Source: an uncultured Atopobiaceae bacterium (lineage in GTDB: Bacteria > Actinomycetota > Coriobacteriia > Coriobacteriales > Atopobiaceae). Taken from it: 61,792 nucleotides of DNA. Made by a program: the position numbers and the translations under genes. Shown here in pieces: positions 1 through 61,792 of the stretch; position 1 is the stretch's first letter, and each line of letters begins with the position of its first letter. Below the pieces are notes generated by a model. That model did no database searches. It was given only the letters and a program-made list of their open reading frames with translations, and had not been told where the DNA came from. The stretch is taken from assembly GCA_947581665.1 (NCBI GenBank), contig CANPVI010000001.1:1-61792 (forward strand), read 5' to 3'.

Positions 1-980
1 TACGCGCGCTGCAGGGGGATCATGCGGTCGACGACGGACGTTCCGAAGAACGCCCCCGCGAGCTCGATGCACGTCTGCCGGATAAAGGGCAGGACACGTT
101 CGCCGCGGTCGCCGTTTTTGTAGGGCAGGGGCCCCTCATAGAGGAGCTTGTCCGCCGCTACGATCTCCAACCGGCCCTCGGGGTACGCCCCCGTGGGACG
201 GGTATACCGTTCGATGAGGATCTCTCTTCCCTCTTCGGCATGCCGGCCGTCGCCGTCGAAGGCGCGCTTCCAGCCGCTCGCAGAGGAATAGGGCGCGAGA
301 GGGAATTCGTCGATCGTGCGCCCCGCAAGTTCGACGCCGAAGCGCTCATAGATGTCCGAAACGGGCACGGCTTTGGCGTGAATGATACTCTTGACCTCGG
401 ACATGGTACTCGCGGAGAGGCTGTCCGGGTAAATTTCGAAGGGAGAGAGCGCCGCCACGTTGACATCTCCCTCGTGGAGCGCGTGCCCCGTCTCGTCGGT
501 GCCGATCACCTTGCCCTCGGCAAAGTTCCACACGACCTTGTAAAAGCTCGTGCCACAGACCTCCGACCAGAGCGTCGCCTCGGAGATGACGCGTCCGAGG
601 TCGATGCGGTTTTTGACCGACTTTAAGATGCTCGACGCGATGCGGGCGACGTGCATGTCCGCTTCCGTGTCCGAGAAGGCACGGACTTCGAGGGTGGGCC
701 GCACCTTTGCGAGGCGGGCGAGACGGGTATCGATCGTGGGCGCGATGTGATTGAATGTGCGCCGCGATTCCCACAGAAAGCGTGCGCTCTCCTCCTCAAG
801 CTCCCCCTCGGGCGAGACGTCGCAGTACTGGTTGCCGCTCACGAAGTTCATGTTGAGCTCCCAGCCCCGTTCGAGCTGCCGCCGCATCTCCCTGCGCCGC
901 GCAAAGTCGGCATGGATGTCCCCGACGAGGGCAGCCTTCCGCGCTTCCTCCCGTCTTGCTTCCCATTCTTGTTCGTTCAT
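1..980 (-). CDS. phage portal protein (SPP1 Gp6-like), N-terminal ~326 aa; 3' end lies beyond the left window edge; belongs to the GC-rich flanking prophage
   Basis: Not in the ORF track because no stop lies in the window. Hand translation from ATG 980..978 (AGGAGG 4 nt upstream, ATGA overlap with previous ORF) gives MNEQEWEARREEARKAALVGDIHADF..WELNMNFVSGNQYCDVSPEGELEEES..LWSEVCGTSFYKVVWNF. This is portal-like and lies directly downstream of terminase. Confidence 0.7.
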   Translation of the reverse strand, partial: MNEQEWEARREEARKAALVGDIHADFARRREMRRQLERGWELNMNFVSGNQYCDVSPEGELEEESARFLWESRRTFNHIAPTIDTRLARLAKVRPTLEVRAFSDTEADMHVARIASSILKSVKNRIDLGRVISEATLWSEVCGTSFYKVVWNFAEGKVIGTDETGHALHEGDVNVAALSPFEIYPDSLSASTMSEVKSIIHAKAVPVSDIYERFGVELAGRTIDEFPLAPYSSASGWKRAFDGDGRHAEEGREILIERYTRPTGAYPEGRLEIVAADKLLYEGPLPYKNGDRGERVLPFIRQTCIELAGAFFGTSVVDRMIPLQRA

Positions 981-1270
981 GGTTCCTCCTTTTCAATGCT
1001 TTTGTTTTCGCTTTGGGTAAGTTCCGCAAACCTTCGGAGCAGACGCACTCTCTCCGCTTCGAGCTCCTCGTCCGAAAGACGGGCAAGGTCGGCTCCATCC
1101 TCCATCAGAAGTTTTGCCGCCTTCAGGTCGGGCGGAACGTCCTTTTTGGTCTCCTTGCGCTTGACGAGGCGCAGCTCGCCGTCCTTGGCGTCATACTCCT
1201 CGGTGACCTCCTCGAGGGAGTACCCAAGCGCAACTTTTAAGATGGCTTCCTTGATTTTATCGCACCCCAT
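977..1270 (-). CDS. small phage protein of unknown function between terL and portal (97 aa)
   Basis: ORF 977..1357 trimmed to ATG 1270, just after the terL stop (1275). Sequence MGCDKIKEAILKVALGYSLEEVTEEYDAKDGELRLVKRKETKK.. The stop overlaps the portal ATG. Confidence 0.45.
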   Translation of the reverse strand: MGCDKIKEAILKVALGYSLEEVTEEYDAKDGELRLVKRKETKKDVPPDLKAAKLLMEDGADLARLSDEELEAERVRLLRRFAELTQSENKSIEKEEP

Positions 1271-1274
1271 GTCC

Positions 1275-1913
1275 TCAAAACCCCCTTCGGCGCAGTCTGC
1301 GGATGCGCCTCGATTTATCGCGCTCGATGGCCGATCTGCCGCCCGAAGGACGGGCATTCTGCACCCCGCGCATCAAATAATAACGGATGGCGTCAAGCCC
1401 GTGGTCGTTTTCCTTGACGGGCCGTTCGCCGCTTCCCCAGAAGTATCCCTTGAACTCGCGGATGAGGTTGGGACAGCTCGAAAAGATGTAGAGGTCGGAC
1501 ATGCCGTTGCCGCGCCGCAGATAGCGCTTGACCTCCGCGATGCCGGCAAACACGTCCTTGTTGACGCGCGGATCGGCGAGGATGCCGCACTCGTAAAAGA
1601 GTTCGGTGACGCTCCTGCGGCCGTTTAAGGTCTTTGCCTCGGCGGCGCGGTCGATGATGGCTTTGAGACGCCCCCTTTCGTCCCGCTTCCAACCGAGGGA
1701 ATCGGAGATGCGGGAGATGGCTTCGGCGTGCTCGTCCACCCCCATGCCCGCGGCATAGTGCTCCGCAACGACGTAGACGTTGCCGTCGTAATCGGCCGCG
1801 CACCAGAGCGCGGCGAGCGGATTTTTGAGCCCCGGGTCGATGGAGATGACGTCCTGCCACTCGGGCGGGACGGAGAACGCTCGACCTGTGAAAAGTCTGA
1901 CTTGAAATAACGG
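1275..1913 (-). pseudogene. terL: terminase large subunit, C-terminal (nuclease-domain) part, cut off from its 5' part by the ~59.8-kb insertion
   Basis: ORF 1275..1745 plus the open frame upstream reads ..PPLFQVRLFTGRAFSVPPEWQDVISIDPGLKNPLAALWCAADYDGNVYVVAEHYAAGMGVDEH..ENDHGLDAIRYYLM. No ATPase domain is present on this side. GC is much higher than in the insert. Confidence 0.8.
1909..1913. other. left junction (attL) candidate crossover core, AACGG on + (CCGTT on coding strand)
   Basis: The same pentamer occurs at the right junction (61718..61722) in the same codon phase of the split terL. GC content and coding change abruptly here. Confidence 0.5.
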
Positions 1914-1923
1914 CGGTTGCTTG

Positions 1924-1938
1924 GTGGCAAATTGCCAC
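1924..1938. repeat. perfect palindrome GTGGCAA-A-TTGCCAC, 11 nt inside the element from the crossover core (candidate recombinase half-site)
   Basis: Read directly: ggtGGCAAaTTGCCac. Confidence 0.5.
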
Positions 1939-1969
1939 TTCTTCGGTCTATAAAGTACAGGCGAAAGGG

Positions 1970-2003
1970 CAAAAAAATACCGACCGCTTTGCTTGCAGTC
2001 GGC
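1970..2003 (-). terminator. rho-independent terminator after the recombinase operon
   Basis: Minus strand reads CCGAC-13 nt-GTCGG followed by TATTTTTTT, 15 nt after the stop of 2019..3545. Confidence 0.6.
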
Positions 2004-2018
2004 TGATTTTTCTGTCGC

Positions 2019-3545
2019 CTATTCCTTTCTCCCCCATGTCTTTTCGTATATGATTTCATCGATTTCATCCTCCTTGCTGTGGTAGTAATAGGTCTTCACT
2101 TTGGCGACCATTCCGTTGGTCAATTCGAACTCAAAATTCTCTCTCCCGTAGACCGTTATCTTCTTCACGAGTCCCCGAAAGACCTCGGCATCGAACTCGA
2201 TCAACGGCTCCGTCCGCATGATGATTTTGTTGTATCGGCGGAGGTCGTTCTCCGCTTCGATGTTCATCGCATTCGTCCGTAGCAGTTCCTTGCGCTTGTC
2301 CTCCGCCCTCACGATTTGGTTCAGCACTCGGTTGTACTCGCCCTCGACAGGTCCCTCTAACAGCCCTTTGGCTTGCAGTTGTAGGTAGGTGCGCTCCTGT
2401 GCGAGTAGGTGGTCTATCTCGGCATTCAAGGCTACAAGTTCGTCCGACAGAGGCATCTCAATGAGCCGTTTCTTCTTCCCTCGTAACTCATTGAATATCC
2501 GTATGGTGATGTTCTCAAGGGTTTGCAAACGCACACTTGGACTGTCGCATTTGCGATAGCGTTCATCGTCATGACCACCGCATACGAACCGATATTGCTG
2601 TCCGTTGGTGAACCTGCGAGTGTAGGCGTGTCCGCACTTTCCGCATCGGATTGGCACTCCCTCAAGTGGGTTGTCCCCTTTCGGCTGAAAGCAGTCCGCT
2701 TTCGTCTGCCGCAATCTCACCAAGTTTGCTCTCTCCCAGAGTTCCCTGCTGACTATCGGCTCATGGTGGTTCTCGACATAGTATTGTGTTATCTGCCCTG
2801 TGTTCTTGACTTGCCGTCCGTTCAGCAGCACTCGCTTTTCCATAAGGCAGTCGCCCTTGTATTTTTCGTTCTTGATGTAGTACAGAATTGTGGACGGCTT
2901 GAAGGTCTTCCCTGTCGCCGTTCGGATTCCCTCTCGGTTCAGCTTTTGGCATATCAAGGTCGAGTGTCCTGTTTCCGCATACTCTTCGAAGATGCGCCGC
3001 ACGACCGCCGCCTGCTCTGGCACAGGTACGAGTTCACCATATTCCAATTTGTAGCCGTATGGGGTGTTCGGGTTTTGTATCATCATCCCCTTTTCATATC
3101 TCCGCTGAAACCCCCACCGCACGGATTCGGAGATGTCCTCTGCCTCTTCCTGCGCCACATGAGCCATTGTCACGAGGATGATATTATTCCTGTCCTTCAA
3201 GGTGTCGATGTTCTCCTGCTCGAAGTACACGGATATATTGAGTTCGGTCAGCCGTGCTATGGCTCGGACGATGTCCAAGGTGTTCCGTCCGAATCGCTTT
3301 ATGGACTTGCAGAGTATGCGGTCTATGCGTCCGAGTTCGCAGTCCGACAGCATCTGCAAGAATGCCTCTCGCCTGTTTAAGAACCTACCGCTTATGCCGT
3401 TGTCCACATAAATGCCGCAGTTGACCAAGTTTGGTGTCGTATCCATCACTTCATTGAAGTGTCGTATCTGTGAGTCCAAGCTCACGGTTTGGTCTGTCGT
3501 ACTCACCCTGACATACGCTACTGTTCGGTATCGCTGTTCGCTCAT
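2019..3545 (-). CDS. large serine recombinase (3rd in transcription order of three tandem copies)
   Basis: Resolvase catalytic motif YVRVSTTDQ, recombinase domain, Cys-rich zinc ribbon (RCGKCGH..FVCGG..KC) and coiled-coil tail. Start moved to ATG 3545 (GGAGG 5 nt upstream). Confidence 0.9.
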   Translation of the reverse strand: MSEQRYRTVAYVRVSTTDQTVSLDSQIRHFNEVMDTTPNLVNCGIYVDNGISGRFLNRREAFLQMLSDCELGRIDRILCKSIKRFGRNTLDIVRAIARLTELNISVYFEQENIDTLKDRNNIILVTMAHVAQEEAEDISESVRWGFQRRYEKGMMIQNPNTPYGYKLEYGELVPVPEQAAVVRRIFEEYAETGHSTLICQKLNREGIRTATGKTFKPSTILYYIKNEKYKGDCLMEKRVLLNGRQVKNTGQITQYYVENHHEPIVSRELWERANLVRLRQTKADCFQPKGDNPLEGVPIRCGKCGHAYTRRFTNGQQYRFVCGGHDDERYRKCDSPSVRLQTLENITIRIFNELRGKKKRLIEMPLSDELVALNAEIDHLLAQERTYLQLQAKGLLEGPVEGEYNRVLNQIVRAEDKRKELLRTNAMNIEAENDLRRYNKIIMRTEPLIEFDAEVFRGLVKKITVYGRENFEFELTNGMVAKVKTYYYHSKEDEIDEIIYEKTWGRKE

Positions 3546-3574
3546 AATTGCCTCCATATTTTTCGTTATCAACT

Positions 3575-3612
3575 ACCATACCACAAAATTCGTTTTGAGC
3601 CCAGCGAAACGG
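3575..3612 (-). promoter_or_regulatory. promoter module copy 1 (short form): GCTGGGCTC-16 nt-TATGGT
   Basis: Minus strand reads TTTCGCTGGGCTC then 16 nt then TATGGT, about 30 nt upstream of ATG 3545. Confidence 0.5.
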
Positions 3613-3666
3613 CTTGCCGAAAGAAAGAAGGGACAGCATTTCGCCGTCCGTCCTTTCGGTCGGTCT

Positions 3667-5274
3667 TTACTCTATGATGTCGGTGATGGTGATTCCGCAG
3701 CCGAAGTCATAGGTGAGTTCCTTGCCGTCCACCGTGATGCGGTTGACGACCTTTCGGAACATATCCCCATCGAACTCCGTCAGCTTGCCCTTTACGGCTA
3801 CCATGTCCCAGATGGCTTGGAATCTTTCGTTGGTGTGTTCGAGGTCCACTACTTGGAACGACCGCTTTTTCTGCTCCTGTTTAAGTGCTTCAATTTCGGC
3901 GATGAGCTGTTCCCTTTCTCTTTCTCCGCTGATGAGGTCTTCGGCGTTCTGCGCCGCTTTTACCGCCCTTACAAGCTGCCTTTCCTTTGCCGCTATCTTC
4001 TTGGCGAGTTCATCGTTTGCTTGGTCGGTCAGCCGTTCCGCAAGGGTTTCTTGGATGCTCTCGGTTATTCTTTGCACCATTCCGTCCTTGTCTTCTATCA
4101 GCATATTGACCACTCGGATAAAGGATGCGTGGATCTCCGATTCCTTGATGGCGAGCTGCGTGCAGGCATTGTTACCGTTCAGTTTGTGGTTCGAGCAAGT
4201 CCATGTCTTCACATAATTCTCGCCGCTGTAGTATCCGTGCCTGCGGAAGATGCATCCGCATTGGTAGCAGTACACTTTGCTCGACAGCGGATATTTTGAC
4301 GAGTATCCGCCCCTGCCCGACTTAGTGCAAGACCGCAGGCTGCGGCGGTATTCCATCTCTCGCTTCACCCTCTCGAACATTTCATCGCTGACGATTGCCT
4401 CATGGTCGTCCTCGACATAGTATTGCTGTGTGTCCGCCGATGCCGACCGCTTTTTCTTCACCCAAGGCTGATTGATGGTCTTTTGCAGAAGGGCATCGCC
4501 GATGTATTTTTCGTTCTTCAGCATACCCTCTATAGTGCTTTCATCCCACCGATCCAAGCCTGTCGGCGACTTGATTGCTCGGCTCTTCAGTTCTTCGCTT
4601 ATCATCCGATAACTGTACCCTGTAAGGTAGAGTTCGTAGATGAGCCGAACGACCTCGGCTTGCTCTTTGTTGATGACATACTCATGGTTGAGGACATCGT
4701 ATCCGTAGGTCTTTGCTTTCCGCACGAACCCCTGTTCATTGCGCCGCTGTATGCCCCAATTCACGCTGTCGCTCAGACTGTCCGATTCTTCCTGCGCTAT
4801 GGATGCGTACATGGTCAGCATGAAGTTCGTCCGCTTATCGTCCTGTAAGCTGTTCAGCTTCTCCTTCTCGAAGATTACAGGGATGCGCTTTTCTCGGAGT
4901 TGCTCGATGATGGTCAGGCTGTCCAAGACATTTCGGGCGAATCTTGATACCGACTTGACGAGTATCATGTCTATCTTGCCGTTCAGCGCATCGGCTATCA
5001 TCTCACGGAATCTCACCCTTTTCTTCATGCTCCGTCCTGAGATACCCTCATCGGCATAGACACCCACCATCTCCCAATCGGGGTTGGTCAGTATCAGCCG
5101 TGTGTAGTATTCCAACTGGGACTTGAAACTTGTCTGCTGTTCCTCTCTGCCCGTTGAGACTCTGGCATAAGCTGCCACCCTTTTCTTTTGGACAACGATT
5201 GGCGATTCGTCATCCACGAACAATCGTCTGGTGTCGGTCGCAGGGATCACCCTGATTTTTCTTTCTTCACTCAT
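3667..5274 (-). CDS. large serine recombinase (2nd of three; divergent from the other two)
   Basis: AAYARVSTGREEQQTSFKSQ catalytic region, recombinase domain and zinc ribbon (YCYQCGC..WTCSNH..NACTQ). Start set to ATG 5274 (MSEERK), overlapping the upstream stop (TGATG). Confidence 0.9.
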   Translation of the reverse strand: MSEERKIRVIPATDTRRLFVDDESPIVVQKKRVAAYARVSTGREEQQTSFKSQLEYYTRLILTNPDWEMVGVYADEGISGRSMKKRVRFREMIADALNGKIDMILVKSVSRFARNVLDSLTIIEQLREKRIPVIFEKEKLNSLQDDKRTNFMLTMYASIAQEESDSLSDSVNWGIQRRNEQGFVRKAKTYGYDVLNHEYVINKEQAEVVRLIYELYLTGYSYRMISEELKSRAIKSPTGLDRWDESTIEGMLKNEKYIGDALLQKTINQPWVKKKRSASADTQQYYVEDDHEAIVSDEMFERVKREMEYRRSLRSCTKSGRGGYSSKYPLSSKVYCYQCGCIFRRHGYYSGENYVKTWTCSNHKLNGNNACTQLAIKESEIHASFIRVVNMLIEDKDGMVQRITESIQETLAERLTDQANDELAKKIAAKERQLVRAVKAAQNAEDLISGEREREQLIAEIEALKQEQKKRSFQVVDLEHTNERFQAIWDMVAVKGKLTEFDGDMFRKVVNRITVDGKELTYDFGCGITITDIIE

Positions 5275-6806
5275 CAGCACACCTCCGTTACTGCCTTGAT
5301 ATCTATTGATTGTATTTCGTCTTCGCTTGTCGCCCAATACACGATGGTGACGTATGCCACCTCGCCTGATGTCAGGTGGTATGCGAAGTGTTCCCTGTCC
5401 ACAATTACAATTTTGCGGACGATTTGGTCGAACAGTTTGATGTCGAACTCTGCGATTTTCCCTGTTCGCGTGACCGCCGAGTTATATACTCGGAGGTCAT
5501 TCTGCGCCTTGACATTCTGCCCATTCGTTTCGAGCATATCCTTTTTCTGCTCTTCGGCTTTCACGATGCGGTTGAGCAGTTTCCTGTACTCGCCCTCAAT
5601 CTCTCCGTGTAGCAGTCCCCTTGCTTGGAGTTGCAGGTAGGTCTTTTCCTGATTGAGCATTTGGGTGATCTCTCGGTCGAGTTCCCTGACCGCATCCGTG
5701 ACTTGCATCTCCATAAGGGTTTTGCGCTTGCCTTGTATCATGTTGAAGATTTCCACGAATACCTTTTCGATGGTTTCCTTTTTTACATTTTCGCTTTTGC
5801 AAGCGTTCATCCCTCGGCTACCCTTGTAGTAGCACCCATACCGAACCCTTTTGTCTGTCCGCTTGATGCGGATATAGTTATGTCCGCATTTGCCGCAGAC
5901 GATTTTCCCCTTGAACGGATCGGGCTCTCGGTCTTCCTCTTTCACATACTCCGATGTCCTGTGCCGTAGCACCAACCGTTGGCAGTAGTCCCACATTTCT
6001 CGGCTCACTATCGGTTCGTGGTCATTCTCCACATAGTATTGCTGTGCCGCACCCATGTTTTTGATTTTCTTGCCGTCCGCCACCACGTACTTTTGGAGCA
6101 TGGCATCGCCCTTGTACTTTTCGTTCTTGATGATATATAGGACCGTGCTTGCCATGAACGGTCGCCCATGCGCCGAGGTATAGCCGTCTTTATTCAGTCG
6201 CCGTGCTATCTCCGCCGTGCCGTAGCCCTTGGCATACTCTTCGTATATCCGCTTGACGAGTTTCGCCTCTTCGGGGACGATTACGAGTTGCCCATCGTCA
6301 TTGAACTTGTAGCCGAGCGGGGTGTTCGGGTTCACGATGAGTTGTCCCTGCTCGAATCGCTTCTTGAATGTCCATTTGATGGCTTCGGACTTTTCCTCGT
6401 ATTCTTCCTGTGCTATCTGCGCCATCGTTACGAGCAGGATATTGTTGCGGTCCTTGATGGTGTGCAGATTCTCGGTTTCGAAGTACACAGGGATGTTGAG
6501 TTCCGTCAGTCGGCTGACCGCTCGTATCGTATCCAAGGTGCATCGCCCGAACCGCTTGATTGACTTGCACAGGATTAGGTCTATCTTATGCAATTCGGCA
6601 TCTTGCATCATCCGCTTGAAGTCCTTTCTTGCACCGATGAACCGACCGCTGATGCCATTGTCGATGTAGCACCCACAATTCACCATCTGCGGATCGGCAT
6701 CCATGACTTCGTTGAAGTGTCGTACCTGCGATTCGAGTGATACTTCCTGCCCATAGTTCTTGCTCACTCGGCAGTAGGCGACAGTTCGCAATTTTGTTTC
6801 GCTCAT
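5274..6806 (-). CDS. large serine recombinase (1st of three; paralogue-like to 2019..3545)
   Basis: VAYCRVSKNYGQEVSLESQ, ILCKSIKRFGRCTLD and CGKCGHNY..YGCYYKG..NACKS. Start set to ATG 6806 (GGAGG 8 nt upstream). The longer ORF-track N-terminus is a read-through of the promoter module. Confidence 0.9.
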   Translation of the reverse strand: MSETKLRTVAYCRVSKNYGQEVSLESQVRHFNEVMDADPQMVNCGCYIDNGISGRFIGARKDFKRMMQDAELHKIDLILCKSIKRFGRCTLDTIRAVSRLTELNIPVYFETENLHTIKDRNNILLVTMAQIAQEEYEEKSEAIKWTFKKRFEQGQLIVNPNTPLGYKFNDDGQLVIVPEEAKLVKRIYEEYAKGYGTAEIARRLNKDGYTSAHGRPFMASTVLYIIKNEKYKGDAMLQKYVVADGKKIKNMGAAQQYYVENDHEPIVSREMWDYCQRLVLRHRTSEYVKEEDREPDPFKGKIVCGKCGHNYIRIKRTDKRVRYGCYYKGSRGMNACKSENVKKETIEKVFVEIFNMIQGKRKTLMEMQVTDAVRELDREITQMLNQEKTYLQLQARGLLHGEIEGEYRKLLNRIVKAEEQKKDMLETNGQNVKAQNDLRVYNSAVTRTGKIAEFDIKLFDQIVRKIVIVDREHFAYHLTSGEVAYVTIVYWATSEDEIQSIDIKAVTEVC

Positions 6807-6838
6807 AAGCATTACCTCCATTTTCTTTGGTACGCCAA

Positions 6839-6920
6839 AGCATAGCGTAAAAGACAGAAAGAGCCCAGCGAAAACCGCCCCCAAATTAGACTTTTTACGG
6901 AATAATCGAAAGAATTTTAT
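6839..6920 (-). promoter_or_regulatory. promoter module copy 2, upstream of the recombinase operon
   Basis: Minus strand reads ..GGTTTTCGCTGGGCTC-16 nt-TATGCT, then leader hairpin CTTTGG-cgta-CCAAAG (6825..6840) before the SD. Confidence 0.55.
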
Positions 6921-6933
6921 GTGTCCCTCTGTC

Positions 6934-6968
6934 GTAAAAAAATAGATGTGCGGAGGTCAGTCCGCACA
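6934..6968 (-). terminator. rho-independent terminator ending the lysis/late operon
   Basis: Minus strand reads GTGCGGA-ctgacc-TCCGCAC followed by ATCTATTTTTTT. Confidence 0.7.
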
Positions 6969-7121
6969 CCCATTTTCAATGCCGTATTTTTTCTTCAATT
7001 TCAGCTCTATCGAGTCGTATTCCTCGGTGGTGATTACCCCTTTCCGCATGAGATTAAGGACGATCCCCAAGGCGCAGTTGAACTCGATGGTATTGACCGC
7101 CGCCCTTTCACTGTTTTCCAT
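6957..7121 (-). CDS. 54-aa ORF overlapping the holin 3' end (below ORF-track cutoff); unknown function, SHOCT-like GVITTEEY motif
   Basis: MENSERAAVNTIEFNCALGIVLNLMRKGVITTEEYDSIELKLKKKYGIENGCAD. GAGGA lies 5 nt before ATG 7121. The stop lies inside the terminator stem. Confidence 0.35.
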   Translation of the reverse strand: MENSERAAVNTIEFNCALGIVLNLMRKGVITTEEYDSIELKLKKKYGIENGCAD

Positions 7122-7413
7122 CGTTGTCCTCGCCATCCTTCTTTTCGAGTTGCTTGATGATTTGGTTTGCGCCCGTGGCGGTCAGTCCGCTTGCTCCGCC
7201 GATGACGATTGCCACGACCACGTTCGCCGCCGGGATGATGCTCGGCACGGCATAAAAGGCGACCACACCAAGCACCGCACCCAAGCCCGCCGCTATCAGC
7301 GGGATGAACCGCTTGAAGGTTTCGTTGCCCTTGACTGCGTACTTGATGATGTTGATTACCCAATAGACGATTGCCGCTATCGCGGGTACGCTGATTAACT
7401 CCAAATATTCCAT
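7108..7413 (-). CDS. phage holin (two hydrophobic helices, charged C-terminus)
   Basis: ..VPAIAAIVYWVINII..FIPLIAAGLGAVLGVVAFYAV..GGASGLTATGANQIIKQLEKKDGEDNDGKQ. Typical Firmicutes-phage holin architecture and position after the tail fibre. Confidence 0.8.
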   Translation of the reverse strand: MEYLELISVPAIAAIVYWVINIIKYAVKGNETFKRFIPLIAAGLGAVLGVVAFYAVPSIIPAANVVVAIVIGGASGLTATGANQIIKQLEKKDGEDNDGKQ

Positions 7414-7424
7414 GTTCCCCTCCG

Positions 7425-7721
7425 TTAATTTTTAGAATTTTGTTCAAGCAAGTATTCGTACATTTCCTGCTTGGTTTCGTTGTAGCTCTCCATTGCGTCA
7501 TGCATCTCGCCGTTGGTCTTTCCGTCCCTGATGGCTACCGCATTTGCGTATGTGAGCTTGCCGACCGCATCGATGGATTTGAGGATCAGATAATTCTCCC
7601 GCTCCTCCGCCTTGTCGCGCTCTTCGTCCCGCTTTGTCCGTTTCTTGAAAAACCGCTGCAAGAAAAAAAGCACCATCCCGCTGATGATGCTCCCCACTAT
7701 GCTTATGATTATCGCTACCAT
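7425..7721 (-). CDS. N-terminally membrane-anchored coiled-coil protein next to holin (function unknown)
   Basis: MVAIIISIVGSIISGMVLFFLQRFF followed by a charged helical region. Confidence 0.5.
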   Translation of the reverse strand: MVAIIISIVGSIISGMVLFFLQRFFKKRTKRDEERDKAEERENYLILKSIDAVGKLTYANAVAIRDGKTNGEMHDAMESYNETKQEMYEYLLEQNSKN

Positions 7722-7745
7722 TGTTTCCTCCTTCCCTCTCTCGAA

Positions 7746-8654
7746 TTACCAAATCGCCGAATATCCGCCGAGCTTGTACATAATGAGTTCCGTTGTGCAG
7801 GAGCCCGAATAGTTGCTGCTTGGAAAAGTAGTCGCCGATGATGACACTCGGAGATGGTATTTATTCGCCGTTGTGGTCACCGCTTCGCAGTATATCTGCA
7901 CGTTCTTCACCCCATCCAAATCCACGGTCGAGATGCCGCTGTACGATCCGCTTTTTGCATAAGTGCTGTTGCTCATCGTCCCCAAGCACGCGACACTCGT
8001 ATTGCCCGATGAGTTAGTCACTTTGAGAAAGCACAGGTAGATGCCCGTGCCGGGGATGTTGTATTGCTTTTCGAAACTGAATGTGGTTCTATCAAGCGTG
8101 AGTCCGGGGTTAAAGCTCGGTGTGTTTTTGAGGTCATAATAATCACCGCTCGTAGCCACCGCCGCAAGTCCCGTTATTTTGCCTACTCCGACCGAAGTGA
8201 CCTTTTCATCGGTGACCGCACCTGCGGCGAGTTTCTCCGTGGTTACTGCCCCATCCGCTATCTTGATTGTGGTCACGGCGAGGTCTTGCAGTTTGTCCGT
8301 CCGCACCGCTCCCGTGGCGATTTTTCCGTAGTTCACCGCATGGCTATCAATCTTGCCTTGCGTGATGGAGTTCGCCGCAATATCGTCCTTGTCAACGATG
8401 CTTTTGAAAGCCAATGTCCCGAAGTCCGCGAACCACTTTCGGAGTTTCCCGAATGCCACTTTCAGCGTGTCCCCGCTTGCGATGTTCTCTCTCGTACCGC
8501 TCTGGGTGCTTGTCACCGCCCCGTCTTGCACTTGCGACAAGGCGATTTTGATTTCGTTCAAGTAGCGTTCGTTCTCCGCAAGGATGTTGAAGATACTCGG
8601 TGTGACTTGGTCTTCGGCTTTGTAGTCATTTTTTGGATTCGTCCAAGTTGCCAT
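7746..8654 (-). CDS. tail fibre / receptor-binding protein
   Basis: Last structural gene before the lysis genes. Contains reiterated units ANSITQGKI, HAVNYGKI, GAVRTDKL, LAVTTIKI, GAVTTEKL and GAVTDEKV. Confidence 0.6.
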   Translation of the reverse strand: MATWTNPKNDYKAEDQVTPSIFNILAENERYLNEIKIALSQVQDGAVTSTQSGTRENIASGDTLKVAFGKLRKWFADFGTLAFKSIVDKDDIAANSITQGKIDSHAVNYGKIATGAVRTDKLQDLAVTTIKIADGAVTTEKLAAGAVTDEKVTSVGVGKITGLAAVATSGDYYDLKNTPSFNPGLTLDRTTFSFEKQYNIPGTGIYLCFLKVTNSSGNTSVACLGTMSNSTYAKSGSYSGISTVDLDGVKNVQIYCEAVTTTANKYHLRVSSSATTFPSSNYSGSCTTELIMYKLGGYSAIW

Positions 8655-8663
8655 GATTGCCTC

Positions 8664-10439
8664 CTATTGTTTTCTGCCCCGTGTTTCCTGTGTCAGCCCG
8701 CCATCGTAGTTGAATTTGTTGTACTCGCACACGAGCCGTTCTTTGTCCCCAAATCGGTCGGTGCAGTCGTAGGCGGCTCCTACTTCGAGTTCGGGGTTTC
8801 CTCGCCATGTGGCGGTCAAGCTGCCCTCTCCTGCGGACAAGCGTTTGAGCAGTAGGTTTGCCATGTATTCCGCCTGCTCGAACGACTGCACCAATTCGCT
8901 CGTGGGATGCACATAGGCGATTGCTCCATAGTTGGCGATGCTCTCTTCGTTCCTTGCCGTTACGGTCCGAGTGTTGATATTGATGGCATTGCCCGACACG
9001 GTGATTATCGCCGTCTGCTCTTCCCCAGAGTTATTCCTGATCGTACACTCGCATGAGTTCACACCGCTGTTGAAAGTTACGATTTGCACCATTGCATTGT
9101 CTATCTCCGCGAACGGATATGCAATCTCCGAGGTGTAGTCGATGGTCATGGTTTTCGTTTCGTTCGCTGCCAACCTTATCTCGGTTTCCGCCACATCGAT
9201 GATGTCATCCTCGATGGTCACTTCGCAATAATCCACCGATACCACATTCGAGAAGTCCGTCAGCGATATGTTCGACTTGTAGGAGAATGCGTTGCCGGGG
9301 TTGACGGCGATTGTGCTTGCAATCGGTGTGTCCGTTTCTCCCCTTATGACGATGCGATTGTTCCGATCCACATACATGCGGCAAAGTCCCGCATTGGCGA
9401 TTTCCTGTAAGGCATCCCAACCCGTGGTCTTCGGCAGGAGTGCTGTGTCCACCACAAAGTCTTTCAGCGTGTCCGAGATGCTGTATTCTTCGGGTTTGAA
9501 CCCCATCTTGACCATGATGTCTTCGGCTATCTCATAGAGGGAGATGTCCGTCAACAGCGGAAAGCCGACATAGCTCTTTATCTGCAAGCGCATCAGCCTG
9601 TCGGTCGCCGTGCATTTTACCCATTGGCTGTCCTGCGGTATATCCCACTCATCCGAGTAGAAACATCCGAGCGGCTGGTAGTCGATTTTCCCATCCTTCA
9701 TCTGCCCGATGAACGGGAAAAGTTTTCGGTCGAGCAACATCAGATTCCGCAAGTACCCCTTGTCGAATTTCCGATTTTCGTTGTAGATCGTCACGGTCAT
9801 GGAGTCCGAATTGATGTTGTATGTTCCCTCGGCGGAAGACAATTCCTCGCCGACTTCGAACGTCTGGAGCGCATCGCCCTCGTATATCTCATAGACACGC
9901 TCGAAATTCCGCAAGATTTTGGCACAGGCGTTCGGTTTGCTCCATTTGCTGATAGTCAGTCGCATGGAGGTGATATCGTCCACAACGGTCGAAAAAACGC
10001 GCTCTAAATCGGTGTTCCCCGTTACACTCTCCGTGTGGATCACAGTTCCGTTCCGTTTGTATTCGAGGGTGAAGTCCACGGGGTATTGGTTGAGCTTCGA
10101 GTCCCCTATAACTCGCCAATAGATAATCGGCCGCATCGTAAACGACAATTCGATGAAAGGCTTATTGGCAAACACCCCATTGACATCGGAGAGTCCCCCG
10201 CTCCACCATCCGACCACCAAGGTATCGTCTATCATCCTGAATGTTCCGTCCATCGTGGAGTGTCCGTCCATGGTGCAAGCCTTGACCGTGGGGACGCTCG
10301 GAAGATGATACACATCCTGTGGGTGGCTTATCTCCGAGTTTCCGCTTTCCACAGTCCTGACGTCATGGCTCAATTCTTCGTCCGCATAGACGATTTCCAC
10401 CTTCGCATAGATTTTCCGTGGGTTATCCGAATATGCCAT
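8664..10439 (-). CDS. tail-associated protein (Tal / prophage-tail baseplate hub family)
   Basis: 591 aa, located two genes downstream of the tape measure. The call rests on synteny and size. Confidence 0.6.
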   Translation of the reverse strand: MAYSDNPRKIYAKVEIVYADEELSHDVRTVESGNSEISHPQDVYHLPSVPTVKACTMDGHSTMDGTFRMIDDTLVVGWWSGGLSDVNGVFANKPFIELSFTMRPIIYWRVIGDSKLNQYPVDFTLEYKRNGTVIHTESVTGNTDLERVFSTVVDDITSMRLTISKWSKPNACAKILRNFERVYEIYEGDALQTFEVGEELSSAEGTYNINSDSMTVTIYNENRKFDKGYLRNLMLLDRKLFPFIGQMKDGKIDYQPLGCFYSDEWDIPQDSQWVKCTATDRLMRLQIKSYVGFPLLTDISLYEIAEDIMVKMGFKPEEYSISDTLKDFVVDTALLPKTTGWDALQEIANAGLCRMYVDRNNRIVIRGETDTPIASTIAVNPGNAFSYKSNISLTDFSNVVSVDYCEVTIEDDIIDVAETEIRLAANETKTMTIDYTSEIAYPFAEIDNAMVQIVTFNSGVNSCECTIRNNSGEEQTAIITVSGNAININTRTVTARNEESIANYGAIAYVHPTSELVQSFEQAEYMANLLLKRLSAGEGSLTATWRGNPELEVGAAYDCTDRFGDKERLVCEYNKFNYDGGLTQETRGRKQ

Positions 10440-10442
10440 AGG

Positions 10443-10799
10443 TCACCTCTCGGAGAAACTGACGGAGACGCTTTTCCACATCAGTCTGGACTTCGCCCAA
10501 TCGTAATGCGGCTGATAGGTCAGTCCCTCGGACCGTGCCGACATCGTCACGAGCTGTCCCGTTCCGTTGTCATGAAAGGAAATTTCGCAAAACTTATCGC
10601 TCTTCACGGCCGCCGTGAGCGTGGTCATATCTTCTTTCGAGAGATATTCCCAGCTCACATCGACCTTTCGCTTTGTCCCTATCACGTCCACTACCATCGT
10701 GCCGTCTACAGTCCGCTCCGCCTTGTCGAGAATTTCCTGCGAGAAAGACAGGTCGGTGGGTGCTTTGATTGTCTTCCCGTTTATCTTGAAAAAGTCCAT
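10443..10799 (-). CDS. short distal-tail (Dit-like) / phage tail family protein
   Basis: 118 aa, immediately after the tape measure. The call rests on synteny. Confidence 0.45.
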   Translation of the reverse strand: MDFFKINGKTIKAPTDLSFSQEILDKAERTVDGTMVVDVIGTKRKVDVSWEYLSKEDMTTLTAAVKSDKFCEISFHDNGTGQLVTMSARSEGLTYQPHYDWAKSRLMWKSVSVSFSER

Positions 10800-10800
10800 T

Positions 10801-13491
10801 TTACACCCCCTGTAGATTTACGCCATGCCGTTTGTATTCTTTGTTCAGCTTCGGCATCATCAGCCGTGCAAAGGTCTGCCCGTCGATTTCGAGGACGATT
10901 TCCTGTCCGCTGTCGCCGTTCATTCCTCGCATAGCCAACATCCCTTGCAGTAAGCCGTTTATAAGGTCACCATTCGGGTTGCTGCCCGTTCCGAGCATGG
11001 CTCGGTTTGGTGTGGCGGTCAAGTTGAGCGTACTCGCCACCTCCATTGCCGCTCTCTGCATCATCGGTAGATTTTCGTACATCCCCTCCGCCATCATGTC
11101 CATGAGGTTGGGGATCCACTCGTCCGCCGTATGCCCCGGACCTTTCTTGGTCGGCGAACCGAAACCGAGGAAGTCCGCGATTGCATTTCCGACCGACTTC
11201 ACTCCGTCCACCACCCAATTCCATGCTTTCTTGATGCCATCGCCGATGTTTTGAATAAGATTCTTGCCCCAATTGAATGCATCTTTGAAGAGGTTTTGGA
11301 AGAAGTCCCCGACCTTGCCGAACAGTCCTGTGATGGTGTCCCAGATCCACCCTGCGGCAGATTTGATGCCTTCCCAGATGTTCACGAAGAATCCGCTGAT
11401 GCCTTCCCATGCGCTTTTGAAGATGTTTCCGATGGTATCTCCGCAGTTTTTGAAGAAGTTGACCATGCTCTCCCCGAACCCTTTGATGAACTCCCAAATG
11501 CCGAGGAAGATGTTTTTTATCGCCGACCAAAGGCTGCCCGCGACATTCTTCATGTGTTCCCACGCTTCCGACCAGTCGCCACGCAGCACAGCGCAAACGA
11601 CTTGGATGATTTCGAGGATCGCCTGCGCCACGTCAATGACCGCTTCGATGAACGGTCCGAGCGCATCGATGATGCCCGAAAGAACGCTCGACACCACTCC
11701 CCATAATGTCATCACCAGTCCGCCTATCAGCTCGAAGACGGGTTTCAAGGTTTCGTAGAGCGACACGATGGTGTCCCAGAGCGATGCGAACAGGCTCTTT
11801 ATCTTTTCCCAAATCGGTCGCACATAGGAGAAGAATTTGCCGAGCGCATTCATGATGTTCGTAAAACAGGCGGACACGACTTGCCAAATTTTCGAGAAAA
11901 TGTCCTTCACGGTTTCCCATATTTTCTTGCCGTGTTTCTGCCAGAAGTTCTTTATCGCCGTAACAACGTCTATCACGACATCCTTCACGAAGTTCCAGAC
12001 CTTCTCGGCATACGGCTTGATTTTCCCGAAGATGGTTTTGATGCCTTTCCATAGGGTTTTGAGTGCGTTGAGTGCCGTGTTGATGATTTTCTCGCCGTTC
12101 TGTTCCCACCAAGCCTTTATCGCCCCCACCGCATTGAGTATCACGGATTTGATTTTCTCCCAAATCTTGGTTACCGCATTGCGGAATCCTTCGTTGGTTT
12201 TCCACAAATAGACGAGTACCCCGACCACCGCTGCGATGATGCCGATAATGAGCCCGACCTTGGAGAACAGCATCGATCCGACTTTGGCTATCGTTCCTAT
12301 GCTGCCGATGACCTTGCCAATCACGAGCAACAGCGGTCCGATTGCCGCCGCCAAAAGCGCGATGGTCACGATGTTCTTCTTCGTTCCCATCGACAGCCCC
12401 ATGAGTTTCTGCGTGAGTGGCGAAATGTATTTTTGAATGAACTGTCGGATTATCGGGATCAGCACATCGCCGAACGATATTGCTATTTCCTCGATCTCTG
12501 ACTTCAAGATTTTGACTTGCCCCTGTAATGTGTCAAGCTGTGTTGCCGCCATATCGGAGGCTTTGTTTGTCCCCGTTATCGACTCGGTCATCTCTCTGAC
12601 CGCATCTCCGCCCGCCGACATAAGGGCGAGCATACCGGGGCCCGCTCTCGCGCCGAACACTTTCATCGCTTGAGCGGTATCCATGCCTGCGGCACCGAGT
12701 CTGTCAATGATCGTGGCGAGGTCGTTGGTCGCAGGGTTGACCTCATCATAGGTCAGCCCCAATTCCTCGAACACACCGAGTGCCACAGAGGTCGGGTTCA
12801 TGAGCGATACGAGCGATTGACGGAGCGAAGTGCCTGCGGTCGAGCCGTCATATCCTGCGTTATACAGGACGGCAAGTGCGCCCGTTACTTCCTCTATCTC
12901 GTATCCAAGGCTGTGGGCGACTGGTCCGACATACCCCATTGAATTGGAGAGCTTGTCCATGGTTGCCATGGAGTTGCCTATCGCCGCCGCATACACATTG
13001 GTCACTCTCTCCGCTTGGTCTGCCTCCAAACCGAATTGGTTTAAGGCGGAGATTACGGTATCGGTCGTAAAGGCAAGGTCGCTTTGCGTTGCCGATGCAA
13101 GGTTCAAGGTCGCCTCGATGGACGCTGCCATTTGGTCTACCTTGTAGCCCGCCGATGCCATATAGTACAGCGCATCTGCCGCATCGGATGCCGAAAAGAC
13201 GGTTTTGCTACCCATCTCTCTCGCAAGGGCAGTCATCCTTGCCAATTCATCGCCCGTTGCACCCGCGACCGATGCCGCATTCGCCATGCTCTGCTCGAAT
13301 TGCTGTGAGACATTGACGGCGGCCGTTCCGAGTGCCACAAGCGGTGCTGTGATGCTTGCCGTGAGTTTCGTACCCGCCTTTGTGAATCCTGCGGATACCT
13401 TTTGGATCTGTTTTTGTGCAGTCTGTAACCCTTTGGAAAGCGAGGATATATCTGCCGCTATCTTTACGACAAGGTTACGAATTACAGCCAT
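10801..13491 (-). CDS. tail tape measure protein
   Basis: 896 aa. TP901-type core (..MASAGYKVDQMAASIEATLNLASAT..), a central hydrophobic segment, and a long W/F-periodic helical repeat region. Confidence 0.9.
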   Translation of the reverse strand: MAVIRNLVVKIAADISSLSKGLQTAQKQIQKVSAGFTKAGTKLTASITAPLVALGTAAVNVSQQFEQSMANAASVAGATGDELARMTALAREMGSKTVFSASDAADALYYMASAGYKVDQMAASIEATLNLASATQSDLAFTTDTVISALNQFGLEADQAERVTNVYAAAIGNSMATMDKLSNSMGYVGPVAHSLGYEIEEVTGALAVLYNAGYDGSTAGTSLRQSLVSLMNPTSVALGVFEELGLTYDEVNPATNDLATIIDRLGAAGMDTAQAMKVFGARAGPGMLALMSAGGDAVREMTESITGTNKASDMAATQLDTLQGQVKILKSEIEEIAISFGDVLIPIIRQFIQKYISPLTQKLMGLSMGTKKNIVTIALLAAAIGPLLLVIGKVIGSIGTIAKVGSMLFSKVGLIIGIIAAVVGVLVYLWKTNEGFRNAVTKIWEKIKSVILNAVGAIKAWWEQNGEKIINTALNALKTLWKGIKTIFGKIKPYAEKVWNFVKDVVIDVVTAIKNFWQKHGKKIWETVKDIFSKIWQVVSACFTNIMNALGKFFSYVRPIWEKIKSLFASLWDTIVSLYETLKPVFELIGGLVMTLWGVVSSVLSGIIDALGPFIEAVIDVAQAILEIIQVVCAVLRGDWSEAWEHMKNVAGSLWSAIKNIFLGIWEFIKGFGESMVNFFKNCGDTIGNIFKSAWEGISGFFVNIWEGIKSAAGWIWDTITGLFGKVGDFFQNLFKDAFNWGKNLIQNIGDGIKKAWNWVVDGVKSVGNAIADFLGFGSPTKKGPGHTADEWIPNLMDMMAEGMYENLPMMQRAAMEVASTLNLTATPNRAMLGTGSNPNGDLINGLLQGMLAMRGMNGDSGQEIVLEIDGQTFARLMMPKLNKEYKRHGVNLQGV

Positions 13492-13504
13492 ACCCTCACC
13501 TCCC

Positions 13505-13804
13505 TTATTTGATTATGACTCCCTTTTCCGCCGCCATCGCTTTCAGTATGGCATCACTTTTACTGCTTGCTCTCTGGTTCGGTTTCTTCCTTGATTCTCG
13601 GAGCAGTTTCTCAAGCCGTGGCAGTCTTTTCTGCCGTGCGAGTGCTTCGGTGTGCCATGCAAGGCACAGGAGATTTTCGAACTCCTTCTGCTCTTCATGC
13701 TTTCTTTGTTTGGCTATGAGTTGCAGTTCGTAGGGAGTGTACTCGCCCACAACGAGCGGATCCACACCCCACGCGACCACCGCTTGGTCGCAGAGAGCGT
13801 TCAA
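13505..13804 (-). CDS. tail assembly chaperone T-like segment (-1 frame relative to 13819..14136)
   Basis: This frame stays open upstream to 13921 and overlaps the end of the G-like ORF. The ORF-track start is TTG. Confidence 0.5.
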   Translation of the reverse strand: MNALCDQAVVAWGVDPLVVGEYTPYELQLIAKQRKHEEQKEFENLLCLAWHTEALARQKRLPRLEKLLRESRKKPNQRASSKSDAILKAMAAEKGVIIK

Positions 13805-13818
13805 GTCAAAAGCGGCGG

Positions 13819-14136
13819 TTACTTTTCCCCCGGCACTTCGGGGTTGCCCGCCTGCCCCTTGCCGAATGCCTCGGTCAATGCTTCGCCGAGCTTCTCGGCG
13901 ATTTCCGTGAGGTCGGAGAAGTCATCGATGAGTTCGCCGACCTTTTCGATGGTCAGCGTCTTGTCCTCATGGTAGAGTCCGCCGTACACGATGGCAAGCA
14001 AGTCTTTCACCCCGACGTTATTGAGGTCGAGTGTCAATATCGACTTGCCCGTGATGTCTTCGATGGTCGACAAGGCATTCATGCCGTAGCGGAGCGTTCT
14101 CGGTCTGTCGAGATTGATTGTTACACCTTTCTTCAT
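13819..14136 (-). CDS. tail assembly chaperone G-like
   Basis: 105 aa, acidic, located between major tail and tape measure. Ends ..CCG GGG GAA AAG TAA. Confidence 0.65.
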   Translation of the reverse strand: MKKGVTINLDRPRTLRYGMNALSTIEDITGKSILTLDLNNVGVKDLLAIVYGGLYHEDKTLTIEKVGELIDDFSDLTEIAEKLGEALTEAFGKGQAGNPEVPGEK

Positions 14137-14153
14137 AGTTATTTCCTCCCTAT

Positions 14154-14552
14154 TTATGCCGTTTCAAACGACAATGCGCCCGTGCCTGTGAATTCGACGC
14201 TGATGGACACCACATCGTCCACGGGGTCCTCTATCGACAGGCTGTTGATGAATGCCTCGCCCTTGTAGTAGTTCGTTTCGTCCACATAGAGCTTGACCGT
14301 TACCGTTGTCCCTTTCAGGAATGCGTCCTGAAGTGCGGACTGTCCGTCTTTGTCCGTGGGGACTGCATAGTCGCCCTCGCTCGATGCCGTCCACTCTTTC
14401 AGCCCCGTGATGTAGTTTTTCCAATCATCGCCGAGAGCCGTGGTTTCGAGCGTGTCCAAGGACAGTTCAAGCGACCAGTTCTTGATGCCGACCACTTTCT
14501 TGCCGCTTTCTGAACCGATTTCGACCTTTCCGTTCTTTCCTGCTACTGCCAT
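14154..14552 (-). CDS. major tail protein (phi13-family type)
   Basis: MAVAGKNGKVEIG..IKNWSLELSLDTLETTALGDDWKNYITGLKEWTASSEG..; size and position fit. Confidence 0.8.
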   Translation of the reverse strand: MAVAGKNGKVEIGSESGKKVVGIKNWSLELSLDTLETTALGDDWKNYITGLKEWTASSEGDYAVPTDKDGQSALQDAFLKGTTVTVKLYVDETNYYKGEAFINSLSIEDPVDDVVSISVEFTGTGALSFETA

Positions 14553-14561
14553 ATTTCCCTC

Positions 14562-14972
14562 CTATTTTTCGTTGAATAAAAATTCAAATTCGATGCTCGA
14601 CATATATTCCTCGATATCGAATTTCAATGCCGTGTTCCCGTTGTACTCGTAGTCCGACTTGATGAACACGGCTTGGATGTAAAGTCCGCTCATCTCCCCG
14701 TGATAATCTTGGAACAGCCGTTTCACCATGCGGGAAAGTTCCCTTGACTTCTTGTAAGTGTTATGGTGGCAGACGAATTGAATCGTTTGCCGCACGAACC
14801 CCGTGTCGCCTTGTAAGGCGGAGTCGTAGTTGGCGAGAACGGGAGCATAGACGATGGCGGGCAAGGGAGCGTCTTCGGGGAGGAGTATCGGATATATCCG
14901 CCCTTGCACGAGCCCATTGATCTCTGCATCTGCGCAAAGTTCTTCGTACACCGCTTGGCATATATCTTTCAT
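14562..14972 (-). CDS. tail terminator / DUF3168-like neck protein
   Basis: 136 aa; ..RIYPILLPEDAPLPAIVYAPV..; synteny supports the call. Confidence 0.6.
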   Translation of the reverse strand: MKDICQAVYEELCADAEINGLVQGRIYPILLPEDAPLPAIVYAPVLANYDSALQGDTGFVRQTIQFVCHHNTYKKSRELSRMVKRLFQDYHGEMSGLYIQAVFIKSDYEYNGNTALKFDIEEYMSSIEFEFLFNEK

Positions 14973-15370
14973 ATCGACCTCCCCACCGCTCTCGATATTT
15001 CGGCTACTATCGCCTCATTGATTTGTTCTTGGTTGTCATCGACCGCATTCCGCAGAAACGGATTCGCAGGTCTGCCCCTTGCTCCGAGTTCAACGTGCGT
15101 CCCATAGGTCAGCGACTTGTCATAGTCCACTTGCACGGTCGCCTTGGTCTTAGTGGATTTCCCCTCGGTCAGATGCAGACTTTGCTTGAGTGCGCCCGTG
15201 TCCACGGGGCAGTTTTGCTTTGCATCCGCCAAGGCGATTTGTCCGCCCGCTTTCGCACCTTTCATCAAGACCGATGCTGCGGCATCGTCCATCGCTTTGA
15301 GGTCCTTCGCCAATTTGTCTGCGCCCTCGACTCCGACTTTAACTTTCCGCTGCTTTGCGCTGTAACCCAT
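14969..15370 (-). CDS. HK97 gp10-family head-tail joining protein
   Basis: ..QNCPVDTGALKQSLHL..GTHVELGARGRPANPFLRNAV.. Confidence 0.75.
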   Translation of the reverse strand: MGYSAKQRKVKVGVEGADKLAKDLKAMDDAAASVLMKGAKAGGQIALADAKQNCPVDTGALKQSLHLTEGKSTKTKATVQVDYDKSLTYGTHVELGARGRPANPFLRNAVDDNQEQINEAIVAEISRAVGRSI

Positions 15371-15689
15371 AGCTCACCATTTCCTTGCAGTTGATGACCG
15401 TTGCCCTGTGAGCGGTATCGCTGTCGAGCGTCCCGACTATCTCATAGAGCTTGTCGCCGTACTGAATGCGGTGCAAGACCGTCAGCCAAGGCAAGTAGCG
15501 GATGGTTATCCGTACCACTTTCTCGGCTGTGACTTGCTGTGCGAACATCTGCTCCGTTCCGCTCACAGGCTCGATCTCTGCCCATACCTTTGCCACTTCT
15601 CTCCATTCCCCGACTTCGCCGCCGTAGGCATCGCGTTCCTTGAAGAGTTGCAAGATTTGCACCCTTCGGTTGAGATTGCCTATATCCAT
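15339..15689 (-). CDS. head-tail adaptor (head closure protein)
   Basis: MDIGNLNRRVQILQ..DAYGGEVGEWREVAKVWAEIEPVSGTEQ..ITIRY..; typical H-T-join pattern. Confidence 0.75.
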   Translation of the reverse strand: MDIGNLNRRVQILQLFKERDAYGGEVGEWREVAKVWAEIEPVSGTEQMFAQQVTAEKVVRITIRYLPWLTVLHRIQYGDKLYEIVGTLDSDTAHRATVINCKEMVSYGLQRKAAES

Positions 15690-15988
15690 CAGAATGCCTC
15701 CTTGCGGTATGCGAACAGCATTCGGCGAACGAGGTCGAGTGTTTCCTGTATGCTCACTCCCGATTTGTTATCCTTGGATACTTGCCGTTCCTCGAACAGG
15801 GTGGCGGTCAGGATCAAAGCGGCTTGATGGACGGGTTCGGGGACTTCTTGGAAGTCCGTGAGCCTGCGCCGCAGGACTTCCTCAGTCAACACCTCTGCTG
15901 TAACGATAAGCGAGGAAATGAGCGCATCTTCATCGTCCCCGTCCACGCGGAGAAACTCTTTCGTTTCTTGCAATGTCAACACGCTCAT
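15689..15988 (-). CDS. gp6-like head-tail connector
   Basis: MSVLTLQETKEFLRVDGDDEDALISSLIVTAE..; follows the capsid gene. Confidence 0.65.
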   Translation of the reverse strand: MSVLTLQETKEFLRVDGDDEDALISSLIVTAEVLTEEVLRRRLTDFQEVPEPVHQAALILTATLFEERQVSKDNKSGVSIQETLDLVRRMLFAYRKEAF

Positions 15989-15998
15989 TCACCCCCTA

Positions 15999-17288
15999 TC
16001 ATTCGCCGCTGCGCTTTGCGAGAGTGACGAAAGGCGACACCGTTGCGCTGCCCTTGTACGGCGTGAGCGGTTTGTTCCAGATGGGTTTGCCGTCCATGCG
16101 GTAGATGAAGCGGAACACATTTTCATCGTAGAGGAAGCGGACATGGATAGACGATGCCGCCTTTACACCGCCCTTGTCGATGAGCAGATACTGCCCGATA
16201 TCTGCAAGGATGATGTCGCCCTCTTCGCCCGCAGCACTGCATTGCTCCAAGGGAATAACGGGACGACCGAAGAGCGTTCCGTAGGGTTTCTCGGAGAGTC
16301 CGCCTGCGGGGATGTAGACGGGTTTGTCGCCGATTTTCAGCGTGTAGAGGTAGGGTTCGAGTTCTTGGTTGATGTACCAGACCGCATTGCCCCTCGATCT
16401 CGACCACAGGCGATTCCACATCTTGATAAGGTTCTCGACCGTGATTGTATCCGTCTGCTCCGTTTCCTTTTCGACCTTGACGATTGCCCCGCTCTTCAAG
16501 ATGCCGAGAGGTTCGCCCTCGCCGCTACCCGACAGAATTGCATCATCGATCTTGAAGCCGAACTCTTCGGCGAATGCCTGACGGATGACCGCTTCGAGTG
16601 CCGCCGCATCCTGCAAGAGTTCATCGGTGGCATAGCACAAGCCCGTGAGCTTCTTCAGCGAGAGTTCGAGCTGACGGAACTTCGGTTTGCTTGCCGTGAG
16701 TTCGTCCGCCTCGCCTTCCCAATAGGTCTGCACCCCACCCCAACGGCTGCCGTTGGCACGGCTGTCTTCGTCCACGGCATTGATCTTCATGCCGTTCGCA
16801 TTGGTGCTGATGGGGATTTTCTTGGCACGGCTTGCCAAGATGCCCGTCTCATAGGTGCGTTTCAGAAGTTCGGTCACGAAGTCCTGCTGAACGAGGAACC
16901 CGCCGTCCGAGGGGGTGGTTTCGTTCAGTCCGCTTGCCGCTCTGGTGGAAAGTCTTTCGTCTACCTTTCCGCCGGGTGCCGCCGCCCTGTATGCGGCAAG
17001 GAGCTGTTCGCCGAACGATGCGAACCGCTTTTCATCGCCCTTGGAGGGACTGGGTTTCACTTCGGGTTTCTCCTCGGACTGGGTTTCGGGTTCGATTGCG
17101 AGAAGTTTCTCGGCTCTCGAAATGCTCTCATCCCACGAGCGGATCTCCGCTTCGTAGTTGTCGATTTCCTTGGCTTCCTCATCGGTAAGGAAGCGGTCCT
17201 CGGCTTCCGCCTTGGAGAGAACAGCCATCGCTTTCAGCCTTGCATCCTCTCTTTTGGCTTTCATTTCCAACACTTTTTTCATTGTCAT
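15999..17288 (-). CDS. major capsid protein, HK97 family (with N-terminal delta/scaffold domain)
   Basis: Coiled-coil N-terminus, then ..GGFLVQQDFVTELL..DELLQDAAALEAVI..; 429 aa, located after the prohead protease. Confidence 0.9.
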   Translation of the reverse strand: MTMKKVLEMKAKREDARLKAMAVLSKAEAEDRFLTDEEAKEIDNYEAEIRSWDESISRAEKLLAIEPETQSEEKPEVKPSPSKGDEKRFASFGEQLLAAYRAAAPGGKVDERLSTRAASGLNETTPSDGGFLVQQDFVTELLKRTYETGILASRAKKIPISTNANGMKINAVDEDSRANGSRWGGVQTYWEGEADELTASKPKFRQLELSLKKLTGLCYATDELLQDAAALEAVIRQAFAEEFGFKIDDAILSGSGEGEPLGILKSGAIVKVEKETEQTDTITVENLIKMWNRLWSRSRGNAVWYINQELEPYLYTLKIGDKPVYIPAGGLSEKPYGTLFGRPVIPLEQCSAAGEEGDIILADIGQYLLIDKGGVKAASSIHVRFLYDENVFRFIYRMDGKPIWNKPLTPYKGSATVSPFVTLAKRSGE

Positions 17289-17305
17289 ATATTGATTTCC
17301 TCCAA

Positions 17306-17938
17306 TTAAAGATTTTTGAATTTTGTCTGCAAGCCTTTGAGCTTCGCTTGCTGTTTCGCTCTCTCGGCGGTCTGTTTCTCCGCCTGTTCCTTGCTCCGCT
17401 GTTCCGCCTTATACCCGTCATATTCCTGCATTGCACGAACACCGACATCGGTTGCCGTGTATGCGGGGAAAGTTACGGGACTGACATCGAACAGTTGCAC
17501 TTTTCGGATTTCCCGAACATCCATCGAGTCCTTGGTAGACCATTCGTCTTCCTCGACTATGAACCCTATGGACATCTGCGTGATGTCCCCTCGGCGGATG
17601 CTTGTCACGATATCCCTTGCCCAACCCGTATCAGGCGGCAGTATTCGGACTCGGAGTCCGACTTCGTCTTCAGCGAGTTCGAGCGTTCCCGCTCTGTTTC
17701 GACCAAGCACATAGTTGGGATCGTGGTTGAATAATGCTCGGATATCGTCTTTGCCGATGCTTTCGCTGAATGCGCCCTTTCGGACTATTTCCCGAAACGG
17801 AAAGATTCCGCCAAGGGTTTCGGACCACGAATCGAACACGGCTGCGTGTCCTTCTATGACCGCACTACCCTTTTCGCTTTCGTTTACCCGAAGTTCCGTC
17901 ATCGGGAGCATTCGCAGTTCCTTCTTGCCCTTCTCCAT
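17306..17938 (-). CDS. HK97-family prohead protease
   Basis: ..IEGHAAVFDSWSE..FNHDPNYVLGR..GDITQMSIGF.. Confidence 0.85.
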   Translation of the reverse strand: MEKGKKELRMLPMTELRVNESEKGSAVIEGHAAVFDSWSETLGGIFPFREIVRKGAFSESIGKDDIRALFNHDPNYVLGRNRAGTLELAEDEVGLRVRILPPDTGWARDIVTSIRRGDITQMSIGFIVEEDEWSTKDSMDVREIRKVQLFDVSPVTFPAYTATDVGVRAMQEYDGYKAEQRSKEQAEKQTAERAKQQAKLKGLQTKFKNL

Positions 17939-19184
17939 CGCTACCTCCTTCTTGTTTTTCTTCGCCGCCCGTGGATGCCGACTTCATGTTTCCGTTGACG
18001 AGGTAGGTGTCCCCACCGTCCTCTTTCGGAATAAGCGGCATATCCTCCAAACGGCGTATATCGTTAATGGACAGCCATCCGTTTTGCCTACCGACTGCAT
18101 AGCCCTCCATCCTCGATTTGTAGTCGCCACGCATCAAGCCGTCCACATTGAATTTCGGGAAATACAAAAGCCGTTCTTTCTCATCCAAGAGCGAACGGCT
18201 GATTTCCTGTTCCCACCGCACCAACCACGGTCGGATGGTGTGCTGAACAAATTCGATTGATTGGTGTTCAATGTTGCTGAATGTGGCTCTTTCCAAGTCG
18301 CCCACAAGGTGCGGCGGAACACGGAAGATACGGCAAATCTCATTGACTTGGTACTTGCGTGTTTCGAGGAATTGTGCATCCTCCGGGGCAATGCCGATTG
18401 TGTGGTATTTCATCCCCTCTTCGAGTACCGCCACCTTATGGCTGTTCCTTGTCCCTTGGTAGACCTTATTCCAAGACTCCCTTAACTTTTCGGGGTCCTT
18501 CAGTATGCCGGGGTGTTCGAGAACACCGCCGGGACGCGCTCCGTTTCCAAAGAACTTTGCTCCGTATTCCTCGGTCGCAAGCGACAGTCCGACCGCCTCC
18601 CTTGCCTGCGCTATGGGACTTAATCCCACCACCCCGTCAACCGACAAGCCCTTGATGTGGAAGACTTGGTCTGGGGTGTACACGATGGTTTGGTTGGTGA
18701 TATCGTCCGAGTACGTGTATTTGATCTTGCCTGTGTTCGTATCCCTCTCGACCGTCATGAGCTGCGGTTTCAAGTACCAAAGTTCCGTCACATGACCGTT
18801 TTTGCGGATTTTCCGTGCATAGGCATTGCCCCATAACAGGAGCGAGGTCATCATCGTTTCTCGGAACTCGAAACTGGTGCATTCCTCATTCGGCGAGTCA
18901 TGGAGACACGAAAAAAGCGGATGTTGCTCCGCCGTTTCGCTCTTTCCGTCTTTGCCTTTCTTGTATAAGTGCAACGGCAGACTTGCCACCGTTTCCGCAA
19001 GGATCTTGACGCAGGCATACACCGCCGAGGTCTGCAATGCCCGCATTTCGTCCACGCGCACACCGCTGTTGCTCCCGCCGTAGAAGTCCACGTCGACTCC
19101 CCTGATGAAGTCCTGCATTTCCTTGCTCGGTGCGGTCCGTTGCTCCTTCTTAGGGGCATCCCTACTTCGTCCGAAAATTCTCAT
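17865..19184 (-). CDS. portal protein, HK97 family
   Basis: ..SAVYACVKILAETVASLPLHLYKK.. Start trimmed to ATG 19184 (GGGAGGG 3 nt upstream). Confidence 0.9.
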   Translation of the reverse strand: MRIFGRSRDAPKKEQRTAPSKEMQDFIRGVDVDFYGGSNSGVRVDEMRALQTSAVYACVKILAETVASLPLHLYKKGKDGKSETAEQHPLFSCLHDSPNEECTSFEFRETMMTSLLLWGNAYARKIRKNGHVTELWYLKPQLMTVERDTNTGKIKYTYSDDITNQTIVYTPDQVFHIKGLSVDGVVGLSPIAQAREAVGLSLATEEYGAKFFGNGARPGGVLEHPGILKDPEKLRESWNKVYQGTRNSHKVAVLEEGMKYHTIGIAPEDAQFLETRKYQVNEICRIFRVPPHLVGDLERATFSNIEHQSIEFVQHTIRPWLVRWEQEISRSLLDEKERLLYFPKFNVDGLMRGDYKSRMEGYAVGRQNGWLSINDIRRLEDMPLIPKEDGGDTYLVNGNMKSASTGGEEKQEGGSDGEGQEGTANAPDDGTSGKRKRKG

Positions 19185-19249
19185 TTGCCCTCCCTTTTCC
19201 AAATAATTTGAGCCGTCCTTTCGGGCGGCTCGATCTGTCTTTTTTCCGT

Positions 19250-19543
19250 TTATTTTTTCAGCGGCTTGCTGTCTATCAGCGAGGCGCAGACGTTGTCGAT
19301 TGCTTTCCACTCAGCCGAGCATTTCAGCACCGCATATTTCCCTTGCATCTGCGCTCTGTACACCTTGGCTTGGTGCGCCGCGAACTCTTCGGCGATGATT
19401 TCGGGTGCGTGTTCTACATCGGCGAGGATGCGCTTTTTGAGTTCTTCGACCTTCGCATCGTAGGCTGCGTTTTCCTCTGCGGTCGCGTTGTCATGGAATC
19501 CGTGGCTGTAGTATTTAAGTGTTCTGAAGATGTCTTTTGCCAT
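19250..19543 (-). CDS. hypothetical 97-aa protein (accessory cassette)
   Basis: MAKDIFRTLKYYSHGFHDNATAEENAAYDAKVEELKK..; AGGGAGAG SD; preceded by promoter module 3. Confidence 0.6.
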   Translation of the reverse strand: MAKDIFRTLKYYSHGFHDNATAEENAAYDAKVEELKKRILADVEHAPEIIAEEFAAHQAKVYRAQMQGKYAVLKCSAEWKAIDNVCASLIDSKPLKK

Positions 19544-19592
19544 TTTTTTGCTCTCCCTTTGGGGTGCTGCCCCTCTTTGATTTTGTAACACA

Positions 19593-19690
19593 ACAATACC
19601 GTAAAAAGAGGAAAGAGCCCAGCGAAAAGCGGTCAAAAACACAACTTTTTTTCGGAAAATTCCAAGAATTTTTGGCACGAAAAAACCACC
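19593..19690 (-). promoter_or_regulatory. promoter module copy 3
   Basis: Minus strand reads AAAAAGTTGTGTTTTTGACCGCTTTTCGCTGGGCTC-16 nt-TATTGT. Leader hairpin GGGGCAGCACCCC lies at 19561..19573. Confidence 0.55.
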
Positions 19691-19727
19691 ATATTTCAGG
19701 TGGTTTTATGTGCTTTTCTCTCTTATT

Positions 19728-20114
19728 TTAACTCCCGAACAGGATCTTTCCCGTTTCGAGGGTTTCGCCGTGATGGAGGATCTCCACGATTGCGGTCAAG
19801 GTGTCGTAGTCCTCTTCGGGGTATTCGCTCACCGCATCCCACCATGCCGACCGCAGCACTTCTCTTCTCCCGACCTCACCGACCGAGCCGAGCCTGCTAT
19901 CGTATACCTTGGGATCGTAGGTCACCGCCTCAGCATTGAAGGCATCTTTGAGTTTCAGCCAGAGGCTGTGCGCTTTGCGGTAGGTTTCGGGATCCGCCGT
20001 TCCTGTGAGTTGCGCTATCGGGCAGATGGTGTTCTTCGCCCATTTGATGGGGGTGTTGATGTTTGCTACCACCTCTTCGGCGGTCATCCATTCGTAGTTG
20101 TATTCCTTTGCCAT
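19728..20114 (-). CDS. hypothetical 128-aa protein
   Basis: MAKEYNYEWMTAEEVVANINTPIKWAKNTICPIAQL..; GGGAGGG SD. Confidence 0.6.
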   Translation of the reverse strand: MAKEYNYEWMTAEEVVANINTPIKWAKNTICPIAQLTGTADPETYRKAHSLWLKLKDAFNAEAVTYDPKVYDSRLGSVGEVGRREVLRSAWWDAVSEYPEEDYDTLTAIVEILHHGETLETGKILFGS

Positions 20115-20115
20115 C

Positions 20116-20307
20116 TTATTTGCCCTCCCTACCAAGTTGGTATGCCTGTTCGAGCATCGCTTTGAGTCCCCACACCGAGATGTCGAGGAAGTCTTCTTCA
20201 TCGTTCCACCGTCTTTCGAGGTCGCTGCGTTCTTCGACCACCACGCTGTTCTCCATCGCTATCTTGAGCAGTTCTTTTGCTGTCTTTGCGCTGATTTTCT
20301 TTTCCAT
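20116..20307 (-). CDS. hypothetical 63-aa protein
   Basis: MEKKISAKTAKELLKIAMENSVVVEERSDLERRWNDEEDF..; AAGGAG SD; first gene after promoter module 4. Confidence 0.5.
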   Translation of the reverse strand: MEKKISAKTAKELLKIAMENSVVVEERSDLERRWNDEEDFLDISVWGLKAMLEQAYQLGREGK

Positions 20308-20354
20308 TTTTGGCTCCTTTTTCGGGGGTGTTCCCCTTTCGTTTGTGTAAGCCA

Positions 20355-20445
20355 AGTATAGCGTAAAGAACGGAAAGAGCCCAGCGAAATCGCGCTAAAA
20401 ACACAACTTTTTTCAAAGAAAAATCGGGGGATTTTTTCCTCCGAT
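20355..20445 (-). promoter_or_regulatory. promoter module copy 4
   Basis: AAAAAGTTGTGTTTTTAGCGCGATTTCGCTGGGCTC-16 nt-TATACT. Leader hairpin GGGGAACACCCC lies at 20324..20336. Confidence 0.55.
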
Positions 20446-20478
20446 TTTATGGTTTTCAGCGCATCCGTGACGGCATTT

Positions 20479-20853
20479 TTAGCCGATTTTTACCACGAGT
20501 GCCGGGCGGTATTCGGTGACTTCTTTGTCCGTTTCGGAGTCGTACCTTTTGAACTGAGTGGGGATCATCTTCATGCCGTCCACGCTGCATCCCCGCTTGC
20601 AGAGTTCCCACAGCACTTCGGTCAGGCTGCTGAATGTCGAGCTGATGGTGATGCGGTCGAGGCCTTCCAGTCTGCAGGTGGCAAGGATGCCTTCGATGTC
20701 TTCTTCCCAGATGATGTCCGAGAAGTTGAGGTCGTCCGTTCCTGCCTTTCTGCTGTCCCTGTATGCCTTGTACAGCGTCCAGTTCACATCCTTGGCTTCG
20801 TTGCGTTGCTTGGGATCGTTCATGAGGTCTTCGTAGGTCTTTATGATTTTCAT
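20479..20853 (-). CDS. hypothetical 124-aa protein
   Basis: MKIIKTYEDLMNDPKQRNEAKDVNWTLYKAYRDSRKAG..; GAAGGAG SD. Confidence 0.6.
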   Translation of the reverse strand: MKIIKTYEDLMNDPKQRNEAKDVNWTLYKAYRDSRKAGTDDLNFSDIIWEEDIEGILATCRLEGLDRITISSTFSSLTEVLWELCKRGCSVDGMKMIPTQFKRYDSETDKEVTEYRPALVVKIG

Positions 20854-20899
20854 TCTTTGCTCCTTCGGGCGGTTGCCCTTGCTTTGTTTTTGTAAGCAA

Positions 20900-20990
20900 A
20901 GTATAGCGTAAAGAACAGAAAGAGCCCAGTGAAAATCGGCTAAAAACACAACTTTTTTCGGGAAAAACGAAAGAATTTTCGGCACTCTAA
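20900..20990 (-). promoter_or_regulatory. promoter module copy 5
   Basis: AAAAAGTTGTGTTTTTAGCCGATTTTCACTGGGCTC-16 nt-TATACT. Leader hairpin GGGCAACCGCCC lies at 20867..20878. Confidence 0.55.
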
Positions 20991-21028
20991 CCGTACCGAT
21001 TTCGACACGGTTCGCCGTCCTTTTTGGG

Positions 21029-21060
21029 GGAAATGCGCACACAAATGTATGCGCATTTCC
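21029..21060. repeat. perfect 11-bp-arm inverted repeat GGAAATGCGCA-N10-TGCGCATTTCC
   Basis: Read directly. Lies between promoter module 5 and the repeat array. Confidence 0.6.
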
Positions 21061-21097
21061 GCTCCGTTCTTCCCCCTGATATTCCATATTTTCGGTG

Positions 21098-21600
21098 ATG
21101 GTTACCCCTCGCTACCCTTATAGTGAAAGGTCCTACACGGGCAGGGTACACACCATGCGCCGTAAGGTTGCAGGGAGACACCCTGCCCCCTTCCGCAGTA
21201 AGGTTGCAGGCGGCTTGTGTCCCCCTTGTTACTCTTTCAAAGGGGTTACCCCCTCCCACAGTAAGCGTGTGGACGGTTTGTAACCCCCTCGTTACTCTTT
21301 AAGTGAACGGACACCCCGCCCCCTCCCACAGTAAGGGTGAAGACGGGTTGCACTACCCCCGGCACTCTTAAAGTGTGAGAGCAGTCCCGCCAAGGTACTC
21401 CCCCGCTACTCTTTCAAAGGGGGTCACACCCCCTTGCGGTTTTAGTGAGCGGGTGTAGCCTGTCTCCCCCTTCTTACACTTAAAGGGGGAAGGGGTTACC
21501 CCTCACGACACTTTAAGTGCAGGCGGACACCTGTCCCCTGCGACTCTTTTCTCGACAGCACCTCGTAAGCCGAACGGCGGCGAGTGTTGAATATTTTTTA
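21098..21600. repeat. 0.5-kb non-coding array of degenerate, interleaved repeats with roughly 35-bp periodic C4-5 tracts
   Basis: Eight copies of AC(T/A)CTT(T)nAA(A)G(T/G)G near-palindromes start at about 21112, 21231, 21294, 21364, 21408, 21476, 21508 and 21543. Four copies of C(A/C)GTAAG(G/C)(G/T)TG lie at about 21161, 21196, 21259 and 21329. CCCC(C) runs recur about every 28-45 bp. Confidence 0.7.
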
Positions 21601-21614
21601 AGGAGTGTTTTGCT

Positions 21615-21974
21615 ATGCAAGACCCGATTGAAGCCCTGTTATCCCTTTACCGTGCCAAGATGCCCAAGACGGTGTATCTTATGCGCAACGAGCCCCGCTA
21701 CTCCGCTGTCAAGCACGAGATTGACGGATTTGTCAAGACCGTGCTTGCCGAGGATCCCGATGCCGAAGTGATGGTCGAACCCGATGAGCTGACTGGCTCA
21801 AGCATCTCTGTGTCGGTCATCACCGACTTGCTTGTCCTCTCCGACACGCACAGCCTTCTTCCCCTCTTCGCCCTTGCAGATAACATCGAAGTCTGCGCCC
21901 GCACGGATGGTCGGTTCTACTTCGACCTGTCCTTTCAGAACTGCTACAAGCCCGCACCCGCACACGTCAAATAA
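21615..21974 (+). CDS. hypothetical 119-aa protein (plus strand, opposite to the late genes)
   Basis: AAGGAG lies 8 nt before the ATG. MQDPIEALLSLYRAKMPKTVYLMRNEPRYSAVKHEIDGF.. Confidence 0.6.
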   Translation: MQDPIEALLSLYRAKMPKTVYLMRNEPRYSAVKHEIDGFVKTVLAEDPDAEVMVEPDELTGSSISVSVITDLLVLSDTHSLLPLFALADNIEVCARTDGRFYFDLSFQNCYKPAPAHVK

Positions 21975-21986
21975 GGAGAAAAAGCC

Positions 21987-22304
21987 ATGATAAAAGTCTA
22001 CTGCAAACCCACCGAAAAAGGTGTCCACTCTTTCTTCCTCTCGGTCGAGGGAAAGGACTACTTCCTGTTCCGTCAGCGGTACTCAACGAGTAACCGAAAC
22101 TTCTTCGGGAGCGGTGTCCCGCTCGACCGTGTCTTTTCTTTTCGGAATGTCCACAGCGTTGCCACGCAGCGCACCCTTGATAAAATTCAGACGGCGATCC
22201 CCCTTGCCGAACGGCGGTTCGGTATCGCCGTGACCAAGAAGCAACTCCGCAAAACCGACAGACGGTTCGAACGGTCTGCTCCCCGTTACTTGGAGGCGAT
22301 TTGA
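21987..22304 (+). CDS. hypothetical 105-aa basic protein
   Basis: AAGGAG SD. MIKVYCKPTEKGVHSFFLSVEGKDYFLFRQRY..KKQLRKTDRRFERSAPRYLEAI. Confidence 0.55.
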   Translation: MIKVYCKPTEKGVHSFFLSVEGKDYFLFRQRYSTSNRNFFGSGVPLDRVFSFRNVHSVATQRTLDKIQTAIPLAERRFGIAVTKKQLRKTDRRFERSAPRYLEAI

Positions 22305-22334
22305 GGTCAAAGGCATCGGATTCGAGTCCTTTGG

Positions 22335-23672
22335 TCAGTCGAAAATCTCCACTCCGTCCCTGATGTGCCTGACATCGGCATTCGGATTCTGCTCTCGGAA
22401 TCGGCGCACGATGACATCGCAGTATCTCGGTTCGAGTTCGATTGCACAACACTTTCGGTTGAGCTGCTCGGCGGCAATCAAGGTCGAACCACTCCCGCAG
22501 AACGGCTCCAAGACCATGTCCCCCTCATGGCTGCTGTTATAGATGAGCTTGGCGCATAAGGTAATGGGTTTCATGGTCGGGTGGTCTGGGGACTTGCTCG
22601 GTTTGTTGTCCCTGATCACCGTGGTCGGCTTGCCGAGGATGTCTTCGAGTAGGTCTGCGAGTTCCGCCTTGGACATTTTCTTGATGTTCTCTCGGATGTC
22701 TTCGTAGACGGTCGGTAGCGTCCTATCGTCTATGAAGTAATGCCCCGCTCCTTCTTTCCATCCGTACAGTATCGGTTCATGGATCCATTGGTAGTCCTGT
22801 CTGCCAATGGTGAAGTGGTTTTTATACCACACGAGCGTCTGGGCATATTTCAGCCCCGCATCGGTCATCGCCTTGGTGAAGTTGACCGTTTCCTTGGTGC
22901 TGTGGAAGACATATATCGGTGCGCCGTTCTTCAACCCCTTCTCCGCCGCCTTATAAAAGGCACTCAAGAACTGGTAGAACTCATCGTCCGAAAGGTTATC
23001 GTTGGCGATGTTGCTGTTTTGTCGGCTACTCGAATGGTTCTTCCCCCTTATGCTCGATCCGTAGTCCACGTTGTACGGAGGATCGGTCACCATGATGTCC
23101 GCTTGCTTGCCGTCCAAAACTCGGTTCACATCCTCGAACTGTGTGCTGTCGCCGCACAACAGCCGATGCGTCCCCAAGAGCCACAAATCGCCCGTTTTGG
23201 TCTTCGGTTCGGCTGTTTCTTCGAGGGCAGTTTCGGCATCGAAATCATCTTCATGCACGTTCTCCATACTGCCGCTGCCGAACAGTTCCTGCGCTTCGGC
23301 AAGGTCGAAACCCGTGAGGGTGATGTCAAATCCGCTCCCGTCCAAATCACGGAGTAGATTCGCCAAGAGGTCGGTATCCCACTCGCCGCTGATTTTGTTC
23401 AAGGCGATGTTGAGAGCCTTTTCCTTGCTCTCTTCGAGGTCCACCACCACGCAGTCCACCTCCGTGTAGCCGAGGTCCTTCATCACGGTCAGCCGTTGGT
23501 GTCCGCCTACTACCTTGCCTGTCCGTTTGTTCCAGATGATAGGCTCGACATAGCCGAACTCCAAAATGCTCCGTTTGAGCTTCTCGTACTCGGCATCGCC
23601 GGGTTTGAGTGCTTTCCTCGGATTGTACTCCGCCGCCTTAAGGTCGGCTACTTGCTTTTTCTCAATCTCCAT
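22335..23672 (-). CDS. ParB-like nuclease domain fused to an N6-adenine/N4-cytosine DNA methyltransferase
   Basis: N-terminus ..AEYNPRK..VVGGHQRL.. (ParB/Srx fold). TDPPY catalytic motif. C-terminal LEPFCGSGST SAM motif. Start is ATG 23672 (GGAGG). Confidence 0.85.
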   Translation of the reverse strand: MEIEKKQVADLKAAEYNPRKALKPGDAEYEKLKRSILEFGYVEPIIWNKRTGKVVGGHQRLTVMKDLGYTEVDCVVVDLEESKEKALNIALNKISGEWDTDLLANLLRDLDGSGFDITLTGFDLAEAQELFGSGSMENVHEDDFDAETALEETAEPKTKTGDLWLLGTHRLLCGDSTQFEDVNRVLDGKQADIMVTDPPYNVDYGSSIRGKNHSSSRQNSNIANDNLSDDEFYQFLSAFYKAAEKGLKNGAPIYVFHSTKETVNFTKAMTDAGLKYAQTLVWYKNHFTIGRQDYQWIHEPILYGWKEGAGHYFIDDRTLPTVYEDIRENIKKMSKAELADLLEDILGKPTTVIRDNKPSKSPDHPTMKPITLCAKLIYNSSHEGDMVLEPFCGSGSTLIAAEQLNRKCCAIELEPRYCDVIVRRFREQNPNADVRHIRDGVEIFD

Positions 23673-23731
23673 TTTTCCTCCAAAATAATGACCACACCGC
23701 ATCGGTGTGGCCGTTCGTTTTTGCTGTCCGC

Positions 23732-23935
23732 TTATCTGTGTTCGGGTAACTGCCCGTCATCGACCAAGATGGCATACAAGATTCCGCTGTAATTGAATCT
23801 CTCCATCGTTGCCTTCATTTTGTCGTAGATTTTCTGCATCTCGGCTTGGCTTGCCTTCGCCCTGATTGCCGTTTCGTATTCATACACGAGTTGCTCTTCG
23901 AGAGCGCAGTCTTCATCGATTATAATGTTCGCCAT
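23732..23935 (-). CDS. hypothetical 67-aa protein
   Basis: MANIIIDEDCALEEQLVYEYETAIRAKASQAEMQKIYDKMK..; internal ATG directly after the upstream stop. Confidence 0.45.
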   Translation of the reverse strand: MANIIIDEDCALEEQLVYEYETAIRAKASQAEMQKIYDKMKATMERFNYSGILYAILVDDGQLPEHR

Positions 23936-23942
23936 GACTCTC

Positions 23943-24248
23943 TCACCTTGCCTTTTTGATGATGCCTGTGGATCTCGCCCAAGTGTAGCCGTCAAGGTCC
24001 ACCACGATGCTGTATGACACGTCTTCGCTGTCGATGCGGATGCATCTCCGTTCGCCCTTCTCCGTTTCGCCGCTGATGTCCGCATTCGCTTTCAGGAACT
24101 CATAGTCGCCCATGAGGTCTTCGCTGAACTTTACGAACTCCGCTCGGTCAAGGATGATCCGCTTTTCTACTTTGACCGCTATCTTTTCGCCGTCTTCATG
24201 GAGGTAATGCTCGATTGACCTCGCCTTATGCACCATTTTGATTTTCAT
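23943..24248 (-). CDS. hypothetical 101-aa protein
   Basis: GAAGGAGAAC SD. MKIKMVHKARSIEHYLHEDGEKIAVKVEK.. Confidence 0.6.
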   Translation of the reverse strand: MKIKMVHKARSIEHYLHEDGEKIAVKVEKRIILDRAEFVKFSEDLMGDYEFLKANADISGETEKGERRCIRIDSEDVSYSIVVDLDGYTWARSTGIIKKAR

Positions 24249-24288
24249 GCCGTTCTCCTTCGGGCATCTGCCCTTGTTTTTTTATGCA

Positions 24289-24376
24289 ATTATAGCGTAA
24301 ACAACCGAAAGAGCCCAGAGAAATGCGGCCTAAAACACAGGTTTTTTACAAGAAAAACGCTCGGATTCCCAAGCGT
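24289..24376 (-). promoter_or_regulatory. promoter module copy 6
   Basis: AAAACCTGTGTTTTAGGCCGCATTTCTCTGGGCTC-16 nt-TATAAT. Leader hairpin GGGCAGATGCCC lies at 24262..24273. Confidence 0.55.
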
Positions 24377-25165
24377 TCAGTCTTCAATGACGATGCAATT
24401 TACTCTCTGCGAGTGCGCCGTGCAAGCGTCTATCGCTATAATACCCTTTCCGTAGTATGGCGTGAAGTCCGCATCATCCTCGAACTCCGTGCCTTTCCCC
24501 TCGATCTTGGCGTGTCCGTAGGAGCAATGCCAATGCCCGCACACGATGGTCTTCCCTTCCTCTATCACTCCGTCCTGCGCCGCCGCCATTCCGTTATACC
24601 AACGGGAGAGTGCGAACTCTTCTTTCGGCTGTTCCCGCCAATTCGGTATCGGCAAGTATCGTGCCGAGTATCGGTTGACGAGTATCTTTTGGCAAGGTAT
24701 CCATCCGTGGGTGAAGATGTAATTCGGGGTTTCGTAGTAGTCGAGCATTGCGGGGATGAGCTTCTTGAAGTATGGTGTGTTCTCCATCTTCCTTGCCGTC
24801 CGCTCTGGATACAAGCAAGCCTCCGCAAGCGATTGCCCCGTGAGTTGCAGAATCGTATCAATCGTTCCGTTGCTCCAATGGTGGGTGAAGAAGATGCTAC
24901 TGTCATCGGTCAGCCACTTCGTTGCGTTCTGCACCAGTTCCTCGGTGAGGTCTTCGTGGTTTCCCCGTATAAGGATGAGCTGTCCCTTGGCTTGCTCCCC
25001 CACCATGAATTCTTGGAGTGCCACCGCTTCCCTGCCACGGTCGAACAGATCCCCGCAGACAAGGAGTTTGTGCGGCTCCTTATCGTAAAAGTATCCTTTT
25101 TCTTTGAGTGCCGCCACCATCTCCGTGTAGAACCCGTGGGTGTCGGCTAAAACATAATATCTCAT
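24377..25165 (-). CDS. calcineurin-like metallophosphoesterase (Ser/Thr phosphatase / diadenosine-tetraphosphatase-like)
   Basis: Motifs VLADTHG, GDLFDRG, GNHE and ..GHWH.. in canonical order. Confidence 0.85.
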   Translation of the reverse strand: MRYYVLADTHGFYTEMVAALKEKGYFYDKEPHKLLVCGDLFDRGREAVALQEFMVGEQAKGQLILIRGNHEDLTEELVQNATKWLTDDSSIFFTHHWSNGTIDTILQLTGQSLAEACLYPERTARKMENTPYFKKLIPAMLDYYETPNYIFTHGWIPCQKILVNRYSARYLPIPNWREQPKEEFALSRWYNGMAAAQDGVIEEGKTIVCGHWHCSYGHAKIEGKGTEFEDDADFTPYYGKGIIAIDACTAHSQRVNCIVIED

Positions 25166-25174
25166 TTGCCTATC

Positions 25175-25203
25175 ATTATAGCGTTTTTTGGCTTATTTAT
25201 CAA
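25175..25203 (-). promoter_or_regulatory. sigma-A-type promoter TTGATA-17-TATAAT for the phosphoesterase gene
   Basis: Minus strand reads TTGATAaataagccaaaaaacgcTATAAT, directly after the terL stop. Confidence 0.55.
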
Positions 25204-25215
25204 CCATTTGGGCGG

Positions 25216-26766
25216 CTAAATGACGATTATCCCCCTTTCGTTATACACGCTGTCCGTGCCGCCTTGGTTGCGTATCGCACGGTCCAGAGCCATGACGAGT
25301 GCCACCGCTCCGTCTATGCGCTCCGTGGACTTCTCTTTGTCCATCTTGATGTTGCCCGCAGGATCCGTGCGGACGAAGACGTTGTCCATCATCCACCGCA
25401 AAGGCACATTCCCGCCGTGCGCGATTTTCTGCTCAAGCACGAGCTTCATGAGTTCCTTTGTCGGTGGCGACATATCCTTGAACCCCTGACCGAACGGCAC
25501 GACCGTGAACCCCATCCCTTCGAGATTCTGCGTCATCTGCACCGCTCCCCATCGGTCAAAGGCGATTTCCTTGATGTTGTACTTTGTGCCGAGGTCCTCT
25601 ATAAAGGTTTCGATGTATCCGTAGTGGATGACATTCCCCTCGGTGGTTATGACCTGCCCCTTTGCTTTCCATGTGTCGTATGGAACGTGGTCACGCCGCA
25701 CTCGGAGGTCTATGGTGTCTTCGGGGATCCAAAAGAACGGCAAGACCATGTATTTATCGTCTTCGTCCAAAGGCGGAAAGACCAACACAAAGGCGGTGAT
25801 GTCCGTGCTGCTTGATAGGTCGAGTCCACCGTAGCACTCCCGCCCTTTCAGCCGTTCCGCATCCACGGCGAAGTCGCACTTGTCCCATGCATCCATAGGC
25901 ATCCAACGAACGCTTTGCTTTACCCATTGGTTCAGTCGCAGTTGGCGGAAGAGGTTTTCCTCCGCCGGGTTCTCTTTGGCGGACTCGTATGCGGTCCGCA
26001 GTTTTTCTATGTCCACCGTCACTCCGAGAGACGGATTTGCTTTCCGCCACACCGATTCGTCCGACCAATCATCGTCATCCTCTGCTCCGTATATCACTGG
26101 GTAGAATGTTTTGTCATGCTTTCGCCCTTCGAGGATGTCCTTTGCTTTTTGGTGGACTTCCCAACAGATGCTGTTCCGATCCGTTCCCGCCGTGGTTATA
26201 AGGAAGAACAGGGGTTGCTTTCTCGCATCGCCAGAGCCGTGAGTCATGACATCGTATAGGGCTCGGTTCGGCTGCGCATGGAGTTCATCGAACACGACTC
26301 CGTGGACATTCAGTCCGTGCTTGGTGTACGATTCCGCCGACAGCACCTGATAAAACGAATTCAGCGGCAGATAGACGAGCCGTTTCTGGCTCATCACAGG
26401 CTTGATGCGCTTTTTGAGTGCCGGGCATTGCTCCACCATATTGCAGGCGACATCGAAGACGATGCTTGCCTGCTGTCTGTCCGCCGCACAGCCGTACACC
26501 TCCGCACCCCACTCTCCATCCCCTGCGAGGAGATAAAGGGCGACAGCGGCCGCAATTTCGCTCTTCCCTTGCTTTTTGGGTATCTCTACATAGGCGGTGT
26601 TGTATTGCCTATATCCGTTGTCCTTTACTGTTCCGAATATATCTCGGATGATTTTATCTTGCCAAGGCAAGAGTTCAAACGGTACGCCGTGCCAAGTGCC
26701 TTTTGTGTGTTTTAAGGAGTTGATAAAGGCAACGGCACGGTCCGCAAGCTGCTGATTGTATGCCAT
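25216..26766 (-). CDS. terL: terminase large subunit
   Basis: 516 aa. ..GTWHGVPFELLPWQDKII..VEIPKKQGKSEIAAAVALYLL.. (Walker A-like) and a C-terminal nuclease region. Confidence 0.9.
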   Translation of the reverse strand: MAYNQQLADRAVAFINSLKHTKGTWHGVPFELLPWQDKIIRDIFGTVKDNGYRQYNTAYVEIPKKQGKSEIAAAVALYLLAGDGEWGAEVYGCAADRQQASIVFDVACNMVEQCPALKKRIKPVMSQKRLVYLPLNSFYQVLSAESYTKHGLNVHGVVFDELHAQPNRALYDVMTHGSGDARKQPLFFLITTAGTDRNSICWEVHQKAKDILEGRKHDKTFYPVIYGAEDDDDWSDESVWRKANPSLGVTVDIEKLRTAYESAKENPAEENLFRQLRLNQWVKQSVRWMPMDAWDKCDFAVDAERLKGRECYGGLDLSSSTDITAFVLVFPPLDEDDKYMVLPFFWIPEDTIDLRVRRDHVPYDTWKAKGQVITTEGNVIHYGYIETFIEDLGTKYNIKEIAFDRWGAVQMTQNLEGMGFTVVPFGQGFKDMSPPTKELMKLVLEQKIAHGGNVPLRWMMDNVFVRTDPAGNIKMDKEKSTERIDGAVALVMALDRAIRNQGGTDSVYNERGIIVI

Positions 26767-26780
26767 TTACTCCCCTTTGC

Positions 26781-26811
26781 GCAAAAATAAGGAAGGGACG
26801 AATCCCTTCCT
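26781..26811 (-). terminator. rho-independent terminator immediately upstream of terL
   Basis: Minus strand reads GGAAGGGA-ttcg-TCCCTTCC followed by TTATTTTT, 15 nt before the terL ATG. Confidence 0.65.
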
Positions 26812-26839
26812 GTGAACACGCTATTTTTGGTTTTGTCGG

Positions 26840-27271
26840 TTAGGCTCTCATCCGCGACTGAGTGTCCTTGATAGCCAAGTCGAGGTATTTCGGATCGATG
26901 CCGACGTCATCGTATCCTTCGAGGATCGTATGGTAGTAGAACTCCATCGGCAGTTCGGGTTCGCCGCTGTTCATGATATACACCATCGCCTCCACCGTCT
27001 TCCCTTTGAGTTCGACCGACACCATTTCCTTTCGGTAAAGGTGCGGGTATCCCTCGTAGATGTCGAGTGCCTGTTCATCCGTCTTTGTGATCTCCCACAC
27101 TCCGACTGGTGTTTCCGCACCCTTTTTCTTTTCGATGGTAGCCACCCGTCTAAAGGTCAGTTGGTAGTCTTTCAGCATTCCGATTCCGACCACTTTGGCG
27201 GTGGGACAGCGTCTTGCCATCTGCGCCAAGTTGAGGTTGCTCCCGTATGCTACATACAGTTTCGTTGCCAT
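26840..27271 (-). CDS. gamma-glutamylcyclotransferase (AIG2/GGCT-like)
   Basis: MATKLYVAYGSNLNLAQMARRCP..VWEI..LDIYEGYP..Y.. Start is ATG 27271 (AGGAGAA). Confidence 0.8.
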   Translation of the reverse strand: MATKLYVAYGSNLNLAQMARRCPTAKVVGIGMLKDYQLTFRRVATIEKKKGAETPVGVWEITKTDEQALDIYEGYPHLYRKEMVSVELKGKTVEAMVYIMNSGEPELPMEFYYHTILEGYDDVGIDPKYLDLAIKDTQSRMRA

Positions 27272-27312
27272 TGTCTTGTTCTCCTGTGGATTTTTTATTT
27301 CCTCGGTGGCGG

Positions 27313-28233
27313 TTATGCCGCCACCGTAGGTCTGCCATTCCTGAACGCGATGTCGCCTTCGAGGTTTTCGAGTAGGAACTTTCTTGCCGTTTCGAACTCT
27401 TCGCCTATCATCCCCATGCGGAGTAGCCATGTGCGGAAGGTGTATTTTTCGTTCGCCGTTTCCGTCTTCTTGGCGGTCGCTCCGCGTTGCGTGAGTGCTT
27501 GGTGGCTGATGGCGAGGCACAGTTGGATGTAGGTTTTTATCTTGCCTGCGTGAGTCGTGCCGTTGAAGCATCTGAACTCGATGCCCTTGCCCTGCCATAA
27601 GCTGTGCAGGTTGAGTGCATGGTAGCGGCTTGCGTTGTAGTGGTCAGTCCTTGACCTATAGCCATCGTCACAGTCTTCGTACCATAATCTCTGGACTGTC
27701 CGAGTGCTTGTCGGCTTGGAGCGGTTCATCGCCGCTACGAACTCTTGCTCACTCTTTTTGCACCATCTCCCTGCCCTGTCTGTGCTTACTCCGAGTGCCT
27801 TGAAAAGCAGGTCTTCTTTGCTGTTCATGATGTTGACGAGGTTTCGGAGGGTTTTGGCGGTGTATTGCTCCGCTCCGACGTGGACGTGGATCCCGCAGCT
27901 TGCGTTGGCGATTGCACCTTTGTGGCGGAGCTGCCTGACAATCTCTTGGATGTCTTCGATGTCATCCCATCCGCATATCGGTGTTACGACTTCGCACCTG
28001 TAGTTGTCCTGTTCGTCAACTGGGATGTCTGCGTGGTCTTTCCGCTCAGCCTTGATGCTCGAATCGTACATGATTGTCCATTTCCGTCCTTGGCGGTCGA
28101 TGGCTTTGTACTTTCCGTAGAACCCTCCGTCATAGTGCCATGTGCCGTTGTAGTAGTCGGCGATGACCTTTGCGGCTTGCTCTCTGGTGATGCCTGTGAG
28201 TTCGATTTCGACTCCGAATTTTTGTGTTTTCAT
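27313..28233 (-). CDS. putative amidoligase (Amidoligase_2 / glutamine-synthetase-like fold)
   Basis: MKTQKFGVEIELTGITREQAAKVIADYY..CGIHVHVGA..; family-typical N-terminal G-x-E-x-E and H-x-H. Start is ATG 28233. Confidence 0.7.
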   Translation of the reverse strand: MKTQKFGVEIELTGITREQAAKVIADYYNGTWHYDGGFYGKYKAIDRQGRKWTIMYDSSIKAERKDHADIPVDEQDNYRCEVVTPICGWDDIEDIQEIVRQLRHKGAIANASCGIHVHVGAEQYTAKTLRNLVNIMNSKEDLLFKALGVSTDRAGRWCKKSEQEFVAAMNRSKPTSTRTVQRLWYEDCDDGYRSRTDHYNASRYHALNLHSLWQGKGIEFRCFNGTTHAGKIKTYIQLCLAISHQALTQRGATAKKTETANEKYTFRTWLLRMGMIGEEFETARKFLLENLEGDIAFRNGRPTVAA

Positions 28234-28282
28234 AGCGTGTTCTCCTTTTTGGGGTTCTTTCCGTCCCCCGTTTTGCAAGCAA

Positions 28283-28372
28283 ACAATACCGTAAAAACAC
28301 ACAAGAGCCCAGCGAAAATCGGCCGAAATTCGAAAGTTTTTGAAAGAATTTTTCGGGAATTTTTACGGCTTG
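28283..28372 (-). promoter_or_regulatory. promoter module copy 7
   Basis: ..CGGCCGATTTTCGCTGGGCTC-16 nt-TATTGT. Leader stem GGGG..CCCC lies at 28251..28268. Confidence 0.55.
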
Positions 28373-28575
28373 TAGCCAATCCCCTTGAAGTTCCTTTCAC
28401 CCCTCTTCACAGCCTCCATTTCGGCTTTCTGCGCCGCTTGGTAGGCGGGGTTTTCCTGCTCTTTCGCTTTGCATTCCAGACAGATGCAGTCTTCGTTGAA
28501 CATAGACATCGTCCGTCCACCCGTCAATTCCTTGCCGCAGCGGTCGCAATATTTTTGGCTGAAGAATTTGTCCAT
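28363..28575 (-). CDS. 70-aa zinc-ribbon protein
   Basis: CDRCGK..17 aa..CICLEC; start abuts the upstream stop. Confidence 0.55.
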   Translation of the reverse strand: MDKFFSQKYCDRCGKELTGGRTMSMFNEDCICLECKAKEQENPAYQAAQKAEMEAVKRGERNFKGIGYKP

Positions 28576-29280
28576 TTATATCTCCGTCACTTCCGTTATA
28601 TTTTTCAATTTGTAGGGGTTCAGCACGACCTCCGATTCGTTTCTTCCCATGAAGAATGCCAAGATGTCCTGCTTGCCGATCTCCGCTTTGTACACCGTAC
28701 CGCTTTGTCCGAATCGGTTGGCGAACCACTTCGCTTTCGCTTTATCCAAGGTCCACGAGAGAGCTTTCACATTCCTCGCATTATAGGGTGTTACCCCTCG
28801 GTAGACCGTCACACTTTCTCCGAGTTCGGCGAGTCGCTTGCTTTCCTCGGCATCCATCATGACCGCCTTGTCCGCTTCCTTGAACATAGACACCAATTCC
28901 TTCTTGCTGACGTTGGTATCCATGTTCGGGTTCTCGGCTTGCATCCATGCATCTGCGAGGATCAGCGACAGGTCTTTTGCCGATAGATGCTCTTTCGCAT
29001 ATTTCAGGAACGTAAGCGCATAGGTCTTATTCAGCAACATGAATATCCCGTATGCGTCTTCCGCCCTATCTATCTGCTTGCCGATAAATTCCCGCCATGC
29101 AGTTAGGTCTTCGGTGCTTGCGGTGATGTCCACGATCCGCTTGATGCCGGGGAGCATCGTCACCCCCGATGAGGCGAATGGGTGTTGCACGATCATTGGC
29201 GAATATTCCGTCTTATGGACTTCGATATTCAAGAGCCAATGCGCAACTGCCTTTACCTGACTCAGATCCGTCTTTTCCAC
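28576..29280 (-). CDS. hypothetical protein with a C-terminal R-S-E (ADP-ribosyltransferase-like) motif set
   Basis: ..VTVYRGV..ALSWTL..RNESEVVLNP.. Start set to GTG 29280 (GAAGGAGAAC 4-6 nt upstream, same SD context as sister cassettes). Confidence 0.45.
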   Translation of the reverse strand: MEKTDLSQVKAVAHWLLNIEVHKTEYSPMIVQHPFASSGVTMLPGIKRIVDITASTEDLTAWREFIGKQIDRAEDAYGIFMLLNKTYALTFLKYAKEHLSAKDLSLILADAWMQAENPNMDTNVSKKELVSMFKEADKAVMMDAEESKRLAELGESVTVYRGVTPYNARNVKALSWTLDKAKAKWFANRFGQSGTVYKAEIGKQDILAFFMGRNESEVVLNPYKLKNITEVTEI

Positions 29281-29322
29281 TTCGTTCTCCTTCGGACAGT
29301 CCTTTCCTGTCCATTTGCCCAA

Positions 29323-29364
29323 ACAATAGCGTAATCGGCGGACGAAGTCCAGTGATTTTCGACC
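29323..29364 (-). promoter_or_regulatory. promoter module copy 8 (degenerate: CACTGGACTT-16 nt-TATTGT)
   Basis: Same 16-nt spacing as the other copies. Leader hairpin GGACAG-gaaagga-CTGTCC lies at 29294..29312. Confidence 0.45.
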
Positions 29365-29403
29365 GAAAAAACAAAGAACCGACAGGATTTTCCTTATCGG
29401 TTC
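29365..29403 (-). terminator. rho-independent terminator after 29471..29695
   Basis: Minus strand reads GAACCGA-14 nt-TCGGTTC followed by TTTGTTTTTT. Confidence 0.55.
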
Positions 29404-29470
29404 ATTGTTTCTTTTTTATAATTAAATGTAGCCTATCCAACCGCCTTTTCCGTTCGGGCGGTTTTCGTTT

Positions 29471-29695
29471 TTAGTTCGGTTGCGCTGCCACTACTTCCCC
29501 TATGACACAGCGGAATTGCTGTCCGTTTGAGAAGTTCAGTATCAATGTGAGGCCCTGCTCTTCATAGGTCGCATTGAACAGATCCTCCAAAGCCACTCGG
29601 ATATCGGTGACCAATTCTTCGGGGGTTACATGGTAGTCATCGAACAGGCTTGCCGTCCTTTCTACCTTGGCTGATTCAGTTGCTGTGTTTTTCAT
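29471..29695 (-). CDS. hypothetical 74-aa protein
   Basis: MKNTATESAKVERTASLFDDYHVTPEEL..; own consensus promoter upstream. Confidence 0.55.
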   Translation of the reverse strand: MKNTATESAKVERTASLFDDYHVTPEELVTDIRVALEDLFNATYEEQGLTLILNFSNGQQFRCVIGEVVAAQPN

Positions 29696-29750
29696 ACAAT
29701 ACTCCTTTTTATTGATTTCCGAGGAGTTCGCGCGTCATCCTTGTAGTTAT

Positions 29751-29794
29751 ATTATACCCTTTGCGGACAGGACTGTCAATACAAAAGTCCTGTC
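29751..29794 (-). promoter_or_regulatory. consensus promoter TTGACA-17-TATAAT with a 9-bp inverted repeat bracketing the -35
   Basis: -10 at 29756..29751 and -35 at 29779..29774. The repeat is GACAGGACT (29766..29774) / AGTCCTGTC (29786..29794). Confidence 0.6.
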
Positions 29795-29834
29795 TATGGA
29801 GGATAATAAATTGTCGAAAGGAGGCTTTTATTGT

Positions 29835-30275
29835 ATGAATTTGTCGATTTTCTCGGAAAGGCTTTCCGACCTCATTTTTGACGGCAAGATTAAGACCGAG
29901 GATTTTGCGAAAGCCATCGGTTGTAGCCGTTCTTCTGCATTCGAGCTGAAGTCCGGGGATAGAGAACCCACCCTTGACACGCTTGTCCGCATCGCCGATT
30001 TTTTCCATTGCACGACCGATTATCTGGTTGGGCTCGATGAGGTCATGTATCAGTCAATGACTTTCACGCCGTGTCCGCCCTTTGCCGAACGGATCCCCGC
30101 CATCTGCGCACACTTCAAAATCTCGCGTTATCGCCTACAGCAGATGACCAAAATACCCGAATCAACTCTCTATGCTTGGGCGCACGGAAAGACTGTCCCC
30201 TCCGTTGAAAACCTTGTCAAGATGGCACAGGCTCTCGACTGTTCGCTTGATTTTATCATCGGTCGCGCTATGTAG
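29835..30275 (+). CDS. XRE-family regulator with two tandem HTH domains
   Basis: AGGAGG SD. HTH1 is ..KTEDFAKAIGCSRSSAFELKSGDREPTLDTLVRIADFF.. and HTH2 is ..RYRLQQMTKIPESTLYAWAHGKTVPSVENLVKMAQAL.. Confidence 0.75.
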   Translation: MNLSIFSERLSDLIFDGKIKTEDFAKAIGCSRSSAFELKSGDREPTLDTLVRIADFFHCTTDYLVGLDEVMYQSMTFTPCPPFAERIPAICAHFKISRYRLQQMTKIPESTLYAWAHGKTVPSVENLVKMAQALDCSLDFIIGRAM

Positions 30276-30280
30276 CCCCC

Positions 30281-31399
30281 TCAGATTCTGAGGGCATCTT
30301 TGAGTGCTTCCGCCTTATCCGTCAGTTCCCAAGCAAGGTATTCCTTGCCGAAGTGACCGCCGACTGCGGTCTGCCCGAACACGGCACAGCGGAGGTCGAG
30401 CTTCTCTATCGCTCCGCCGACCGAGAGGTCAAAGACCTTTTCGACCGCATCCTTGATGAGCTTTTCGTTGACCTTGCCCGTGTAAAAGGTATTGATGTCG
30501 ATGGTGGTCGGTCTGGGGACTCCGATGGCATACGAGAGTGCCACTTCGCACTTCTCGGCGAGTTTTGCGGCGACTATGTTCTTGGCAATGTATCTTGCAA
30601 GGTATGCACCGCTGCGGTCCACCTTGCTTGCATCCTTTCCGCTCATCGCTCCACCGCCGTGATGGGCGATGCCGCCGTAGGTGTCCACCATGAGTTTCCG
30701 TCCCGTGAGTCCCGTGTCCGCTTCGAACCCGCCGAGGACAAACCGCCCAGACGGATTGATGAGAATCTCCGCATCGGTGAGGTCGTACTCTCCAAGCACC
30801 TTGCCGATGACCTTTGTCCGTATCTCTTCGGTCAGCTCTGCGAGGTCCTTTTCCTCGGTGTGCTGCGCCGACACCACCACCGATGTGATGTGGTCGAACC
30901 TGTCGCCGTTGTATTGGATAGACACTTGGCTCTTCCCATCGGGACGGAGTCCGTTGATGATCCCATCTCTGCGGCACTCTTCGAGTCGGTCCGTCAGTCG
31001 GTGTGCGAGTTCTATCGGGAGCGGCATATAGTTCATCGTTTCATCGGTCGCATAACCATAAACGATGCCCTGATCACCTGCGCCGAGTTCCGCTCTTCCC
31101 ACCGCCTGTGAGATGTCCGGGGACTGCTCATGAATTCGAACTTCGACTTCGATGCCCGTGGTATCGTAGCCGACCTGCGCCATGACCGACCTTGCTATGT
31201 ATTCGTAGTCGATGTCCGCCGCCGTGGTGATCTCGCCGCTGATGAAACACTTATTGTGGGCAAGCATGACTTCGCAAGCCACTCTGCTGTATTTGTCCTG
31301 CTCCAAGCATTCATCGAGGATGCTGTCGGCTATGAGGTCGGCGAGTTTGTCAGGATGCCCGTTCGTAACCGATTCCGCCGTGTAGATTCGTTTCGTCAT
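30281..31399 (-). CDS. metK: S-adenosylmethionine synthetase
   Basis: TAESVTNGHPDKLADLIADSILD, GAGDQGIVYGYA, GGGAMSGKD(ASKVDRS). Confidence 0.9.
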   Translation of the reverse strand: MTKRIYTAESVTNGHPDKLADLIADSILDECLEQDKYSRVACEVMLAHNKCFISGEITTAADIDYEYIARSVMAQVGYDTTGIEVEVRIHEQSPDISQAVGRAELGAGDQGIVYGYATDETMNYMPLPIELAHRLTDRLEECRRDGIINGLRPDGKSQVSIQYNGDRFDHITSVVVSAQHTEEKDLAELTEEIRTKVIGKVLGEYDLTDAEILINPSGRFVLGGFEADTGLTGRKLMVDTYGGIAHHGGGAMSGKDASKVDRSGAYLARYIAKNIVAAKLAEKCEVALSYAIGVPRPTTIDINTFYTGKVNEKLIKDAVEKVFDLSVGGAIEKLDLRCAVFGQTAVGGHFGKEYLAWELTDKAEALKDALRI

Positions 31400-33264
31400 A
31401 TTTGTTCCTCCGTTAAAAATAAAGCCTTGAAGATTTCCTCCAAGACCTGCACAACTATGCCGTTGCCCGCTTGCCGATATTGCTGTGTTCCGCTGATTTT
31501 TGCGGCATCAATTCGGTCGATTTGTTCATCCTTCCACCCCATAAGGCGAAGGCATTCTCTCGGTGTGAGCTTGCGGATTCGGATGTTCTCCGTTACCACC
31601 GCATTCCCATCGCCGCAGGTCAGTGTGTGCGCCACTCCCTTGCCTACCCGTCCGCGTTTCGTTTTACTGCCGGGGTAGGTCAGATTGATGAAGTCACCCC
31701 TTTCGGCCTCTTCGTAGCCTTGCTTGGTCGCCACTTTGACCTGCACGGGTTCTTCGAGCATTAAGACTGCCGAACTCCCACTGGGACAAGAGCATTGCCC
31801 AGTGAGAGTCGGCGCAACATCGCCGACTTCTTGCTTATTGTAGGCTACAAAGTTTTCGGGTATGTACCCATTCTCGGCTATAAATTCCTTATAGCGGCGA
31901 GCCACATATTGTTTCGAGCCCCTTTTCTTCTGGACGACAAGGTTGTCCTTTTGCACCGAGGTCAGCGTGTTGCACAAGCCTTTTTCGTTGATCTCCAACC
32001 GCTGTTCCGTGGGTATCCCTGCGGTGCGGTCGGAGGGGTTTTCGGGGTTTCTCCCTCGCATTGCCCCTATGAGCGGAGAATCTTCGTCCCCCTCTACTAT
32101 CGGCAATATCGCTGTTTTGAACCCCTCTGGACGAGTGGTTATCGTAGGACAGATACCGCTTTTGTTGACCTTTTTGTTGAAAGCGTCCACGGTGTCGCCC
32201 ACTTCGCAGTCATTTTCAAGCACCGTTTCCACGGCTTGCTTGAAAAATCGTTCGTCCTTTCCCTCTTTCGTATCGATGATGATGGGAGTTTGTCCGCCAC
32301 CCTTGCCCATCGCCTCCGTGAGCGCCGGGCTGATGCCGTCCGTTCTCGGTGTTTGATGCGCTTGGAGTCCGCCGATGACAAAGTTCTCCGCTATCTTTAA
32401 CTCCGTATTGCCGCCCTGCGCACAATGCACGGTCGGCGCAATGCCGTTCGGTTCATAGACTCTGCGGCTGATGTCATGCATCTTGTCCCACTTCTCGCCT
32501 ACCACTTCGCCGACCTGAACACATTGCGGGCCTTTGTAGTCCCTTTGCAGAATGGTGTTCGCCACTTCGTCCCCACGCTTTATGCTGTCCCTGCGAGAGT
32601 TGAAAGACGATGTCACGATGCTCCGAATGGTGCTTTCCTTGAGGTAGAACTTTTCGTCCACTTCATCGTCTATCATGTCCCGCAATCGCAGTTTCAGTTC
32701 TTGCTTTTCGGGAAAGACGAACGGCTTATGTTCGCCTCTTATGGATACGCAGAACACCCTTTCCCTGTTTTGCGGTATACCGTAGTCCTTGGCATTGAGT
32801 ATCTGCCAATAGTTCGTATAACCGAGCGAAGACAAAAAATAAAGCCAACGGTCAAAGTCGGCTTTGAATCTTTTGCTCACAAGGTTCTTCACGTTTTCGA
32901 GCAGTAGGTATTTTGGGAGGGTTCCCTCTTCGTTCGCCGTGGTCAAGAGCCGTTCGACTTCGAAGAGCAGTCCGCTCCGAGTTCCCTCTCGGATGCCTGC
33001 CCCTCGCCCTGCCACGGAGATGTCCTGACAAGGGAACGAGTATGTCCAAAGGTCTGCTTTCGGCAATGCCCTGATTTTTCGGATGTCGCCGAAGTTATGT
33101 ACCTTGCCGTGCAGAGCCTCGTAGGACTTGATTGCATACTTGTCTATCTCCGAAATGCCGACTATCGTATGCGGCACTCCGATGTTCGTCAAGGCTTGCG
33201 TTTGGCTGCCTATCCCTGCGAATAACTCTATGAGTTTCAACGGATTTTCGTCCGTGTATTCCAT
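31396..33264 (-). CDS. DNA (cytosine-5)-methyltransferase with an unusually long variable (target-recognition) region
   Basis: Motif I is LFAGIGS, motif IV SFPCQDIS, motif VI ENVKNL. Motifs IX/X lie about 350 aa later (..TPRECLRLMGW.., QAGNGIVV). 622 aa. The ATG overlaps the terS stop. Confidence 0.9.
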   Translation of the reverse strand: MEYTDENPLKLIELFAGIGSQTQALTNIGVPHTIVGISEIDKYAIKSYEALHGKVHNFGDIRKIRALPKADLWTYSFPCQDISVAGRGAGIREGTRSGLLFEVERLLTTANEEGTLPKYLLLENVKNLVSKRFKADFDRWLYFLSSLGYTNYWQILNAKDYGIPQNRERVFCVSIRGEHKPFVFPEKQELKLRLRDMIDDEVDEKFYLKESTIRSIVTSSFNSRRDSIKRGDEVANTILQRDYKGPQCVQVGEVVGEKWDKMHDISRRVYEPNGIAPTVHCAQGGNTELKIAENFVIGGLQAHQTPRTDGISPALTEAMGKGGGQTPIIIDTKEGKDERFFKQAVETVLENDCEVGDTVDAFNKKVNKSGICPTITTRPEGFKTAILPIVEGDEDSPLIGAMRGRNPENPSDRTAGIPTEQRLEINEKGLCNTLTSVQKDNLVVQKKRGSKQYVARRYKEFIAENGYIPENFVAYNKQEVGDVAPTLTGQCSCPSGSSAVLMLEEPVQVKVATKQGYEEAERGDFINLTYPGSKTKRGRVGKGVAHTLTCGDGNAVVTENIRIRKLTPRECLRLMGWKDEQIDRIDAAKISGTQQYRQAGNGIVVQVLEEIFKALFLTEEQI

Positions 33265-33761
33265 CAGCTTCCCCCTCCCAATAGTTTTTCCATGATGTCG
33301 TCATTGGGATTTTTGTCATCCCATTTCGACAATTTGCTTTCTCGCACCACGACATATATCTTTGCCCACACTTCGTTGGTCTGTTTGAGGTATTGCTGCG
33401 CCATCGCCACGAACGGAGACGGCATCGCCTTTCCGTTGGTGGGATCTTTCACGAGCAAGCCGTGCTTGGTGTTCATGTCTTCGCACTCCAACCACCGAGC
33501 CTTGCAAAAGGCATATTCTTCGAGGTTGTATGGCAGTATGCCCTTGGTGCATCCGATTCCTTTCAACCACGCATAGACCGTTTTGTATATCTCTTTCGCC
33601 TTGGCGGAGAGATATGCCGGGGGTTCGCTCGGCAATTCCATAGCGTCCTGTCCGAAGTCCACTATTTCGATTGTCCGTCTGCCGGGGTTGCCCTCTAATA
33701 TCTTTTGAGTGGCTGCCTTTTTCGGTCGCCCTGCGCCGGGGCGTCTTCCTCCACTTGCCAT
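33264..33761 (-). CDS. terS: terminase small subunit (P27 family)
   Basis: MASGGRRPGAGRPKKAATQKILEGNPGRR..; family-typical N-terminus; follows HNH and the cos-like region. Confidence 0.85.
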   Translation of the reverse strand: MASGGRRPGAGRPKKAATQKILEGNPGRRTIEIVDFGQDAMELPSEPPAYLSAKAKEIYKTVYAWLKGIGCTKGILPYNLEEYAFCKARWLECEDMNTKHGLLVKDPTNGKAMPSPFVAMAQQYLKQTNEVWAKIYVVVRESKLSKWDDKNPNDDIMEKLLGGGS

Positions 33762-34159
33762 ATTCCCTCCCTTTTTCGATTGATTTTTGCCCTATGAAAT
33801 GCTATAATGTTTCCATCGAGCATATTGCCGAGCCACGTCGAGTATCCGATGCCTTCGGTTGAACACTATGCTTGAAGAAGACAATCCGCCAGTCACCTTT
33901 GGATACTCAATGCACTTGGTTGAACGGTCAATCTTCGGGGCAGCCCTTTTGCGGACTGCCCTTTTGATTTTTCCTGATAAATTGATATTTTTGATTTTCC
34001 CGCGAAATCAAAAAGGGACGTTTCCGTCCCCTTTTACCTTCGGTAAAGATTTTCCGATTTTGATTTTTTGCTTTGATTTTTGATTATGCGAAAATTCGCG
34101 TTTGATTGCGGCCCCGCTGTCTGTGTTGATTTCGGTAGAGATTTGACCTCCCCCTGCCC
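33762..34159. other. non-coding cos-like region between HNH and terS
   Basis: At least 8 copies of TTGAT(T/A) lie within 33960..34135. Also a duplicated GCCCTTTTG and the hairpin GGGACG-tttc-CGTCCC (34016..34031). The position is as in HK97-type cos phages. Confidence 0.5.
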
Positions 34160-34546
34160 TCACGACTTCGGATAGTCATGCGGTCGAGTTCCCCACCGAG
34201 AACCCTCTTCGGCTGACTTGCGTGAGTGGCAAGCCCAACAAAGACTTTGGAGATTGCTCGGTGCGAACTTCTCGCCACCGTCCTTGATGGGGACGATGTG
34301 ATCCACCATTGTGGCTTTCGTTCTTTTTCCCGCTTTCAGACAGTCCTCGCAAAACGGATGCTGTTCGAGCTGCCGATTCCTTGCGTATAACCATTCGGGG
34401 GATTTGTAGAAGTTCTTGGTGAAGTCATCTCGCCCGTAAAGATTATACTGTTTATCCGTAAGCCGTTTGTGTTCCTCACAGTATTGTCCCTCTACCAGTC
34501 GGGGACAGCCGGGGTAGCTACACGGTCGTTTCGGTTTTCTTGGCAT
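34160..34546 (-). CDS. phage HNH endonuclease (terminase-associated)
   Basis: ..CSYPGC..C..H.. plus ..DHIVPIKDGG..NLQSLCWACHSRK. Confidence 0.9.
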   Translation of the reverse strand: MPRKPKRPCSYPGCPRLVEGQYCEEHKRLTDKQYNLYGRDDFTKNFYKSPEWLYARNRQLEQHPFCEDCLKAGKRTKATMVDHIVPIKDGGEKFAPSNLQSLCWACHSRKSAEEGSRWGTRPHDYPKS

Positions 34547-34574
34547 TTTTTATTCGCTCCTTCGCCTGTCGATT

Positions 34575-34632
34575 TCATTATACACCCGTCAACCGAGCTT
34601 TTCGTCAACTTTTGTCAACCGTCCGTCAACCA
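34575..34632 (-). promoter_or_regulatory. promoter region with four direct GTTGAC repeats and a TATAAT box upstream of HNH
   Basis: Minus strand reads GGTTGACGGACGGTTGACAAAAGTTGACGAAAAGCTCGGTTGACGGGTGTATAATG. On the + strand GTCAAC lies at 34588, 34604, 34614 and 34625. Confidence 0.55.
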
Positions 34633-34648
34633 ATCGTCTATTCTTTTT

Positions 34649-35368
34649 TCAGACTCGGTCGGCGAATAGGATTTCAAGTATTGACATCGCCCTGTTGCGC
34701 TTTTTATGAACAGCCTGTTTGGAGTATCCCAACCATCTCCCAATGGTACTCATGGATTCCCCTTGCACATAAAGGTGGACGATTATTGCTTTCGCCTCAT
34801 CATCGAGTTGGTCAATGCACCTGTCGAGATATTCCATATCCGCTTTCAGCTCGGCTACTTCCTTGCTGTTGCCGACTGCGATCCTCGCCTTGTTTATTTT
34901 GTAGTTGTCCAATAATTCCTTTATGCCGGGCATCATGCTTTCTTCCTTTTCTCCAAATTCTTCGGCTATTTCCTGCCTATGTTTTTCTTGCTGTATCCGC
35001 AAGTCCCACACCCAATCGGTCGTTTCGTTCGGTTCTAATGACGTGTTCAGCCACAATCGGACTTGTCCGCTGTCTTCGAGTTCTTCCGACCAATCGTCCG
35101 CTTGGCATATCCCTCGGAGTTCCCATATCTGCATTTTTCCAAAGGTTTTGCCCTTGTAGAAGAATAACATCAGCATTCGGTCGGTGGTTTCGTCCAGATA
35201 CTTGGCTCGGAAGTAGTAACCGCCAAAGCGTTGCAGATTGCCGTTTATATAGTCCTCGGTTTCCCGCTTTATATCGGTTTTCGGCATTGGGCTGTCCGTT
35301 TCGCTTGCATAGTCGAACTCCGCCTCCGCCGTTATGACCACTTTGTTGATTACCGATTCCGTTTTCAT
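34649..35368 (-). CDS. ArpU/RinA-like (sigma-70 region-4-like HTH) transcriptional activator with a ~150-aa N-terminal extension
   Basis: C-terminus ..LDDEAKAIIVHLYVQGESMSTIGRWLGYSKQAVHKKRNRAMSILE... Located directly upstream of the packaging genes. Confidence 0.6.
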   Translation of the reverse strand: MKTESVINKVVITAEAEFDYASETDSPMPKTDIKRETEDYINGNLQRFGGYYFRAKYLDETTDRMLMLFFYKGKTFGKMQIWELRGICQADDWSEELEDSGQVRLWLNTSLEPNETTDWVWDLRIQQEKHRQEIAEEFGEKEESMMPGIKELLDNYKINKARIAVGNSKEVAELKADMEYLDRCIDQLDDEAKAIIVHLYVQGESMSTIGRWLGYSKQAVHKKRNRAMSILEILFADRV

Positions 35369-35369
35369 G

Positions 35370-35657
35370 TTACTCCTTCTCGAATGCAGAAATTGTCTTT
35401 CTCACCTCATCTACCGTCCGTACTACCACCGCATATCCGCCTGCGGCAATGATTTGTCCGATGGTTATCGCTTGGAGAGCGGTCGGCTTATTTTTTCCGA
35501 CTTTGCACTCGAATGCGATAAATCGTCCCTTGTAACAGACTATCAAATCTGGAACACCCGCCGTTCCGTACATCCCTCCGTGTTCTTTCCAAAAGAAGAG
35601 ATTGGGAATGGTTTTGAGGTATTCACTTATCTTCCTTATCAAATCGCTCTCTTTCAT
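35370..35657 (-). CDS. VRR-NUC domain nuclease
   Basis: ..GVPDLIVCYKGRFIAFECKVGKNKPTALQ.. (PD-(D/E)xK). Confidence 0.8.
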   Translation of the reverse strand: MKESDLIRKISEYLKTIPNLFFWKEHGGMYGTAGVPDLIVCYKGRFIAFECKVGKNKPTALQAITIGQIIAAGGYAVVVRTVDEVRKTISAFEKE

Positions 35658-35678
35658 TTCCCCTCTTTTCAGACACTA

Positions 35679-35797
35679 CCTGTCATAACCGTCATTCCGT
35701 CATTATGACGAATTTCAAAAATGACACAAACCCCGTCTTGTGGATTTCGGTCTATTTTTTTGCGTTACAAGGATGACGGAATGACAGGAGTGACGGG
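35679..35797. repeat. GTCAT/ATGAC iteron cluster with a 13-bp inverted repeat and an AT-rich centre (candidate origin or operator)
   Basis: GTCAT at 35682, 35691 and 35699. ATGAC at 35705, 35721, 35773 and 35781. GTCATTCCGTCAT (35691..35703) pairs with ATGACGGAATGAC (35773..35785). Confidence 0.5.
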
Positions 35798-35815
35798 TGC
35801 TGTTCATAGAAGTGG

Positions 35816-37792
35816 TTATTCGTCATTGTCCGTGCGGTCGTAGATCGTTGCTTGATAGCCATAGGGCTGTTGGGGCAATTTTCTCACAAAGCAATGTTTC
35901 CTTGCAGACGAAGTGCGTGTTACTTTATGCTCTATGTCATCGCAATAGAGTCGGTACTCGAACTTCTCGATTGCCTTGCCCACGGCTGCATTGGTATCTG
36001 CGATTTGCTTGCCCGTGATGTCGTATATCTCTTTTTTGAGGTCGTCCACCGTTCCACACCATCCCTTGAGCGGATTCCGCTTGACCAATTCCTTGATTGT
36101 CTGGACGATAGTGCTGTTTTCGTATTCTTCCCGCTCTTTGCGGTACTCCACTTCCTCGGCTGTGCCTTCTACCACCCACTTGTAGTCCAAGGTCGTAAAC
36201 GCTATGACCAAGTCGCTTTGCTGTATGTCGCGTCCCACCATGGACAAGGTCGCATTTTGGTCATTGCGCTTTTTCTTCGAGATGATGAAGATGGAGTCGG
36301 CGGCACCCATGAGTGCCGTGCTGCCCGATATCATGTTGAAGACATCCGCCTCATCCAACATTTTCCGAAGGTGATGCACGAACAGCATACAGACTTTGTG
36401 CTTGTCCGCATATTCCTTGAACATCGCCATCTCTCGGTAGTCGCCGCTGTAGACCGACTCATTGCGCATCGCCCTCCCTCGCACCTTTTGCAAGGTGTCG
36501 ATGATGATGAGTTTGATGCCGGGGAAAGTCCGAAGTTCTTCGTCTATCTTGTCCAAGAGTCCCCTGTCCACGGGATCCGCCTCCGTCACAAAGCGAAGAG
36601 CGGTCGGTGCTTTCCTCCCTTTGAGCATTTTGTTGAGTCGGTCTTTCAGCCTTGACTTGCTGTCTTCGAGCGCATAATACAGCACACCGCTCTGGTTGGT
36701 TTTGAAGTCCAAGAATTCCTTGCCCTCCGCCACCGCCAAGCCGAGTTGCAACATCATCCACGACTTGCCTATCTTGGACGGCGCACACAATATGGCGAGT
36801 CCCGTCGGCAGTACATCTCGGACTATCCATATCGGCGGCTCCACGTTTTCGCCTTGGAGTTCAAGGGCGTCGAAACTGTCCTTTGCAGTCGCATACTGTT
36901 TCCGCAGTTTGAGCTTCGCCGCCTTGACCGCATCTTCGAGCTTCTTGGGGTTCGCCATGAGCTGTTCGTTCGGATCCTTGCACTCGCCTGCGATGTTGTA
37001 TGCGATGACCTGAACACCCAAAGCCACGAGTTCCGCCATCATCGCTCCGCTTGCTTTCTGCCCTGCATCATCGTTGTCGAAACAGAGAATAAAGCCACCG
37101 AGCGGACGCTTTTTCTTAACTTCCTCGATCACCTTTTTCCATCCGCCCGTGCCGCAGGTCGCAATGCAATTTCCACCGCTTTGATAGACGCTCATGGCGC
37201 ATATCGGACTTTCGACTACAAATATCGGCTCTTTGGAACGGTGCCTCAACCCCTCGATGTTGAACACAGGCTCTGGACCTGCGTCTTCGGTTTTCGGCTT
37301 GAAAAAGGCTTTCTCTTCGATGCTCCGCGTTTGATAGTAGGTCAGCTTGGACGAGTACGGAATGACCACAGATTTATGGTACTCATCGTACCCCAAACAA
37401 AATTTCCGTATTGTCGCACGGCTCAACTCCCTCTTTTCAAAGTAGTTGGTTTTGCCGATGTCGGCGATGCACCGTTTGAGGTAGTCGGTGATGGTTGCCG
37501 TTTTGCTCGGCTTGGATTCCCCCACTTCGATGTGGTATCTTTCCGCAAGTTCCCTCGCCGCCTCGATGGGCTCTATCCCTTTGAGCTTCGCCACAAAGGT
37601 TATCGCATCGCCCGACTCGCCGCACCCAAAGCACTTGAAAATATTGTCTTCACGCTTGACCGAGAACGATGGAGTCTTCTCTTTATGGAACGGACATAAT
37701 CCTTGCCCTTGGTAGTTGAGATGTACGCCATAGTCTTCGACTACCTCCGCTATCTTGATATTCCTTTTTACCGTTTCAAAAATGTCGCTCAT
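35816..37792 (-). CDS. bifunctional DNA primase (CHC2 zinc finger + Toprim) / RepA-like helicase ATPase
   Basis: CPFHKEKTPSFSV..FKCFGCG; Toprim region; Walker A ..CAPSKIGKSW.. Confidence 0.85.
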   Translation of the reverse strand: MSDIFETVKRNIKIAEVVEDYGVHLNYQGQGLCPFHKEKTPSFSVKREDNIFKCFGCGESGDAITFVAKLKGIEPIEAARELAERYHIEVGESKPSKTATITDYLKRCIADIGKTNYFEKRELSRATIRKFCLGYDEYHKSVVIPYSSKLTYYQTRSIEEKAFFKPKTEDAGPEPVFNIEGLRHRSKEPIFVVESPICAMSVYQSGGNCIATCGTGGWKKVIEEVKKKRPLGGFILCFDNDDAGQKASGAMMAELVALGVQVIAYNIAGECKDPNEQLMANPKKLEDAVKAAKLKLRKQYATAKDSFDALELQGENVEPPIWIVRDVLPTGLAILCAPSKIGKSWMMLQLGLAVAEGKEFLDFKTNQSGVLYYALEDSKSRLKDRLNKMLKGRKAPTALRFVTEADPVDRGLLDKIDEELRTFPGIKLIIIDTLQKVRGRAMRNESVYSGDYREMAMFKEYADKHKVCMLFVHHLRKMLDEADVFNMISGSTALMGAADSIFIISKKKRNDQNATLSMVGRDIQQSDLVIAFTTLDYKWVVEGTAEEVEYRKEREEYENSTIVQTIKELVKRNPLKGWCGTVDDLKKEIYDITGKQIADTNAAVGKAIEKFEYRLYCDDIEHKVTRTSSARKHCFVRKLPQQPYGYQATIYDRTDNDE

Positions 37793-38115
37793 TATTCGTC
37801 CAAGTCCTCATCGATGTATAGTGTGGGTTTGCCGAGTTTTCGGGCAAGTTCGATTTCCGCTTTCATGCCCTCGCTGATGCACGGTCCGAATACCCACACT
37901 TCATCGCATAACTCCAACAGTTGTAACCCCATCGCCATTCCCACTCTTCGCTCGGACTTATTTTCGTCATCGAGGAACTGAGGGAAGATGGCGTGTGGTG
38001 CTATGGGCAGACAGCCTTTCTCGTAGGCATATCTCGAAAAGAGGTTCGCTTTGATGATGTTCCGCTCGTAGCTGCGCCGCAAGGGAGAGCAGATATAAAC
38101 AATCTTTCTTTTCAT
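37792..38115 (-). CDS. DUF4406 / nucleoside 2-deoxyribosyltransferase-like protein
   Basis: MKRKIVYICSPLR..PIAPH..DEVWVFG..SEGMKAEIELA.. Confidence 0.5.
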   Translation of the reverse strand: MKRKIVYICSPLRRSYERNIIKANLFSRYAYEKGCLPIAPHAIFPQFLDDENKSERRVGMAMGLQLLELCDEVWVFGPCISEGMKAEIELARKLGKPTLYIDEDLDE

Positions 38116-38171
38116 ACTCCACCTTTGCCGGGGACGGCAGCCTATGCCACCGTCCCCTTGCCCCTTGATTG

Positions 38172-38870
38172 TTACTCTTCGTCCAACTCCACGACCTTTG
38201 TCGCCATCGCCTTGACCTGTTCGCTCAACACCTTGATGTTTGCGAACTCCGCATCCGTCAAGTCCCTGTCCACCGCAAAGACCGCCTGCGAATAGTTGAT
38301 ACCGCCGCTGTTCTGCGCTTTCTTCAGCGTGAACTTCGTCACCACGCCGTTGGTCTTTTTGCCCTTGGAAAGCAGGCGCATCACATATTTCGAGAACTCG
38401 CCGAGACTACCCGTGGGGAGCGACAAGAGCGTCGGCAGAGCCTCGCCCTCACGGAGCAGATAGATTCTGCGCTTCTGCTTGCAAGCCTTTGCGCCGTTCT
38501 TGCCCGATCCGAACTTGTTGAACTCGCACTCGGCGCAGTTCTTCACCACTCCCGTTTCCGCCTCGATGCCGATGTGTCCGTCCATCGATCCGCAGTCCGG
38601 GGGATTGTTGCCGCCCGTGTACTCTTCCTTGTAGTAGCAGTTGATGGGATGGTGGTACAGGATCACCGCCTTGAATTCCTTGACAGAATCGGGACTGTCG
38701 GGATCGTCCCCCGGCACTTCGTATGCGAGTCCGCCACCCGCCGGGATTCTGATCCTCTCGAAAGAGGGGGTAAGTCCGTCAAGCTCTTCTGCGAGGATTT
38801 CGCCGAGGTTCGCACCCGTGCCGTACTCCGCTACTTCCTGTTCGTTCGCTTTCACTACTTCGTTTGCCAT
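38172..38870 (-). CDS. replication-module protein of unknown function (Cys cluster)
   Basis: MANEVVKANEQEVAEYG..PPDCGS..KNCAECEFNKFGSGKNGAKACK.. Start is ATG 38870 (GGAGG). Confidence 0.6.
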   Translation of the reverse strand: MANEVVKANEQEVAEYGTGANLGEILAEELDGLTPSFERIRIPAGGGLAYEVPGDDPDSPDSVKEFKAVILYHHPINCYYKEEYTGGNNPPDCGSMDGHIGIEAETGVVKNCAECEFNKFGSGKNGAKACKQKRRIYLLREGEALPTLLSLPTGSLGEFSKYVMRLLSKGKKTNGVVTKFTLKKAQNSGGINYSQAVFAVDRDLTDAEFANIKVLSEQVKAMATKVVELDEE

Positions 38871-38887
38871 TGTTTTATCCTCCAAAT

Positions 38888-39913
38888 TTAATATTTTTTC
38901 TGTTTTGCCACGCGGATCGTATTCTTCTCCGCTACTTTGATGAGCCCTTCCAACCACGTCGGGAGTACCCCACCGTTTTCCGAAATGAGTTCCTTGACCG
39001 TTGCCGAGAGCGTCTGGGAGTTGATGGTGAAGAGGTCTTCAAAGCCGTTCGCTTTCATCGCCTCCCACAGTTCCCCTTTCCTTTCGGGTTCGGGTGACGG
39101 ATACTCCGTTGTCACCAACGAGAACGTTGTCCCGTTGCGATTGAACGATGTCAATTCCTCGGTGGTCATGATGCCTATCATTTCCGCCGTGACACCATCA
39201 ATCTCTTCATTGATACCTTTCGCCTGTGCCTCCAACTCGCTCTTTTCAAGTCGTAACTCTTTGAGCCTGTCGGAGAGTTCCAATAACCTGTTGTCCAAAT
39301 TTGACCTCCCATTTTTTAGTGCAGTTTGCAAGTCCATTCCCTTTTTCAAGCGGCTGTCCACGGTACTCCGTGCTTGTCCGTAGATGCGGCAAAGTTCCGT
39401 CAGAGTGAACTCTTTCCCTTGAACTATGTATCGCCTGTTTCTGCGGGTGTTCCTTTGCTGCCGATTCGCAGGAATCCACCTACAGTTTTCGGGACAATAG
39501 TTCCCATCATTATCTTTGCGCTCTATCGTCAAGCCGTCCTTGTATCCATTGGACATCGCCCAATAAAAGAACTGCTCGAAACTGTCTGCCCATTCCTCGC
39601 ACACGGCGATTCCCCGTCCGCCGTAGTTCGGATAGTCTTTGCTTTTCGGATTGCCGCACCGCTGTTTCATATTCGCCCAGATTCGGTGCAGGCGCATCTC
39701 GCCGTTCGGCATCGCTTTTTGCATTCTGCGGTAGCATCCGCAGCTCATCGTATGTCCGTTCACAAGGTCCGTTCCTCGCACGATGGCTGTTCCGCCGCAC
39801 TCGCACTTGCACACCCAAAGGAGTGCTTTGTTCTTGCCGTGGGACTGCATCGGCTCTATTGCCGTCAGCCGTCCGAACTGTTTGCCCGTTAAATCGTTAT
39901 ACTTTTTAGCCAT
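38888..39913 (-). CDS. two-part protein: N-terminal Zn-ribbon + AP2-like DNA-binding (homing-endonuclease-associated) module, C-terminal coiled-coil domain
   Basis: ..GRLTAI..CKCECGG..SCGC..RLHRIWANMKQRCGNPKSKDYPNYGGRGIAVCEEW..ENCRWIP.., then ..RLKELRLEKSELEAQAK.. Confidence 0.55.
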   Translation of the reverse strand: MAKKYNDLTGKQFGRLTAIEPMQSHGKNKALLWVCKCECGGTAIVRGTDLVNGHTMSCGCYRRMQKAMPNGEMRLHRIWANMKQRCGNPKSKDYPNYGGRGIAVCEEWADSFEQFFYWAMSNGYKDGLTIERKDNDGNYCPENCRWIPANRQQRNTRRNRRYIVQGKEFTLTELCRIYGQARSTVDSRLKKGMDLQTALKNGRSNLDNRLLELSDRLKELRLEKSELEAQAKGINEEIDGVTAEMIGIMTTEELTSFNRNGTTFSLVTTEYPSPEPERKGELWEAMKANGFEDLFTINSQTLSATVKELISENGGVLPTWLEGLIKVAEKNTIRVAKQKKY

Positions 39914-41531
39914 TGAGTAGCGTCCTCCAATCGTCTACCATGATTTTCGCTATATCGCCTTTGTGCTTGAGCGCATTGAGGATTTTTTCGTCCACCGTTC
40001 CCTTGCACACAAGATGGATATACAAGCATTTTTGCTTTTGCCCTATGCGGTGGATCCTTGCTCGGCTTTGGTCGTAGTTTGCATACGAGAAGTCGAGCGA
40101 GTAGAACACCGCCACGTTTGCCGCCGTCAAAGTCAGCCCCATGCCCGTGGTTTGCAGTTGTCCGATGAATACCTTGACATCGGAGTTTTCTTGGAATGCC
40201 TTGACTTGCTCCGCTCGGTCGGTGGTCGCTCCGTAGATGAGACTGTATCCGATTTTCTTCGCTTTCAGCATCGCCGCTATCGCCTCGATCTCTGGGACGA
40301 ACCGAGCGAAGACCACCACCTTCTTCCCTTCGTCCAAGCAAGTATCGACCACGTCTTCGAGCGCATCGAGCTTTGCGGCGCTCACTTGGCTTGCCTCGGT
40401 ATTCACATCCCCTCGGATGAATCCGCCCGTGCATTGCGACAGTCGCAGGAGTTGAGTCAACACGTTCCGCACCGTCACTTCGCCGTTGGCGAGTTCCGCA
40501 TAGCAGTCTTTCTCCAAAGCCCTGTATATCGTCTGCGCTTTCGATTCGAGGTTAATCGTCCGTGTTTCGTCCATGAACGGCGGAAGATCCACGGCATCCT
40601 CTATCTTGATGCGGTATGCTATGCTGTGGACTTTCGACACCAATTCGTCCATGTGTCGGTAGCCGACCACCATGCGGTTTTGGTATCCGCCCATTATCGC
40701 ATAGCGGTTGCGGAAGAGATAAAAACTGCCGCCGAAGATGCTCTCGTCCAAGAACTTGTACTGCGAGAAGATGTCTAACGGACTCCCCGTTATCGGCGTC
40801 CCCGTCAGTATCATGTTGTACTTGCTGATTCTGCCAAGGCGGTGCATCGCTTTGGACTGCGTTGCGCTCGGTGTCTTTATCTTTGAGGACTCATCGCAGA
40901 CAATGAGGTCTGGCTGCCACTTCGTTATTTCCTTTTCGAGCCTCCATGCCGATTCGTAGTTGACTACTATAACTTGGAGTGCCTTGCCCTGCATATATCC
41001 GAATGCCGCTTTCTTTTTGTCCATCGTTCCGTCAAGCACAGTTAGTGCGTATGGATAGTCGGCGAACTTTCGGAACTCGTCATCCCACACACCCACGATG
41101 GATTTCGGACAGACCACGAGCATTTTCCGTATGCCCTTTTCCGCTTCGAGCGTCCCCGTGATGGCAATGGTCATCATCGATTTTCCCGTACCCATGTCCG
41201 CGAGGAGTGCCACCGCTTTGCTGTTTTCAAAGGTTTCGAGTGCGAAGTCGTATGCATCTTGCTGATGTTTGAAGAGCTTCGCTTTGACTCTCGGCTCACG
41301 ATGCTCACACGCACTCACAAATGCGCCACGGGCAGTTTTCGCTTTCTCTTTGAGTTCTTCATCGAGTGTCGCTCCGAGAAGTCCCAAAGTGCTTGCATTT
41401 TGGGCGGACAGCGGAATCACCCAACATTTATCATCGGCATCGTAGAACCGACCTTCGATTTCCTTGATGCTCTCTCGGTAGAGGTAGCTGTCGTATATCC
41501 TTATCGTTTCACCCTGCTGTACGGCATACAT
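39906..41531 (-). CDS. SNF2-family helicase
   Basis: LLADMGTGKS (motif I), IVCDESSKIK (motif II), and C-terminal helicase motifs ..QSRARIHRIGQ.. Confidence 0.9.
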   Translation of the reverse strand: MYAVQQGETIRIYDSYLYRESIKEIEGRFYDADDKCWVIPLSAQNASTLGLLGATLDEELKEKAKTARGAFVSACEHREPRVKAKLFKHQQDAYDFALETFENSKAVALLADMGTGKSMMTIAITGTLEAEKGIRKMLVVCPKSIVGVWDDEFRKFADYPYALTVLDGTMDKKKAAFGYMQGKALQVIVVNYESAWRLEKEITKWQPDLIVCDESSKIKTPSATQSKAMHRLGRISKYNMILTGTPITGSPLDIFSQYKFLDESIFGGSFYLFRNRYAIMGGYQNRMVVGYRHMDELVSKVHSIAYRIKIEDAVDLPPFMDETRTINLESKAQTIYRALEKDCYAELANGEVTVRNVLTQLLRLSQCTGGFIRGDVNTEASQVSAAKLDALEDVVDTCLDEGKKVVVFARFVPEIEAIAAMLKAKKIGYSLIYGATTDRAEQVKAFQENSDVKVFIGQLQTTGMGLTLTAANVAVFYSLDFSYANYDQSRARIHRIGQKQKCLYIHLVCKGTVDEKILNALKHKGDIAKIMVDDWRTLLNG

Positions 41532-41739
41532 TGACTCCCCTCCAATCGATGACTGGGAGCATCGCCTCCGCTCCGAACATCGCCATTAAGAGTCGGCTCT
41601 CTTCGTAGGTGAAGATTTCACCGTTGACGAGTTGCTTTCTCAATCGCTCCGCCGTCATCCCCAATTCCCTTGCTATGAACGCAAGCGTCACTCCGTTTGC
41701 GTGTGCCATGCGCACAAAGCGTTTTGCTATTACCTTCAT
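41509..41739 (-). CDS. small HTH-like protein
   Basis: ..GVTLAFIARELGMTAERLRKQL.. Confidence 0.5.
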   Translation of the reverse strand: MKVIAKRFVRMAHANGVTLAFIARELGMTAERLRKQLVNGEIFTYEESRLLMAMFGAEAMLPVIDWRGVNVCRTAG

Positions 41740-42071
41740 TTGTCCTTTCTCCTTGGCTCTTTGAAATTCTTGATTATTTCCTGCATGATTTGGAAGTCAT
41801 TGCCCGTGAGCTTGGCTGCCAATCTTTCCAATAACTCGGTTTGCTTGTCCGACATATATTTGCGACCGAGTCTGTATCCGTCTACCACATGAACGCCGCC
41901 TCCTGTTCCCTTTGTCGTATAGAGAGGGTAGGATATGCTCAACACTTCAATGTCCCTGCGGATCGTCCGCCTATCGACACCGAATTCGAAAGCCAGATTG
42001 TCGATGGTTTCGTGCCTGCGCTCACACATCAATTCCAAAATCGACTGCCGTCTTTCGACCGCTGATTGCAT
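41736..42071 (-). CDS. HTH (DeoR/HTH_11-type) regulator
   Basis: ..RRQSILELMCERRHETIDNLAFEFGVDRRTIRRDIEVL.. Confidence 0.65.
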   Translation of the reverse strand: MQSAVERRQSILELMCERRHETIDNLAFEFGVDRRTIRRDIEVLSISYPLYTTKGTGGGVHVVDGYRLGRKYMSDKQTELLERLAAKLTGNDFQIMQEIIKNFKEPRRKDK

Positions 42072-42115
42072 ATCCTCACCTCCTTTCTGCGTTTTCGTGG
42101 CTTGATTTTATTTGC

Positions 42116-42142
42116 CCAATGGGACACCTGATGTCCCATTGG
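42116..42142. promoter_or_regulatory. perfect 11-bp-arm palindrome CCAATGGGACA-N5-TGTCCCATTGG upstream of the HTH gene (candidate operator)
   Basis: Read directly, 45 nt upstream of ATG 42071. Confidence 0.55.
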
Positions 42143-42171
42143 AAAAATTTCCTGAAATTTTTTTTGAGAAC

Positions 42172-42223
42172 GAAAAAAGGCCACCGATCAACGATCCCGC
42201 TGTGGGATCATCATCGGTGGCCT
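42172..42223 (-). terminator. long-stem rho-independent terminator
   Basis: Minus strand reads AGGCCACCGAT..GATCCC-acagc-GGGATC..ATCGGTGGCCT followed by TTTTTTCG. Confidence 0.7.
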
Positions 42224-42336
42224 CTCAATACTGGATTAACCTATCCGCCTTGCCGCATAGTTTTCTCTGGCTTTACCATGGCCCTGTTTCAGCCCGACCA
42301 GAGTGCTTGCTACGACGTTCTATTTAGTTGTCCTGC

Positions 42337-42537
42337 TCAATCTATCAATTGTTGCCCGTTCGGTGCGAATACATCATATTGCACATGGCGTCTGCTCATT
42401 ACCTTCGAGACTGTTACCGTGCCGCATCTGGGGCATTTCGACTTCGTCAGTCCCTCTTCGTCCCGCCAAGCATTTATCATGCTGTGGCAGTTCAAGCACA
42501 GCACTTTGACTGGCTTGCCTCCATACTTGCTGTCCAT
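42337..42537 (-). CDS. 66-aa zinc-ribbon protein
   Basis: CLNC..18 aa..CPRC. Confidence 0.5.
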   Translation of the reverse strand: MDSKYGGKPVKVLCLNCHSMINAWRDEEGLTKSKCPRCGTVTVSKVMSRRHVQYDVFAPNGQQLID

Positions 42538-42677
42538 TGAATACTACCCTCCTTTCCCGTCAATACAAGCGTTGTTTTCGTCAAACTTCATTTGTGAGGT
42601 CGGGAATTCCGTCACCAAAGTAAGACCGCTTGTATCTCCAAAAATCTTCTCGGCATCGGGGCAGTATGCCGTTTCGA

Positions 42678-42863
42678 TTACTTATTGACAAGCAATGCCG
42701 CTTGCTTCGGCGTAAGGATGGGTACTCTTATCGGTCGCCTGAACTTCGGGATCTCTCCCTCGTATTGGCACTTCTCGCAGATGTACCTACCCTCGGTTTC
42801 GTATAGAAACAGGTCTTTGTTTTTGTGTCCGCACTTCGGGCATTTCACATCATACTGCTCCAT
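42678..42863 (-). CDS. 61-aa zinc-ribbon protein
   Basis: CPKC..17 aa..CEKC. Confidence 0.5.
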   Translation of the reverse strand: MEQYDVKCPKCGHKNKDLFLYETEGRYICEKCQYEGEIPKFRRPIRVPILTPKQAALLVNK

Positions 42864-43086
42864 CTCTCTGCGCCTCCGCCCTTGCTACTATGTCTTTGAG
42901 CTTCTCTTCGCCTACATAGAGGTCTTCGAGGTCCTCGGTGTTGTACTTGAAGGTATAATCCGTTTCGTCCTCCGCCTTGTACTTAAATTCTACTCCGCAC
43001 TTTGCGCATTTGTGGGTTTTCCACCGCTTGTCGAAGTCTAACTCCGCCGGGCATCCGCATCTCATGCAATAAATCGTCTTTTTCAC
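42850..43086 (-). CDS. 78-aa zinc-ribbon protein
   Basis: CMRCGC..14 aa..CAKC. Confidence 0.5.
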   Translation of the reverse strand: MKKTIYCMRCGCPAELDFDKRWKTHKCAKCGVEFKYKAEDETDYTFKYNTEDLEDLYVGEEKLKDIVARAEAQRDGAV

Positions 43087-43100
43087 TATATCACCTCCAG

Positions 43101-43475
43101 TTACATTTCCAAAATTTTAATGTCATAAATGTTCGAGAAAAATATTTTCATCTCGTCCAATATCAGATATTTGTACGCATAGTCTATCCGTTGCACCTTG
43201 CCGCAGGACTCCACGTCATGGCAGGCTCGGTAATGCTCGATCCGTACTTTCATCCCTGTTTCAAGCATAGCCAATGTTTCGGAGATTTCCTCGATGGTAT
43301 CATCGGAGAGGTCCCGTTTTTCCACTCGGCTGCGCCGTTCCTCTCGCACCGCCAAGGCTTCTTTCAAGCCCTTCATCGCATCGAACGGCATAAACTGTTT
43401 AGCCCTTTGTTCCCTTGTCATCGTACCCTGCTCTGTGTCCGCCGATGAAACCATTCCGTTCTCTCTGCGTGGCAC
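43101..43475 (-). CDS. YolD-like protein (start uncertain: GTG 43475, ATG 43454 or ATG 43421)
   Basis: ..REQRAKQFMPFDAMKGLKEAL..; downstream partner of the Y-family polymerase, as in SPbeta yolD-uvrX. Confidence 0.7.
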   Translation of the reverse strand: MPRRENGMVSSADTEQGTMTREQRAKQFMPFDAMKGLKEALAVREERRSRVEKRDLSDDTIEEISETLAMLETGMKVRIEHYRACHDVESCGKVQRIDYAYKYLILDEMKIFFSNIYDIKILEM

Positions 43476-44685
43476 CCTCCATATAGTTGATTCCTCGGAG
43501 CAAGGAGTTCTTGCCGAACTTGTCCGTTATGGCAAGCACCGTCTGCTCCCTCCGCTTTTCTCTCTCCACTTCGCCAAAGTCTGTGAAGAGGTCGTAGCCT
43601 TCGCACGACTCATCGCATACGTCCGCGAAGTCGATTCCGAGTCGCCTGATCTCCGCTCCCTTGTCCGTGGTCTGCTCGAAGATTTCCATAACATACGGTA
43701 TCACCATCGAATACAGGTTAGTGGTCACCGTCATCCGCTTTGTCCCGCCCGTCGGTTCATGACCGCCGAACGTGTATCCCACGAAAATTCCCACTTTGTT
43801 GGTTATGACGTGCCGCCGCATCATCTCATGACAGCCGTTCAGCACCATCTCCGTCATCACGAGCTTCGCTTCATCGTAGTTGTAGTTTCTCGGTAGCACC
43901 TGTGAGAACGACACCGACTTCGACTTGCTGTGGTAGTTCTTGATGTCTTTTATCAGGCAAGGCTCTCTACCCCACGCATGGTCAATCAACAATTCTCCGT
44001 TAATCCCAAACACTTTATACAGGAGTTCCTGCGGTGCTTTCGCTATACCCTCCATGTCATAGATGCCGTATCGGGCAAGCCGTGATGCTGTGCCATGCGC
44101 TATCTGCCAGAAGTCCTCTATCGGTCGGTGATTCCACAGCGTCTTGATATAGGTTTCTTCGGTCAGATAGCCGATGTGGTCCTTGCTGTGCTTGGCGGTG
44201 ATATCCAAGGCTATCTTGGCGAGGTATAGGTTCGTCCCTATCCCTGCGGTCGATGGGATGTGCATTTTGTCGGCGATTTCGTTCATGAGCTTCTTCGCCA
44301 AGGCGACTGCATCCATCTTGAAGAGCGGCAAGTATTCCGTCACGTCGATGAACGACTCGTCTATCGAGTAGACGTGAATGTCCTGCGGATCGAAGTAGTT
44401 TAGATATAGGTCGTATATGTCGGCTGCGTACTCAATGTAGAGCTGCATCCGTGGCAGGGCTCGTATGAAATTTATCGACTTGGGAATCTCCGACATTCGG
44501 CATCGGTTTTTTATCCCCTGCGCCTTCATTTTGGGTGTGATAGCAAGACACAAGGCATTCTTGCCTCGCATTTCATCGACCACGGCAAGGTTCGTTTCGA
44601 AAGGATTTAACCCTCGCTCCGCACACTCGACCGATGCGTAAAAGGTCTTCATGTCTATGCAGAAGTATGTTCTCTGCGCTGCCAT
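43399..44685 (-). CDS. Y-family (DinB/UmuC-like) translesion DNA polymerase
   Basis: ..YFCIDMKTFYASVECAERG..VYSIDESFIDVT.. Confidence 0.9.
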   Translation of the reverse strand: MAAQRTYFCIDMKTFYASVECAERGLNPFETNLAVVDEMRGKNALCLAITPKMKAQGIKNRCRMSEIPKSINFIRALPRMQLYIEYAADIYDLYLNYFDPQDIHVYSIDESFIDVTEYLPLFKMDAVALAKKLMNEIADKMHIPSTAGIGTNLYLAKIALDITAKHSKDHIGYLTEETYIKTLWNHRPIEDFWQIAHGTASRLARYGIYDMEGIAKAPQELLYKVFGINGELLIDHAWGREPCLIKDIKNYHSKSKSVSFSQVLPRNYNYDEAKLVMTEMVLNGCHEMMRRHVITNKVGIFVGYTFGGHEPTGGTKRMTVTTNLYSMVIPYVMEIFEQTTDKGAEIRRLGIDFADVCDESCEGYDLFTDFGEVEREKRREQTVLAITDKFGKNSLLRGINYMEGATQRERNGFIGGHRAGYDDKGTKG

Positions 44686-44701
44686 CAGCCACCGCCTGTC
44701 T

Positions 44702-45304
44702 CTAATTCAAGTCCTTGATTACCTTTACCGCCACACCTTGCACCATGATTTGGTCAACGAAAATGTCATCCATATTCGGGTTTTCGGGATGCAGATAGTA
44801 GACATCTTCCTCCGAGTCGTATTCGAGCCGTTTCAGCGTGACTTCGTTCTCCACGAGTGCCACCACGATGTCGCCCACCTCTGCGGTTTCTTGCTGCCGT
44901 ATCAGCACAAGGTCTTCGTCATTGATGCCTGCGCCAATCATCGAATCGCCGCTTGCTTTCAAGATGAAGAATTTTCCTTGCCCTATCAACGACTCTGGCA
45001 GACGAACATATCCCTCGATATATTCCTCTACTTCGGTCAGCGGTCCGCAAGGGACTGCGCCGAGGATCGCCACCGACCGCATCGGTGAGTCGCTCTGGGC
45101 GAGTGATTTAGAGATGTAGCCGTTCCTGCCCTTGCAGAGCAGTCCGTCTTTCTCTAATCTCGCAAGGTATTTGTATGCTCCGCCAACACTCAAGCCGTAT
45201 TCTTCGGCTACTTCCCTGACTGTCGGTCCGTAGCCTTGCTTGTCGCATTGCTCTTCTACATACTCCTGTATTTGTTTCAAAAGGTTTTGGTCGGGACTGC
45301 GCAT
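44702..45304 (-). CDS. lexA: LexA-type repressor (winged HTH + S24 autopeptidase)
   Basis: ..GYGPTVREVAEEYGLS..; the cleavage region lies between the DNA-binding and S24 domains (exact scissile bond not identified); ..ASGDSMIGAGI..VTLKRL.. Confidence 0.9.
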   Translation of the reverse strand: MRSPDQNLLKQIQEYVEEQCDKQGYGPTVREVAEEYGLSVGGAYKYLARLEKDGLLCKGRNGYISKSLAQSDSPMRSVAILGAVPCGPLTEVEEYIEGYVRLPESLIGQGKFFILKASGDSMIGAGINDEDLVLIRQQETAEVGDIVVALVENEVTLKRLEYDSEEDVYYLHPENPNMDDIFVDQIMVQGVAVKVIKDLN

Positions 45305-45333
45305 ATCTCTCTTCCCCTTTTTTATTCTATCGT

Positions 45334-45415
45334 AAACGGCTGTTCACGATAGGTGCTTTTATTATAGCGATTCTCTTTGCCCTTGTCAATAGTTTTCTGT
45401 CGTACTTTTGCGACA
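45334..45415 (-). promoter_or_regulatory. lexA promoter: palindrome TGTCGCA-aaag-TACGACA, 8 nt, TTGACA-17-TATAAT, then a Cheo-type LexA box GAAC-N4-GTTT
   Basis: Palindrome 45398..45415, -35 at 45384..45389, -10 at 45361..45366, LexA box at 45334..45345 (inside CTATCGT..ACGATAG). Confidence 0.65.
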
Positions 45416-45439
45416 CCCAAAAGTTTTTTTCGGCGGCGC

Positions 45440-45745
45440 TCATTTTTTCTTGTAGTCGGCGAAGGCATATATCGGTGCCGGGTGCTTGCTCTGTCTTCTT
45501 GCCATGTAGCCGTACATACTCACATTGTAGAGCTTGCCGTCTGCGTGGATGGCAAGCGTGAAGAAGTCCGTCCCCTTGCTCGGATCGATCTCTTCTCCGT
45601 TCATCCATACGCAGCCGAGGTCCTTCGCCCATTGGAGAAAGGCTCTCCCCTCTCTCTTCATATCCTTTACAGTGAACCATACCATCTGCTCATTCCCACA
45701 CATATCCTTGTAGGTCAATTCGGTTGTCTTCGTTACTTTTCGCAT
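45440..45745 (-). CDS. hypothetical 101-aa protein
   Basis: MRKVTKTTELTYKDMCGNEQMVWFTVKDMKREGRAFLQWAKDLG..; GAGAGG SD. Start is ATG 45745. Confidence 0.6.
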   Translation of the reverse strand: MRKVTKTTELTYKDMCGNEQMVWFTVKDMKREGRAFLQWAKDLGCVWMNGEEIDPSKGTDFFTLAIHADGKLYNVSMYGYMARRQSKHPAPIYAFADYKKK

Positions 45746-45749
45746 AAAA

Positions 45750-45911
45750 ATACCTCTCTGTTGGATTCCACAAAGAGGTATGAGAAAACCCATCGTCCGA
45801 TGGGTTCTTCCTTTCGTTATATCCCATCGTTCAGCCTTTAGCACCTTGCCGTTCGGTAGGTTGCTGTGCGGTCATTGGGGCTGTCCCTAACGCACTCTTT
45901 ATGGTACTTTT
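45750..45911 (-). promoter_or_regulatory. ~160-nt attenuator-like leader of 45440..45745
   Basis: On the RNA, CGATGGG (45829..45823), CCCATCG (45804..45798) and CGATGGG (45795..45789) are followed by UUUUCUC. An SD-sequestering hairpin follows at 45750..45781. Confidence 0.5.
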
Positions 45912-45940
45912 ATTATAATGCCTGTTTGCCCACAAGTCAA
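45912..45940 (-). promoter_or_regulatory. consensus promoter TTGACT-17-TATAAT (leftward)
   Basis: -35 at 45940..45935 and -10 at 45917..45912. Confidence 0.65.
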
Positions 45941-45966
45941 TGTTATGTGCCACTTTATTTTTGGGA

Positions 45967-45984
45967 TGTCGCACTTATGCGACA
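45967..45984. promoter_or_regulatory. palindrome TGTCGCA-ctta-TGCGACA between divergent promoters (candidate operator)
   Basis: Perfect 7-bp arms. Same motif as at 45398, 48861 and 61360. Confidence 0.6.
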
Positions 45985-46016
45985 ACAAAAATTTTCCCCA
46001 CACACCCCGTTTGGCA

Positions 46017-46045
46017 TTGACTTCTCTCGGCGGTTCGAGTATAAT
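46017..46045 (+). promoter_or_regulatory. consensus promoter TTGACT-17-TATAAT (rightward)
   Basis: -35 at 46017..46022 and -10 at 46040..46045. Confidence 0.7.
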
Positions 46046-46051
46046 ATCATC

Positions 46052-46375
46052 GTAAGCCATTGGTATTTGAAGACCGTGCTATGTCGCCCTACAAGGGTTT
46101 GACGAGGAAACCCCCAAGGCTTTGAGACATTTTGGGATTGATGATAGCGCACCGTACCAGTGACCCCCTTCCGTAACCCATCGGCACTAACGTGGTCTTT
46201 GAAAATTCTCGTTATACCACGGACAGAGCAAGTGAGCTTCTTGCGTGCTTCTGCGTTACACCAACAAATCGAGCAATGGGCATTGCCCACTTGCTTGTTT
46301 TGCGTTGTGTGTAACGATGGGAGCGACCGAGTCAGTTTCTTTCCCCTACACACAGCGTGTGGGGGTTTATTTTTG
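46052..46375 (+). ncRNA. ~320-nt structured leader / ncRNA ending in an intrinsic terminator, upstream of the mini-HNH gene; class not recognised
   Basis: 10-bp closing helix 46066..46075 / 46194..46203. Terminator CCCCTACACAC-agc-GTGTGGGGG+TTTATTTTT (46343..46375). Competing pairings are GTGTGTA (46307) with TACACAC (46347), and CGTTACAC (46254) with GTGTAACG (46309). Confidence 0.5.
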
Positions 46376-46397
46376 GCTCGGAAAGGAGGTGTTATCT

Positions 46398-46739
46398 ATG
46401 AAAATCAATCGCTCTACTGCCATGATGCTCTGGGAGGAACAATTCGGTGATGCGGAGTTCGCCGAAGATTTCCATGGGAACTTGATGCGCCGTTCCGCCT
46501 ATGGCGATGCCGACTACTGCACTCGGTATCATGGGGAACTCATCTATTGCGGATGGAATATTCACCATATTCTCCCCCGCACCCACGGCGGCACCAATGC
46601 CTTTGAAAACCTCATCTGCACCAATGTGGCGACCAATGAGGCGGCGGCGGACAAGATCACCTATTGGATTGATGACTCGCTCTACCAAGTGCGCCGCATA
46701 TTCGGCACGAGTCAACACGAAATAGTCAGGATCACTTAA
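46398..46739 (+). CDS. minimal HNH endonuclease (113 aa)
   Basis: AGGAGG SD. ..YCGWNIHHILPRTHGGTNAFENLICTNVATNEAAADK.. Confidence 0.75.
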   Translation: MKINRSTAMMLWEEQFGDAEFAEDFHGNLMRRSAYGDADYCTRYHGELIYCGWNIHHILPRTHGGTNAFENLICTNVATNEAAADKITYWIDDSLYQVRRIFGTSQHEIVRIT

Positions 46740-46744
46740 AAGAC

Positions 46745-46787
46745 GAACACCCCAAAGCCTCGGCTCTGGGGTGTTCCTTTATGTTTT
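46745..46787. terminator. bidirectional rho-independent terminator between convergent genes
   Basis: GAACACCCCAAAGCC-tcg-GCTCTGGGGTGTTC, flanked by an A-run and a T-run. Confidence 0.7.
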
Positions 46788-46793
46788 ATCCAA

Positions 46794-47351
46794 TTATCCT
46801 GCTCTGGGGTATCCGCGCTTTGCCAAGTCATCATACACTTCGCTTACTGCCGCATAGAAGTTTTCGCCATACTGCGCTGGCGGTTTAATGTACGACACAT
46901 CCCCATACTTGTATCTCATGACCGCCGTTGAGAAGACAAATGCATCGAACTCCATTCCCTGCTCGAAATATTGCTTGTTCTGGCTCCCATCTGCGTTTAT
47001 CGGGCCGTGGTATTGTTCGGTTTCCTCCACCCACTTCTTCAATGTGCCGGGGGAGATAACTGTTTCCCTACCGCTCTCCATGTCATCAATCTGTGAGTAT
47101 TGGAAGATATGGCGGATTTCGTGAAGTAAAAAATATTCTATCTGTAATGGTTCGTTCTTTTCAAATGCCGTGACAACCGAGGCTATATTGAGCTGCAATA
47201 CATCTTCCTTTCGGCTGTATGCGCCAAAAACTGCAGGACGTTCATTAAAGAAAAATGTCCAACGTACCTGTTTTTTGAGTGCGAAAAAACACATATCACT
47301 CCGAATGATATTGCTGATTAACGGCGCATATTGCTCATAGATTCTCTGCAT
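46794..47351 (-). CDS. putative zinc metallopeptidase (HExxH)
   Basis: ..IEYFLLHEIRHIFQYSQ.. Start set to ATG 47351; the SD is weak. Confidence 0.5.
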   Translation of the reverse strand: MQRIYEQYAPLISNIIRSDMCFFALKKQVRWTFFFNERPAVFGAYSRKEDVLQLNIASVVTAFEKNEPLQIEYFLLHEIRHIFQYSQIDDMESGRETVISPGTLKKWVEETEQYHGPINADGSQNKQYFEQGMEFDAFVFSTAVMRYKYGDVSYIKPPAQYGENFYAAVSEVYDDLAKRGYPRAG

Positions 47352-47401
47352 TATTTTATGTTTCCCTGTTGGTCTTTCATTGATGCCGGGGTATCCGCCT
47401 G

Positions 47402-47635
47402 TCAGTCCCAATATACTGCCCAATGCATCTGCTCTGGTGTCATCCTTCTTCCTTCTTGAGCATATTTCAGGAACATCATCCTGCAATACGAATCGATGGG
47501 ATCCTTGGAGAGTACCTTCTGGGCGAGATGTTCACCCCAGACCTTGTCTTCGTCCAAGCAATTCGAGAGTATATAATCGTGGACGAGCTTCTCTTCTTCG
47601 GCTGTGAGCTCCCGCTCTTCCTCGAATTCATCCAT
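47402..47635 (-). CDS. hypothetical 77-aa acidic protein
   Basis: MDEFEEERELTAEEEKLVHDYILSN..; GGAGGG SD. Confidence 0.45.
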   Translation of the reverse strand: MDEFEEERELTAEEEKLVHDYILSNCLDEDKVWGEHLAQKVLSKDPIDSYCRMMFLKYAQEGRRMTPEQMHWAVYWD

Positions 47636-47651
47636 CCCAATTATCCCTCCG

Positions 47652-48815
47652 TCAATCGTCTTCGTCCGCCAAGGATTCCTTGTATTCTTCAATGTCCTTT
47701 TCCCATTTGACCATCCGTTTGTCGAGGATTGGATTTTTCAGTTCCTTTAATCTGGGGAGTATAAAGGAAACGAATGCGTCCATCCCGCCCGTCTCGGTGT
47801 CGGTATAGCATAAGTCCAAAAGGTCGCTCACCATGTCCGCCTTGTCGCCCAATTTTATCTTGGCATCGTCAAGCAGTCCCTGTAATAACTGAACGGCGAG
47901 TGTGCCATTATTCCTCTTCAAAGCCATAAAAATAAACTGTTCGTAGCCGTACAGCACGCTGTCGCGTTCCCTGATTATGGAGAGGAAAAATTCTGTATTG
48001 GCGGCAATGTAGTCGTAGACCTTTTCTGCAAATCCTTTGGGCATATCGTCTGGATAACCAAGGGAGAATGTGGTAATATCCTGCACCCCTTCTTCGTCAT
48101 AGCAAGCATACGGAGTGAATTCCTTTACGAGCCATGCCCAAATTTCAACGGCGAGATCTACATTGTACTCCGCTATTTTTCTCATGAGGTCGCACAGGAT
48201 GTCATCCGTTGAATAGTAGTCGGTGAACTCCTTGGGGAGCCCATGCCCATGCACGACCGCATCGACAAGCTCAAAGCCGTATAACTCATCGCAATACTGT
48301 GCGGCGATACAGTTTTGGGAAAGGATGAACTCACAGCGGCGCATCCGCAAACGATCTTGTTCGTCCAATTCTCTGCACGATTTTAAGTAAGGGAGAGTGC
48401 CTTCCGCCTCTTCCCTCCGTGATGTGACTCCCCCATCAGCACTCGGTTTTCTTGTCGATACGGAAATGGAGAGTTCTATGGATATACCGCTGTCCGACTC
48501 GCCCGCATCGTCCACTTCGTCTATGTCGTCCAAGTCGTCATCGCCGTCATCGTTGCACAGCATTTTGGTGTGCGGGTTCTCAAAATCGCCTTCGTCTATA
48601 TCGTCATCAAGCTCGTCCGAAAAATCATCCTCGTCATCATCACCAAAGTCGGTGGTCACCTTTTCTTGGGACTTTTCATAGGCTTCCCGCATCTCGCGTT
48701 CTTCCTCGTCGACAACCGCCCGCTCAAAGAAGTCATAGTGACCATCCTTGTCTTTGTCATGGATCCCAAGCGGATCCATCATTTTATAAAATTCGTCAAG
48801 AAAATCTTTCCCCAT
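47652..48815 (-). CDS. 387-aa protein with an extremely acidic N-terminal third; unknown function; apparently leaderless mRNA
   Basis: ..DFGDDDEDDFSDELDDDIDEGDFENP..DDGDDDLDDIDEVDDAGESD.. ATG 48815 lies 8 nt after the -10 box and no SD is present. Confidence 0.6.
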   Translation of the reverse strand: MGKDFLDEFYKMMDPLGIHDKDKDGHYDFFERAVVDEEEREMREAYEKSQEKVTTDFGDDDEDDFSDELDDDIDEGDFENPHTKMLCNDDGDDDLDDIDEVDDAGESDSGISIELSISVSTRKPSADGGVTSRREEAEGTLPYLKSCRELDEQDRLRMRRCEFILSQNCIAAQYCDELYGFELVDAVVHGHGLPKEFTDYYSTDDILCDLMRKIAEYNVDLAVEIWAWLVKEFTPYACYDEEGVQDITTFSLGYPDDMPKGFAEKVYDYIAANTEFFLSIIRERDSVLYGYEQFIFMALKRNNGTLAVQLLQGLLDDAKIKLGDKADMVSDLLDLCYTDTETGGMDAFVSFILPRLKELKNPILDKRMVKWEKDIEEYKESLADEDD

Positions 48816-48823
48816 ACACACCT

Positions 48824-48878
48824 ATTATAACATTCTGCGTTCCCCATGTCAATAATGACCTGTCGCAAAAGTGCGACT
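48824..48878 (-). promoter_or_regulatory. palindrome AGTCGCA-cttt-TGCGACA, 8 nt, TTGACA-17-TGtTATAAT
   Basis: -10 at 48824..48829, -35 at 48847..48852, palindrome at 48861..48878. Confidence 0.7.
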
Positions 48879-48889
48879 TTTAATTTCCC

Positions 48890-49189
48890 CTATCTCTCGG
48901 CTTCGGTTCGGACATACAGCATGATGCAGTCCACATATTTTTGTTCATATCGGTAAAGCGTCCGAGAGGTGCAATATCTCTCAATCGCCACTCCGTCTAT
49001 GGTCTTTCTGCGGTTCGGTCCTTCGCCAAATATGCTTTTTATGATCTCGGTATGGTTTGTCTGTTCGATTGCGTCATACACCGCAAAAAACTCTACCGCC
49101 TTTCGGTAGGCTGCTATGTAAATCGGATCCCGTTCATCAATTTGCCGTACTATCATTTTCGCTGTTCGGCTATAAGAGTAACTGCCCAT
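48890..49189 (-). CDS. 99-aa putative HTH protein (sigma region-4/DUF1492-like C-terminus)
   Basis: ..IERYCTSRTLYRYEQKYVDCIM.. Confidence 0.45.
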   Translation of the reverse strand: MGSYSYSRTAKMIVRQIDERDPIYIAAYRKAVEFFAVYDAIEQTNHTEIIKSIFGEGPNRRKTIDGVAIERYCTSRTLYRYEQKYVDCIMLYVRTEAER

Positions 49190-49339
49190 AGATGTTATCG
49201 CATACTGCTATTTTTCTTTCATTATTTCCCTTTTACTCGCCCAATCGGGCGGCATTACTTGTCCCCATTTTTCGACAAAAAATGGCGAAATTCGACTTTC
49301 CGTCCTGATACACTTATCTCATACAAGGAGGTCGTTGCT

Positions 49340-49561
49340 ATGAGAAAACTTGATTCAGAACAGACGCTTATTCAGTTGGTTCATTTGCTTCTGGAATTCC
49401 TTGATGAGATAAATGACCCAATTGACACTTTCGAAAACTCGGACTTCGTTCTTGGCGAGAAAACTGCCTATGTCGAATGTCTGGAACTGATACAGGAACG
49501 GTGGTCCAAAGGTTCGGAGTACGGCATCCCTCAGAACATCGAAAAACTTTATCCCGTCTGA
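49340..49561 (+). CDS. hypothetical 73-aa protein
   Basis: AAGGAGG SD. MRKLDSEQTLIQLVHLLLEFLDEINDPIDTF.. Confidence 0.5.
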   Translation: MRKLDSEQTLIQLVHLLLEFLDEINDPIDTFENSDFVLGEKTAYVECLELIQERWSKGSEYGIPQNIEKLYPV

Positions 49562-49584
49562 CCGTATTCTCCCCACAAAAGACA

Positions 49585-49620
49585 AGCACCCCAAAGCGTT
49601 TCGCTTTGAGGTGCTTTTTC
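49585..49620. terminator. bidirectional rho-independent terminator
   Basis: AGCACCCCAAAGCG-ttt-CGCTTTGAGGTGCT followed by TTTTT. Confidence 0.7.
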
Positions 49621-49642
49621 TGTCCTTCTATTCCAGACGCTT

Positions 49643-49876
49643 TTATTCGTTCACATCGTCAAATATAGGATCATCGAAAAACTCTTTCATGGTCACTCCC
49701 ATTGTCGAAAGGATGTCGTACAATAGGTTCAAACTGACCTTTTCTTGCTTATGGTTGAACAGCTGTGAAAGCGTGGACTTGGCAATGCCGCCCTCTCGGT
49801 TCAGGCTGTACAGCGTTGCGCCCTTCTGCTGCATAAGCACACGCAATCGCGCTATAACGGCATCTACCAATTTCAT
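49643..49876 (-). CDS. XRE/Cro-CI-type HTH regulator
   Basis: ..LMQQKGATLYSLNREGGIAKSTLSQLFNHKQEKVSLNLLYDI.. Start is ATG 49876 (AGGAGGG). Confidence 0.75.
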   Translation of the reverse strand: MKLVDAVIARLRVLMQQKGATLYSLNREGGIAKSTLSQLFNHKQEKVSLNLLYDILSTMGVTMKEFFDDPIFDDVNE

Positions 49877-49964
49877 GAGCCCCACCCTCCTTTGGTTCTT
49901 TCTACTGAACCCTTTTATTATATTTTATGGTGCATAAAAAAGTGGTTCTACCCATAGAAATCCG

Positions 49965-49994
49965 TTTTACTTTCGGGAGGGTTTATGTTACAAT
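49965..49994 (+). promoter_or_regulatory. promoter TTTACT-18-TGtTACAAT for the SLOG gene
   Basis: Read directly. Divergent from the XRE gene. Confidence 0.5.
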
Positions 49995-50018
49995 AAAGGG
50001 TATCCGTTGGAGGGTTTT

Positions 50019-50537
50019 ATGGGCAACATTTGCTGTGTCACTGGGCATCGGCCGAGTAGCTTCCCTTGGAATTTTTGGGATCCTGACAGTGTTCCTCGCC
50101 AAAAATATTTGCAAGTCATGGCATCTGCCATTGACCATGCTATCCGCGAAGACGGCGTTGACCGCTTCATCGCCGGGGGTGCAATCGGTGCTGATACCGA
50201 CTTTGCCGAAACCGTGCTACACTACAGAGACTGCATTCACGAACACATCCGCTTGGAAATCGCCGTCCCCTGCCCCAATCAAAACCTTAAATGGACCGAG
50301 CAAGACAAGGAACGGTATCAGCGGATCCTTGACTCCGCCGATTTGGTCACTACCGTTTCGGACCGCTACACTCGGTTTTGTATGCAAAAGCGAAACGAAT
50401 ACATGGTCGATAACTCCGACATCGTCTTCGCCTTTTGGAATAATACCATCGCCAAGGGCGGCACTTGGAACACCATTCAATATGCGAAGAAAAAGCAAAA
50501 GCGCATAGAATTATTTGTCCTCAACGATTATATTTGA
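50019..50537 (+). CDS. SLOG-family (DUF1273 / YpsA-like) protein
   Basis: MGNICCVTGHRPSSF..FIAGGAIGADTDFAE..; family-typical GHRP and GGAxGxD motifs. Confidence 0.75.
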   Translation: MGNICCVTGHRPSSFPWNFWDPDSVPRQKYLQVMASAIDHAIREDGVDRFIAGGAIGADTDFAETVLHYRDCIHEHIRLEIAVPCPNQNLKWTEQDKERYQRILDSADLVTTVSDRYTRFCMQKRNEYMVDNSDIVFAFWNNTIAKGGTWNTIQYAKKKQKRIELFVLNDYI

Positions 50538-50623
50538 CTGACCGCTTCCCTCTTTGCTCTGTGGTCTATCGGTTATTTCGCAAGGACAATTCTCATTTTA
50601 TTGCGCACCACTTGATTGGCATT

Positions 50624-50653
50624 GAGAGCAGCACGATCTGCTCTCTTTTTTTT
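50624..50653 (+). terminator. rho-independent terminator
   Basis: GAGAGCAG-cacgat-CTGCTCTC followed by TTTTTTTT. Confidence 0.75.
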
Positions 50654-50715
50654 GTCAATGGTTCTTTCGCCCCGACCGTTCTCGGTCACTTTATGGGCAA
50701 AAAGGAGGTGAACTT

Positions 50716-51843
50716 ATGGAAGAAAAAAGAACCGCTCTCGTATCCCGCAAGTCATCGAAGACAGGTATCGGTCAGCGGAATCGAGAGCAAATTCGCGAGG
50801 CTTATGCCACGGCAAATCCCAACCTTGAAGTCATACCCGTGAAGGAGACGGTTCAAGCTGCCGGGGTGCCTCGCAAGTTGCGTGTGTGTGGCTATTGCCG
50901 TGTCAGCACGGAAACCGAACAACAGCAGGGTAGCTTTGAGCTACAAGTCCAAGACCAAGAACGGGTGATAAAGGCTAACCCTGCGTGGGAGTTCGCTGGC
51001 ATCTATGCTGACGAGGGCATCTCTGCGACTGGTGTTGAAAAGCGCAAGGAATTCTTGCGGATGATTGACGACTGCAAGAACGGACAAATCGATCTCATTA
51101 TCACGAAGTCCGTTAGCCGTTTCGCTCGTAACCTTGTCGACTGCATTACTTATATCCGCTTGCTGAAAAATCTCTCCCCTCCTGTGGGCATTTACTTTCA
51201 GAACGACAATCTAAATACCCTCGACCAATCGTCCGAGATGATGATTGCCTTCATGTCCTGCATGGCGCAGGAAGAGTCCGCCAAGAAGTCCGAGGCGGTC
51301 AAGTATGGTGTGCGGAAGAAGTTTGCGGTCGGCATTCCTCGGTGTCCGCGTCTGCTCGGCTACGACAAAGACAAGGACGGGAACTACTTCATTGTGGATG
51401 ATGAGGCAAGGGTTGTCAAGTATATTTTCCATTACTACTTGGAGGGGTACTCCTCCATCGCCATTGCCGATTCGCTCACAAGGGCGGGTATCCCCACCAT
51501 CACAGGACAGAGTCCGATTTGGTGTCCGGGGGTGGTTTTAAGTATTCTCCGCAACGAGAAATATTGCGGCGACATCGCCATGCAGAAAACCTTTACCAAG
51601 GACTACCTCACACACAAAGCCGTCAAGAACACGGGACAGGTGCAAGCATACCTGTTGCACAACCACCATCCCCCTATCGTTTCAAAGACTGACTGGCAGC
51701 GTGTCCAAGAGCTGCTCGAAAGTTGGCGGACGAGAGCAAGGCGCAAAACTCGGAAACAGCGGAAGGTCTTTTTGGTCAAGAAAGGTCGGTTCGCCGGGTA
51801 TCTCATCATTGACCCCTCTTGGACAGAAAATTATTTTGAATAA
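50716..51843 (+). CDS. serine recombinase (4th in window) lacking the zinc-ribbon/coiled-coil C-terminal domain
   Basis: ..VCGYCRVSTETEQQQGSFELQ.. catalytic domain plus recombinase domain (..LRNEKYCGD..HHPPIVS..). Ends about 30 aa later at 375 aa. Confidence 0.85.
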   Translation: MEEKRTALVSRKSSKTGIGQRNREQIREAYATANPNLEVIPVKETVQAAGVPRKLRVCGYCRVSTETEQQQGSFELQVQDQERVIKANPAWEFAGIYADEGISATGVEKRKEFLRMIDDCKNGQIDLIITKSVSRFARNLVDCITYIRLLKNLSPPVGIYFQNDNLNTLDQSSEMMIAFMSCMAQEESAKKSEAVKYGVRKKFAVGIPRCPRLLGYDKDKDGNYFIVDDEARVVKYIFHYYLEGYSSIAIADSLTRAGIPTITGQSPIWCPGVVLSILRNEKYCGDIAMQKTFTKDYLTHKAVKNTGQVQAYLLHNHHPPIVSKTDWQRVQELLESWRTRARRKTRKQRKVFLVKKGRFAGYLIIDPSWTENYFE

Positions 51844-51858
51844 GGAGAATTTAACACT

Positions 51859-52290
51859 ATGGCACTCAAAAATTTCCAAGTCATCGAACTCATTTCGAGC
51901 AAGACCAAGGCGGCGATGACCGTCTATTTCGACAGGTTGAAGTTTAACACTCACACGGCTCCCGATCTCGACTACACTCTCTATGTGCAGTTGCTGATGG
52001 ACACCAACGGCAAGAATTTCGCCATCCAAGCCTGCGACAAGGATTCGGTCAATGCCGTTCCCTTCTCGCGTCCCAAGGATTCCAAGCCCTATCCCATCGT
52101 TGTCCGCACCCCGCAAGCCCTCAAGCAGATTCGCACTGCTATGGGATGGGACGATCCGCAAAAATACTATGTCGTGCCGGGACAGAAATTCTATGACGAA
52201 CGGGCAATCGTCTTCAACCTGAACGATGCCGAGGAATATCATGTCACCAAGCGCAAGGGACGGGATTCCGATGGCGAGTCCGAAGACTGA
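51859..52290 (+). CDS. hypothetical 143-aa protein tightly following recombinase 4
   Basis: AAGGAG SD 15 nt after the recombinase stop. MALKNFQVIELISSKTKAAMTVYFDRLKFNTHTAPDL.. Confidence 0.55.
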   Translation: MALKNFQVIELISSKTKAAMTVYFDRLKFNTHTAPDLDYTLYVQLLMDTNGKNFAIQACDKDSVNAVPFSRPKDSKPYPIVVRTPQALKQIRTAMGWDDPQKYYVVPGQKFYDERAIVFNLNDAEEYHVTKRKGRDSDGESED

Positions 52291-52385
52291 GCGCACCAAA
52301 ATGCGGTGACGTGTCCCGCCACCGCTAACCCAACAGGGAGTCGAAGCAATTCGGCTCTCTTATTCATAATGGCTCCGTTGCTCGG

Positions 52386-52414
52386 TAAAGAGAAAAGCGA
52401 CCTTGTCGGTCGCT
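52386..52414 (-). terminator. rho-independent terminator ending the methylase/GHKL/helicase operon
   Basis: Minus strand reads GAGCGACC-gacaa-GGTCGCT followed by TTTTCTCTTT. Confidence 0.65.
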
Positions 52415-52418
52415 CATC

Positions 52419-52991
52419 TTATGCGTTGATTATTACGATTTTGACATCGACAAGCCCCAAGGTTTTTCGTAAATTCTCCCTCTCGCTGTCCGTCAATAGC
52501 CTACCCGTATTTGACAAAAATAGATACATCTTAACTTGCATCGTTTCTTGTTCGGTGTCAATCAAGGCTCTTTTTTCTAACACTTTCCTCAATGCTGATT
52601 CCCATTTTAACACCGTTCCCTTTGCGGCAAATATAATCACCCCATCTGTTTCCGTAATGAAGGTTACGACTTGGTTCTTATCCGTTTGCAAGAGCAATGG
52701 TCCCTCTCGTCTTTCGAGCTCATATTGAACCTTTTCTGTAGAAAGCAATTCACCATTTTTCTTTTTTGCATACTTCCCTATAATGCAGTCTTTAATGTAT
52801 GTGCGAACCTTGTCCTTTCTCATATATTGAGCAAGGACTCCGCCTATTTGCGGATCTGCCGCCATCTCATCAAGCATTACTGTGCTATTAAAAAGGCCTT
52901 GGGAAAAGTATCCCTCCTCTTCCAATTGCTCCCTAATTCTGCTAACCAACTGCGCCTTAACTGCAGGGGGTATAACCACACGATTGCCCAT
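52419..52991 (-). CDS. hypothetical 190-aa protein, 4th gene of the methylase/GHKL/helicase operon
   Basis: The ATG overlaps the helicase stop (TAATG). No motif recognised. Confidence 0.6.
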   Translation of the reverse strand: MGNRVVIPPAVKAQLVSRIREQLEEEGYFSQGLFNSTVMLDEMAADPQIGGVLAQYMRKDKVRTYIKDCIIGKYAKKKNGELLSTEKVQYELERREGPLLLQTDKNQVVTFITETDGVIIFAAKGTVLKWESALRKVLEKRALIDTEQETMQVKMYLFLSNTGRLLTDSERENLRKTLGLVDVKIVIINA

Positions 52992-54649
52992 TAAAAATCC
53001 TCCGGGAACGATAATTTTTCGTTTTCATCGCAGTTCGCCACATCAGCGATGTCTGCCAACCATTCCATCATAAAGCTGCCTACTTTTTGGTCACTAAACG
53101 AAACAAGTCCGTTGCGAATATACATTGTTTCTGAGTCCAAGCACTTCTCCCTTGCCTCTTTATCCATTTGGATGACCTCTGCAATTCGTCTTATATCGGA
53201 TACAAAGTCGAGGACGATCACGCTCTTTTTTGTAGGACTTATTCTCAATCCGCGGCCTAACTGTTGTACAAAAATTCTTCTTGAATGTGTCGCCCGAAGA
53301 AAAACCAAAATGTTCACATCGGGGACATCTATCCCTTCATTTAAGACGTCGACTGCAGTAACGGCTTGGATTTTCCCTGCTGAAAAATCCATAAGGTTTT
53401 TTCTGCGGGTAAATTTATCCATTCCCGACAAGGAAGCACACGGGATGCCTGATACGGTCAAGAGTTTGGCAAACTTCTCCCCATGTTCAATGGATGGCGT
53501 AAAAATAATAATGCGTGGATTCGCTACTTCCTTGCAGGTCTGATGGATTTGAGAAATTATTGCCTCATCTCGCTGCGGAAGGAAAAGTCGCTTATTGAGG
53601 TCGCGTATACTATGCTTTTTGCTCGATGTTTCGTGAACGAAGTTCCAGTCTATATTGTCACAAAAAAGTCGATAGTCGATATCCGCAAGGTACTTGTCGC
53701 GCATTCCATCGACCAAGGAAACGGTGGCAATAGGCTCACCGAATATATCGCTCATCGACTTACCATCTCCCCGCCATGGGGTTGCAGTCATGCCAATTAA
53801 AAAATTCGGACTTAACGCCGAAAGGCACGATGCAAAACCATTAGCCAATGCGTGATGAGCTTCATCCACAATTACGACATCAAAGTCTTTTTCCTCTATG
53901 CCATTCAAGTAATTTGTGAATGTTTGATACAGCCCAAAATTGATGCCATCATAAATTAGCGGGGGATGTCCGCCAAAAAATGTCCGCGTTGGCACGTCTT
54001 TTGATATTTCCTTCCAAAAACTTTGCTCCAACTGCAATGCCAAATCTTGCGCATGGCATAAAACCAAGAACTTTCTGTTGCCCATTGACCATAGATAATT
54101 CGTCATACGGGCTGCTATCACCGTCTTCCCCAACCCTGTAGCAACAATATATAATGCCCGTTTGCCATGGTTCTCGTAAATGCTTTTGGCTTTGTTAACT
54201 ATATCTTCTTGATACGGACGCAACGGCCTCAATGCCTTAAATTCTGGCAACTGCGCAAGAAAATCCAACAAAAATCTGCCATTCCAGAGCTTCAATTCAA
54301 ATCCTTGCGCCTGCAACTCTCTTTGTCTTTTCCGTGCGCTTTCGGTGAAATCCACATTTGTGGCCACTACCGCTACACTCGCTCCGTAAACAGACATGGC
54401 AGTCATAACTTCCCTAACCGCTGTTGCGCCAACCATTTCGCCCATTGTCTTGGCTTTTACTTGGACCACCCATGTTTGTTTTCGCCCATTGAGTTTGCGC
54501 ACTCCTATGATGTCGGCTCCCATGTCACCCGTCTCACCAACGACTTCGACATTATCCCATCCAGCCAATATCATAAGCCGAGCGACCGCTCTTTCAAGCG
54601 CACGCCAATCGGTCCCTTTCATTATATTGTCAGTTAAAAAATATGCCAT
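52991..54649 (-). CDS. Mrr-type restriction endonuclease domain fused to a DEAD/DEAH-box (ResIII-like) SF2 helicase
   Basis: N-terminus ..GDMGADIIGV..WVVQVKAK.. (PD-(D/E)xK). Motif I is ATGLGKT, motif II VIVDEAHH, motif III TATPWR, plus a helicase-C region. Confidence 0.85.
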   Translation of the reverse strand: MAYFLTDNIMKGTDWRALERAVARLMILAGWDNVEVVGETGDMGADIIGVRKLNGRKQTWVVQVKAKTMGEMVGATAVREVMTAMSVYGASVAVVATNVDFTESARKRQRELQAQGFELKLWNGRFLLDFLAQLPEFKALRPLRPYQEDIVNKAKSIYENHGKRALYIVATGLGKTVIAARMTNYLWSMGNRKFLVLCHAQDLALQLEQSFWKEISKDVPTRTFFGGHPPLIYDGINFGLYQTFTNYLNGIEEKDFDVVIVDEAHHALANGFASCLSALSPNFLIGMTATPWRGDGKSMSDIFGEPIATVSLVDGMRDKYLADIDYRLFCDNIDWNFVHETSSKKHSIRDLNKRLFLPQRDEAIISQIHQTCKEVANPRIIIFTPSIEHGEKFAKLLTVSGIPCASLSGMDKFTRRKNLMDFSAGKIQAVTAVDVLNEGIDVPDVNILVFLRATHSRRIFVQQLGRGLRISPTKKSVIVLDFVSDIRRIAEVIQMDKEAREKCLDSETMYIRNGLVSFSDQKVGSFMMEWLADIADVANCDENEKLSFPEDF

Positions 54650-56991
54650 TATATCAACTCCCCTTTAAGGGTTGCAATGCTCCAAGCGCATTTCGTCATT
54701 TCATTTTTTGATAATCGCGCACTTTTTTCGCCTTGAACCAAAAGTGCATCTTTAAGCATTGATATGATCCTTTCTTTAGATTCGGCCTTGATGCGCTCCA
54801 TCGAATCTGCATTGCCCGTATTCGGCAAGGTGTTGTACTTCGCTCTGAACACTTTGCCATCAAACACATCGTCGGGGAACCTATCAACAAGCCTGATTAG
54901 TGTATTCAAGGGGACATATTGAATAATTCCGATAGATTCTGCCGTCCCTTCGTTATATGCCGTCAACAAATCTGGCTCCGTCAATAAAGCCGTTATTGTC
55001 GCCTCTTCTTCCCCTACGGATTCTTTGAGACAAGCAATAACTTCCTCATATTTATGCGCAAGAGCTGCCCCAAGACGTTCTTTGAATTCATCAAAAAACA
55101 TGGTCGCTTGCTCATTCAGCGAACTCTTATCGACTCTCATGTCTTTTAACTCTGATACGGTCAGTGCGCTATAGATGGATACAATATCCCCCACGCTATC
55201 CCGTGCTGCGAACTTGTTGGCGAGATATATCATCAGCAGGCTTTCGGGGTTGCACGACGGGAACTGAGCCAAAAGTTCATGTCGAGGATCGTAGAAGAAA
55301 TCGCATTCTATGCCATCGGAGAAAAACGCCGCTGGCACACGCTTCCCATTGTACCGAATAATCTCCGTTTTCATCTTATGAGCTCTAACATTCAATGGGT
55401 AGGGGTTGTATGCATATTGACGGGAGAGGAGAGCATTTTCCTCAGACCCTCTCAACAACTCATCACAAGTTGAAGAAGCCGTTTGTGACGGAACGGCTTT
55501 GTGGTGTTCTTCTTCGGGTGCAGCTTGAGGCTCTACATCTGCGCCCTCTTCGCCAAAGTAAGAACTCACATCATCAGAGGGAGCGTCGCCGACATCAACA
55601 TCGCCTGCATCTCCTGCGCCGAATGTCCCTATCTCTCGGTCTGCCTCCCTTACTGCTTGATACCATTTTTCATCGGAAATATAGTCGGCATCACCCTTAT
55701 AGAACCTGTCGGCAAACGCTTTTGCCACATCCTTAGGCAATACCAAATTCTTACTCCCTTTGTCTGGACGGCGATATGCTGTCGCAAGGATACCAACGGG
55801 GGATTCATTTTTATCCGCATAGCCGTATGCTTTTCTTGCTGTCGGGAGAATAGGACCTTGTCCGCGAATCGCCTCCATGGTCTGTATCCATGACAAATCC
55901 GTTCTTACGAAATCATTTTTTTGATATGTCGGCAAAAGGTAGTCGACCTCTACGACGCCCACTATTCTACCGCCAACCGTTGAACCCAATTCCACAGGAT
56001 ACTGAATGGTCGAGCTTCCCGTTGCACCATCTTCAAAATAAAATGCATCCTTGTTCGCAATCAGAATTTTCCGTCCATTTCGCACGAAATCTATGCCATA
56101 ATCATTTGTCGAAAAATAGCGTTGTATCCCAACCCATCCTTTGAGACGCTTTTGTCTTTTTACTATATTGGGCGGCAACGGCTCACCCCTTGACACGGCG
56201 ATTTCTATCTCATCCTCTTGCTCAGGCGAAAGATACCTGTTCCGCTCCATATCAAAATAGGTTTCGCCTAAAACCCTATCAATTTTTTGAACGGCATAAA
56301 CCCTTTGTCCATCCCTTATGACATACCGCTCAGGGGACCATACGCAATATTTTTTGGGTACGAGCCTTCTGCCCTGCACATAAATTTCGATATTGTGTTT
56401 CTCAAGCAGAAGTGAATATACATTTTCGAGCTGCCTGCGAATAGCAGCCGTCTTTGTCGAAATATCGTTATAAATACCGTTGTTGAGTTTTGAGATGATT
56501 ATTTTGGTCCCGTGTTCGGAAATGTCGTCTTTTTCCTTATAAACCACGGGAGTCTTAAATGATTTTTGCGATATCAATTGACTGAAATCTATCTCGACTC
56601 CTACCCATTTATCATCCCCTGCTCTGGTAGTAAATATTGTAGATTTATCTCCCAAGCGGGCTGTCGCAATATTATAGCCCATCCCAAAAAGACCCAAATT
56701 ATTGATTGGATCGTTGCCAGAATACCCTGCTTTGACAGCATTCGTCATTTGTTCAAGTGTCATCCCGCAGGCATTATCTATTATTTCAATGGTTCTCTCT
56801 TTGAGCCCCACTCGTTCGGGCGACCAAATAATTTGGATCCTACGATCATCCCTGTCTGCATCATTTGCAAGGAACGCATCCACGGAATTATCAATGAGTT
56901 CAGCAAAGCATTGCCACGGCGAGAAGGGGATCTCTCCCAACATCCTTAACGTTCTGGGGGTAGGTGTAATATCTACAAACGAATCAGCCAT
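54649..56991 (-). CDS. GHKL-superfamily ATPase (HATPase_c_3 / MORC-MutL-like) with a long uncharacterised C-terminal region
   Basis: N box ..FAELIDNSVDA.., G1 ..IDNACGM.., G2 ..GLFGMGYN... 780 aa. The stop overlaps the helicase ATG. Confidence 0.8.
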   Translation of the reverse strand: MADSFVDITPTPRTLRMLGEIPFSPWQCFAELIDNSVDAFLANDADRDDRRIQIIWSPERVGLKERTIEIIDNACGMTLEQMTNAVKAGYSGNDPINNLGLFGMGYNIATARLGDKSTIFTTRAGDDKWVGVEIDFSQLISQKSFKTPVVYKEKDDISEHGTKIIISKLNNGIYNDISTKTAAIRRQLENVYSLLLEKHNIEIYVQGRRLVPKKYCVWSPERYVIRDGQRVYAVQKIDRVLGETYFDMERNRYLSPEQEDEIEIAVSRGEPLPPNIVKRQKRLKGWVGIQRYFSTNDYGIDFVRNGRKILIANKDAFYFEDGATGSSTIQYPVELGSTVGGRIVGVVEVDYLLPTYQKNDFVRTDLSWIQTMEAIRGQGPILPTARKAYGYADKNESPVGILATAYRRPDKGSKNLVLPKDVAKAFADRFYKGDADYISDEKWYQAVREADREIGTFGAGDAGDVDVGDAPSDDVSSYFGEEGADVEPQAAPEEEHHKAVPSQTASSTCDELLRGSEENALLSRQYAYNPYPLNVRAHKMKTEIIRYNGKRVPAAFFSDGIECDFFYDPRHELLAQFPSCNPESLLMIYLANKFAARDSVGDIVSIYSALTVSELKDMRVDKSSLNEQATMFFDEFKERLGAALAHKYEEVIACLKESVGEEEATITALLTEPDLLTAYNEGTAESIGIIQYVPLNTLIRLVDRFPDDVFDGKVFRAKYNTLPNTGNADSMERIKAESKERIISMLKDALLVQGEKSARLSKNEMTKCAWSIATLKGELI

Positions 56992-57009
56992 ATTGATATC
57001 TCCTTTCGG

Positions 57010-57966
57010 TTATGCCTTAAAATATTCTTCGATTGAACAGCCCACTTTATATGCCAATAGCGGAGGGACCGCATTCCCAATCTGTCGCATATTTCGCGTT
57101 AAGCTATGGCGAAAAACGAATGTGTCTGGAAATGTTTGAATCCTTGCGCACTCTCTTACGGTCAGTCGGCGTGGCAACTCATAATGAAACTGTATATGAG
57201 AGCGCGAATTGGCTCTGACAGTATAGGCGGGCTCATCTCGCTTACTCACCTCATCGCCTTGGACACCGATGCCGGGGGTTTTGTTTGCCTTGAAATATTG
57301 GCTCTGATTCGGTATGCTTTCATCGGTCACATCGATCAAGTCGCCAATTGCCCATTCGATTGATTTGACATCCTCGCTTTCTGCAGGGCGAACGGGAAAA
57401 CCTTTTTTCTCAAATATGTCATCCCTAACGCCAATTATAATAATCCTCATTCGCATTTGTGGAACACCGAACTTTTTACAAGGCATTTGCCATATCGTAA
57501 AATGATATCCTTCGGCCTCAAAGTCGGACAGGATTTGTTTAAGGACTTCACCCTTCTTCATGTTCAATAAATTATATACATTTTCACCAATAACCATTTT
57601 AGGTTTGTGAAATTGCATATACCGCTTCATCGCCAGATAAAGTCTTCCGCGTTCTGAATTCAGTCCCAAAAGTGGACCGCATAACGAGAAGTCTTGGCAA
57701 GGAAAACCGCCTGCTAAGATATCCGCATACGGCATCTTGGAAACATCTGCGATGCCTAAATCCTTTTGTTCCGCCACCTTATGTATGTTGTCATTATATG
57801 TCTGCACACACAGCGGATCAAAATCATAGGCGGCAATGACATTAAAAGGCAACTTACTGTAGGTTTCGCCCTTATATTCAAATCCGCCTTGGAAGCCGAG
57901 GTCGAATCCACCGCACCCGCAGAAAAATGAAATTACAGAATATTCGGTCTGTTTCTTTTGAGCCAT
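57010..57966 (-). CDS. DNA (cytosine-5)-methyltransferase
   Basis: FFCGCGGFDLG (I), GFPCQDFS (IV), ENV (VI), QMRMR (VIII), LTVRECARIQTFPD (IX), GNAVPP (X). Confidence 0.9.
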   Translation of the reverse strand: MAQKKQTEYSVISFFCGCGGFDLGFQGGFEYKGETYSKLPFNVIAAYDFDPLCVQTYNDNIHKVAEQKDLGIADVSKMPYADILAGGFPCQDFSLCGPLLGLNSERGRLYLAMKRYMQFHKPKMVIGENVYNLLNMKKGEVLKQILSDFEAEGYHFTIWQMPCKKFGVPQMRMRIIIIGVRDDIFEKKGFPVRPAESEDVKSIEWAIGDLIDVTDESIPNQSQYFKANKTPGIGVQGDEVSKRDEPAYTVRANSRSHIQFHYELPRRLTVRECARIQTFPDTFVFRHSLTRNMRQIGNAVPPLLAYKVGCSIEEYFKA

Positions 57967-58155
57967 GTTTACCTCATTTAATTCGGTAGTATCATAATTG
58001 CGATGAATACTCCCTTGATTATGCTGAAAGCATACGAGTTTATTTTACCATAAAAACGCCGAAATAGCAATAGATTAGCCCCTGTCAAATGGAATTTAGC
58101 ACCCATTTTCTCCGATAAAGGTCTTGCTCATCAGCGCATGATTACTCCTATGCTC

Positions 58156-58812
58156 TCAAAATGCTTGTCCCCTTGGCAAAGACATAATGTATTTTCTCAC
58201 GGCCTCACTCATTATATTGGTTACCGTGACCGCAGTTCTATTGTTTACTATAATGGCTGCTGTGGTTTTGTCATCATCGGATCCGACCGCAATTTTCCCA
58301 TGTATAACCATGGGTTCTCCTGCCTTTAGCGTGGCAAGTTGGTCAAAATTCGAGAAATGGATCCCATTGCAAGCCCAATCGTAAAATTCATCAAACTTCT
58401 CAAAGTCCTCTGCGACCTTCTTTTTTACGGCTCCATCCCTCAGAGATTCTCCGCTTTCTGCATTACCATAATTCAATTTTTGTTTCCTCAGTACACGCAA
58501 TAAGAACTGGTCTGCGCCCAACAATTTCACTCTATATGCCGTCATGGGAAGGTCGGCGAGCATCCGCATAAGAGCGGTTTGAACAATTATATTCCCCTTT
58601 TTTGCGGCATCAGCGATTGCATCCAAAATGTTTACGGCTCGGTTAAAAAGCATAAGTATTGTAAAAGTCCGAGCATAAATTGTAAACCCATCTGCTACAG
58701 CAATTTGCGCAAATTGACCAATTATGTCCTTTTTCCTCTCTTCAATTTTATCGATGGAATCGGCAAGCGCAAGCTGCAATTTTTGGGACACATCCCTATC
58801 ATTCTCTGCCAT
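58156..58812 (-). CDS. hypothetical 218-aa protein (last gene of the WYL-headed operon)
   Basis: Starts 14 nt after the upstream stop. Composition suggests a mostly helical protein. No motif recognised. Confidence 0.6.
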   Translation of the reverse strand: MAENDRDVSQKLQLALADSIDKIEERKKDIIGQFAQIAVADGFTIYARTFTILMLFNRAVNILDAIADAAKKGNIIVQTALMRMLADLPMTAYRVKLLGADQFLLRVLRKQKLNYGNAESGESLRDGAVKKKVAEDFEKFDEFYDWACNGIHFSNFDQLATLKAGEPMVIHGKIAVGSDDDKTTAAIIVNNRTAVTVTNIMSEAVRKYIMSLPRGQAF

Positions 58813-58825
58813 TCAGTCCACCCTC

Positions 58826-59617
58826 TCAATCCAAATGACCATGATACTTTACCTTGTCTGCGCCAAGATCCCTTAACGCCTTCTCTATTATCCGTGACTT
58901 GACATCCATTATATACTTGGTTGTCCCAAGCGTGTCTGGGGTGAGAACATACCACTTGCCGTCAAACTTGAATGTAAAATATACATCGTCGACCTCATAT
59001 TCTTGCTCCATTTCCAACCCATAGAACGCATCGGCAAGCGTTTGCAAGGCCTCCCCAACGGCATTGGGCAAGACGGTCCCGTCCTGAATAACAATGAGTC
59101 CGTCATCTTCATCCGATTCCACGGCTTGTGGGACATAGAGCTTTGTGCTGAACATCTCGCCCAAAACACCATAAAAATTCAAAAATTCAGTCAGCGAATC
59201 TATGAATTGAGGATAATCCTTGGGTAGTTCGGTTTCGTTAAAATGGCCGCTGACTTTTCGTTCGCTTCCATCATCGAATAGCACAGTCACTTTGTACTTA
59301 CGGATATCTTGCGAGTCGCCATCGTCCGCTGCTTTGAAGTCGGCATCCATTGCAAAGAGGGTTTTAGCGTCAAAGCGGTCAAGAAAATCTGACACAGCTT
59401 CTGCCGAATGATACTTTAAGGTCAGCCCACACTCTTCTGCCATTTTTCGAGATATCGTTACCACTTCGGTCTGGCGGTCAATGACGATTTTTTCCTTGTT
59501 ATCCCAACGGATAATCATCGGCCCCTCTTGATTGGGAATCGGATTATCCTCTCTCACGATGGTAACCGTGTGCTTGAAATTAAAGGTGATTTTTTGTATA
59601 ATTCTCTTTTTTCTCAT
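58826..59617 (-). CDS. hypothetical 263-aa protein
   Basis: ATGA overlap with the upstream gene. No motif recognised. Confidence 0.6.
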   Translation of the reverse strand: MRKKRIIQKITFNFKHTVTIVREDNPIPNQEGPMIIRWDNKEKIVIDRQTEVVTISRKMAEECGLTLKYHSAEAVSDFLDRFDAKTLFAMDADFKAADDGDSQDIRKYKVTVLFDDGSERKVSGHFNETELPKDYPQFIDSLTEFLNFYGVLGEMFSTKLYVPQAVESDEDDGLIVIQDGTVLPNAVGEALQTLADAFYGLEMEQEYEVDDVYFTFKFDGKWYVLTPDTLGTTKYIMDVKSRIIEKALRDLGADKVKYHGHLD

Positions 59618-59916
59618 CCTTTTTCCCTTGTTCTCGCTTCGGCAAGCAGTATATCAAGCCGTGCTGCGATGCGATTTTCCTTTTCATTCAGCTTTTCAAT
59701 ATCAAATTCAAGGGCCTTGCGCTCATTCTGCAAAGCCTTGTATTGTTTGCCGCCGGGGGTTGCAAGGATCGTATCCACTATCCTGCCCTGCTTTTTCAAA
59801 AGTGTTTCCCTTTGGCGGCTGACAGCCAACCGTTGTGCAAGGAGATCGTCAGTCCTCTCTCCTAACTGTTTGTCGGTCCACCGACGCATTCTCTTTTTAT
59901 AAAGCCACTTTATCAT
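59614..59916 (-). CDS. hypothetical 100-aa basic coiled-coil protein
   Basis: MIKWLYKKRMRRWTDKQLGERTDDLLAQRLAVSRQRETLLKK.. Confidence 0.55.
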   Translation of the reverse strand: MIKWLYKKRMRRWTDKQLGERTDDLLAQRLAVSRQRETLLKKQGRIVDTILATPGGKQYKALQNERKALEFDIEKLNEKENRIAARLDILLAEARTREKG

Positions 59917-59925
59917 CTGCGCAAA

Positions 59926-60276
59926 CTACTCTTCGACTCTCTCGTAGCCGTTTGTCAAGAGTTCTTCTACCCATTCCTCAAAGGTAGAGAAGTCCTTCTT
60001 GCTCCACTCGTACTCAATGGTAACCGTTTGGTTCTTTGCCACGAGTTTCCACTTATTGGCGGTTTCCCTTGCTTGGAAGAGAATATCGCCCATTTTGAAC
60101 GTGCCTCTGTCCGAGTTGGTTGTCTTTACGACTACTTCTACTTTTGTCATCTCTTTATCCTCCATATATTTGTCATATTGTTTTGCGGTCATGCAGACTG
60201 GCCCTTTCTCCGTTTCCACTCGCATAATGAAGTCATCATCGGACACGGTGTCTGGCTCTAAAAATTCATGTTTCAT
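59926..60276 (-). CDS. hypothetical 116-aa protein
   Basis: Start set to ATG 60276 (AAGGGGTGGAG SD), 11 nt after the WYL gene stop. MKHEFLEPDTVSDDDFIMRVETEKGPVCMTAKQY.. Confidence 0.6.
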   Translation of the reverse strand: MKHEFLEPDTVSDDDFIMRVETEKGPVCMTAKQYDKYMEDKEMTKVEVVVKTTNSDRGTFKMGDILFQARETANKWKLVAKNQTVTIEYEWSKKDFSTFEEWVEELLTNGYERVEE

Positions 60277-60287
60277 CGCTCCACCCC

Positions 60288-61295
60288 TTATTCCGAATAG
60301 TTTTTGAGTGCTTGCTGTATGTGTTCCTTGATGCGGTCCACCACGGTCTGCGGTGCTGTCACTTTTAGCGTTTCTCCAAACCCACACACCCACGAAAGGA
60401 ACGGATTGCTTATCTGGACTTCGACCGAAAATTCTATCTTGCCATCGCCTTTCTCACGGATTTTGATGCCATCTCCAAACTTGTCGTACACGGCGTCCAG
60501 AATGCCCACAGAACCCTCAAAGGTTACTTCCTCGGTTTCCCCTCCGAACATACTCATGAGGCTCCTCTGGTGGCGTTTAAGGTCGAAGTCTGCCTTCTCT
60601 TTACTTGGTGTGATTTTCTCGTCAAGCATCCGTACTTCGTCCATCTTGTCCACTCGATATTGCACCACGTTGCCGTGGTAGTCATTGTAGCAAAACAGGT
60701 AGTATTTATCGTCCTTGAACACGGTTGCTATGGGGTTCACCACATACCACCTTTTCTCGCCGGGGACAGATGTCCGCATCCGATATTGCCGTTGGTGCTT
60801 GGCATCGTAGTCGAAGTAATAAAAGCCGACTTTGTGTTTGTTGGTAATCGCTTGTGCTATTTCGCTGACCGAATAATAAATGCTTTCGTTCGTCCCCTTG
60901 ACCGTTCCGAACTGCACGATATTGTGTTTCAGCACCTCCGCTTTCTGCGTCCCCGCGAGTTGCGCTATCTTGTCTATCAGCACTGGGGTTTTCTTCTCGG
61001 TGATGAAACTTGCCGCCTGCACAGCGTCCATAAGGATTTGTAATTCGGGCAAGTCAAAGCTGCGATCCACGACATAGTATTCGTTGGTGCGTCCTCGGTT
61101 GCTCAATATCTCATAGCCGAATTGGTTAAGTTCTTCGATGTTGCGGTAGAGGGTACGGCGGTCGCACGAGATGCCGCACTCCGCCAATCTTGCTATAAGG
61201 TCAGCGGTACTCATCGGGTGGTCTTCGTCCGTTTCCCGATTGAGGATTTCCCAAATTTTCAGATACTTGATTTTTGAAATGCTGTCCGTTACCAA
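60288..61295 (-). CDS. WYL-domain transcriptional regulator (HTH-WYL-WCX; BrxR/CapW/YafY type)
   Basis: N-terminal HTH ..YLKIWEILNRETDEDHPMSTADLIARLAECGISCDRRTLYRNIEEL.. WYL core ..HKVGFYYFDYD..RWYVVNPIATVFKDDKYYLFCY.. TTG start with GGAGGG SD. Confidence 0.8.
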   Translation of the reverse strand: MVTDSISKIKYLKIWEILNRETDEDHPMSTADLIARLAECGISCDRRTLYRNIEELNQFGYEILSNRGRTNEYYVVDRSFDLPELQILMDAVQAASFITEKKTPVLIDKIAQLAGTQKAEVLKHNIVQFGTVKGTNESIYYSVSEIAQAITNKHKVGFYYFDYDAKHQRQYRMRTSVPGEKRWYVVNPIATVFKDDKYYLFCYNDYHGNVVQYRVDKMDEVRMLDEKITPSKEKADFDLKRHQRSLMSMFGGETEEVTFEGSVGILDAVYDKFGDGIKIREKGDGKIEFSVEVQISNPFLSWVCGFGETLKVTAPQTVVDRIKEHIQQALKNYSE

Positions 61296-61321
61296 GGTCT
61301 ATCCCTCCATTATGCTCTCCT

Positions 61322-61377
61322 ATTATATCATATCAGTCACCCTTTTGTAAAGGGCGAGATGTCGCAAAAGTGCGACA
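61322..61377 (-). promoter_or_regulatory. WYL-operon promoter: palindrome TGTCGCA-cttt-TGCGACA, 8 nt, TTTACA-18-TGaTATAAT
   Basis: -10 at 61322..61327, -35 at 61346..61351 (inside CCCTTT-aca-AAAGGG), palindrome at 61360..61377. Confidence 0.65.
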
Positions 61378-61508
61378 ATTTATTGTTTCCTTTGCTCATA
61401 AAAAATAGCCGAGAGCTGCCCCACCCTCGGCTTAAAAAGGCGGCATCTATTATCGGATTTGCCCGCTTGTTTTTGGCTATATTTTATGTCGATTTGAGCG
61501 TGTTTTTT

Positions 61509-61708
61509 AGACTTTTCATCGGTCGTAAAATTGCCCAAATCAGACTTTTCATAGAGTACACGCTCACTTCAAACCCCCAAAACTGCTTGTTCCTTTGTGG
61601 CAGAGAAATCAAATCGTTGTTCCTATGAAAAGTCTGCACCCCGTCAAAACCCCATATTTTGGGGCAAAACTGCCCCCAAAATGGCATATTTAGTGTTAGA
61701 CTTTTTCC
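61509..61708. repeat. four copies of AGACTTTT(T)C(A/C) near the right end of the element
   Basis: Direct copies at 61509..61519, 61542..61552 and 61698..61708. Inverted copy ATGAAAAGTCT at 61625..61635. Also CAAAACTGC twice (about 61579 and 61665). Confidence 0.6.
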
Positions 61709-61717
61709 GCTCAAACA

Positions 61718-61722
61718 AACGG
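61718..61722. other. right junction (attR) candidate crossover core AACGG
   Basis: Identical pentamer and codon phase as at 1909..1913. GC jumps immediately to the right. Confidence 0.5.
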
Positions 61723-61792
61723 GGGGATAACGTGCAGCGTTTCCTCGAATTCGGGGTAGACGAGCCCCTCCCGCACCCCGAATTTGCCGTAC
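61718..61792 (-). pseudogene. terL: terminase large subunit, upstream fragment (continues beyond the right window edge)
   Basis: The reverse complement reads YGKFGVREGLVYPEFEETLHVIPP, then enters element DNA and hits a stop (..PPFV*). Confidence 0.6.

Follow-up and report, generated by a model that had tools for sequence, protein, structure and literature searches.

What has been interrupted at this locus, by what, at which base, and to which kind of element does the interrupted gene belong? The window, i.e., the whole stretch of 61,792 nucleotides that was analyzed, carries at its two ends the pieces of one gene for a large terminase subunit (TerL). The original prediction held that a large prophage interrupts terL between its ATPase and nuclease halves and that removal of the prophage restores one colinear open reading frame (ORF), and both points stand. 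Our reading, to which we assign a probability of roughly 0.8, is that a 59,842-bp phage was inserted by a serine recombinase into the terL gene of a cluster with the architecture of a gene transfer agent (GTA). The interrupted gene and its neighbors are laid out in the window as follows.

3 to 980, minus strand: N-terminal 326 codons of the resident portal gene, running off the window start; weak P22_portal match
977 to 1357, minus strand: small conserved resident gene between the TerL and portal genes, at the same position in relatives
1275 to 1877, minus strand: C-terminal (nuclease) half of the resident TerL, from the Phe codon straddling the core; Terminase_6C match
61720 to 61791, minus strand: final 24 codons of the resident TerL's N-terminal (ATPase) half

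Assignment of positions 1275 to 1913 to the nuclease half of terL proved right for the most part: the reverse complement translates to PLFQVRLFTGRAFSVPPEWQDVISIDPG, ends in a stop codon, and matches Terminase_6C (E = 6e-6), but 34 bases that had been counted as coding (1880 to 1913) represent the P' arm of the phage. At the other end, the reverse complement of 61791 to 61720 reads YGKFGVREGLVYPEFEETLHVIPP and aligns with intact TerL, in agreement with the earlier reading except for its start at 61792, which is one base out of frame; these 24 codons are the part of the N-terminal half that falls inside the window, the remainder lying past the window end. The small ORF and the portal gene seen after the TerL fragment have orthologues at the corresponding place, after TerL, in related loci. 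The small gene is 55 to 66% identical to its positional counterparts in L002, L006, L005, and L003 (the last of which weakly matches a terminase-small-subunit PHROG), while the portal, found in the same place after TerL, shares 71.5% and 68.6% amino-acid identity with those of L006 and L002, respectively. An uninterrupted allele from the exact host was not found, the closest intact TerL being 64% identical. As had been noted, the flanks are GC-richer than the insert (0.62 versus 0.503).

Locating the two junctions to the base required the arms of the attachment site to be told apart from the target gene, and the relevant elements are these.

1876 to 1879: attL junction, 4-bp identity block AACG, common to attR; likeliest crossover dinucleotide AA at 1876 to 1877 (TT on the coding strand)
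1880 to 1913: P' arm of the phage attachment site, with a AGACTTTT motif at 1891 to 1898
61509 to 61717: P side of the attachment site, with the P arm proper at about 61696 to 61717 and AGACTTTT at 61698 to 61705
61509, 61542, and 61628: three further copies of AGACTTTT on the P side
61718 to 61721: attR junction, 4-bp identity block AACG, with the AA core at 61718 to 61719

The right junction had been placed correctly, but the left one had been put at 1909 to 1913, where, as at the right junction, the coding strand reads CCGTT. The corresponding AACGG is indeed present at 1909 to 1913 and at 61718 to 61722, but since this 5-mer occurs 65 times on the plus strand of the window, it is worthless as junction evidence. 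Similarly, the join proposed on that basis is in frame and free of stop codons but contains 11 extra residues, LFQVRLFTGRA (the translation of the P' arm), that are missing from all 11 of the intact homologues aligned, which makes the left junction wrong by 33 bp. It lies that much further to the left, at the AACG block at 1876 to 1879. With this correction, the protein join (...HVIPP-F-SVPPEWQ...) is colinear with 11 intact TerL proteins, the C-terminal half being colinear with them only from F-S-V-P-P-E-W onward, and at the DNA level the join aligns without gaps with 64 intact alleles, in every one of which (64/64) TT is found at the join. Additionally, the same phage is present on another contig, L104, which matches the phage end at 98.6% identity across 5,662 bp and whose identity to the window breaks off exactly at base 1876, after GCGTT; L001, L002, L086, L087, and L102, all of which contain arm-TerL DNA junctions, show the conserved arm terminating at that very point. 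Protein alignment, DNA alignment, and the L104 break point thus rule out a junction at 1909 to 1913. Only AACG is common to both junctions, and there is no longer target duplication. As judged from the alignments, the phage entered at the TT within the Pro-Phe codons, in the linker that connects the ATPase domain to the nuclease domain.

Because the left junction had been misplaced, the attP site and core reconstructed from it were off by the same 33 bp. Excision in silico at the corrected positions yields an attB that reads ...CACGTTATCCCCCCGTTCTCCGTCCCGCCCGAGTGG... and an attP that reads ...AGACTTTTCACAGGTCGAGCGTTTGTTTGAGCGGAAAAAGTCT...; an independent Logan contig that was met by chance (L113) shows P'-TT-P, the very arrangement of attP predicted from the window, and the P arm of the window matches that of this contig (TGTTTGAGCG..AAAAGTCTAACACTAAATATGCC). 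Pattern scans of IMG/VR did not reveal an intact attP, and L113 is the sole attP-type junction. Seven copies of AGACTTTT occur in the window, five of them no more than 230 bp from the insert ends, and each arm carries one of a pair of inverted GT(T/C)AGACTTTT motifs, at distances of 11 and 13 nt from the TT core, so that the center of symmetry is displaced by one base. Since a promoter-like repeat found at other places in the phage contains a segment similar to AGACTTTT, a role in recombinase binding is not obligatory. The segment at 1924 to 1938, described earlier as a perfect palindrome, actually consists of 7-bp arms around one unpaired base; it lies within the phage and is missing from related phage arms.

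Its gene content marks the insert as a complete temperate phage of siphovirus-like type.

1979 to 2003, minus strand: intrinsic terminator after LSR1, with a 9-pair stem followed by a T-run
7746 to 26766, minus strand: virion module (tail fibre, tail proteins, ParB-methylase), from Pfam and PHROG matches
10801 to 13491, minus strand: tape measure gene of the inserted phage
15999 to 17288, minus strand: capsid gene of the inserted phage
17865 to 19310, minus strand: portal gene of the inserted phage
25216 to 26766, minus strand: TerL gene of the inserted phage itself
27313 to 45304, minus strand: replication/early region (amidoligase, methyltransferases, primase-helicase, helicase, DNA polymerase)
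44702 to 45304, minus strand: LexA/S24-type repressor gene of the inserted phage
52991 to 61295, minus strand: accessory/defence-like genes at the right end (Mrr-ResIII helicase, HATPase protein, C5 cytosine methylase)
60288 to 61295, minus strand: WYL/WCX regulator gene of the inserted phage

Its own TerL is about 80% identical to those of gut Lachnospiraceae phages of 50 to 60 kb, and with its own portal, capsid, tape measure, and serine recombinases besides, the insert does not qualify as a satellite. Directly next to attL, three large serine recombinase genes are arranged in tandem.

2019 to 3572, minus strand: LSR1, att-proximal large serine recombinase, with Resolvase, Recombinase, and Zn_ribbon_recom domains and a YxRVS serine motif
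3667 to 5337, minus strand: LSR2, second large serine recombinase, 33% identical to LSR1
5274 to 6884, minus strand: LSR3, third large serine recombinase, an LSR1 paralogue (51% identity)

All three match PF00239 (E = 3e-29, 3e-31, and 6e-22 for LSR1, LSR2, and LSR3, respectively), with the N-terminal motifs VRVST, ARVST, and CRVSK in the same order, and all three contain PF07508 and PF13408; a fourth recombinase, at 50716 to 51843, has no zinc ribbon. In LSR1, then, a catalytic serine domain is combined with Recombinase and zinc-ribbon domains, and the attachment site beside it has a short core, as befits a large serine recombinase. An LSR1 copy with 100% identity is present in L104 to L109, and a shorter homologue (438 amino acids, 91% identical) accompanies the same arm in L089. 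The phage was probably integrated via a serine integrase, and of the three candidates LSR1, on account of its position and this co-occurrence, is most likely the integrase for the terL site. The target of a further LSR1 relative (81% identical; L110 to L117) was absent from every cluster locus searched; with its target outside the cluster, not all relatives of LSR1 aim at the cluster. No recombination directionality factor was identified. Triplets of adjacent large serine recombinase genes at the end of an element are also known from Streptococcus integrative elements (PMC4701971), but those ICEs are conjugative and have other targets.

The window is not the only instance of this insertion. 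TerL C-terminal halves fused to the translated arm were found as database proteins (P0006, P0007, P0097, P0120, P0064, and P0040), the identical arm occurs on three different TerL alleles, and the P'-arm pattern (T/C)AGACTT(T/C)TCA(C/T)AGGTC(A/G)AGCG is found in 12 further contigs, each time ahead of sequence from the TerL gene or the capsid gene. In L097, L101, L103, L104, L107, L108, and L109, the arm is followed by capsid residues 342 to 385, a stretch that in L104 and L101 then continues into the next genes of the cluster. The insertions into the capsid gene and into terL thus involve the same phage with the same attP arm, in different samples, which means that this phage repeatedly strikes what is likely a gene-transfer-agent machine. 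On a more speculative reading, the central dinucleotide of attP would set the target, a TT core directing the phage to terL and a GT core to the capsid gene. Moreover, the same TT dinucleotide of TerL is occupied in L088 by an element with another arm and a tandem pair of recombinases. A possible third site, again in the capsid gene, is found in L089; we had wondered whether this contig was a free phage carrying an undisturbed attP but rejected that assignment, since about 104 bp of capsid gene lies between its arms. An arm scan of metagenomes returned seven loci, two of which (L098 and L099) are chance matches in unrelated genes.

To which kind of element, then, does the interrupted terL belong? 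It had been assigned to another prophage, a claim for which we found no support: the resident element is a compact cluster of approximately 10 to 12 kb, comprising TerL, the small gene, portal, a scaffold-like gene, the major capsid protein, and three to four more genes, with host genes bordering it on both sides (L001, L002, L003/4, L005, L118, and L119/120), among them SpoVAC and like sporulation genes in L002 and L118. Around the cluster, no integrase, repressor, or replication genes were found in six intact contigs (representing four contexts) or in two interrupted loci; a phage-like structural and packaging cluster that lacks genes for replication, lysogeny, and integration is what one would expect of a GTA by gene content. 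More than 513 species-representative genomes from Christensenellales-like bacteria harbor intact relatives of this TerL, with 67 to 100% identity to the query, and in the best 80 loci from these more than 513 genomes the gene is full length and uninterrupted (80/80). The nearest TerL of a GenBank phage is only 30 to 32% identical. Some multi-species groups have their flanking context in common, while most of the 32 loci compared were singletons in what was a crude test with naive ORF calls.

This gene content closely resembles that of FpGTA of Faecalibacterium, a 10.5-kb podovirus-type operon with the order TerS-TerL-portal-scaffold-capsid (PMC12946183); its capsid and portal proteins are RCH50849.1 and RCH50851.1, and the operon is located in CP030777 at 2536737 to 2546346. 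Both are operons of roughly 10 kb in which a small-terminase-like gene is accompanied by genes for TerL, portal, scaffold, and major capsid protein and by a few conserved structural genes, both have podovirus affinities, and both lack replication and lysogeny genes. FpGTA is near-ubiquitous in one gut Firmicutes lineage, and the Christensenellales cluster is likewise widespread, the likeness between the two being one of architecture. FpGTA is a proven GTA, whereas the Christensenellales cluster is a candidate; GTA-like packaging has been observed for Christensenellaceae genomes (PMC12946183). Taken together, the cluster is likely a podovirus-derived set of head genes with GTA architecture rather than a rival prophage, and by analogy we infer that it may act as an active GTA. 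We know of no description of a prophage insertion into FpGTA.

With the phage resident, TerL would be split, its N-terminal half stopping two codons past the junction, and a cluster with a split TerL would be unable to package DNA; we infer that packaging is lost for as long as the prophage stays in place. Precise excision would leave a product reading ...ATCCCCCCGTTCTCCGTC... and restore an intact TerL, and in silico excision does rebuild one intact, colinear, gap-free terL ORF. Such excision presumably occurs in nature. The C-terminal half of TerL in the window deviates from its relatives at near-invariant residues (S57A, H59L, Y61C, V63A, D192N, and E198A in alignment A1), changes that could reflect decay instead of a reversible state. 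Parasitism and a reversible switch, the two ideas put forward earlier, would now have a GTA-like element of the host as their object instead of a rival phage.

Does the choice of target, then, serve the phage? One could speculate that a clade of recombinases has evolved to knock out the host's particle and lysis cluster, thereby protecting the lysogen and eliminating a rival for packaging. That one phage strikes two structural genes of one cluster, with a possible third site in L089, and that an unrelated arm and recombinase pair has arrived at the same TerL dinucleotide in L088, would fit such adaptive antagonism. However, few non-essential sequences are as well conserved in these species as the cluster genes, so that a neutral "conserved safe harbour" predicts the identical pattern, and the 81%-identical relative of LSR1 has its target elsewhere; we therefore regard antagonism as possible but doubtful. 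The broader proposition, that serine-recombinase phages and smaller elements have specialized on GTA structural genes and reversibly silence the GTA in lysogens, is similarly tentative. Comparable tropism is known from HE-PICIs, which insert in late or structural phage-type genes at several sites, co-oriented with the target, and in which the tropism recurs as new sites evolve. HE-PICIs, however, are small satellites with tyrosine integrases that exploit lambdoid helper prophages of Gram-negative bacteria, whereas here we are dealing with a full 60-kb serine-recombinase phage, and of the needs that a helper serves, the cluster could supply only the head genes.

A second, rather improbable explanation is that the insert is a domesticated intervening element whose programmed excision rebuilds terL and turns on particle production. 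The integrases of skin (SpoIVCA) and SPbeta are large serine recombinases, like the presumed integrase here, an intact ORF is rebuilt on excision, and the sporulation genes beside the cluster in L002 and L118 would suit a developmental switch. Indeed, the parallels with SPbeta (in spsM) and skin (in sigK) of Bacillus subtilis and with Listeria phi10403S (in comK) extend to the Resolvase/Recombinase/zinc-ribbon architecture, to the short core inside a coding sequence with precise in-frame excision in silico, as in "active lysogeny," and to insertion without a long target duplication. The target here, however, is a GTA-like structural gene and not a housekeeping or developmental one, two genes are targeted, three recombinases stand in tandem, and any regulated excision would be hypothetical. 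Furthermore, far from being a decayed element, the insert possesses the full complement of phage genes for replication, packaging, and virion formation, and the same phage is known from two genes and from several alleles of the host. Finally, since the 80 best-matching species loci were all uninterrupted, the insertion is fixed in none of the lineages sampled, contrary to what a domesticated element would show.

Slightly less probable again is the view that terL belongs to a second, ordinary prophage, making this a case of phage-versus-phage parasitism with a CCGTT core at 1909 to 1913 and 61718 to 61722. The flank does present TerL, a small ORF, and portal in phage order, the join made on that assumption is in frame without a stop, and integration of one prophage into another has been documented in E. 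coli (PMC8112680). In that case, too, a prophage lies inside phage-derived chromosomal DNA, but recipient and insert alike are complete lambdoid prophages, joined at sites outside terL and the capsid gene, whereas the resident element here is no prophage by gene content. Lysogeny and replication genes are absent around the cluster in eight contexts, and its TerL gene is spread at high identity over the more than 513 species genomes while resembling GenBank phages at only some 30%. The core that this view requires fails on the 11 additional residues at the join, which no intact homologue has, and on the divergence of L104 from the window at 1876 instead of 1913.

Two further explanations can be set aside more quickly. 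An assembly chimera, in which a phage was falsely joined to fragments of a terminase gene, might be suspected from the fact that the window is a whole metagenomic contig with a right flank of 72 to 74 bases, the size of an assembly overlap; this is very improbable, however, as the same arm-TerL junction is found in independent assemblies (NCBI, ENA, JGI, and Logan) and the two flanks can be read as parts of a single gene in the same frame. A Mu-like transposition event that duplicated 5 bp of target, AACGG at 1909 to 1913 and 61718 to 61722, deserves next to no credence and is refuted by the protein alignment and the L104 break point, since positions 1880 to 1913 are phage arm and not target, AACGG is so frequent in the window, three large serine recombinases and no transposase were found, and an insertion point that is identical in many hosts argues for site-specific recombination.

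We thus return to a serine-recombinase phage in the terL gene of a GTA-like cluster. One practical consequence concerns annotation: prophage finders and gene callers will label the cluster a prophage and start TerL at an internal methionine, the Walker A motif of the cluster TerL being located upstream of the called start codon. Additionally, a single attP with two natural attB sites that differ in their central dinucleotides is relevant to integrase specificity and possibly to engineering. For the biology of these gut bacteria, the implications are wider. GTAs have only just been recognized in gut Firmicutes, and for Christensenellaceae, GTA-like packaging is known without the responsible genes; the locus described here represents a candidate cluster in hundreds of species. 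Two essential genes of this cluster are repeatedly and precisely struck by temperate phages, and such lysogens would in effect be natural knock-outs, so that a comparison of lysogens with non-lysogens could test both whether the cluster produces particles and whether the phage gains from silencing it.

The left flank of the inserted phage (1275-1913, minus strand) is stop-free; its translation, PLFQVRLFTGRAFSVPPEWQDVISIDPG..., hits the Terminase_6C nuclease domain, as originally predicted, and the flanks are indeed GC-richer than the insert (62% versus 50.3% G+C). The terL reading of the right flank also held up, with minus-strand positions 61791-61720 giving YGKFGVREGLVYPEFEETLHVIPP, although the proposed frame, starting from 61792, was one base off. 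The pentanucleotide AACGG, put forward as the shared core, is present at both ends (1909-1913 and 61718-61722) but, since it occurs 65 times on the plus strand, is worthless as junction evidence. Joining the flanks at this sequence does yield an in-frame, stop-free open reading frame, for which a search of protein collections returned 264 relatives. The joined product aligned with 11 intact proteins (approximately 410 residues), apart from one irregularity: ...HVIxP and FxVPxEWQ are separated by a surplus of 11 residues (LFQVRLFTGRA), which places the proposed left junction 33 bp away from the actual one. The right flank runs on as ...HVIPP-F-V-stop, while the left flank reads ...GRA-F-SVPPEWQ; joining the two at the Phe codon gives ...EETLHVIPPFSVPPEWQDVISIDPG... 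and a gap-free DNA alignment with 64 uninterrupted alleles from other species, with TT at this position in all 64. Common to the two corrected junctions is AACG (plus strand, 1876-1879 and 61718-61721), and the insert measures 59,842 bp, with one core copy counted.

Other assemblies contain the same boundary. A protein 100% identical to LSR1, the first of the three tandem large serine recombinases of the insert, is encoded on seven other contigs, and one of these (L104) matches the window at 98.6% identity for 5,662 bp, a match that breaks off exactly after GCGTT, i.e., at base 1876. The arm (T/C)AGACTT(T/C)TCA(C/T)AGGTC(A/G)AGCG, running through TT into TerL sequence, was also found in five contigs from NCBI, Logan, and ENA assemblies (L001, L002, L086, L087, and L102). 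Six database proteins are TerL C-halves bearing an N-terminal extension translated from the arm; because this extension is identical in three of them, each on a different TerL allele, one phage is present in three hosts. Finally, contig L113 starts with AGACTTCTCACAGGTCAAGCG-TT-TGTTTGAGCGATAAAAGTCTAACACTAAATATGCC, that is, the P' arm (the phage half on the attL side) joined via TT to the P arm (the attR side), the latter matching the right end of the window, TGTTTGAGCGGAAAAAGTCTAACACTAAATATGCC. The corrected junctions predict precisely this attP; the one originally proposed was not found.

The insert encodes its own TerL (~80% identical to that of 50- to 60-kb gut Lachnospiraceae phages), portal, capsid, tape measure, and tail fibre, as well as a primase-helicase, a helicase, a DNA polymerase, methylases, and a LexA/S24 repressor, with a WYL regulator and restriction-like genes at its right end. 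All three large serine recombinases, which adjoin attL, have resolvase, recombinase, and zinc-ribbon domains and the catalytic serine motif; LSR1 and LSR3 share 51% identity, and LSR2 is 31 to 34% identical to either. We take LSR1 as the putative integrase for the terL site, because it is att-proximal, has a 91% identical homologue with the same arm in L089, and is present as an identical copy in L104 to L109. Several other elements of the phage were observed:

3572-3609, 6821-6924, 19575-19678, 20337-20440, 20882-20985, 24271-24374, 28265-28368, and 29319-29355: eight copies of a ~100-nt intergenic element, upstream of phage genes including those for LSR1 and LSR3
21186-21375: head region, a 57-nt unit (CCCCCTCCCACAGTAAG...) three times in tandem, spaced by 63 to 70 nt
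45821-45907, minus strand: SAM riboswitch (Rfam RF00162, scoring 51.9 bits where the threshold is 44.4); downstream of it are a 117-residue ORF (45327-45680) and the gene for the LexA/S24-type repressor (44702-45304)
50716-51843, plus strand: fourth serine recombinase (375 residues, without zinc ribbon), within a short opposite-strand gene block (49900-52300)

The intergenic element, reading ...AAAAAAGTTGTGTTTT..GGCCG..TTTCGCTGGGCTCTTTC....TTTACGCTAT... on the coding strand, is probably a phage-specific promoter; its copy preceding LSR3 contains AAAAAGTCTAA, resembling the att arms. Between 47 kb and the right end, where genes of restriction-like and defence-like type are concentrated, G+C falls to 0.42 to 0.50, and the 49900-52300 block may be a nested or accreted element.

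The resident element had been taken for another prophage, a view that its gene content does not bear out. Gene tables covering six intact contigs (four distinct contexts) and two interrupted loci show a cluster that lacks integrase, repressor, and replication genes. It spans 10 to 12 kb and comprises TerL, a small protein, an SU10/P22-type portal, a scaffold-like protein, a major capsid protein (phrog_14242, SU10_MCP), and three or four more structural genes, often with an 848-residue NHL-repeat protein upstream; the small ORF and portal in the window are orthologues of the corresponding genes. One distant member carries a holin and a sigma-70-family factor (region 4). Host genes directly flank the cluster on both sides (e.g., MgtE, dUTPase, gyrA/gyrB, SSB, SpoVAC, homoserine transsuccinylase, and ABC transporters), and a crude synteny test showed flanking genes common to some species groups, with most loci unlinked. 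In a scan of one genome per species, TerL relatives occurred in more than 513 genomes; the best 80 were all full length and 67 to 100% identical to the query, and all belong to Christensenellales-like genomes, among them Borkfalkia, Gallimonas, Scatosoma, Coproplasma, and Christensenella. The closest GenBank phage TerL is 30 to 32% identical. Gene callers start the cluster TerL at an internal Met (MARG...); the true start lies 68 codons upstream, adding a part that includes Walker A GGNRSGKT (L006, 9797-10000; L003, 6208-6411). The architecture is like that of the FpGTA of Faecalibacterium, and GTA-like packaging from Christensenellaceae genomes has been reported, with the genes unnamed (PMC12946183). 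On the basis of this content, the host-gene flanks, the species spread, the FpGTA-like architecture, and the packaging report, the resident element is probably a GTA-like domesticated cluster (probability roughly 0.7).

Within the TerL nuclease half of the window (1275-1877, minus strand), S57A, H59L, Y61C, V63A, D192N, and E198A (numbering of alignment A1) affect positions otherwise at least 90% conserved, and may reflect lineage divergence or relaxed constraint after interruption. Three interrupted TerL C-halves (P0120, P0097, and P0064) all break off downstream at DDHxMD(E/D), and L001 (10600-13330) has ~2.5 kb with five extra small genes between terL and portal; a second insertion hot spot may lie at the 3' end of terL.

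A second target emerged from the contigs carrying LSR1 and from scanning metagenomes for the arm. In other contigs, the same arm is followed by (T/G)TGGCTnGAnGA..., coding for W-L-E-D-E and the C-terminal ~45 residues of the major capsid protein (positions 342 to 385 of 390), and in L104 and L101, the capsid-gene end is followed by the next cluster genes. The phage that is in terL in the window thus occupies the capsid gene of L104, L107, L108, and L109. GGCA lies 17 nt from the core in both target half-sites. The capsid-gene attL is GCG-TT-GG in four contigs and GCG-GT-GG in another four (sites including L104 5640-5670 and those in L107, L108, L109, L097, L101, and L103), while the 36 intact capsid alleles each carry GT or AT, and none TT; this split suggests mismatched-core recombination or attP variants with different cores.

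Related elements were observed as well. In L088 (344-3620), an unrelated arm (...ACGCACATTGGGTT joined to TTCCGTCCCG) occupies the same TerL TT dinucleotide, in an element with two tandem large serine recombinases, one LSR1/3-like and one LSR2-like. A more distant recombinase, with 81% identity to LSR1, lies within a gene that is not part of the cluster. In L113 (1-7660), the attP-type junction precedes a 7.6-kb unit encoding HTH_17, a C5 methylase, a McrB-like AAA_5 protein, a LlaJI-like nuclease, and this LSR1 relative (81% identity); the unit ends in a variant arm that runs into an unrelated gene (GCG-AT-GATAATG). Cargo between recombinases varies by contig in L110 to L117 (RNase III, restriction genes). 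In the viral contig L089 (8899-9045; the same contig as L100), a P' arm is followed by ~104 bp of capsid-gene 3' end (82 to 84% identity), a different P-like arm (ATGGATTGACAAAAAGTCTAATG), and a WYL regulator region, an arrangement that could stem from aberrant excision, a tandem array, or two elements inserted 100 bp apart in the capsid gene. In place of the LSR1-to-att spacing, related phages have a 470-residue protein directly beside attL (L002, 263-1675; L086, 967-2376; L089, 7346-8764), with no Pfam or PHROG match; its fusion to a capsid gene fragment in L001 suggests a decayed prophage there.

Mechanistically, a serine recombinase would synapse attP with the terL site, cut the central dinucleotide, and swap halves. 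TerL is split in the linker ahead of its nuclease domain: the N-half runs only two codons into phage DNA before stopping, and the C-half has its first own start at the Met at fragment residue 57 (in the database protein P0001). The cluster would then presumably package no DNA; with a directionality factor, reversal would rebuild terL exactly. Serine-recombinase prophages such as SPbeta, skin, and phi10403S integrate within genes, and their excision restores the gene exactly. Tyrosine-integrase satellites insert in phage late genes (PMC10111431), prophages inside prophages occur in E. coli (PMC8112680), and serine-recombinase triplets are found in streptococcal ICEs (PMC4701971). Literature searches found neither a phage that targets a GTA-type cluster nor the use of one attP at two genes of a single cluster.

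As for the choice of target, the sites may merely be very conserved, dispensable sequences offering the phage a site in many species, an explanation that stays fully viable because both are extremely conserved. Nevertheless, the hits in two genes of the cluster, and by two element types, point more towards the idea that the prophage may benefit from silencing a lysis-linked particle system.

Follow-up and report, generated by a model that had tools for sequence, protein, structure and literature searches.

An eight-copy promoter-like cassette in the late half of a prophage and the candidates for its reader

The late half of this prophage carries the same short intergenic element eight times, which raises the questions of what the element does and what reads the box that it presents at the -35 position. 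The prophage, attributed here to a gut Christensenellales bacterium, lies in the window, meaning the whole 61,792-nucleotide stretch of DNA that was analysed. We consider the element to be a promoter (probability about 0.85), and each copy would form a self-contained cassette that restarts transcription in the lytic cycle.

Sequence and geometry of the cassette

The pattern CTGGRCT-N17-TATNNT has exactly 8 matches in the window, all on the minus strand; the chance expectation is 0.03, with a maximum of 1 in 100 dinucleotide shuffles of the window. These are the eight minus-strand sites reported by a first-pass annotation of this DNA, and all are present, with -10 boxes at 3575, 6839, 19593, 20355, 20900, 24289, 28283 and 29323 and the hexamers that it listed. 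A search of the whole window with an nhmmer profile of these 8 copies did not find a ninth. The cassettes are confined to the late half of the prophage (3.5-29.4 kb), and nhmmer found none in the replication/early half (30-49 kb) and no further copy between 19593 and 6839.

All eight cassettes are intergenic, and the end of the -10 box lies 26-49 nt from the start codon (40 nt for the copy at 24289, by reading the sequence) rather than the 25-45 nt originally given. The order of elements is terminator, A/T-rich tract, TTTCG-CTGGRCTY, 11 nt, TTTACGS-TATnnT, GC hairpin leader and Shine-Dalgarno site. The core (CTGGRCTY, 17 nt and TATnnT) is bipartite and promoter-like; the terminator hairpin of the preceding unit is often found upstream of the A/T-rich, UP-like tract, and the short leader usually contains a GC stem-loop and a strong Shine-Dalgarno site. 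The 9-mer GCTGGGCTC, described earlier as invariant, is exact in five copies but deviates in three (ACTGGGCTC at 20900, TCTGGGCTC at 24289 and ACTGGACTT at 29323), and the invariant core of the box in the eight window copies is CTGG.CT. The upstream segment AAAAAGTTGTGTTTTT, said to be shared by five to six copies, is clean in three and recognisable in only two or three others. Two features had been overlooked, namely the TTTACG(G/C) immediately 5' of TAT, whose conservation equals that of the box, and the GC hairpin in the leader of 6/8 copies.

The hexamer at the -35 position, TGGGCT, matches TTGACA at 3/6 positions, yet it is nearly invariant. In TATnnT, positions -9 and -8 are free to vary while the G at -14 is invariant, and some copies have canonical TGTGn variants (TTTTGTGGTATGGT at 3575 and CTTGTGATATGTT in the relative L056). 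These three features suggest that the -10 side of the cassette is sigma-A-like. Counting against this explanation, the near-invariant A-16 C-15 G-14 exceeds an ordinary sigma-A -16 region in strength and could signal the extended -10 of an alternative sigma.

Genes downstream of the eight copies

Copy 1 (29323..29398; minus strand, as are all the others) has the degenerate box ATCACTGGACTTC, 16 nt and TATTGT, and precedes a 234-aa gene at 28576-29280 (phrog_4776). Copy 2 (28283..28358; TTTCGCTGGGCTC, 16 nt, TATTGT) is followed by an amidoligase gene (27313-28233), a GGCT-like gene and the TerL gene (25216-26766), and copy 3 (24289..24364; TTTCTCTGGGCTC, 16 nt, TATAAT) by a 101-aa gene (23943-24248) and a ParB-N6/N4 methylase gene (22335-23702). 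Copies 4 (20900..20975; TTTCACTGGGCTC, 16 nt, TATACT) and 5 (20355..20430; TTTCGCTGGGCTC, 16 nt, TATACT) precede a DUF7698 gene (20479-20853) and a DUF6900 gene (20116-20307), respectively. Downstream of copy 6 (19593..19668; TTTCGCTGGGCTC, 16 nt, TATTGT) are a 97-aa gene (19250-19543) and the portal, protease, capsid, tape measure and tail/lysis region. Copy 7 (6839..6914; TTTCGCTGGGCTC, 16 nt, TATGCT), which is without the leader hairpin, precedes two large serine recombinase genes (5274-6812 and 3667-5280), and copy 8 (3575..3650; TTTCGCTGGGCTC, 16 nt, TATGGT), which has a canonical TGTGG -16 region, precedes a third (2019-3545). The cassette is reused, then, before five add-on genes and before integrase genes. 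The label "moron" fits five of the cassettes but neither the copy at 19593, which heads the portal-to-lysis operon, nor those at 6839 and 3575, which head recombinase genes.

The fixed spacing, single orientation, intergenic placement and downstream Shine-Dalgarno site and start codon bear out the promoter anatomy proposed in the first-pass annotation; start sites and timing are predictions from sequence. The 12.5-kb portal-to-lysis operon has no promoter-like element in front of it other than the copy at 19593, which would therefore be a lytic-cycle (late) promoter. Because the lysis genes would depend on the cassette promoter, whatever reads the box must be unavailable before induction. A late-only promoter on integrase genes is unusual for a temperate phage, which weighs against our explanation.

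The cassette in related prophages

A search with an nhmmer profile finds the cassette in related prophages as well, and those of Christensenellales hold ~117 independent copies. The 199 nhmmer matches represent 109 distinct modules in 93 viral loci whose DNA identity to the window is only 75-80%; there are 52 independent copies after clustering and 117 with the wider locus set. Information peaks at TTTCG-CTGG.CT and ACGG-TAT..T among the 52 clustered copies. The leaders of the 117 copies fold at -7.2 kcal/mol versus -1.6 when shuffled, and terminator-like hairpins lie upstream of 31/117 copies versus 0 shuffled. One relative has 13 or more cassettes. In the simpler relatives L231 and L237 the TerL, portal, protease and capsid genes form a contiguous block ~650 nt downstream of a cassette, and L254 has one variant cassette in the same position.

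Portability of the module was also upheld, as a nearly identical module with a 156-aa gene recurs in unrelated genomic contexts. This supports the cassette as a portable unit of promoter and gene. In the genome scan, nhmmer-confirmed copies were found only in prophages of this family or in the 156-aa cassette/satellite-like element, and ordinary host genes and host sigma operons had none in front of them.

The activator at 34649-35368 and the conserved box

The cassette probably needs a dedicated factor, as had been suggested. The box at the -35 position is conserved far beyond the need of sigma-A, and canonical TTGACA-17-TATAAT promoters occur in the same prophage, which together make a dedicated reader likely. 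One of these, a perfect (12/12) match at 29751..29779 on the minus strand ahead of a 74-aa ORF (29471-29695), indicates that the element makes use of standard promoters. The box would be read by a trans-acting factor specific to the phage family, with class-II or MotA-like logic.

The minus strand encodes a 239-aa candidate activator at 34649..35368, where an Ltr late activator is canonically found. Its N-domain (about residues 1-136) is conserved, acidic (~29 D/E versus 18 K/R by our own count) and alpha/beta, while its C-domain (about residues 160-239) is variable and sigma-70 region-4 / RinA-ArpU-like. Matches in Pfam, NCBIfam and Foldseek were to sigma region 4 in the C-domain only, and the N-domain matched no solved fold. 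The protein is an LtrA/RinA-type late activator. Its two halves are separate ORFs in some relatives, and the C-domain is of two or more types among relatives, mutually unalignable by tblastn.

A second promoter type is found immediately after the activator gene (34577..34631, minus strand), where three direct repeats of GGTTGAC and one AGTTGAC stop 5 nt short of a TATAAT (34582-34577) that precedes the HNH (34160-34546) and TerS (33264-33761) genes. Every relative examined has phage-specific direct repeats (GTAAAC, GATACG, TATACC or GTGAACGA versus GGTTGAC in the window) between the activator gene and a TATAAT that precedes the HNH gene. Repeats directly after the activator gene are the experimentally defined recognition sites of the Ltr family (PMC3753634), and the GGTTGAC repeats are predicted to be bound by the sigma-4-like domain. 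This domain would act one step before the cassettes, binding in the LtrA manner to the repeats after its own gene and turning on the HNH-TerS-methylase-SAM-synthetase operon.

The only candidate in the window for the reader of the box is the N-domain of the same protein, which may act directly or by remodelling RNA polymerase. We make this assignment tentatively. In an unbiased, TerL-based sample of 34 loci covering the region upstream of HNH, five loci had both N-domain and module, none had the N-domain without the module, one had the module without the N-domain and 28 had neither; the cassette is present in 5/5 N-domain loci versus 1/29 others, a co-occurrence that is confounded by shared ancestry since any clade-specific gene would correlate. 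An N-domain-like protein adjoins an isolated cassette in L144 and L137. L230 counts against the N-domain, as it has a cassette variant, yet its Ltr protein is without the N-domain and it has no sigma. Direct reading of DNA by the acidic N-domain is not supported. If the N-domain reads the box, a small SigK-like sigma that relatives encode would be accessory.

Alternative readers of the box

In ~80% of relatives the gene for this sigma (174-185 aa, with regions 2 and 4) lies directly before the first cassette and overlaps the SAM synthetase gene at its end; ~40 loci have this arrangement. It is missing in this prophage: a search of all six reading frames of the window found no sigma homologue, and at the corresponding junction (29667..30281) the SAM synthetase stop at 30281 abuts a convergent double-HTH_3 gene (29667-30275, plus strand). 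For a bipartite promoter no reader is simpler than a genuine sigma encoded right before the first cassette, as in ~40 loci, and this counts against the N-domain. The cassette could then be the cognate promoter of this sigma, the last gene of the Ltr-driven operon, and after its loss the late genes here would be silent or be served in trans by a co-resident sigma-positive prophage. Consistent with this, L222, whose Ltr protein is 96% identical to that of the window, has the sigma, and the window-L222 alignment loses homology exactly at the SAM synthetase stop. In addition, cassettes are identical though the sigmas are only 44-62% identical to each other, and a fixed-spacing bipartite element conserved on both sides is what a sigma reads. 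However, the sigma is missing from that site in at least 10 other cassette loci (L225, L208, L158, L149, L212, L187, L098, L033, L099 and L126), and L231, L237 and L254 are without it, although their TerL-structural operon would rely on the cassette. Phages with and without the sigma share the same box types, and the -10 (TATnnT with TGTGn variants) is sigma-A-like and unlike the SigK consensus, CATA---TA. We regard the sigma as a somewhat unlikely reader.

A host-encoded alternative sigma or activator, active only on induction or stress, is unlikely. Phages, sigma-less prophages and isolated cassettes would all join one host regulon, which would suit a box that stays invariant across phages with differing regulators, whether or not they have the sigma, and also in L230, whose Ltr protein has no N-domain, as well as cassette-plus-gene units in non-phage contexts that have neither phage candidate. 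The confinement of every nhmmer-confirmed copy to the prophage family or the satellite-like element argues against a host reader, and a host version of the small sigma was not seen in the sigma search, where the next hits after a phage block at E < 1e-52 were SigK proteins of sporulation, 33-38% identical. Logic rules out a host factor with constitutive activity, since the lysis genes would be under cassette control.

It is quite improbable that the cassette is an ordinary sigma-A promoter whose weak -35 is offset by the UP-like A/T tract and an extended -10, with the box conserved through recent duplication or homologous recombination of the cassette and not through recognition by a factor. 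Sigma-A features are seen in TATnnT, in the G at -14 and in the upstream tract, which is 66% A+T, and the cassettes have clearly spread as units, but the flanks of 52-117 independent copies are near random while the 8-13-nt box is nearly invariant. The box is also retained although the adjacent regulator protein is only ~36-44% identical between phages, and constitutive sigma-A activity before lysis genes would, we infer, be lethal for a lysogen.

The first-pass annotation had proposed that the sigma-region-4-like helix-turn-helix of 34649-35368 recognises the 9-mer at the -35 position, and this we find very doubtful. The C-domain does have a sigma region-4 fold and the activator gene is always found upstream of cassette-bearing late regions. 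However, the recognition helices differ between the unalignable C-domain types, whereas the CTGGGCTC box is identical among phages with different types. Directly behind its gene each type has a set of direct repeats of its own, 6-8 nt long, which is the documented Ltr arrangement, and by reading the sequences these phage-specific repeats were not found upstream of cassettes.

A serine-recombinase recombination site or a structured RNA/leader element is scarcely credible, for although the window encodes three to four serine recombinases and the cassettes are direct repeats flanking gene cassettes, the cassette keeps a fixed geometry to the Shine-Dalgarno site and start codon and matches no Rfam family, the core is without conserved structure (-0.34 kcal/mol, one compensatory pair), recombination between direct copies would remove essential genes, and relatives and isolated contexts without these recombinases also have the cassette.

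Comparison with known systems

The Ltr late-activator systems of Gram-positive temperate phages include RinA, LtrC, ArpU, LtrA (Sigma70_r4) and LtrB (DUF1492) (PMC3753634, PMC3152322). As in these systems, the activator gene here closes the replication module, with (HNH-)terS just downstream, the protein has a sigma-region-4-like DNA-binding domain, and ~7-nt direct repeats, phage-specific here and in relatives, follow the gene directly. Unlike them, with one activated promoter and one long late transcript, the late region here is broken by terminators and would be restarted 8 times from a second, invariant promoter type without Ltr repeats, and the activator has an extra conserved N-domain, fused or adjacent.

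The cassette resembles T4 middle (MotA box with AsiA sigma appropriation), Mu Mor/C and P2/P4 Ogr/Delta promoters in that it retains a sigma-A-type -10 but has a conserved box, at a fixed distance, in place of the -35 hexamer, occurs in many copies per genome, and would require a trans-acting phage factor. P2/P4 satellites respond to the activator of a helper phage. The box here differs in being centred at about -35, not -30 or -55, and the host is a Gram-positive anaerobe; no homologues of MotA, AsiA, Mor or Ogr were found among the proteins scanned.

Late promoters read by phage sigmas are known from SPO1 (gp28 and gp33/34) and T4 (gp55), and Bacillus phages have sporulation-like sigmas. Similarly, most relatives of this prophage encode a small sigma-70-family protein, its nearest named relatives being SigK, from a gene just before the first cassette, and there are many copies of a bipartite promoter. 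In contrast to those systems, the sigma gene is absent from the window and at least 10 cassette-bearing relatives, and the cassette -10 region resembles sigma-A, not SigK.

Morons are Hendrix-type autonomous insertions of promoter, gene and terminator, and PeSLs are T4-type promoter-early stem-loop mobile regulatory cassettes. In common with these, the add-on genes here lie between essential late genes, each with its own promoter and terminator, the repeated promoter-plus-hairpin unit can mediate gene shuffling, and the same cassette and gene occur in unrelated contexts. Unlike classical morons, which are expressed from a repressed prophage, the cassette would also drive structural and lysis genes and so must be lytic-phase. 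PeSLs, for their part, belong to virulent T4-like phages and are early sigma-70 promoters. The eight-copy cassette represents a fresh example of an already known class of phage control element.

Prophage organization

The prophage lies on the minus strand, from ~2.0 kb to ~49.6 kb of the window. In transcription order, its early genes encode a LexA-like repressor, a Y-family polymerase, an SNF2 helicase and a primase-helicase, followed by a 239-aa protein with a sigma-4-like domain, an HNH protein, TerS, a C5 methylase and a SAM synthetase. The late part comprises repeated promoter-like cassettes with add-on genes, TerL, further cassettes and the genes for portal, protease, HK97-type capsid, tape measure and tail, and ends with three large serine recombinases. 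These recombinases (508, 537 and 512 aa; 2019-6812, minus strand) stand in tandem at the prophage end, and a late-type cassette precedes two of these genes. The opposite strand encodes a fourth serine recombinase, which is shorter, beyond the early region (50716-51843, plus strand).

Within the early region, the LexA-like S24 repressor, the Y-family (UmuC-like) polymerase and a YolD-like gene lie in a row (43101-45304, minus strand), an arrangement also found in the related loci L220 and L225. A SAM riboswitch (RF00162; 45821-45907, minus strand; 51.9 bits against a gathering score of 44.4) is located just upstream of an ORF at 45327-45680 and of the genes for the LexA-like and UmuC-like proteins. 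A SAM synthetase (30281-31399) and three DNA methylases are also encoded by this prophage; in the related prophage L226, an intein (Pfam Intein_splicing and Hint_2) interrupts a C5 DNA methylase (4656-7454). The 400-nt spacer between the HNH and TerS genes contains a AATCAAAAA-type repeat cluster and two hairpins (~33990-34130, minus strand), and the cluster is kept in the distant relative L254 (1900-2060). The cluster may be a cos or terminase recognition region. The first 2 kb of the window (61% G+C) have the appearance of host DNA, while a low-G+C block (43-47%) at 52419-61295 encodes an Mrr-helicase fusion, a 780-aa HATPase_c_3 protein, a C5 methylase and a WYL-WCX regulator and looks like a defence island adjoining the prophage.

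The probable late-promoter cassette

The first-pass annotation had described eight copies of a promoter module on the minus strand. The pattern CTGGRCT-N17-TATNNT indeed has exactly eight matches in the window (mean of 0.03 and maximum of 1 in dinucleotide shuffles), with -10 boxes at 3575, 6839, 19593, 20355, 20900, 24289, 28283 and 29323, and nhmmer with a profile of the eight copies found no other copy there. The GCTGGGCTC segment had been called invariant, which slightly overstates the case: the invariant columns are TC.CTGG.CT followed by TT..G.TAT..T, and the 13-mer TTTCGCTGGGCTC is exact in five copies, carries one mismatch in two and is degenerate at 29345. Every copy is intergenic and oriented toward its gene, as annotated, with a strong Shine-Dalgarno sequence before the start codon downstream; the distance from cassette end to start codon is 26 to 49 nt rather than 25 to 45 nt. 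Taken in order, the copies precede a 234-aa gene, an amidoligase gene (followed by a GGCT-like gene and TerL), a 101-aa gene (followed by a ParB-methylase gene), a DUF7698 gene, a DUF6900 gene, a 97-aa gene and then the whole portal-to-lysis block, recombinases 1 and 2, and recombinase 3.

The -10 side of the cassette has a sigma-A form, with TATnnT in all eight copies and a 17-nt spacer. It looks like a sigma-A-type element because positions -9 and -8 vary freely, the G at -14 is invariant and a canonical TGTGn occurs in copy 3575 and in locus L056. The stretch from 19593 to 6839 contains no further promoter-like repeat, so that copy 19593 heads the structural and lysis genes. In L231 and L237, which are simpler and AT-richer relatives, the TerL, portal, protease and capsid genes are contiguous, and each locus has one cassette between HNH and the TerS cluster and a second ~650 nt upstream of TerL. 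L254 has one variant cassette, upstream of TerL. Judged from the sequence, the cassettes of these three loci have the position and role of a late promoter. As the lysis genes depend on a cassette, we infer that constitutive activity in the lysogen is impossible.

Conservation among relatives

The exact box (at the -35 position) together with TAT is found in 93 stretches of IMG/VR viral contigs from relatives that are only 75-80% identical in DNA. nhmmer recovered 199 cassette copies (109 distinct), and clustering left 52 independent copies, or 117 with a wider set of loci. The consensus consists of an A/T-rich tract (66% A+T), TTTCG-CTGG(G/A)CT(C/T), 11 variable nucleotides and TTTACG(G/C)-TAT..T, followed by a TTACAAAA-like start region, often a GGG..CCC hairpin, AAGGAG and ATG, with a median distance of 45 nt to the start codon. 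For leaders of at least 18 nt, the folding energy is -7.2 kcal/mol versus -1.6 kcal/mol when shuffled (63 of 73 at -5 or below), and perfect-stem terminator-like hairpins occur within 130 nt upstream of 31 of the 117 copies versus none in shuffles.

In the genome collection, multicopy loci confirmed by nhmmer belong to Christensenella and Christensenellaceae MAGs, Pumilibacter, Anaerocaecibacter, Borkfalkiaceae and unclassified Clostridia; isolates of Pumilibacter and of Anaerocaecibacter muris are among the hosts of related prophages. Single-copy matches in unrelated phyla were set aside as chance, given 16 specified bases in 596 Gb and no nhmmer confirmation; the sole nhmmer support among them is marginal (Paenibacillus locus L110, E = 0.0056). 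The cassette is absent from a Blautia Heliusvirales phage, cultured-phage databases hold no match to the cassette-rich region or to the 239-aa protein, and the motif was not found in the literature on Christensenella prophage promoters or on Heliusvirales. The idea that the type of box (CTGGGCTC or CTGGACTT) follows the presence of a small phage sigma factor was rejected, as the same box types occur with or without it.

Candidate readers of the box

The box had been noted as a poor sigma-A -35 element that is nevertheless conserved, and this holds: TGGGCT and TGGACT match TTGACA at three of six positions and are near-invariant, without drift to consensus. Canonical sigma-A promoters are present in the same prophage (TTGACA-17-TATAAT at 29779-29751, matching at 12/12 positions, and TTGATA-17-TATAAT at 25203-25175), and their coexistence with a near-invariant nonconsensus box argues for a dedicated reader. 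To our knowledge, none of the consensus sequences of sigma-54, SigB/D/E/F/G/H/K, ECF or TcdR-type factors fits the cassette core when compared by eye. The reading that we favor, at a probability of roughly one in three, is that a dedicated phage factor works with the sigma-A-type -10 element, the candidate within the window being the protein that carries the N-domain (~residues 1-136) of the 239-aa protein (34649-35368, minus strand). This domain is conserved (53-65% identity across the family) and also occurs as a stand-alone ORF of ~143 aa. Among 80 TerL-related viral loci, sampled without bias, 34 cover the region upstream of HNH; N-domain and cassette are both present in five and both absent in 28, no locus has the N-domain without the cassette, and one (L230) has the cassette without the N-domain. 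Against the N-domain are this exception, its acidic character and the lack of a match to any solved fold; structure searches with models of the full 239-aa protein and of the N-domain returned sigma-4 structures for the C-domain only.

It is possible, if somewhat unlikely, that the obligatory reader is instead a small sigma-70-family protein (174-185 aa, Pfam regions 2 and 4), in which case the prophage of the window would be dependent or crippled. This protein is encoded in ~40 related loci (for example L222 8613-9170, L094 14082-14624, L217 18020-18553, L226 10001-10540 and L228 10001-10534), and its gene, which overlaps the SAM synthetase gene at the latter's end, immediately precedes the first cassette. 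However, the six-frame ORFs of the window contain no homologue (it is absent at 29667-30281), and neither do at least ten other cassette-bearing loci nor L231, L237 and L254. The nearest named cellular relatives of the small sigma are SigK proteins (33-38% identity); an earlier "ECF-like" label, based on size and a Pfam Sigma70_ECF match, was dropped when a profile search gave SigK as nearest. The window and its close relative L222 are homologous up to the stop codon of the SAM synthetase gene, and an unrelated convergent HTH_3 gene comes next. This double-HTH_3 (Cro/CI-type) gene, on the plus strand, adjoins the perfect sigma-A promoter (29779-29751) of a 74-aa ORF. The two form a small regulatory cassette (29471-30275) in the place of the sigma gene, and L222 has a shorter HTH_3 gene besides its sigma.

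Recognition by a host factor would explain both the invariance of the box and the existence of isolated cassettes. It is nonetheless unlikely, as none of the cassettes recovered stands in front of ordinary host genes and a host-type form of the small sigma did not turn up either. Sigma-A alone, for which the -10 side would be suitable, is a very unlikely reader of a box that stays so far from its -35 consensus.

The first-pass annotation had proposed the sigma-4-like helix-turn-helix of the 239-aa protein as the reader. The C-domain is variable, and its likeness to sigma-70 region 4, ArpU and RinA is weak by sequence (Pfam Sigma70_r4_2, E = 5e-6; weak NCBIfam matches to ArpU and RinA) and clear by fold (Foldseek matches to sigma-4 structures, target-normalized TM-score ~0.75-0.8). 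In L095, which has at least 13 cassettes, and in many other loci, the N- and C-parts are separate adjacent ORFs, with a C-domain type that tblastn does not align to that of the window. The gene occupies the position of an Ltr-type late activator (a family that includes RinA, LtrC, ArpU, LtrA and LtrB): the primase-helicase gene (35816-37792) and a 95-aa gene precede it, and HNH (34160-34546) and TerS (33264-33761) follow. Directly after the gene and before HNH, three copies of GGTTGAC and one of AGTTGAC are found at 34588-34631 (34577-34631 with the TATAAT; minus strand). Every relative examined has phage-specific direct repeats of 6-8 nt directly after the activator gene, with a TATAAT a few bases beyond their end and ahead of HNH: GTAAAC in L094 (8085-8168) and L214, GATACG in L096, TATACC in L095 (10005-10087), GTGAACGA in L231, GTGAAACGA in L254 and GTAGACT in the Blautia Heliusvirales phage, with repeats different from those of the window in this place in L310 (6600-6670) and L028 as well. 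These predicted binding sites vary together with the C-domain type and fit the published Ltr binding sites (PMC3753634). The sigma-4-like domain therefore most likely drives the HNH-TerS operon. No GTTGAC-type or relative-specific repeats lie upstream of the cassettes, where the tracts are generic A/T, and the cassettes are identical across C-domain types; because of this, the domain is a highly improbable reader of the box.

That the cassette is not a promoter at all is extremely improbable: RNAalifold found no conserved RNA structure in its core (-0.34 kcal/mol), the sole structured part being the leader hairpin downstream, and Rfam has no match at the cassettes, its only match in the window being the SAM riboswitch elsewhere.

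Portability of the cassette

The cassette had also been described as a portable expression unit, a view borne out by a near-identical cassette with a 156-aa gene (MASIYGF...) outside the phage family (L139 5221-5800, L200 1146-1720, L210 6346-6940 and L144 5462-6006; also L100, L143 and L137). The flanks of these loci have nothing in common with the phage family; a reverse transcriptase, a KAP NTPase, a HATPase-STAS protein or a mini-element (tyrosine integrase, DnaC-like protein and HTH_36 protein) is encoded nearby, and in L162 the same cassette precedes an integrase-like ORF. The isolated cassettes of L144 and L137 adjoin the gene for a 457-aa protein whose start resembles the N-domain. The 156-aa-gene loci may represent satellite or defence modules that are inducible by phages.

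Within the phage family, different genes are found between TerS, TerL and portal, but the cassette is unchanged. The term moron suits copies 29323, 28283, 24289, 20900 and 20355, which have their own promoter and terminator and are inserted between conserved genes; terminator-like hairpins lie upstream of the moron-type copies, and TerL and portal, which lie side by side in L231, L254 and L310, are 6 kb apart in the window. Moron-like expression from a repressed prophage is unlikely because the same promoter heads the operon that contains the lysis genes.

Relation to known systems and significance

The layout combines three known themes, namely an Ltr-type activator step, a dedicated multicopy late promoter (as in T4, SPO1, Mu and P2) and moron/PeSL-like cassettes. 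The position of the activator gene, its sigma-4-like domain and the repeats after it are shared with Ltr (RinA/ArpU/LtrA) systems, whereas the cassettes themselves have no such repeats. A conserved, multicopy, bipartite promoter ahead of late genes is the mark of phage-sigma-dependent late promoters, but the sigma gene itself is found in the related loci rather than in the window. As regards appropriation of the T4 MotA/AsiA kind, the ~70 window proteins scanned gave no MotA or AsiA match in Pfam or PHROG, and the N-domain has no structural match.

"Candidatus Heliusvirales" is a very widespread lineage of gut phages. At ~79% identity, TerL relates the prophage to Ca. Heliusvirales phages that have Lachnospiraceae as hosts. 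We found no account of how this lineage controls its transcription, and the paper describing it makes no mention of promoters or sigma factors. No concept is overturned, because dedicated late promoters and promoter-carrying morons are already well known. The analysis yields a precise and searchable late-promoter signature for a branch that infects Christensenellales, a two-tier regulatory layout in which an Ltr activator with private repeats is followed by an invariant multicopy promoter, and three concrete candidate readers of the box. There is also evidence that accessory genes move together with the cassette promoter and that satellite-like or defence-like islands are among their destinations. 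In uncultured gut prophages, the motif can serve as a marker of late transcription units and "late morons", and the cassette offers a predicted phage-inducible promoter for a host group without genetic tools.

A further, quite unlikely proposal is that the cassette receives a shared late signal, in which one trans-acting phage factor (the small sigma, the N-domain protein or both) would switch on the late genes of the phage that makes it, sigma-less prophages such as that of the window, and chromosomal or satellite-like islands with the same cassette before the 156-aa gene. If true, helper phages, dependent prophages and defence or satellite modules inducible by phages would all belong to one cross-element regulon in Christensenellales.

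Follow-up and report, generated by a model that had tools for sequence, protein, structure and literature searches.

In the type III toxin-antitoxin loci toxIN, cptIN and tenpIN, RNA repeats neutralise the protein encoded downstream (PMC3401426). The principle extends to unrelated proteins, as in the AvcI-AvcD and RCd22/AbiF systems (PMC12373285, PMC10511110). RCd22 is a prophage RNA with two abiF motifs, which resides 5' of AbiF and neutralises it (PMC12373285). A non-coding repeat of this kind, the pseudo-ToxI of phage PhiTE, expands and contracts in copy number in escape phages (PMC3475682). The array described here resides in a stretch of DNA of 61,792 nucleotides, hereafter called the window, and precedes two small genes on the same strand. 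Tentatively, and with less than even confidence, we favour its being a multi-copy sense-strand RNA which binds or regulates the co-encoded protein or proteins, type III-like in architecture and not in membership.

Array layout, flanking elements and folding

The elements of the locus are listed below by position.

20979..20999, minus strand: terminator-like hairpin TCGGTACGGTTAGAGTGCCGA, then AAATTCTTTC, from the terminator scan
21029..21060, no strand assigned: near-perfect palindrome GGAAATGCGCACACA / TGTATGCGCATTTCC, with 15-nt arms, 93% complementary
21105..21559, plus strand: repeat array of ~0.45 kb, ~13 degenerate units of 28-44 nt, with a C-run at each unit start
21105, 21221, 21284, 21356, 21400, 21466, 21499 and 21535 (the last partial), plus strand: B-type units, consensus CCCCC-N3-TTACTCTTTAAGTGA, in fuller form CCCCC-N2-4-(T)TACTCTTT(A/C)A(G/A)(T/A)G
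21153, 21186, 21249 and 21319, with a variant at 21429 (CCCCCTTGCGGTTTTAGTGAG), plus strand: A-type units, consensus CCCCCTCCCACAGTAAGG, in fuller form CCCCCT-CC(A/G)CAGTAAGG
21562..21584, plus strand: hairpin CUCG-UAA-GCC-GAAC-GGC-GG-CGAG, between the array and the 119-aa gene
21594-21599, plus strand: T-run, directly followed by the RBS AAGGAG at 21600-21605
21615..21974, plus strand: 119-aa gene, the conserved partner of the array
21987..22304, plus strand: 105-aa gene

Array units are of two types, A and B, which alternate; the three repeat signals distinguished in the preliminary description reduce to these. The array had been drawn there from 20984 to 21612. The array proper spans 21105-21559, and 20984-21104 is a non-repeat upstream portion of the same inserted segment. 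The reported C-tracts of ~35-bp period are real: 14 plus-strand runs of at least 4 C, spaced 28-44 bp, are found in 20984-21612, the densest 629-bp interval of the whole sequence (mean 2.25, sd 1.76). Four motifs of the CC(A/G) type had also been recorded; CCRCAGTAAGGKTG is present in 4 copies in the array and in 1 elsewhere at <=2 mismatches (0.76 expected). The four best matches to CCCCC-N3-TTACTCTTT (0-2 mismatches) are confined to the array, and a profile made from the units of other loci alone matches the window only at 21104-21521, on the plus strand (best E 2.4e-8). Profile matches number 9 sense and 3 antisense in the window, 0-1 antisense in the other loci. The repeats are confirmed as real, local and far above chance. 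Units are 63-81% identical to the reference copy and vary in length, and the array is therefore invisible to Tandem Repeats Finder, even at score 30. Of the alleged GC richness a modest part stands, as the array is slightly above the window (0.55 vs 0.506) and neighbouring genes are similar. The view that the array hosts no credible ORF is sustained by a near-identical contig, in which a 22-nt deletion falls within the minus-strand ORF 20987-21259.

At the hairpin 20979..20999 the inserted segment ends on its left side and a resident minus-strand promoter module begins, which precedes a DUF7698 gene (start codon 20853). The palindrome lies ~45 bp 5' of the first unit, is identical in two related loci (L002 and L003), and is not followed by a T-run on either strand. 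It had been noticed as a perfect inverted repeat with 11-bp arms; the repeat exists, with the arms listed above. For the cassette it might serve as operator or as 5' hairpin. The hairpin at 21562..21584 is retained, with a wobble-type change in the alignment, in the locus of a 71%-identical homologue of the 119-aa protein (L010). It is the positional counterpart of the canonical terminator hairpins of relatives, as in L154-type loci, where CCACTGCTTCGGCGGTGG is directly followed by CTTTTATAAT in a canonical terminator-like site. The window has 9 nt between hairpin and T-run, and for this reason the terminator scan makes no call there. The order hairpin, T-run, RBS is common to L136, L139, the L150/L154-type loci and L010. 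No sigma-70-like promoter was found by scan on the plus strand 5' of the array in the window.

Cognate arms on either side of the conserved unit core are more complementary than non-cognate combinations (3.72 vs 2.79), a value reached in 0 of 5000 permutations. Differing arm pairs include GTT/AAC, CGCT/AGCG, CTAGC/GCTAG and CTTAC/GTAAG. A constant centre between variable arms typifies a hairpin, and not a DNA site to which a dimer binds. When the unit hairpin is kept in a fixed register, 71.7% of the cells are paired, vs 70.0% in shuffles, and 77 of 500 shuffles reach the observed figure; RNAalifold found no consensus structure in the units. Covariation support for the unit hairpins is moderate. 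An alternative hairpin featuring the C-run as loop (GUAA...UUAC) was discarded (cognate 2.41 vs permuted 2.40, p=0.45). Relative to shuffled sequences, folding is better on either strand (z -4.65 and -5.58). Strand assignment by G-U versus A-C counts was set aside, the sense G-U excess being explained by base composition. In the minimum-free-energy fold the last unit pairs with the RBS region. On inspection, RBS of the forms AAGGAGU or AGGAGGG prove complementary to the unit core ACUCUUU and to the C-run plus U.

Linkage to a gene family and mobility

The 119-aa protein is acidic (pI 4.8), as are its homologues in most loci (pI 4.4-5.4), and is modelled as an alpha/beta fold (pLDDT 94.7). Foldseek against the PDB returned nothing at E<=1e-3 with this model, the best match being GHKL or anti-sigma-like (TM 0.45), and the protein has no match in Pfam, PHROG, NCBIfam or PADLOC. 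A ToxN-like fold is ruled out, as the model is unlike ToxN, CptN and TenpN. The unnamed family to which the protein belongs is a rare one: at E<=1e-3, 73 clusters were retrieved from 1.84 billion representatives. A peptide-pattern search found no relatives in IMG/VR. The 105-aa protein is very basic (pI 10.6) and just two protein clusters of it are known; its structure model (pLDDT 52) is unusable, and a sequence search of the PDB was empty. The second gene after the family gene encodes a small basic protein in most loci, and belongs to at least three unrelated families. A profile search of the PDB with the L184-type second gene found nothing.

The decisive scan used DNA alone, looking in metagenomes for the motif CCCC-N1-5-TACTMTTTMAGTGA. 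It yielded 120 loci, 12 of which encode a homologue of the 119-aa protein, the gene being immediately downstream of the motif and on the same strand in 11 of the 12; a genome scan added four further loci. A search for the motif in related elements had been advised in the preliminary description; the units recur before distant homologues of the gene, in phages of other gut bacteria. Homologue loci host 1-9 B-like units, of the same two types, followed by hairpin, T-run and RBS. Units are retained at a locus where the homologue is 38% identical and the surrounding GC content is 35%, and multi-unit arrays with the same unit sequence accompany homologues down to ~35% protein identity, at GC 0.35-0.56. 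Several comparisons show stronger conservation of unit sequences than of the proteins. Regular tandems are also found among relatives, measuring 70 nt x 2.3 (86% match, detectable by Tandem Repeats Finder, directly 5' of the homologous gene) in L170 and L269, and 59 nt x at least 3.9. Around all 183 motif matches, Tandem Repeats Finder detected tandems only in loci with the 119-aa family. Array and gene are not invariably adjacent: L277 and L169 feature a perfect tandem with the same core, 2.8 kb distant from the family gene. No close relatives were matched by blastn among phage GenBank records. The recurrence of the units before distant relatives of the 119-aa gene makes the array a real partner element of this family, most probably an RNA.

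L010 keeps only the last ~two units. This, the degeneracy of the units and their variable number (1-9 B-like per locus) would be expected if slippage or recombination had neutrally expanded one or two leader hairpins, with function limited to the proximal unit, hairpin and RBS. Such an origin is very improbable, as the multi-unit arrays persist over the range of protein identity and GC content given above, and the units are, in the several comparisons mentioned, conserved more strongly than the proteins.

In family members that lack repeats, a single-copy structured leader is found instead. Its first hairpin shows compensatory changes, and its GCCUC is predicted to pair with the GGAGG RBS. The array might likewise be a purely cis-acting leader, an attenuator or RBS-masking element the hairpins of which sense a host or phage factor and choose between termination at 21562-21599 and read-through or translation, with no role in trans. 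It is placed as such a leader would be, 3' of the presumed promoter and 5' of hairpin, T-run and RBS; the covarying hairpin and the predicted Shine-Dalgarno pairing of the non-repeat subgroup, the complementarity of unit core and C-run to the RBS, and the pairing of the last unit in the minimum-free-energy fold all agree with it. Yet a leader acting in cis has no need for 4-13 copies, nor for copy-number flux between near-identical phages; in L277 a 59-nt tandem sharing the core stands apart from the gene by 2.8 kb, which does not fit, and no known riboswitch or leader family matches. We consider this explanation unlikely.

The array, the 119-aa gene and the 105-aa gene make up one insertion, and related phages lack all three; in L056 the promoter module comes directly after the methylase stop codon. 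Among near-identical contigs the cassette is 100% identical, and the array differs by -36, +72 and -22 nt. A diversity-generating mechanism was rejected as the source of array divergence between identical flanks, since differences are whole-unit indels, not adenine-directed substitutions. In the window the cassette is set in an accessory island, beside an orphan ParB-methyltransferase in which ParB_N is fused to an N6/N4 methyltransferase (phrog_498). The fusion is kept, at <=84% identity, in 80 related phage loci, in which neither array nor cassette was found. The centromere linked to this ParB-domain protein, one of the hypotheses of the preliminary description, is thereby not supported. In a sister lineage the cassette is found beside lexA instead, which, together with its status of insertion, suggests that it is self-contained. 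As part of the tentative RNA reading, it would be an autonomous mobile unit in phages of gut Clostridia.

A less favoured and quite unlikely reading, which takes in the multi-operator region and the iteron array of the preliminary description, is that the array acts as double-stranded DNA, offering direct-repeat binding sites (operator, roadblock, iteron or centromere-like) to a phage or host protein which controls the cassette or DNA handling. Conservation resides mainly in a 22-25-bp asymmetric direct-repeat sequence, with no covariation in a fixed register, a palindrome typical of operators lies just upstream, and the perfect 59-bp tandem with the same core in L277, followed by ~1.2 kb with no convincing ORFs, recalls origins or centromeres. 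Against binding sites stand the irregular spacing of units (26-70 bp), unphased with the helix, the complementary arms, which vary while the centre is constant, and the hairpin, T-run and RBS downstream in every case. Nor is there a ParA or Rep partner. No ParA was seen in the cassette, primase and helicase genes are >14 kb from the array, the ParB-domain protein occurs in relatives with no array, and the constant neighbour is acidic, with no recognised DNA-binding domain.

Proposed function of the repeats

In the RNA reading that we favour, the array would be the structured, multi-copy 5' part of the cassette's own plus-strand transcript. Transcription would start within 20984-21104 and proceed through the units, each of ~35 nt and presenting (U)UACUCUUUAAGUG or CAGUAAGG beside the C-run, often in a hairpin with variable arms. 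A partial stop at the hairpin and T-run (21562-21599) would leave more repeat RNA than mRNA encoding the 119-aa and 105-aa proteins. The former may bind and restrain a co-encoded protein, or tune its synthesis; its constant partner would be the 119-aa family protein. What the sequences establish is the repeats themselves, their linkage to this gene family alone, their orientation, their place before hairpin, T-run and RBS, the flux in copy number, and that the cassette is an insertion. Transcription, its strand, the RNA-protein binding and any toxicity of the cassette are what we infer.

Several features of the locus count against an RNA role. The constant partner is acidic, which is unusual for an RNA binder, and its fold is unlike that of ToxN. 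The same holds for the missing sigma-70-like promoter on the plus strand, the 9 nt which separate hairpin and T-run in the window, the missing covariation in a fixed register, the missing RNAalifold consensus and the good folding of both strands, as for the tandems of L277 and L169, 2.8 kb from the gene.

A more specific proposal, possible and held with less assurance than the general one, is that of a new RNA-repeat/protein module, in which a heterogeneous, rapidly expanding hairpin array would stoichiometrically bind a small acidic protein of unseen fold and perhaps, via it, the variable basic effector, the whole being a mobile toxin-antitoxin-like or counter-defence cassette which changes site among phages of gut Clostridia. 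Should the array be the RNA partner, RNA-repeat/protein systems (type III toxin-antitoxin, AbiF-RCd22, AvcID) would gain a new fold and a degenerate repeat design of two types, a function would be assigned to a protein family named in no library, and the locus would show plainly, in nature, how a regulatory or antitoxic RNA evolves in copy number, in phages of abundant, little-studied gut Clostridia such as Christensenellales. The motif-plus-gene signature is specific enough for annotating such loci in metagenomes, and the cassette measures merely 1.3 kb, so that the hypotheses are directly testable by cloning.

Comparison with known RNA and repeat systems

At the gathering threshold no Rfam family matches the array, and relaxing the limit to E<=10 gave miRNA and snoRNA matches of chance level only. 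The sole gathering-threshold match in the window is a SAM riboswitch, outside the array. The arrays of nine related loci gave no Rfam match either (abiF motif, riboswitch and leader families included), and no tRNA or tmRNA was found. A CRISPR array or a solitary-repeat anti-CRISPR RNA does not agree with units which abut, are 63-81% alike and vary in length, and which give no Rfam CRISPR-DR match.

Centromere and iteron arrays (sopC, parC, Rep iterons) are similar in that direct repeats of a similar length lie 5' of small genes. They differ in that the present array has no ParA, ParM or Rep gene, is irregularly spaced, and is followed by hairpin, T-run and RBS. The features of an iteron origin are missing, as spacing ranges from 28 to 44 bp and the adjacent 119-aa and 105-aa genes have no Rep signature.

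The sponge RNAs CsrB and RsmZ are made by repeated hairpins, which bind CsrA/RsmA through GGA loops. Likeness to them is one of architecture only: degenerate hairpins, variable stems, one conserved loop sequence, a variable number of units. The loop motif of the array is ACUCUUUAAGU or CAGUAAGG, not GGA. No recurrent GGA loop is present in the units, the core of which is ACTCTTTAAGT or CAGTAAGG, and no CsrA-like partner was identified. The array RNA would moreover be co-transcribed with a specific small phage gene.

Like pseudo-ToxI, the array is a phage-borne non-coding repeat which changes in copy number between close relatives, and its 11-nt core is identical to part of ToxI. The B core shares with ToxI the 11-nt TTTAAGTGCAG, as checked in the ToxI sequence of pECA1039, and the B-unit profile scores ToxI at 3.0 bits only, yet 0 of 300 shuffles reach that score. 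Beyond TTTAAGTGCAG, neither sequence nor structure of the 36-nt ToxI pseudoknot is matched in the array. The array might be a trans-acting phage decoy or sponge RNA against a host factor, either a type III toxin, as is the pseudo-ToxI of PhiTE, or ribosomes or mRNAs via C-rich anti-Shine-Dalgarno-like seeds, the downstream genes being co-functional in counter-defence. The shared core, the accessory island beside an orphan ParB-methyltransferase, and units gained and lost as by pseudo-ToxI in escape phages (PMC3475682) speak for a decoy. We deem it decidedly improbable: the ToxI similarity is short and weak, the array is tied to its own gene family, a tight linkage which a decoy leaves unexplained, no tandem array outside the 119-aa family context and no host toxIN-like locus with the motif were found among the 183 motif-bearing loci, and related cassettes reside beside lexA, not in obvious anti-defence islands.

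RCd22/AbiF and AvcI-AvcD are like the array in placing a conserved RNA motif upstream of its protein gene. The array differs from them in having no abiF motif, far more copies and a much smaller protein (119 aa).

The preferred reading, that of a sense-strand RNA acting on co-encoded proteins, is best compared with type III toxin-antitoxin loci. In these, repeats of ~30-60 nt lead into a palindromic hairpin or terminator, after which comes a protein gene of the same strand (PMC3401426). The order at the array resembles this, with a canonical terminator-like hairpin in L154-type relatives and, in the window, a hairpin whose T-run is 9 nt away; carriage by mobile elements or phages, variable repeat number, and a unit of ~35 nt vs the 36 nt of ToxI are further likenesses. 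In contrast, the 119-aa protein is acidic, of unrelated fold, no homologue of ToxN, CptN or TenpN, and has no Kid/MazF-like endoribonuclease fold. Near-identity is the rule among known type III antitoxin repeats; the array is built of heterogeneous units (two types, 63-81% identity) and is far more degenerate, which too counts against the RNA reading. The cassette also hosts a second, variable basic gene, and some family members are repeat-free. Of the antitoxin-like RNA put forward in the preliminary description, membership in a known family has to be dropped; the likeness itself is the best-fitting of its three hypotheses, given the upstream linkage on the same strand, the unrelated contexts in which it recurs, and the terminator-like hairpin of relatives.

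Repeat units and their setting in a phage genome

The window is the genome of a tailed phage, and almost every gene lies on its minus strand. Large terminase and portal genes are adjacent as a rule; here they are separated by an inserted 6-kb accessory island, encoding a NinI-like phosphatase, a ParB_N/N6-N4 methyltransferase fusion and several small genes (DUF7698, DUF6900). The island hosts a reverse-oriented cassette of two genes, both pointing against the prevailing gene direction, and a repeat array in the 0.6-kb non-coding stretch ahead of them.

Features of the array and its surroundings (positions in the window)
17865-19310, portal gene, followed by head protease and major head protein genes
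19250-25165, accessory island
21105, 21221, 21284, 21356, 21400, 21466, 21499 (+), starts of B units; a partial unit at 21535
21153, 21186, 21249, 21319 (+), starts of A units; a variant unit at 21429
21615-21974 (+), 119-aa gene of the cassette
21987-22304 (+), 105-aa gene of the cassette
22335-23702, ParB_N/N6-N4 methyltransferase fusion
25216-26766, large terminase gene

Units were delimited by splitting the sequence at C-runs. Two types of unit, about 13 copies in all, alternate in the array, B (CCCCC-N2-4-(T)TACTCTTT(A/C)A(G/A)(T/A)G) and A (CCCCCT-CC(A/G)CAGTAAGG). The periodicity of C-tracts reported in the preliminary description is real: 14 runs of at least 4 C, spaced 28-44 bp, mark the plus strand of the region 20984-21612, the maximum of the whole sequence (mean 2.25, sd 1.76, in windows of the same size). 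The palindrome at 21029-21060 was found as described; of the alleged GC-richness there remains a slight excess (0.55 vs 0.506). Likeness of the units to the reference copy is only 63-81%, and the tandem-repeat analysis proposed earlier, carried out with Tandem Repeats Finder (TRF), reported nothing for the array. Rfam families, tRNA and tmRNA sought in the array gave no match.

Ahead of each small gene of the island is a minus-strand promoter module, about 100 nt long (19560-19660, 20360-20460, 20860-20983, about 24250-24350), reading ...AAAAAAGTTGTGTTTTTAGCCGATTTTCACTGGGCTC...TATACT...GCAAGGGCAACCGCCCGAAGGAG-ATG, often with a terminator hairpin ahead. Many copies occur also in related IMG/VR phages (e.g. 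loci L058 and L056). Its conserved CACTGGGCTC box is no sigma-70 -35 element, and may therefore denote a phage-specific promoter type. The listed 202-aa ORF at 20479-21087 (-) is an artefact: it extends the 124-aa DUF7698 gene upstream, across the promoter module and into the left edge of the inserted segment; the true start is the ATG at 20853, preceded by GAAGGAG.

Linkage to the 119-aa gene family and mobility of the module

Homologues of the 119-aa protein form a rare, unnamed family (3 clusters by word-indexed search, 73 by exhaustive HMMER search of 1.84 billion representatives), and matched nothing in Pfam, PHROG, NCBIfam and PADLOC. Recognisable units lie upstream of a 38%-identical member on an AT-rich contig (L136), one reading CCCCCTTTTACTATTTAAGTGA, another, CACCCCTGTTGCGTTGTTAGTGAG, matching the variant unit at 21429. 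A metagenome collection was scanned at the DNA level only with the pattern CCCC-N1-5-TACTMTTTMAGTGA. The scan returned 120 loci; 12 encode a family homologue, 11 of them with the motif on the same strand, within about 250 nt upstream of the family gene. A genome scan contributed further loci in Christensenella, Christensenellaceae, Clostridia and another MAG. Linked loci carry 1-9 B-like units per array, plus A-like units (CCACAGTATATA, GCAGTATATATAGG), and every array closes with hairpin, T-run and ribosome-binding site. The hairpin of the L154 type was called by scan as a canonical terminator-like site. A profile built from units of the other loci only matched the window solely at 21104-21521 (+), best E 2.4e-8. 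TRF, run around all 183 motif matches, found motif-bearing tandems solely in family-gene loci: 70 nt x 2.3 copies immediately upstream of the gene in L170 and L269, a perfect tandem of 59 nt x at least 3.9 copies 2.8 kb upstream of it in L277 and L169. The 59-nt tandem contains the array core, CCCCGCCCCCCGCTACTCTTTAAGTGAGCGGACAC, and is found at L277:1-232 (Christensenella MAG), L169:1-114 (metagenome contig) and L051:1-120 (IMG/VR contig). In L277 it is followed by about 1.2 kb devoid of convincing ORFs, and the family gene has its own non-repeat leader.

The identical 119-aa protein is encoded on eight short contigs. Near-identical contigs covering the array have a 100% identical cassette; their arrays differ in whole units and in one smaller gap: one 36-nt unit is missing in L003, and in L002 and L007 72 nt are inserted and 22 nt are missing. 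The 22-nt gap breaks the minus-strand ORF 20987-21259, which supports a non-coding region, as the preliminary description had it. In a 71%-identical homologue (L010) the array is down to about its last two units, with hairpin and ribosome-binding site retained. Neutral expansion, which such gain and loss of units bring to mind, is hardly credible. The array is a real, conserved, rapidly evolving element belonging to the 119-aa gene family.

The methyltransferase (identity up to 84%) is present in 80 IMG/VR phage loci, all lacking array and cassette; in L056 the next promoter module starts directly past the methylase stop codon. By this sequence comparison, an added module of about 1.35 kb therefore extends from roughly 20984-21000 to 22334. 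The ParB-domain neighbour, once proposed as partner of a centromere-like array, does not co-occur with the array in the 80 loci, and the link was discarded.

A lexA-like gene and the Y-family polymerase gene that follows it (43399-45304, minus strand) share 65-75% DNA identity with the loci L184, L150 and L202, where array and cassette adjoin lexA, between lexA and a SAM-riboswitch gene. The window has nothing inserted at the lexA-side site; its version of the cassette, 36% identical, resides in the terminase-portal island instead; the module thus appears to behave as an autonomous mobile cassette. The repressor combines Peptidase_S24 and LexA DNA-binding domains, the polymerase being of the ImpB/MucB/SamB type. 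In L184-type sister elements array and cassette are divergent from lexA. By inspection, an SOS-box-like CGAACATTTGTTTG lies in L217 within the spacer of a TTGACA-N17-TATAAT promoter, a promoter called by scan in L154. The phage SAM riboswitch (45821-45907, minus strand; 51.9 bits vs a gathering score of 44.4) precedes a gene of about 100 aa, read from the sequence at about 45510-45790 (-); both are kept in L150, L202, L217 and L184, adjoining the array cassette.

RNA or DNA element

Arrays always lie on the strand of the gene, between the upstream region and the hairpin/T-run/ribosome-binding site. Units share a constant asymmetric centre, ACTCTTTAAGT, flanked by arms which vary between units and retain complementarity (GTT/AAC, CGCT/AGCG, CTAGC/GCTAG, CTTAC/GTAAG). 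Complementarity is 3.72 for cognate and 2.79 for non-cognate arms, and none of 5000 permutations reached the observed value. Five repeat-less family members have a single-copy leader (L009:1925-2066, L141:1868-2004, L142:1235-1392, L169:2735-2895, L277:2900-3060). Its first hairpin has a CGUAA loop and compensatory changes, the second a CUUA(C/U)AGU loop; pairing of the GGAGG ribosome-binding site with a GCCUC segment of the leader is also predicted. By inspection only, the leader loops (CGUAA, CUUAUAGU) are similar to the A and B cores. The leader is a candidate new cis-regulatory RNA motif. Strand and position, complementary variable arms and structured leaders argue for a single-stranded (RNA) element. 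A DNA-binding array is rather improbable. That the array is a purely cis-acting leader would agree with the predicted pairing of the single-copy form and less with multiple copies, and is unlikely.

Both strands fold better than shuffles (z -4.65 sense, -5.58 antisense), as would be expected of partly palindromic repeats whether or not the structure is used. Other results count against the RNA reading. A fixed-register unit hairpin is 71.7% paired vs 70.0% in shuffles, a non-significant difference; RNAalifold found no consensus structure among the units, and a stem enclosing the C-run was tested and rejected. G-U counts leave the strand unsettled, a scan of the window detected no promoter ahead of the array, and the T-run here is set apart from the hairpin. 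Because of these results, we only infer transcription of the array. A hairpin, CAAAGGCATCGGATTCGAGTCCTTTG, lies at 22305-22334 between the convergent stop codons of the 105-aa and methyltransferase genes. Since it is followed by no T-run on either strand, transcripts of the methylase operon could conceivably read through and yield antisense RNA over cassette and array.

Cassette proteins and comparison with known systems

With a pI of 4.8 (4.4-5.4 in most family members), the 119-aa protein is acidic. Its AlphaFold model is confident (pLDDT 94.7) and matched no solved structure at E<=1e-3; the best structural matches are GHKL or anti-sigma-like folds (TM 0.45), and a viral library returned uncharacterised proteins only. 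The next gene encodes a small basic protein in most loci, and its start codon often overlaps the preceding stop codon. The 105-aa protein of the window has a pI of 10.6, and its structure model is unusable. Second genes belong to at least three unrelated families (the window 105-aa type, the L184/L139 type or phrog_16724, the L009/L142 type), hence the acidic family protein is the constant partner of the array. The acidic-basic gene pair recalls how type II toxin-antitoxin operons are laid out.

Defining features are missing for each of the centromere, iteron and CRISPR readings. Type III toxin-antitoxin loci are recognized by repeats, followed by a palindromic terminator and a gene (PMC3401426). 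The likeness suggested earlier appears to stand for this layout, and falls for toxIN, cptIN or tenpIN membership, as the protein is unlike ToxN, CptN and TenpN. ToxI, checked in pECA1039, has TTTAAGTGCAG in common with the B core; the B profile scores only 3.0 bits on ToxI, a value reached by 0 of 300 shuffles. The resemblance may serve as a lead and is no evidence of homology. CsrB-type sponge RNAs, in which degenerate hairpins present one loop many times, are similar in architecture only. A trans-acting decoy RNA directed against a host factor is quite improbable for an array tied to its own gene family. The reading tentatively favoured is a multi-copy plus-strand RNA binding or regulating the co-encoded protein(s), with type III-like architecture in which protein and repeat design are both new. 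Known examples of type III-like systems built on unrelated proteins are RCd22/AbiF and AvcID (PMC12373285, PMC10511110).
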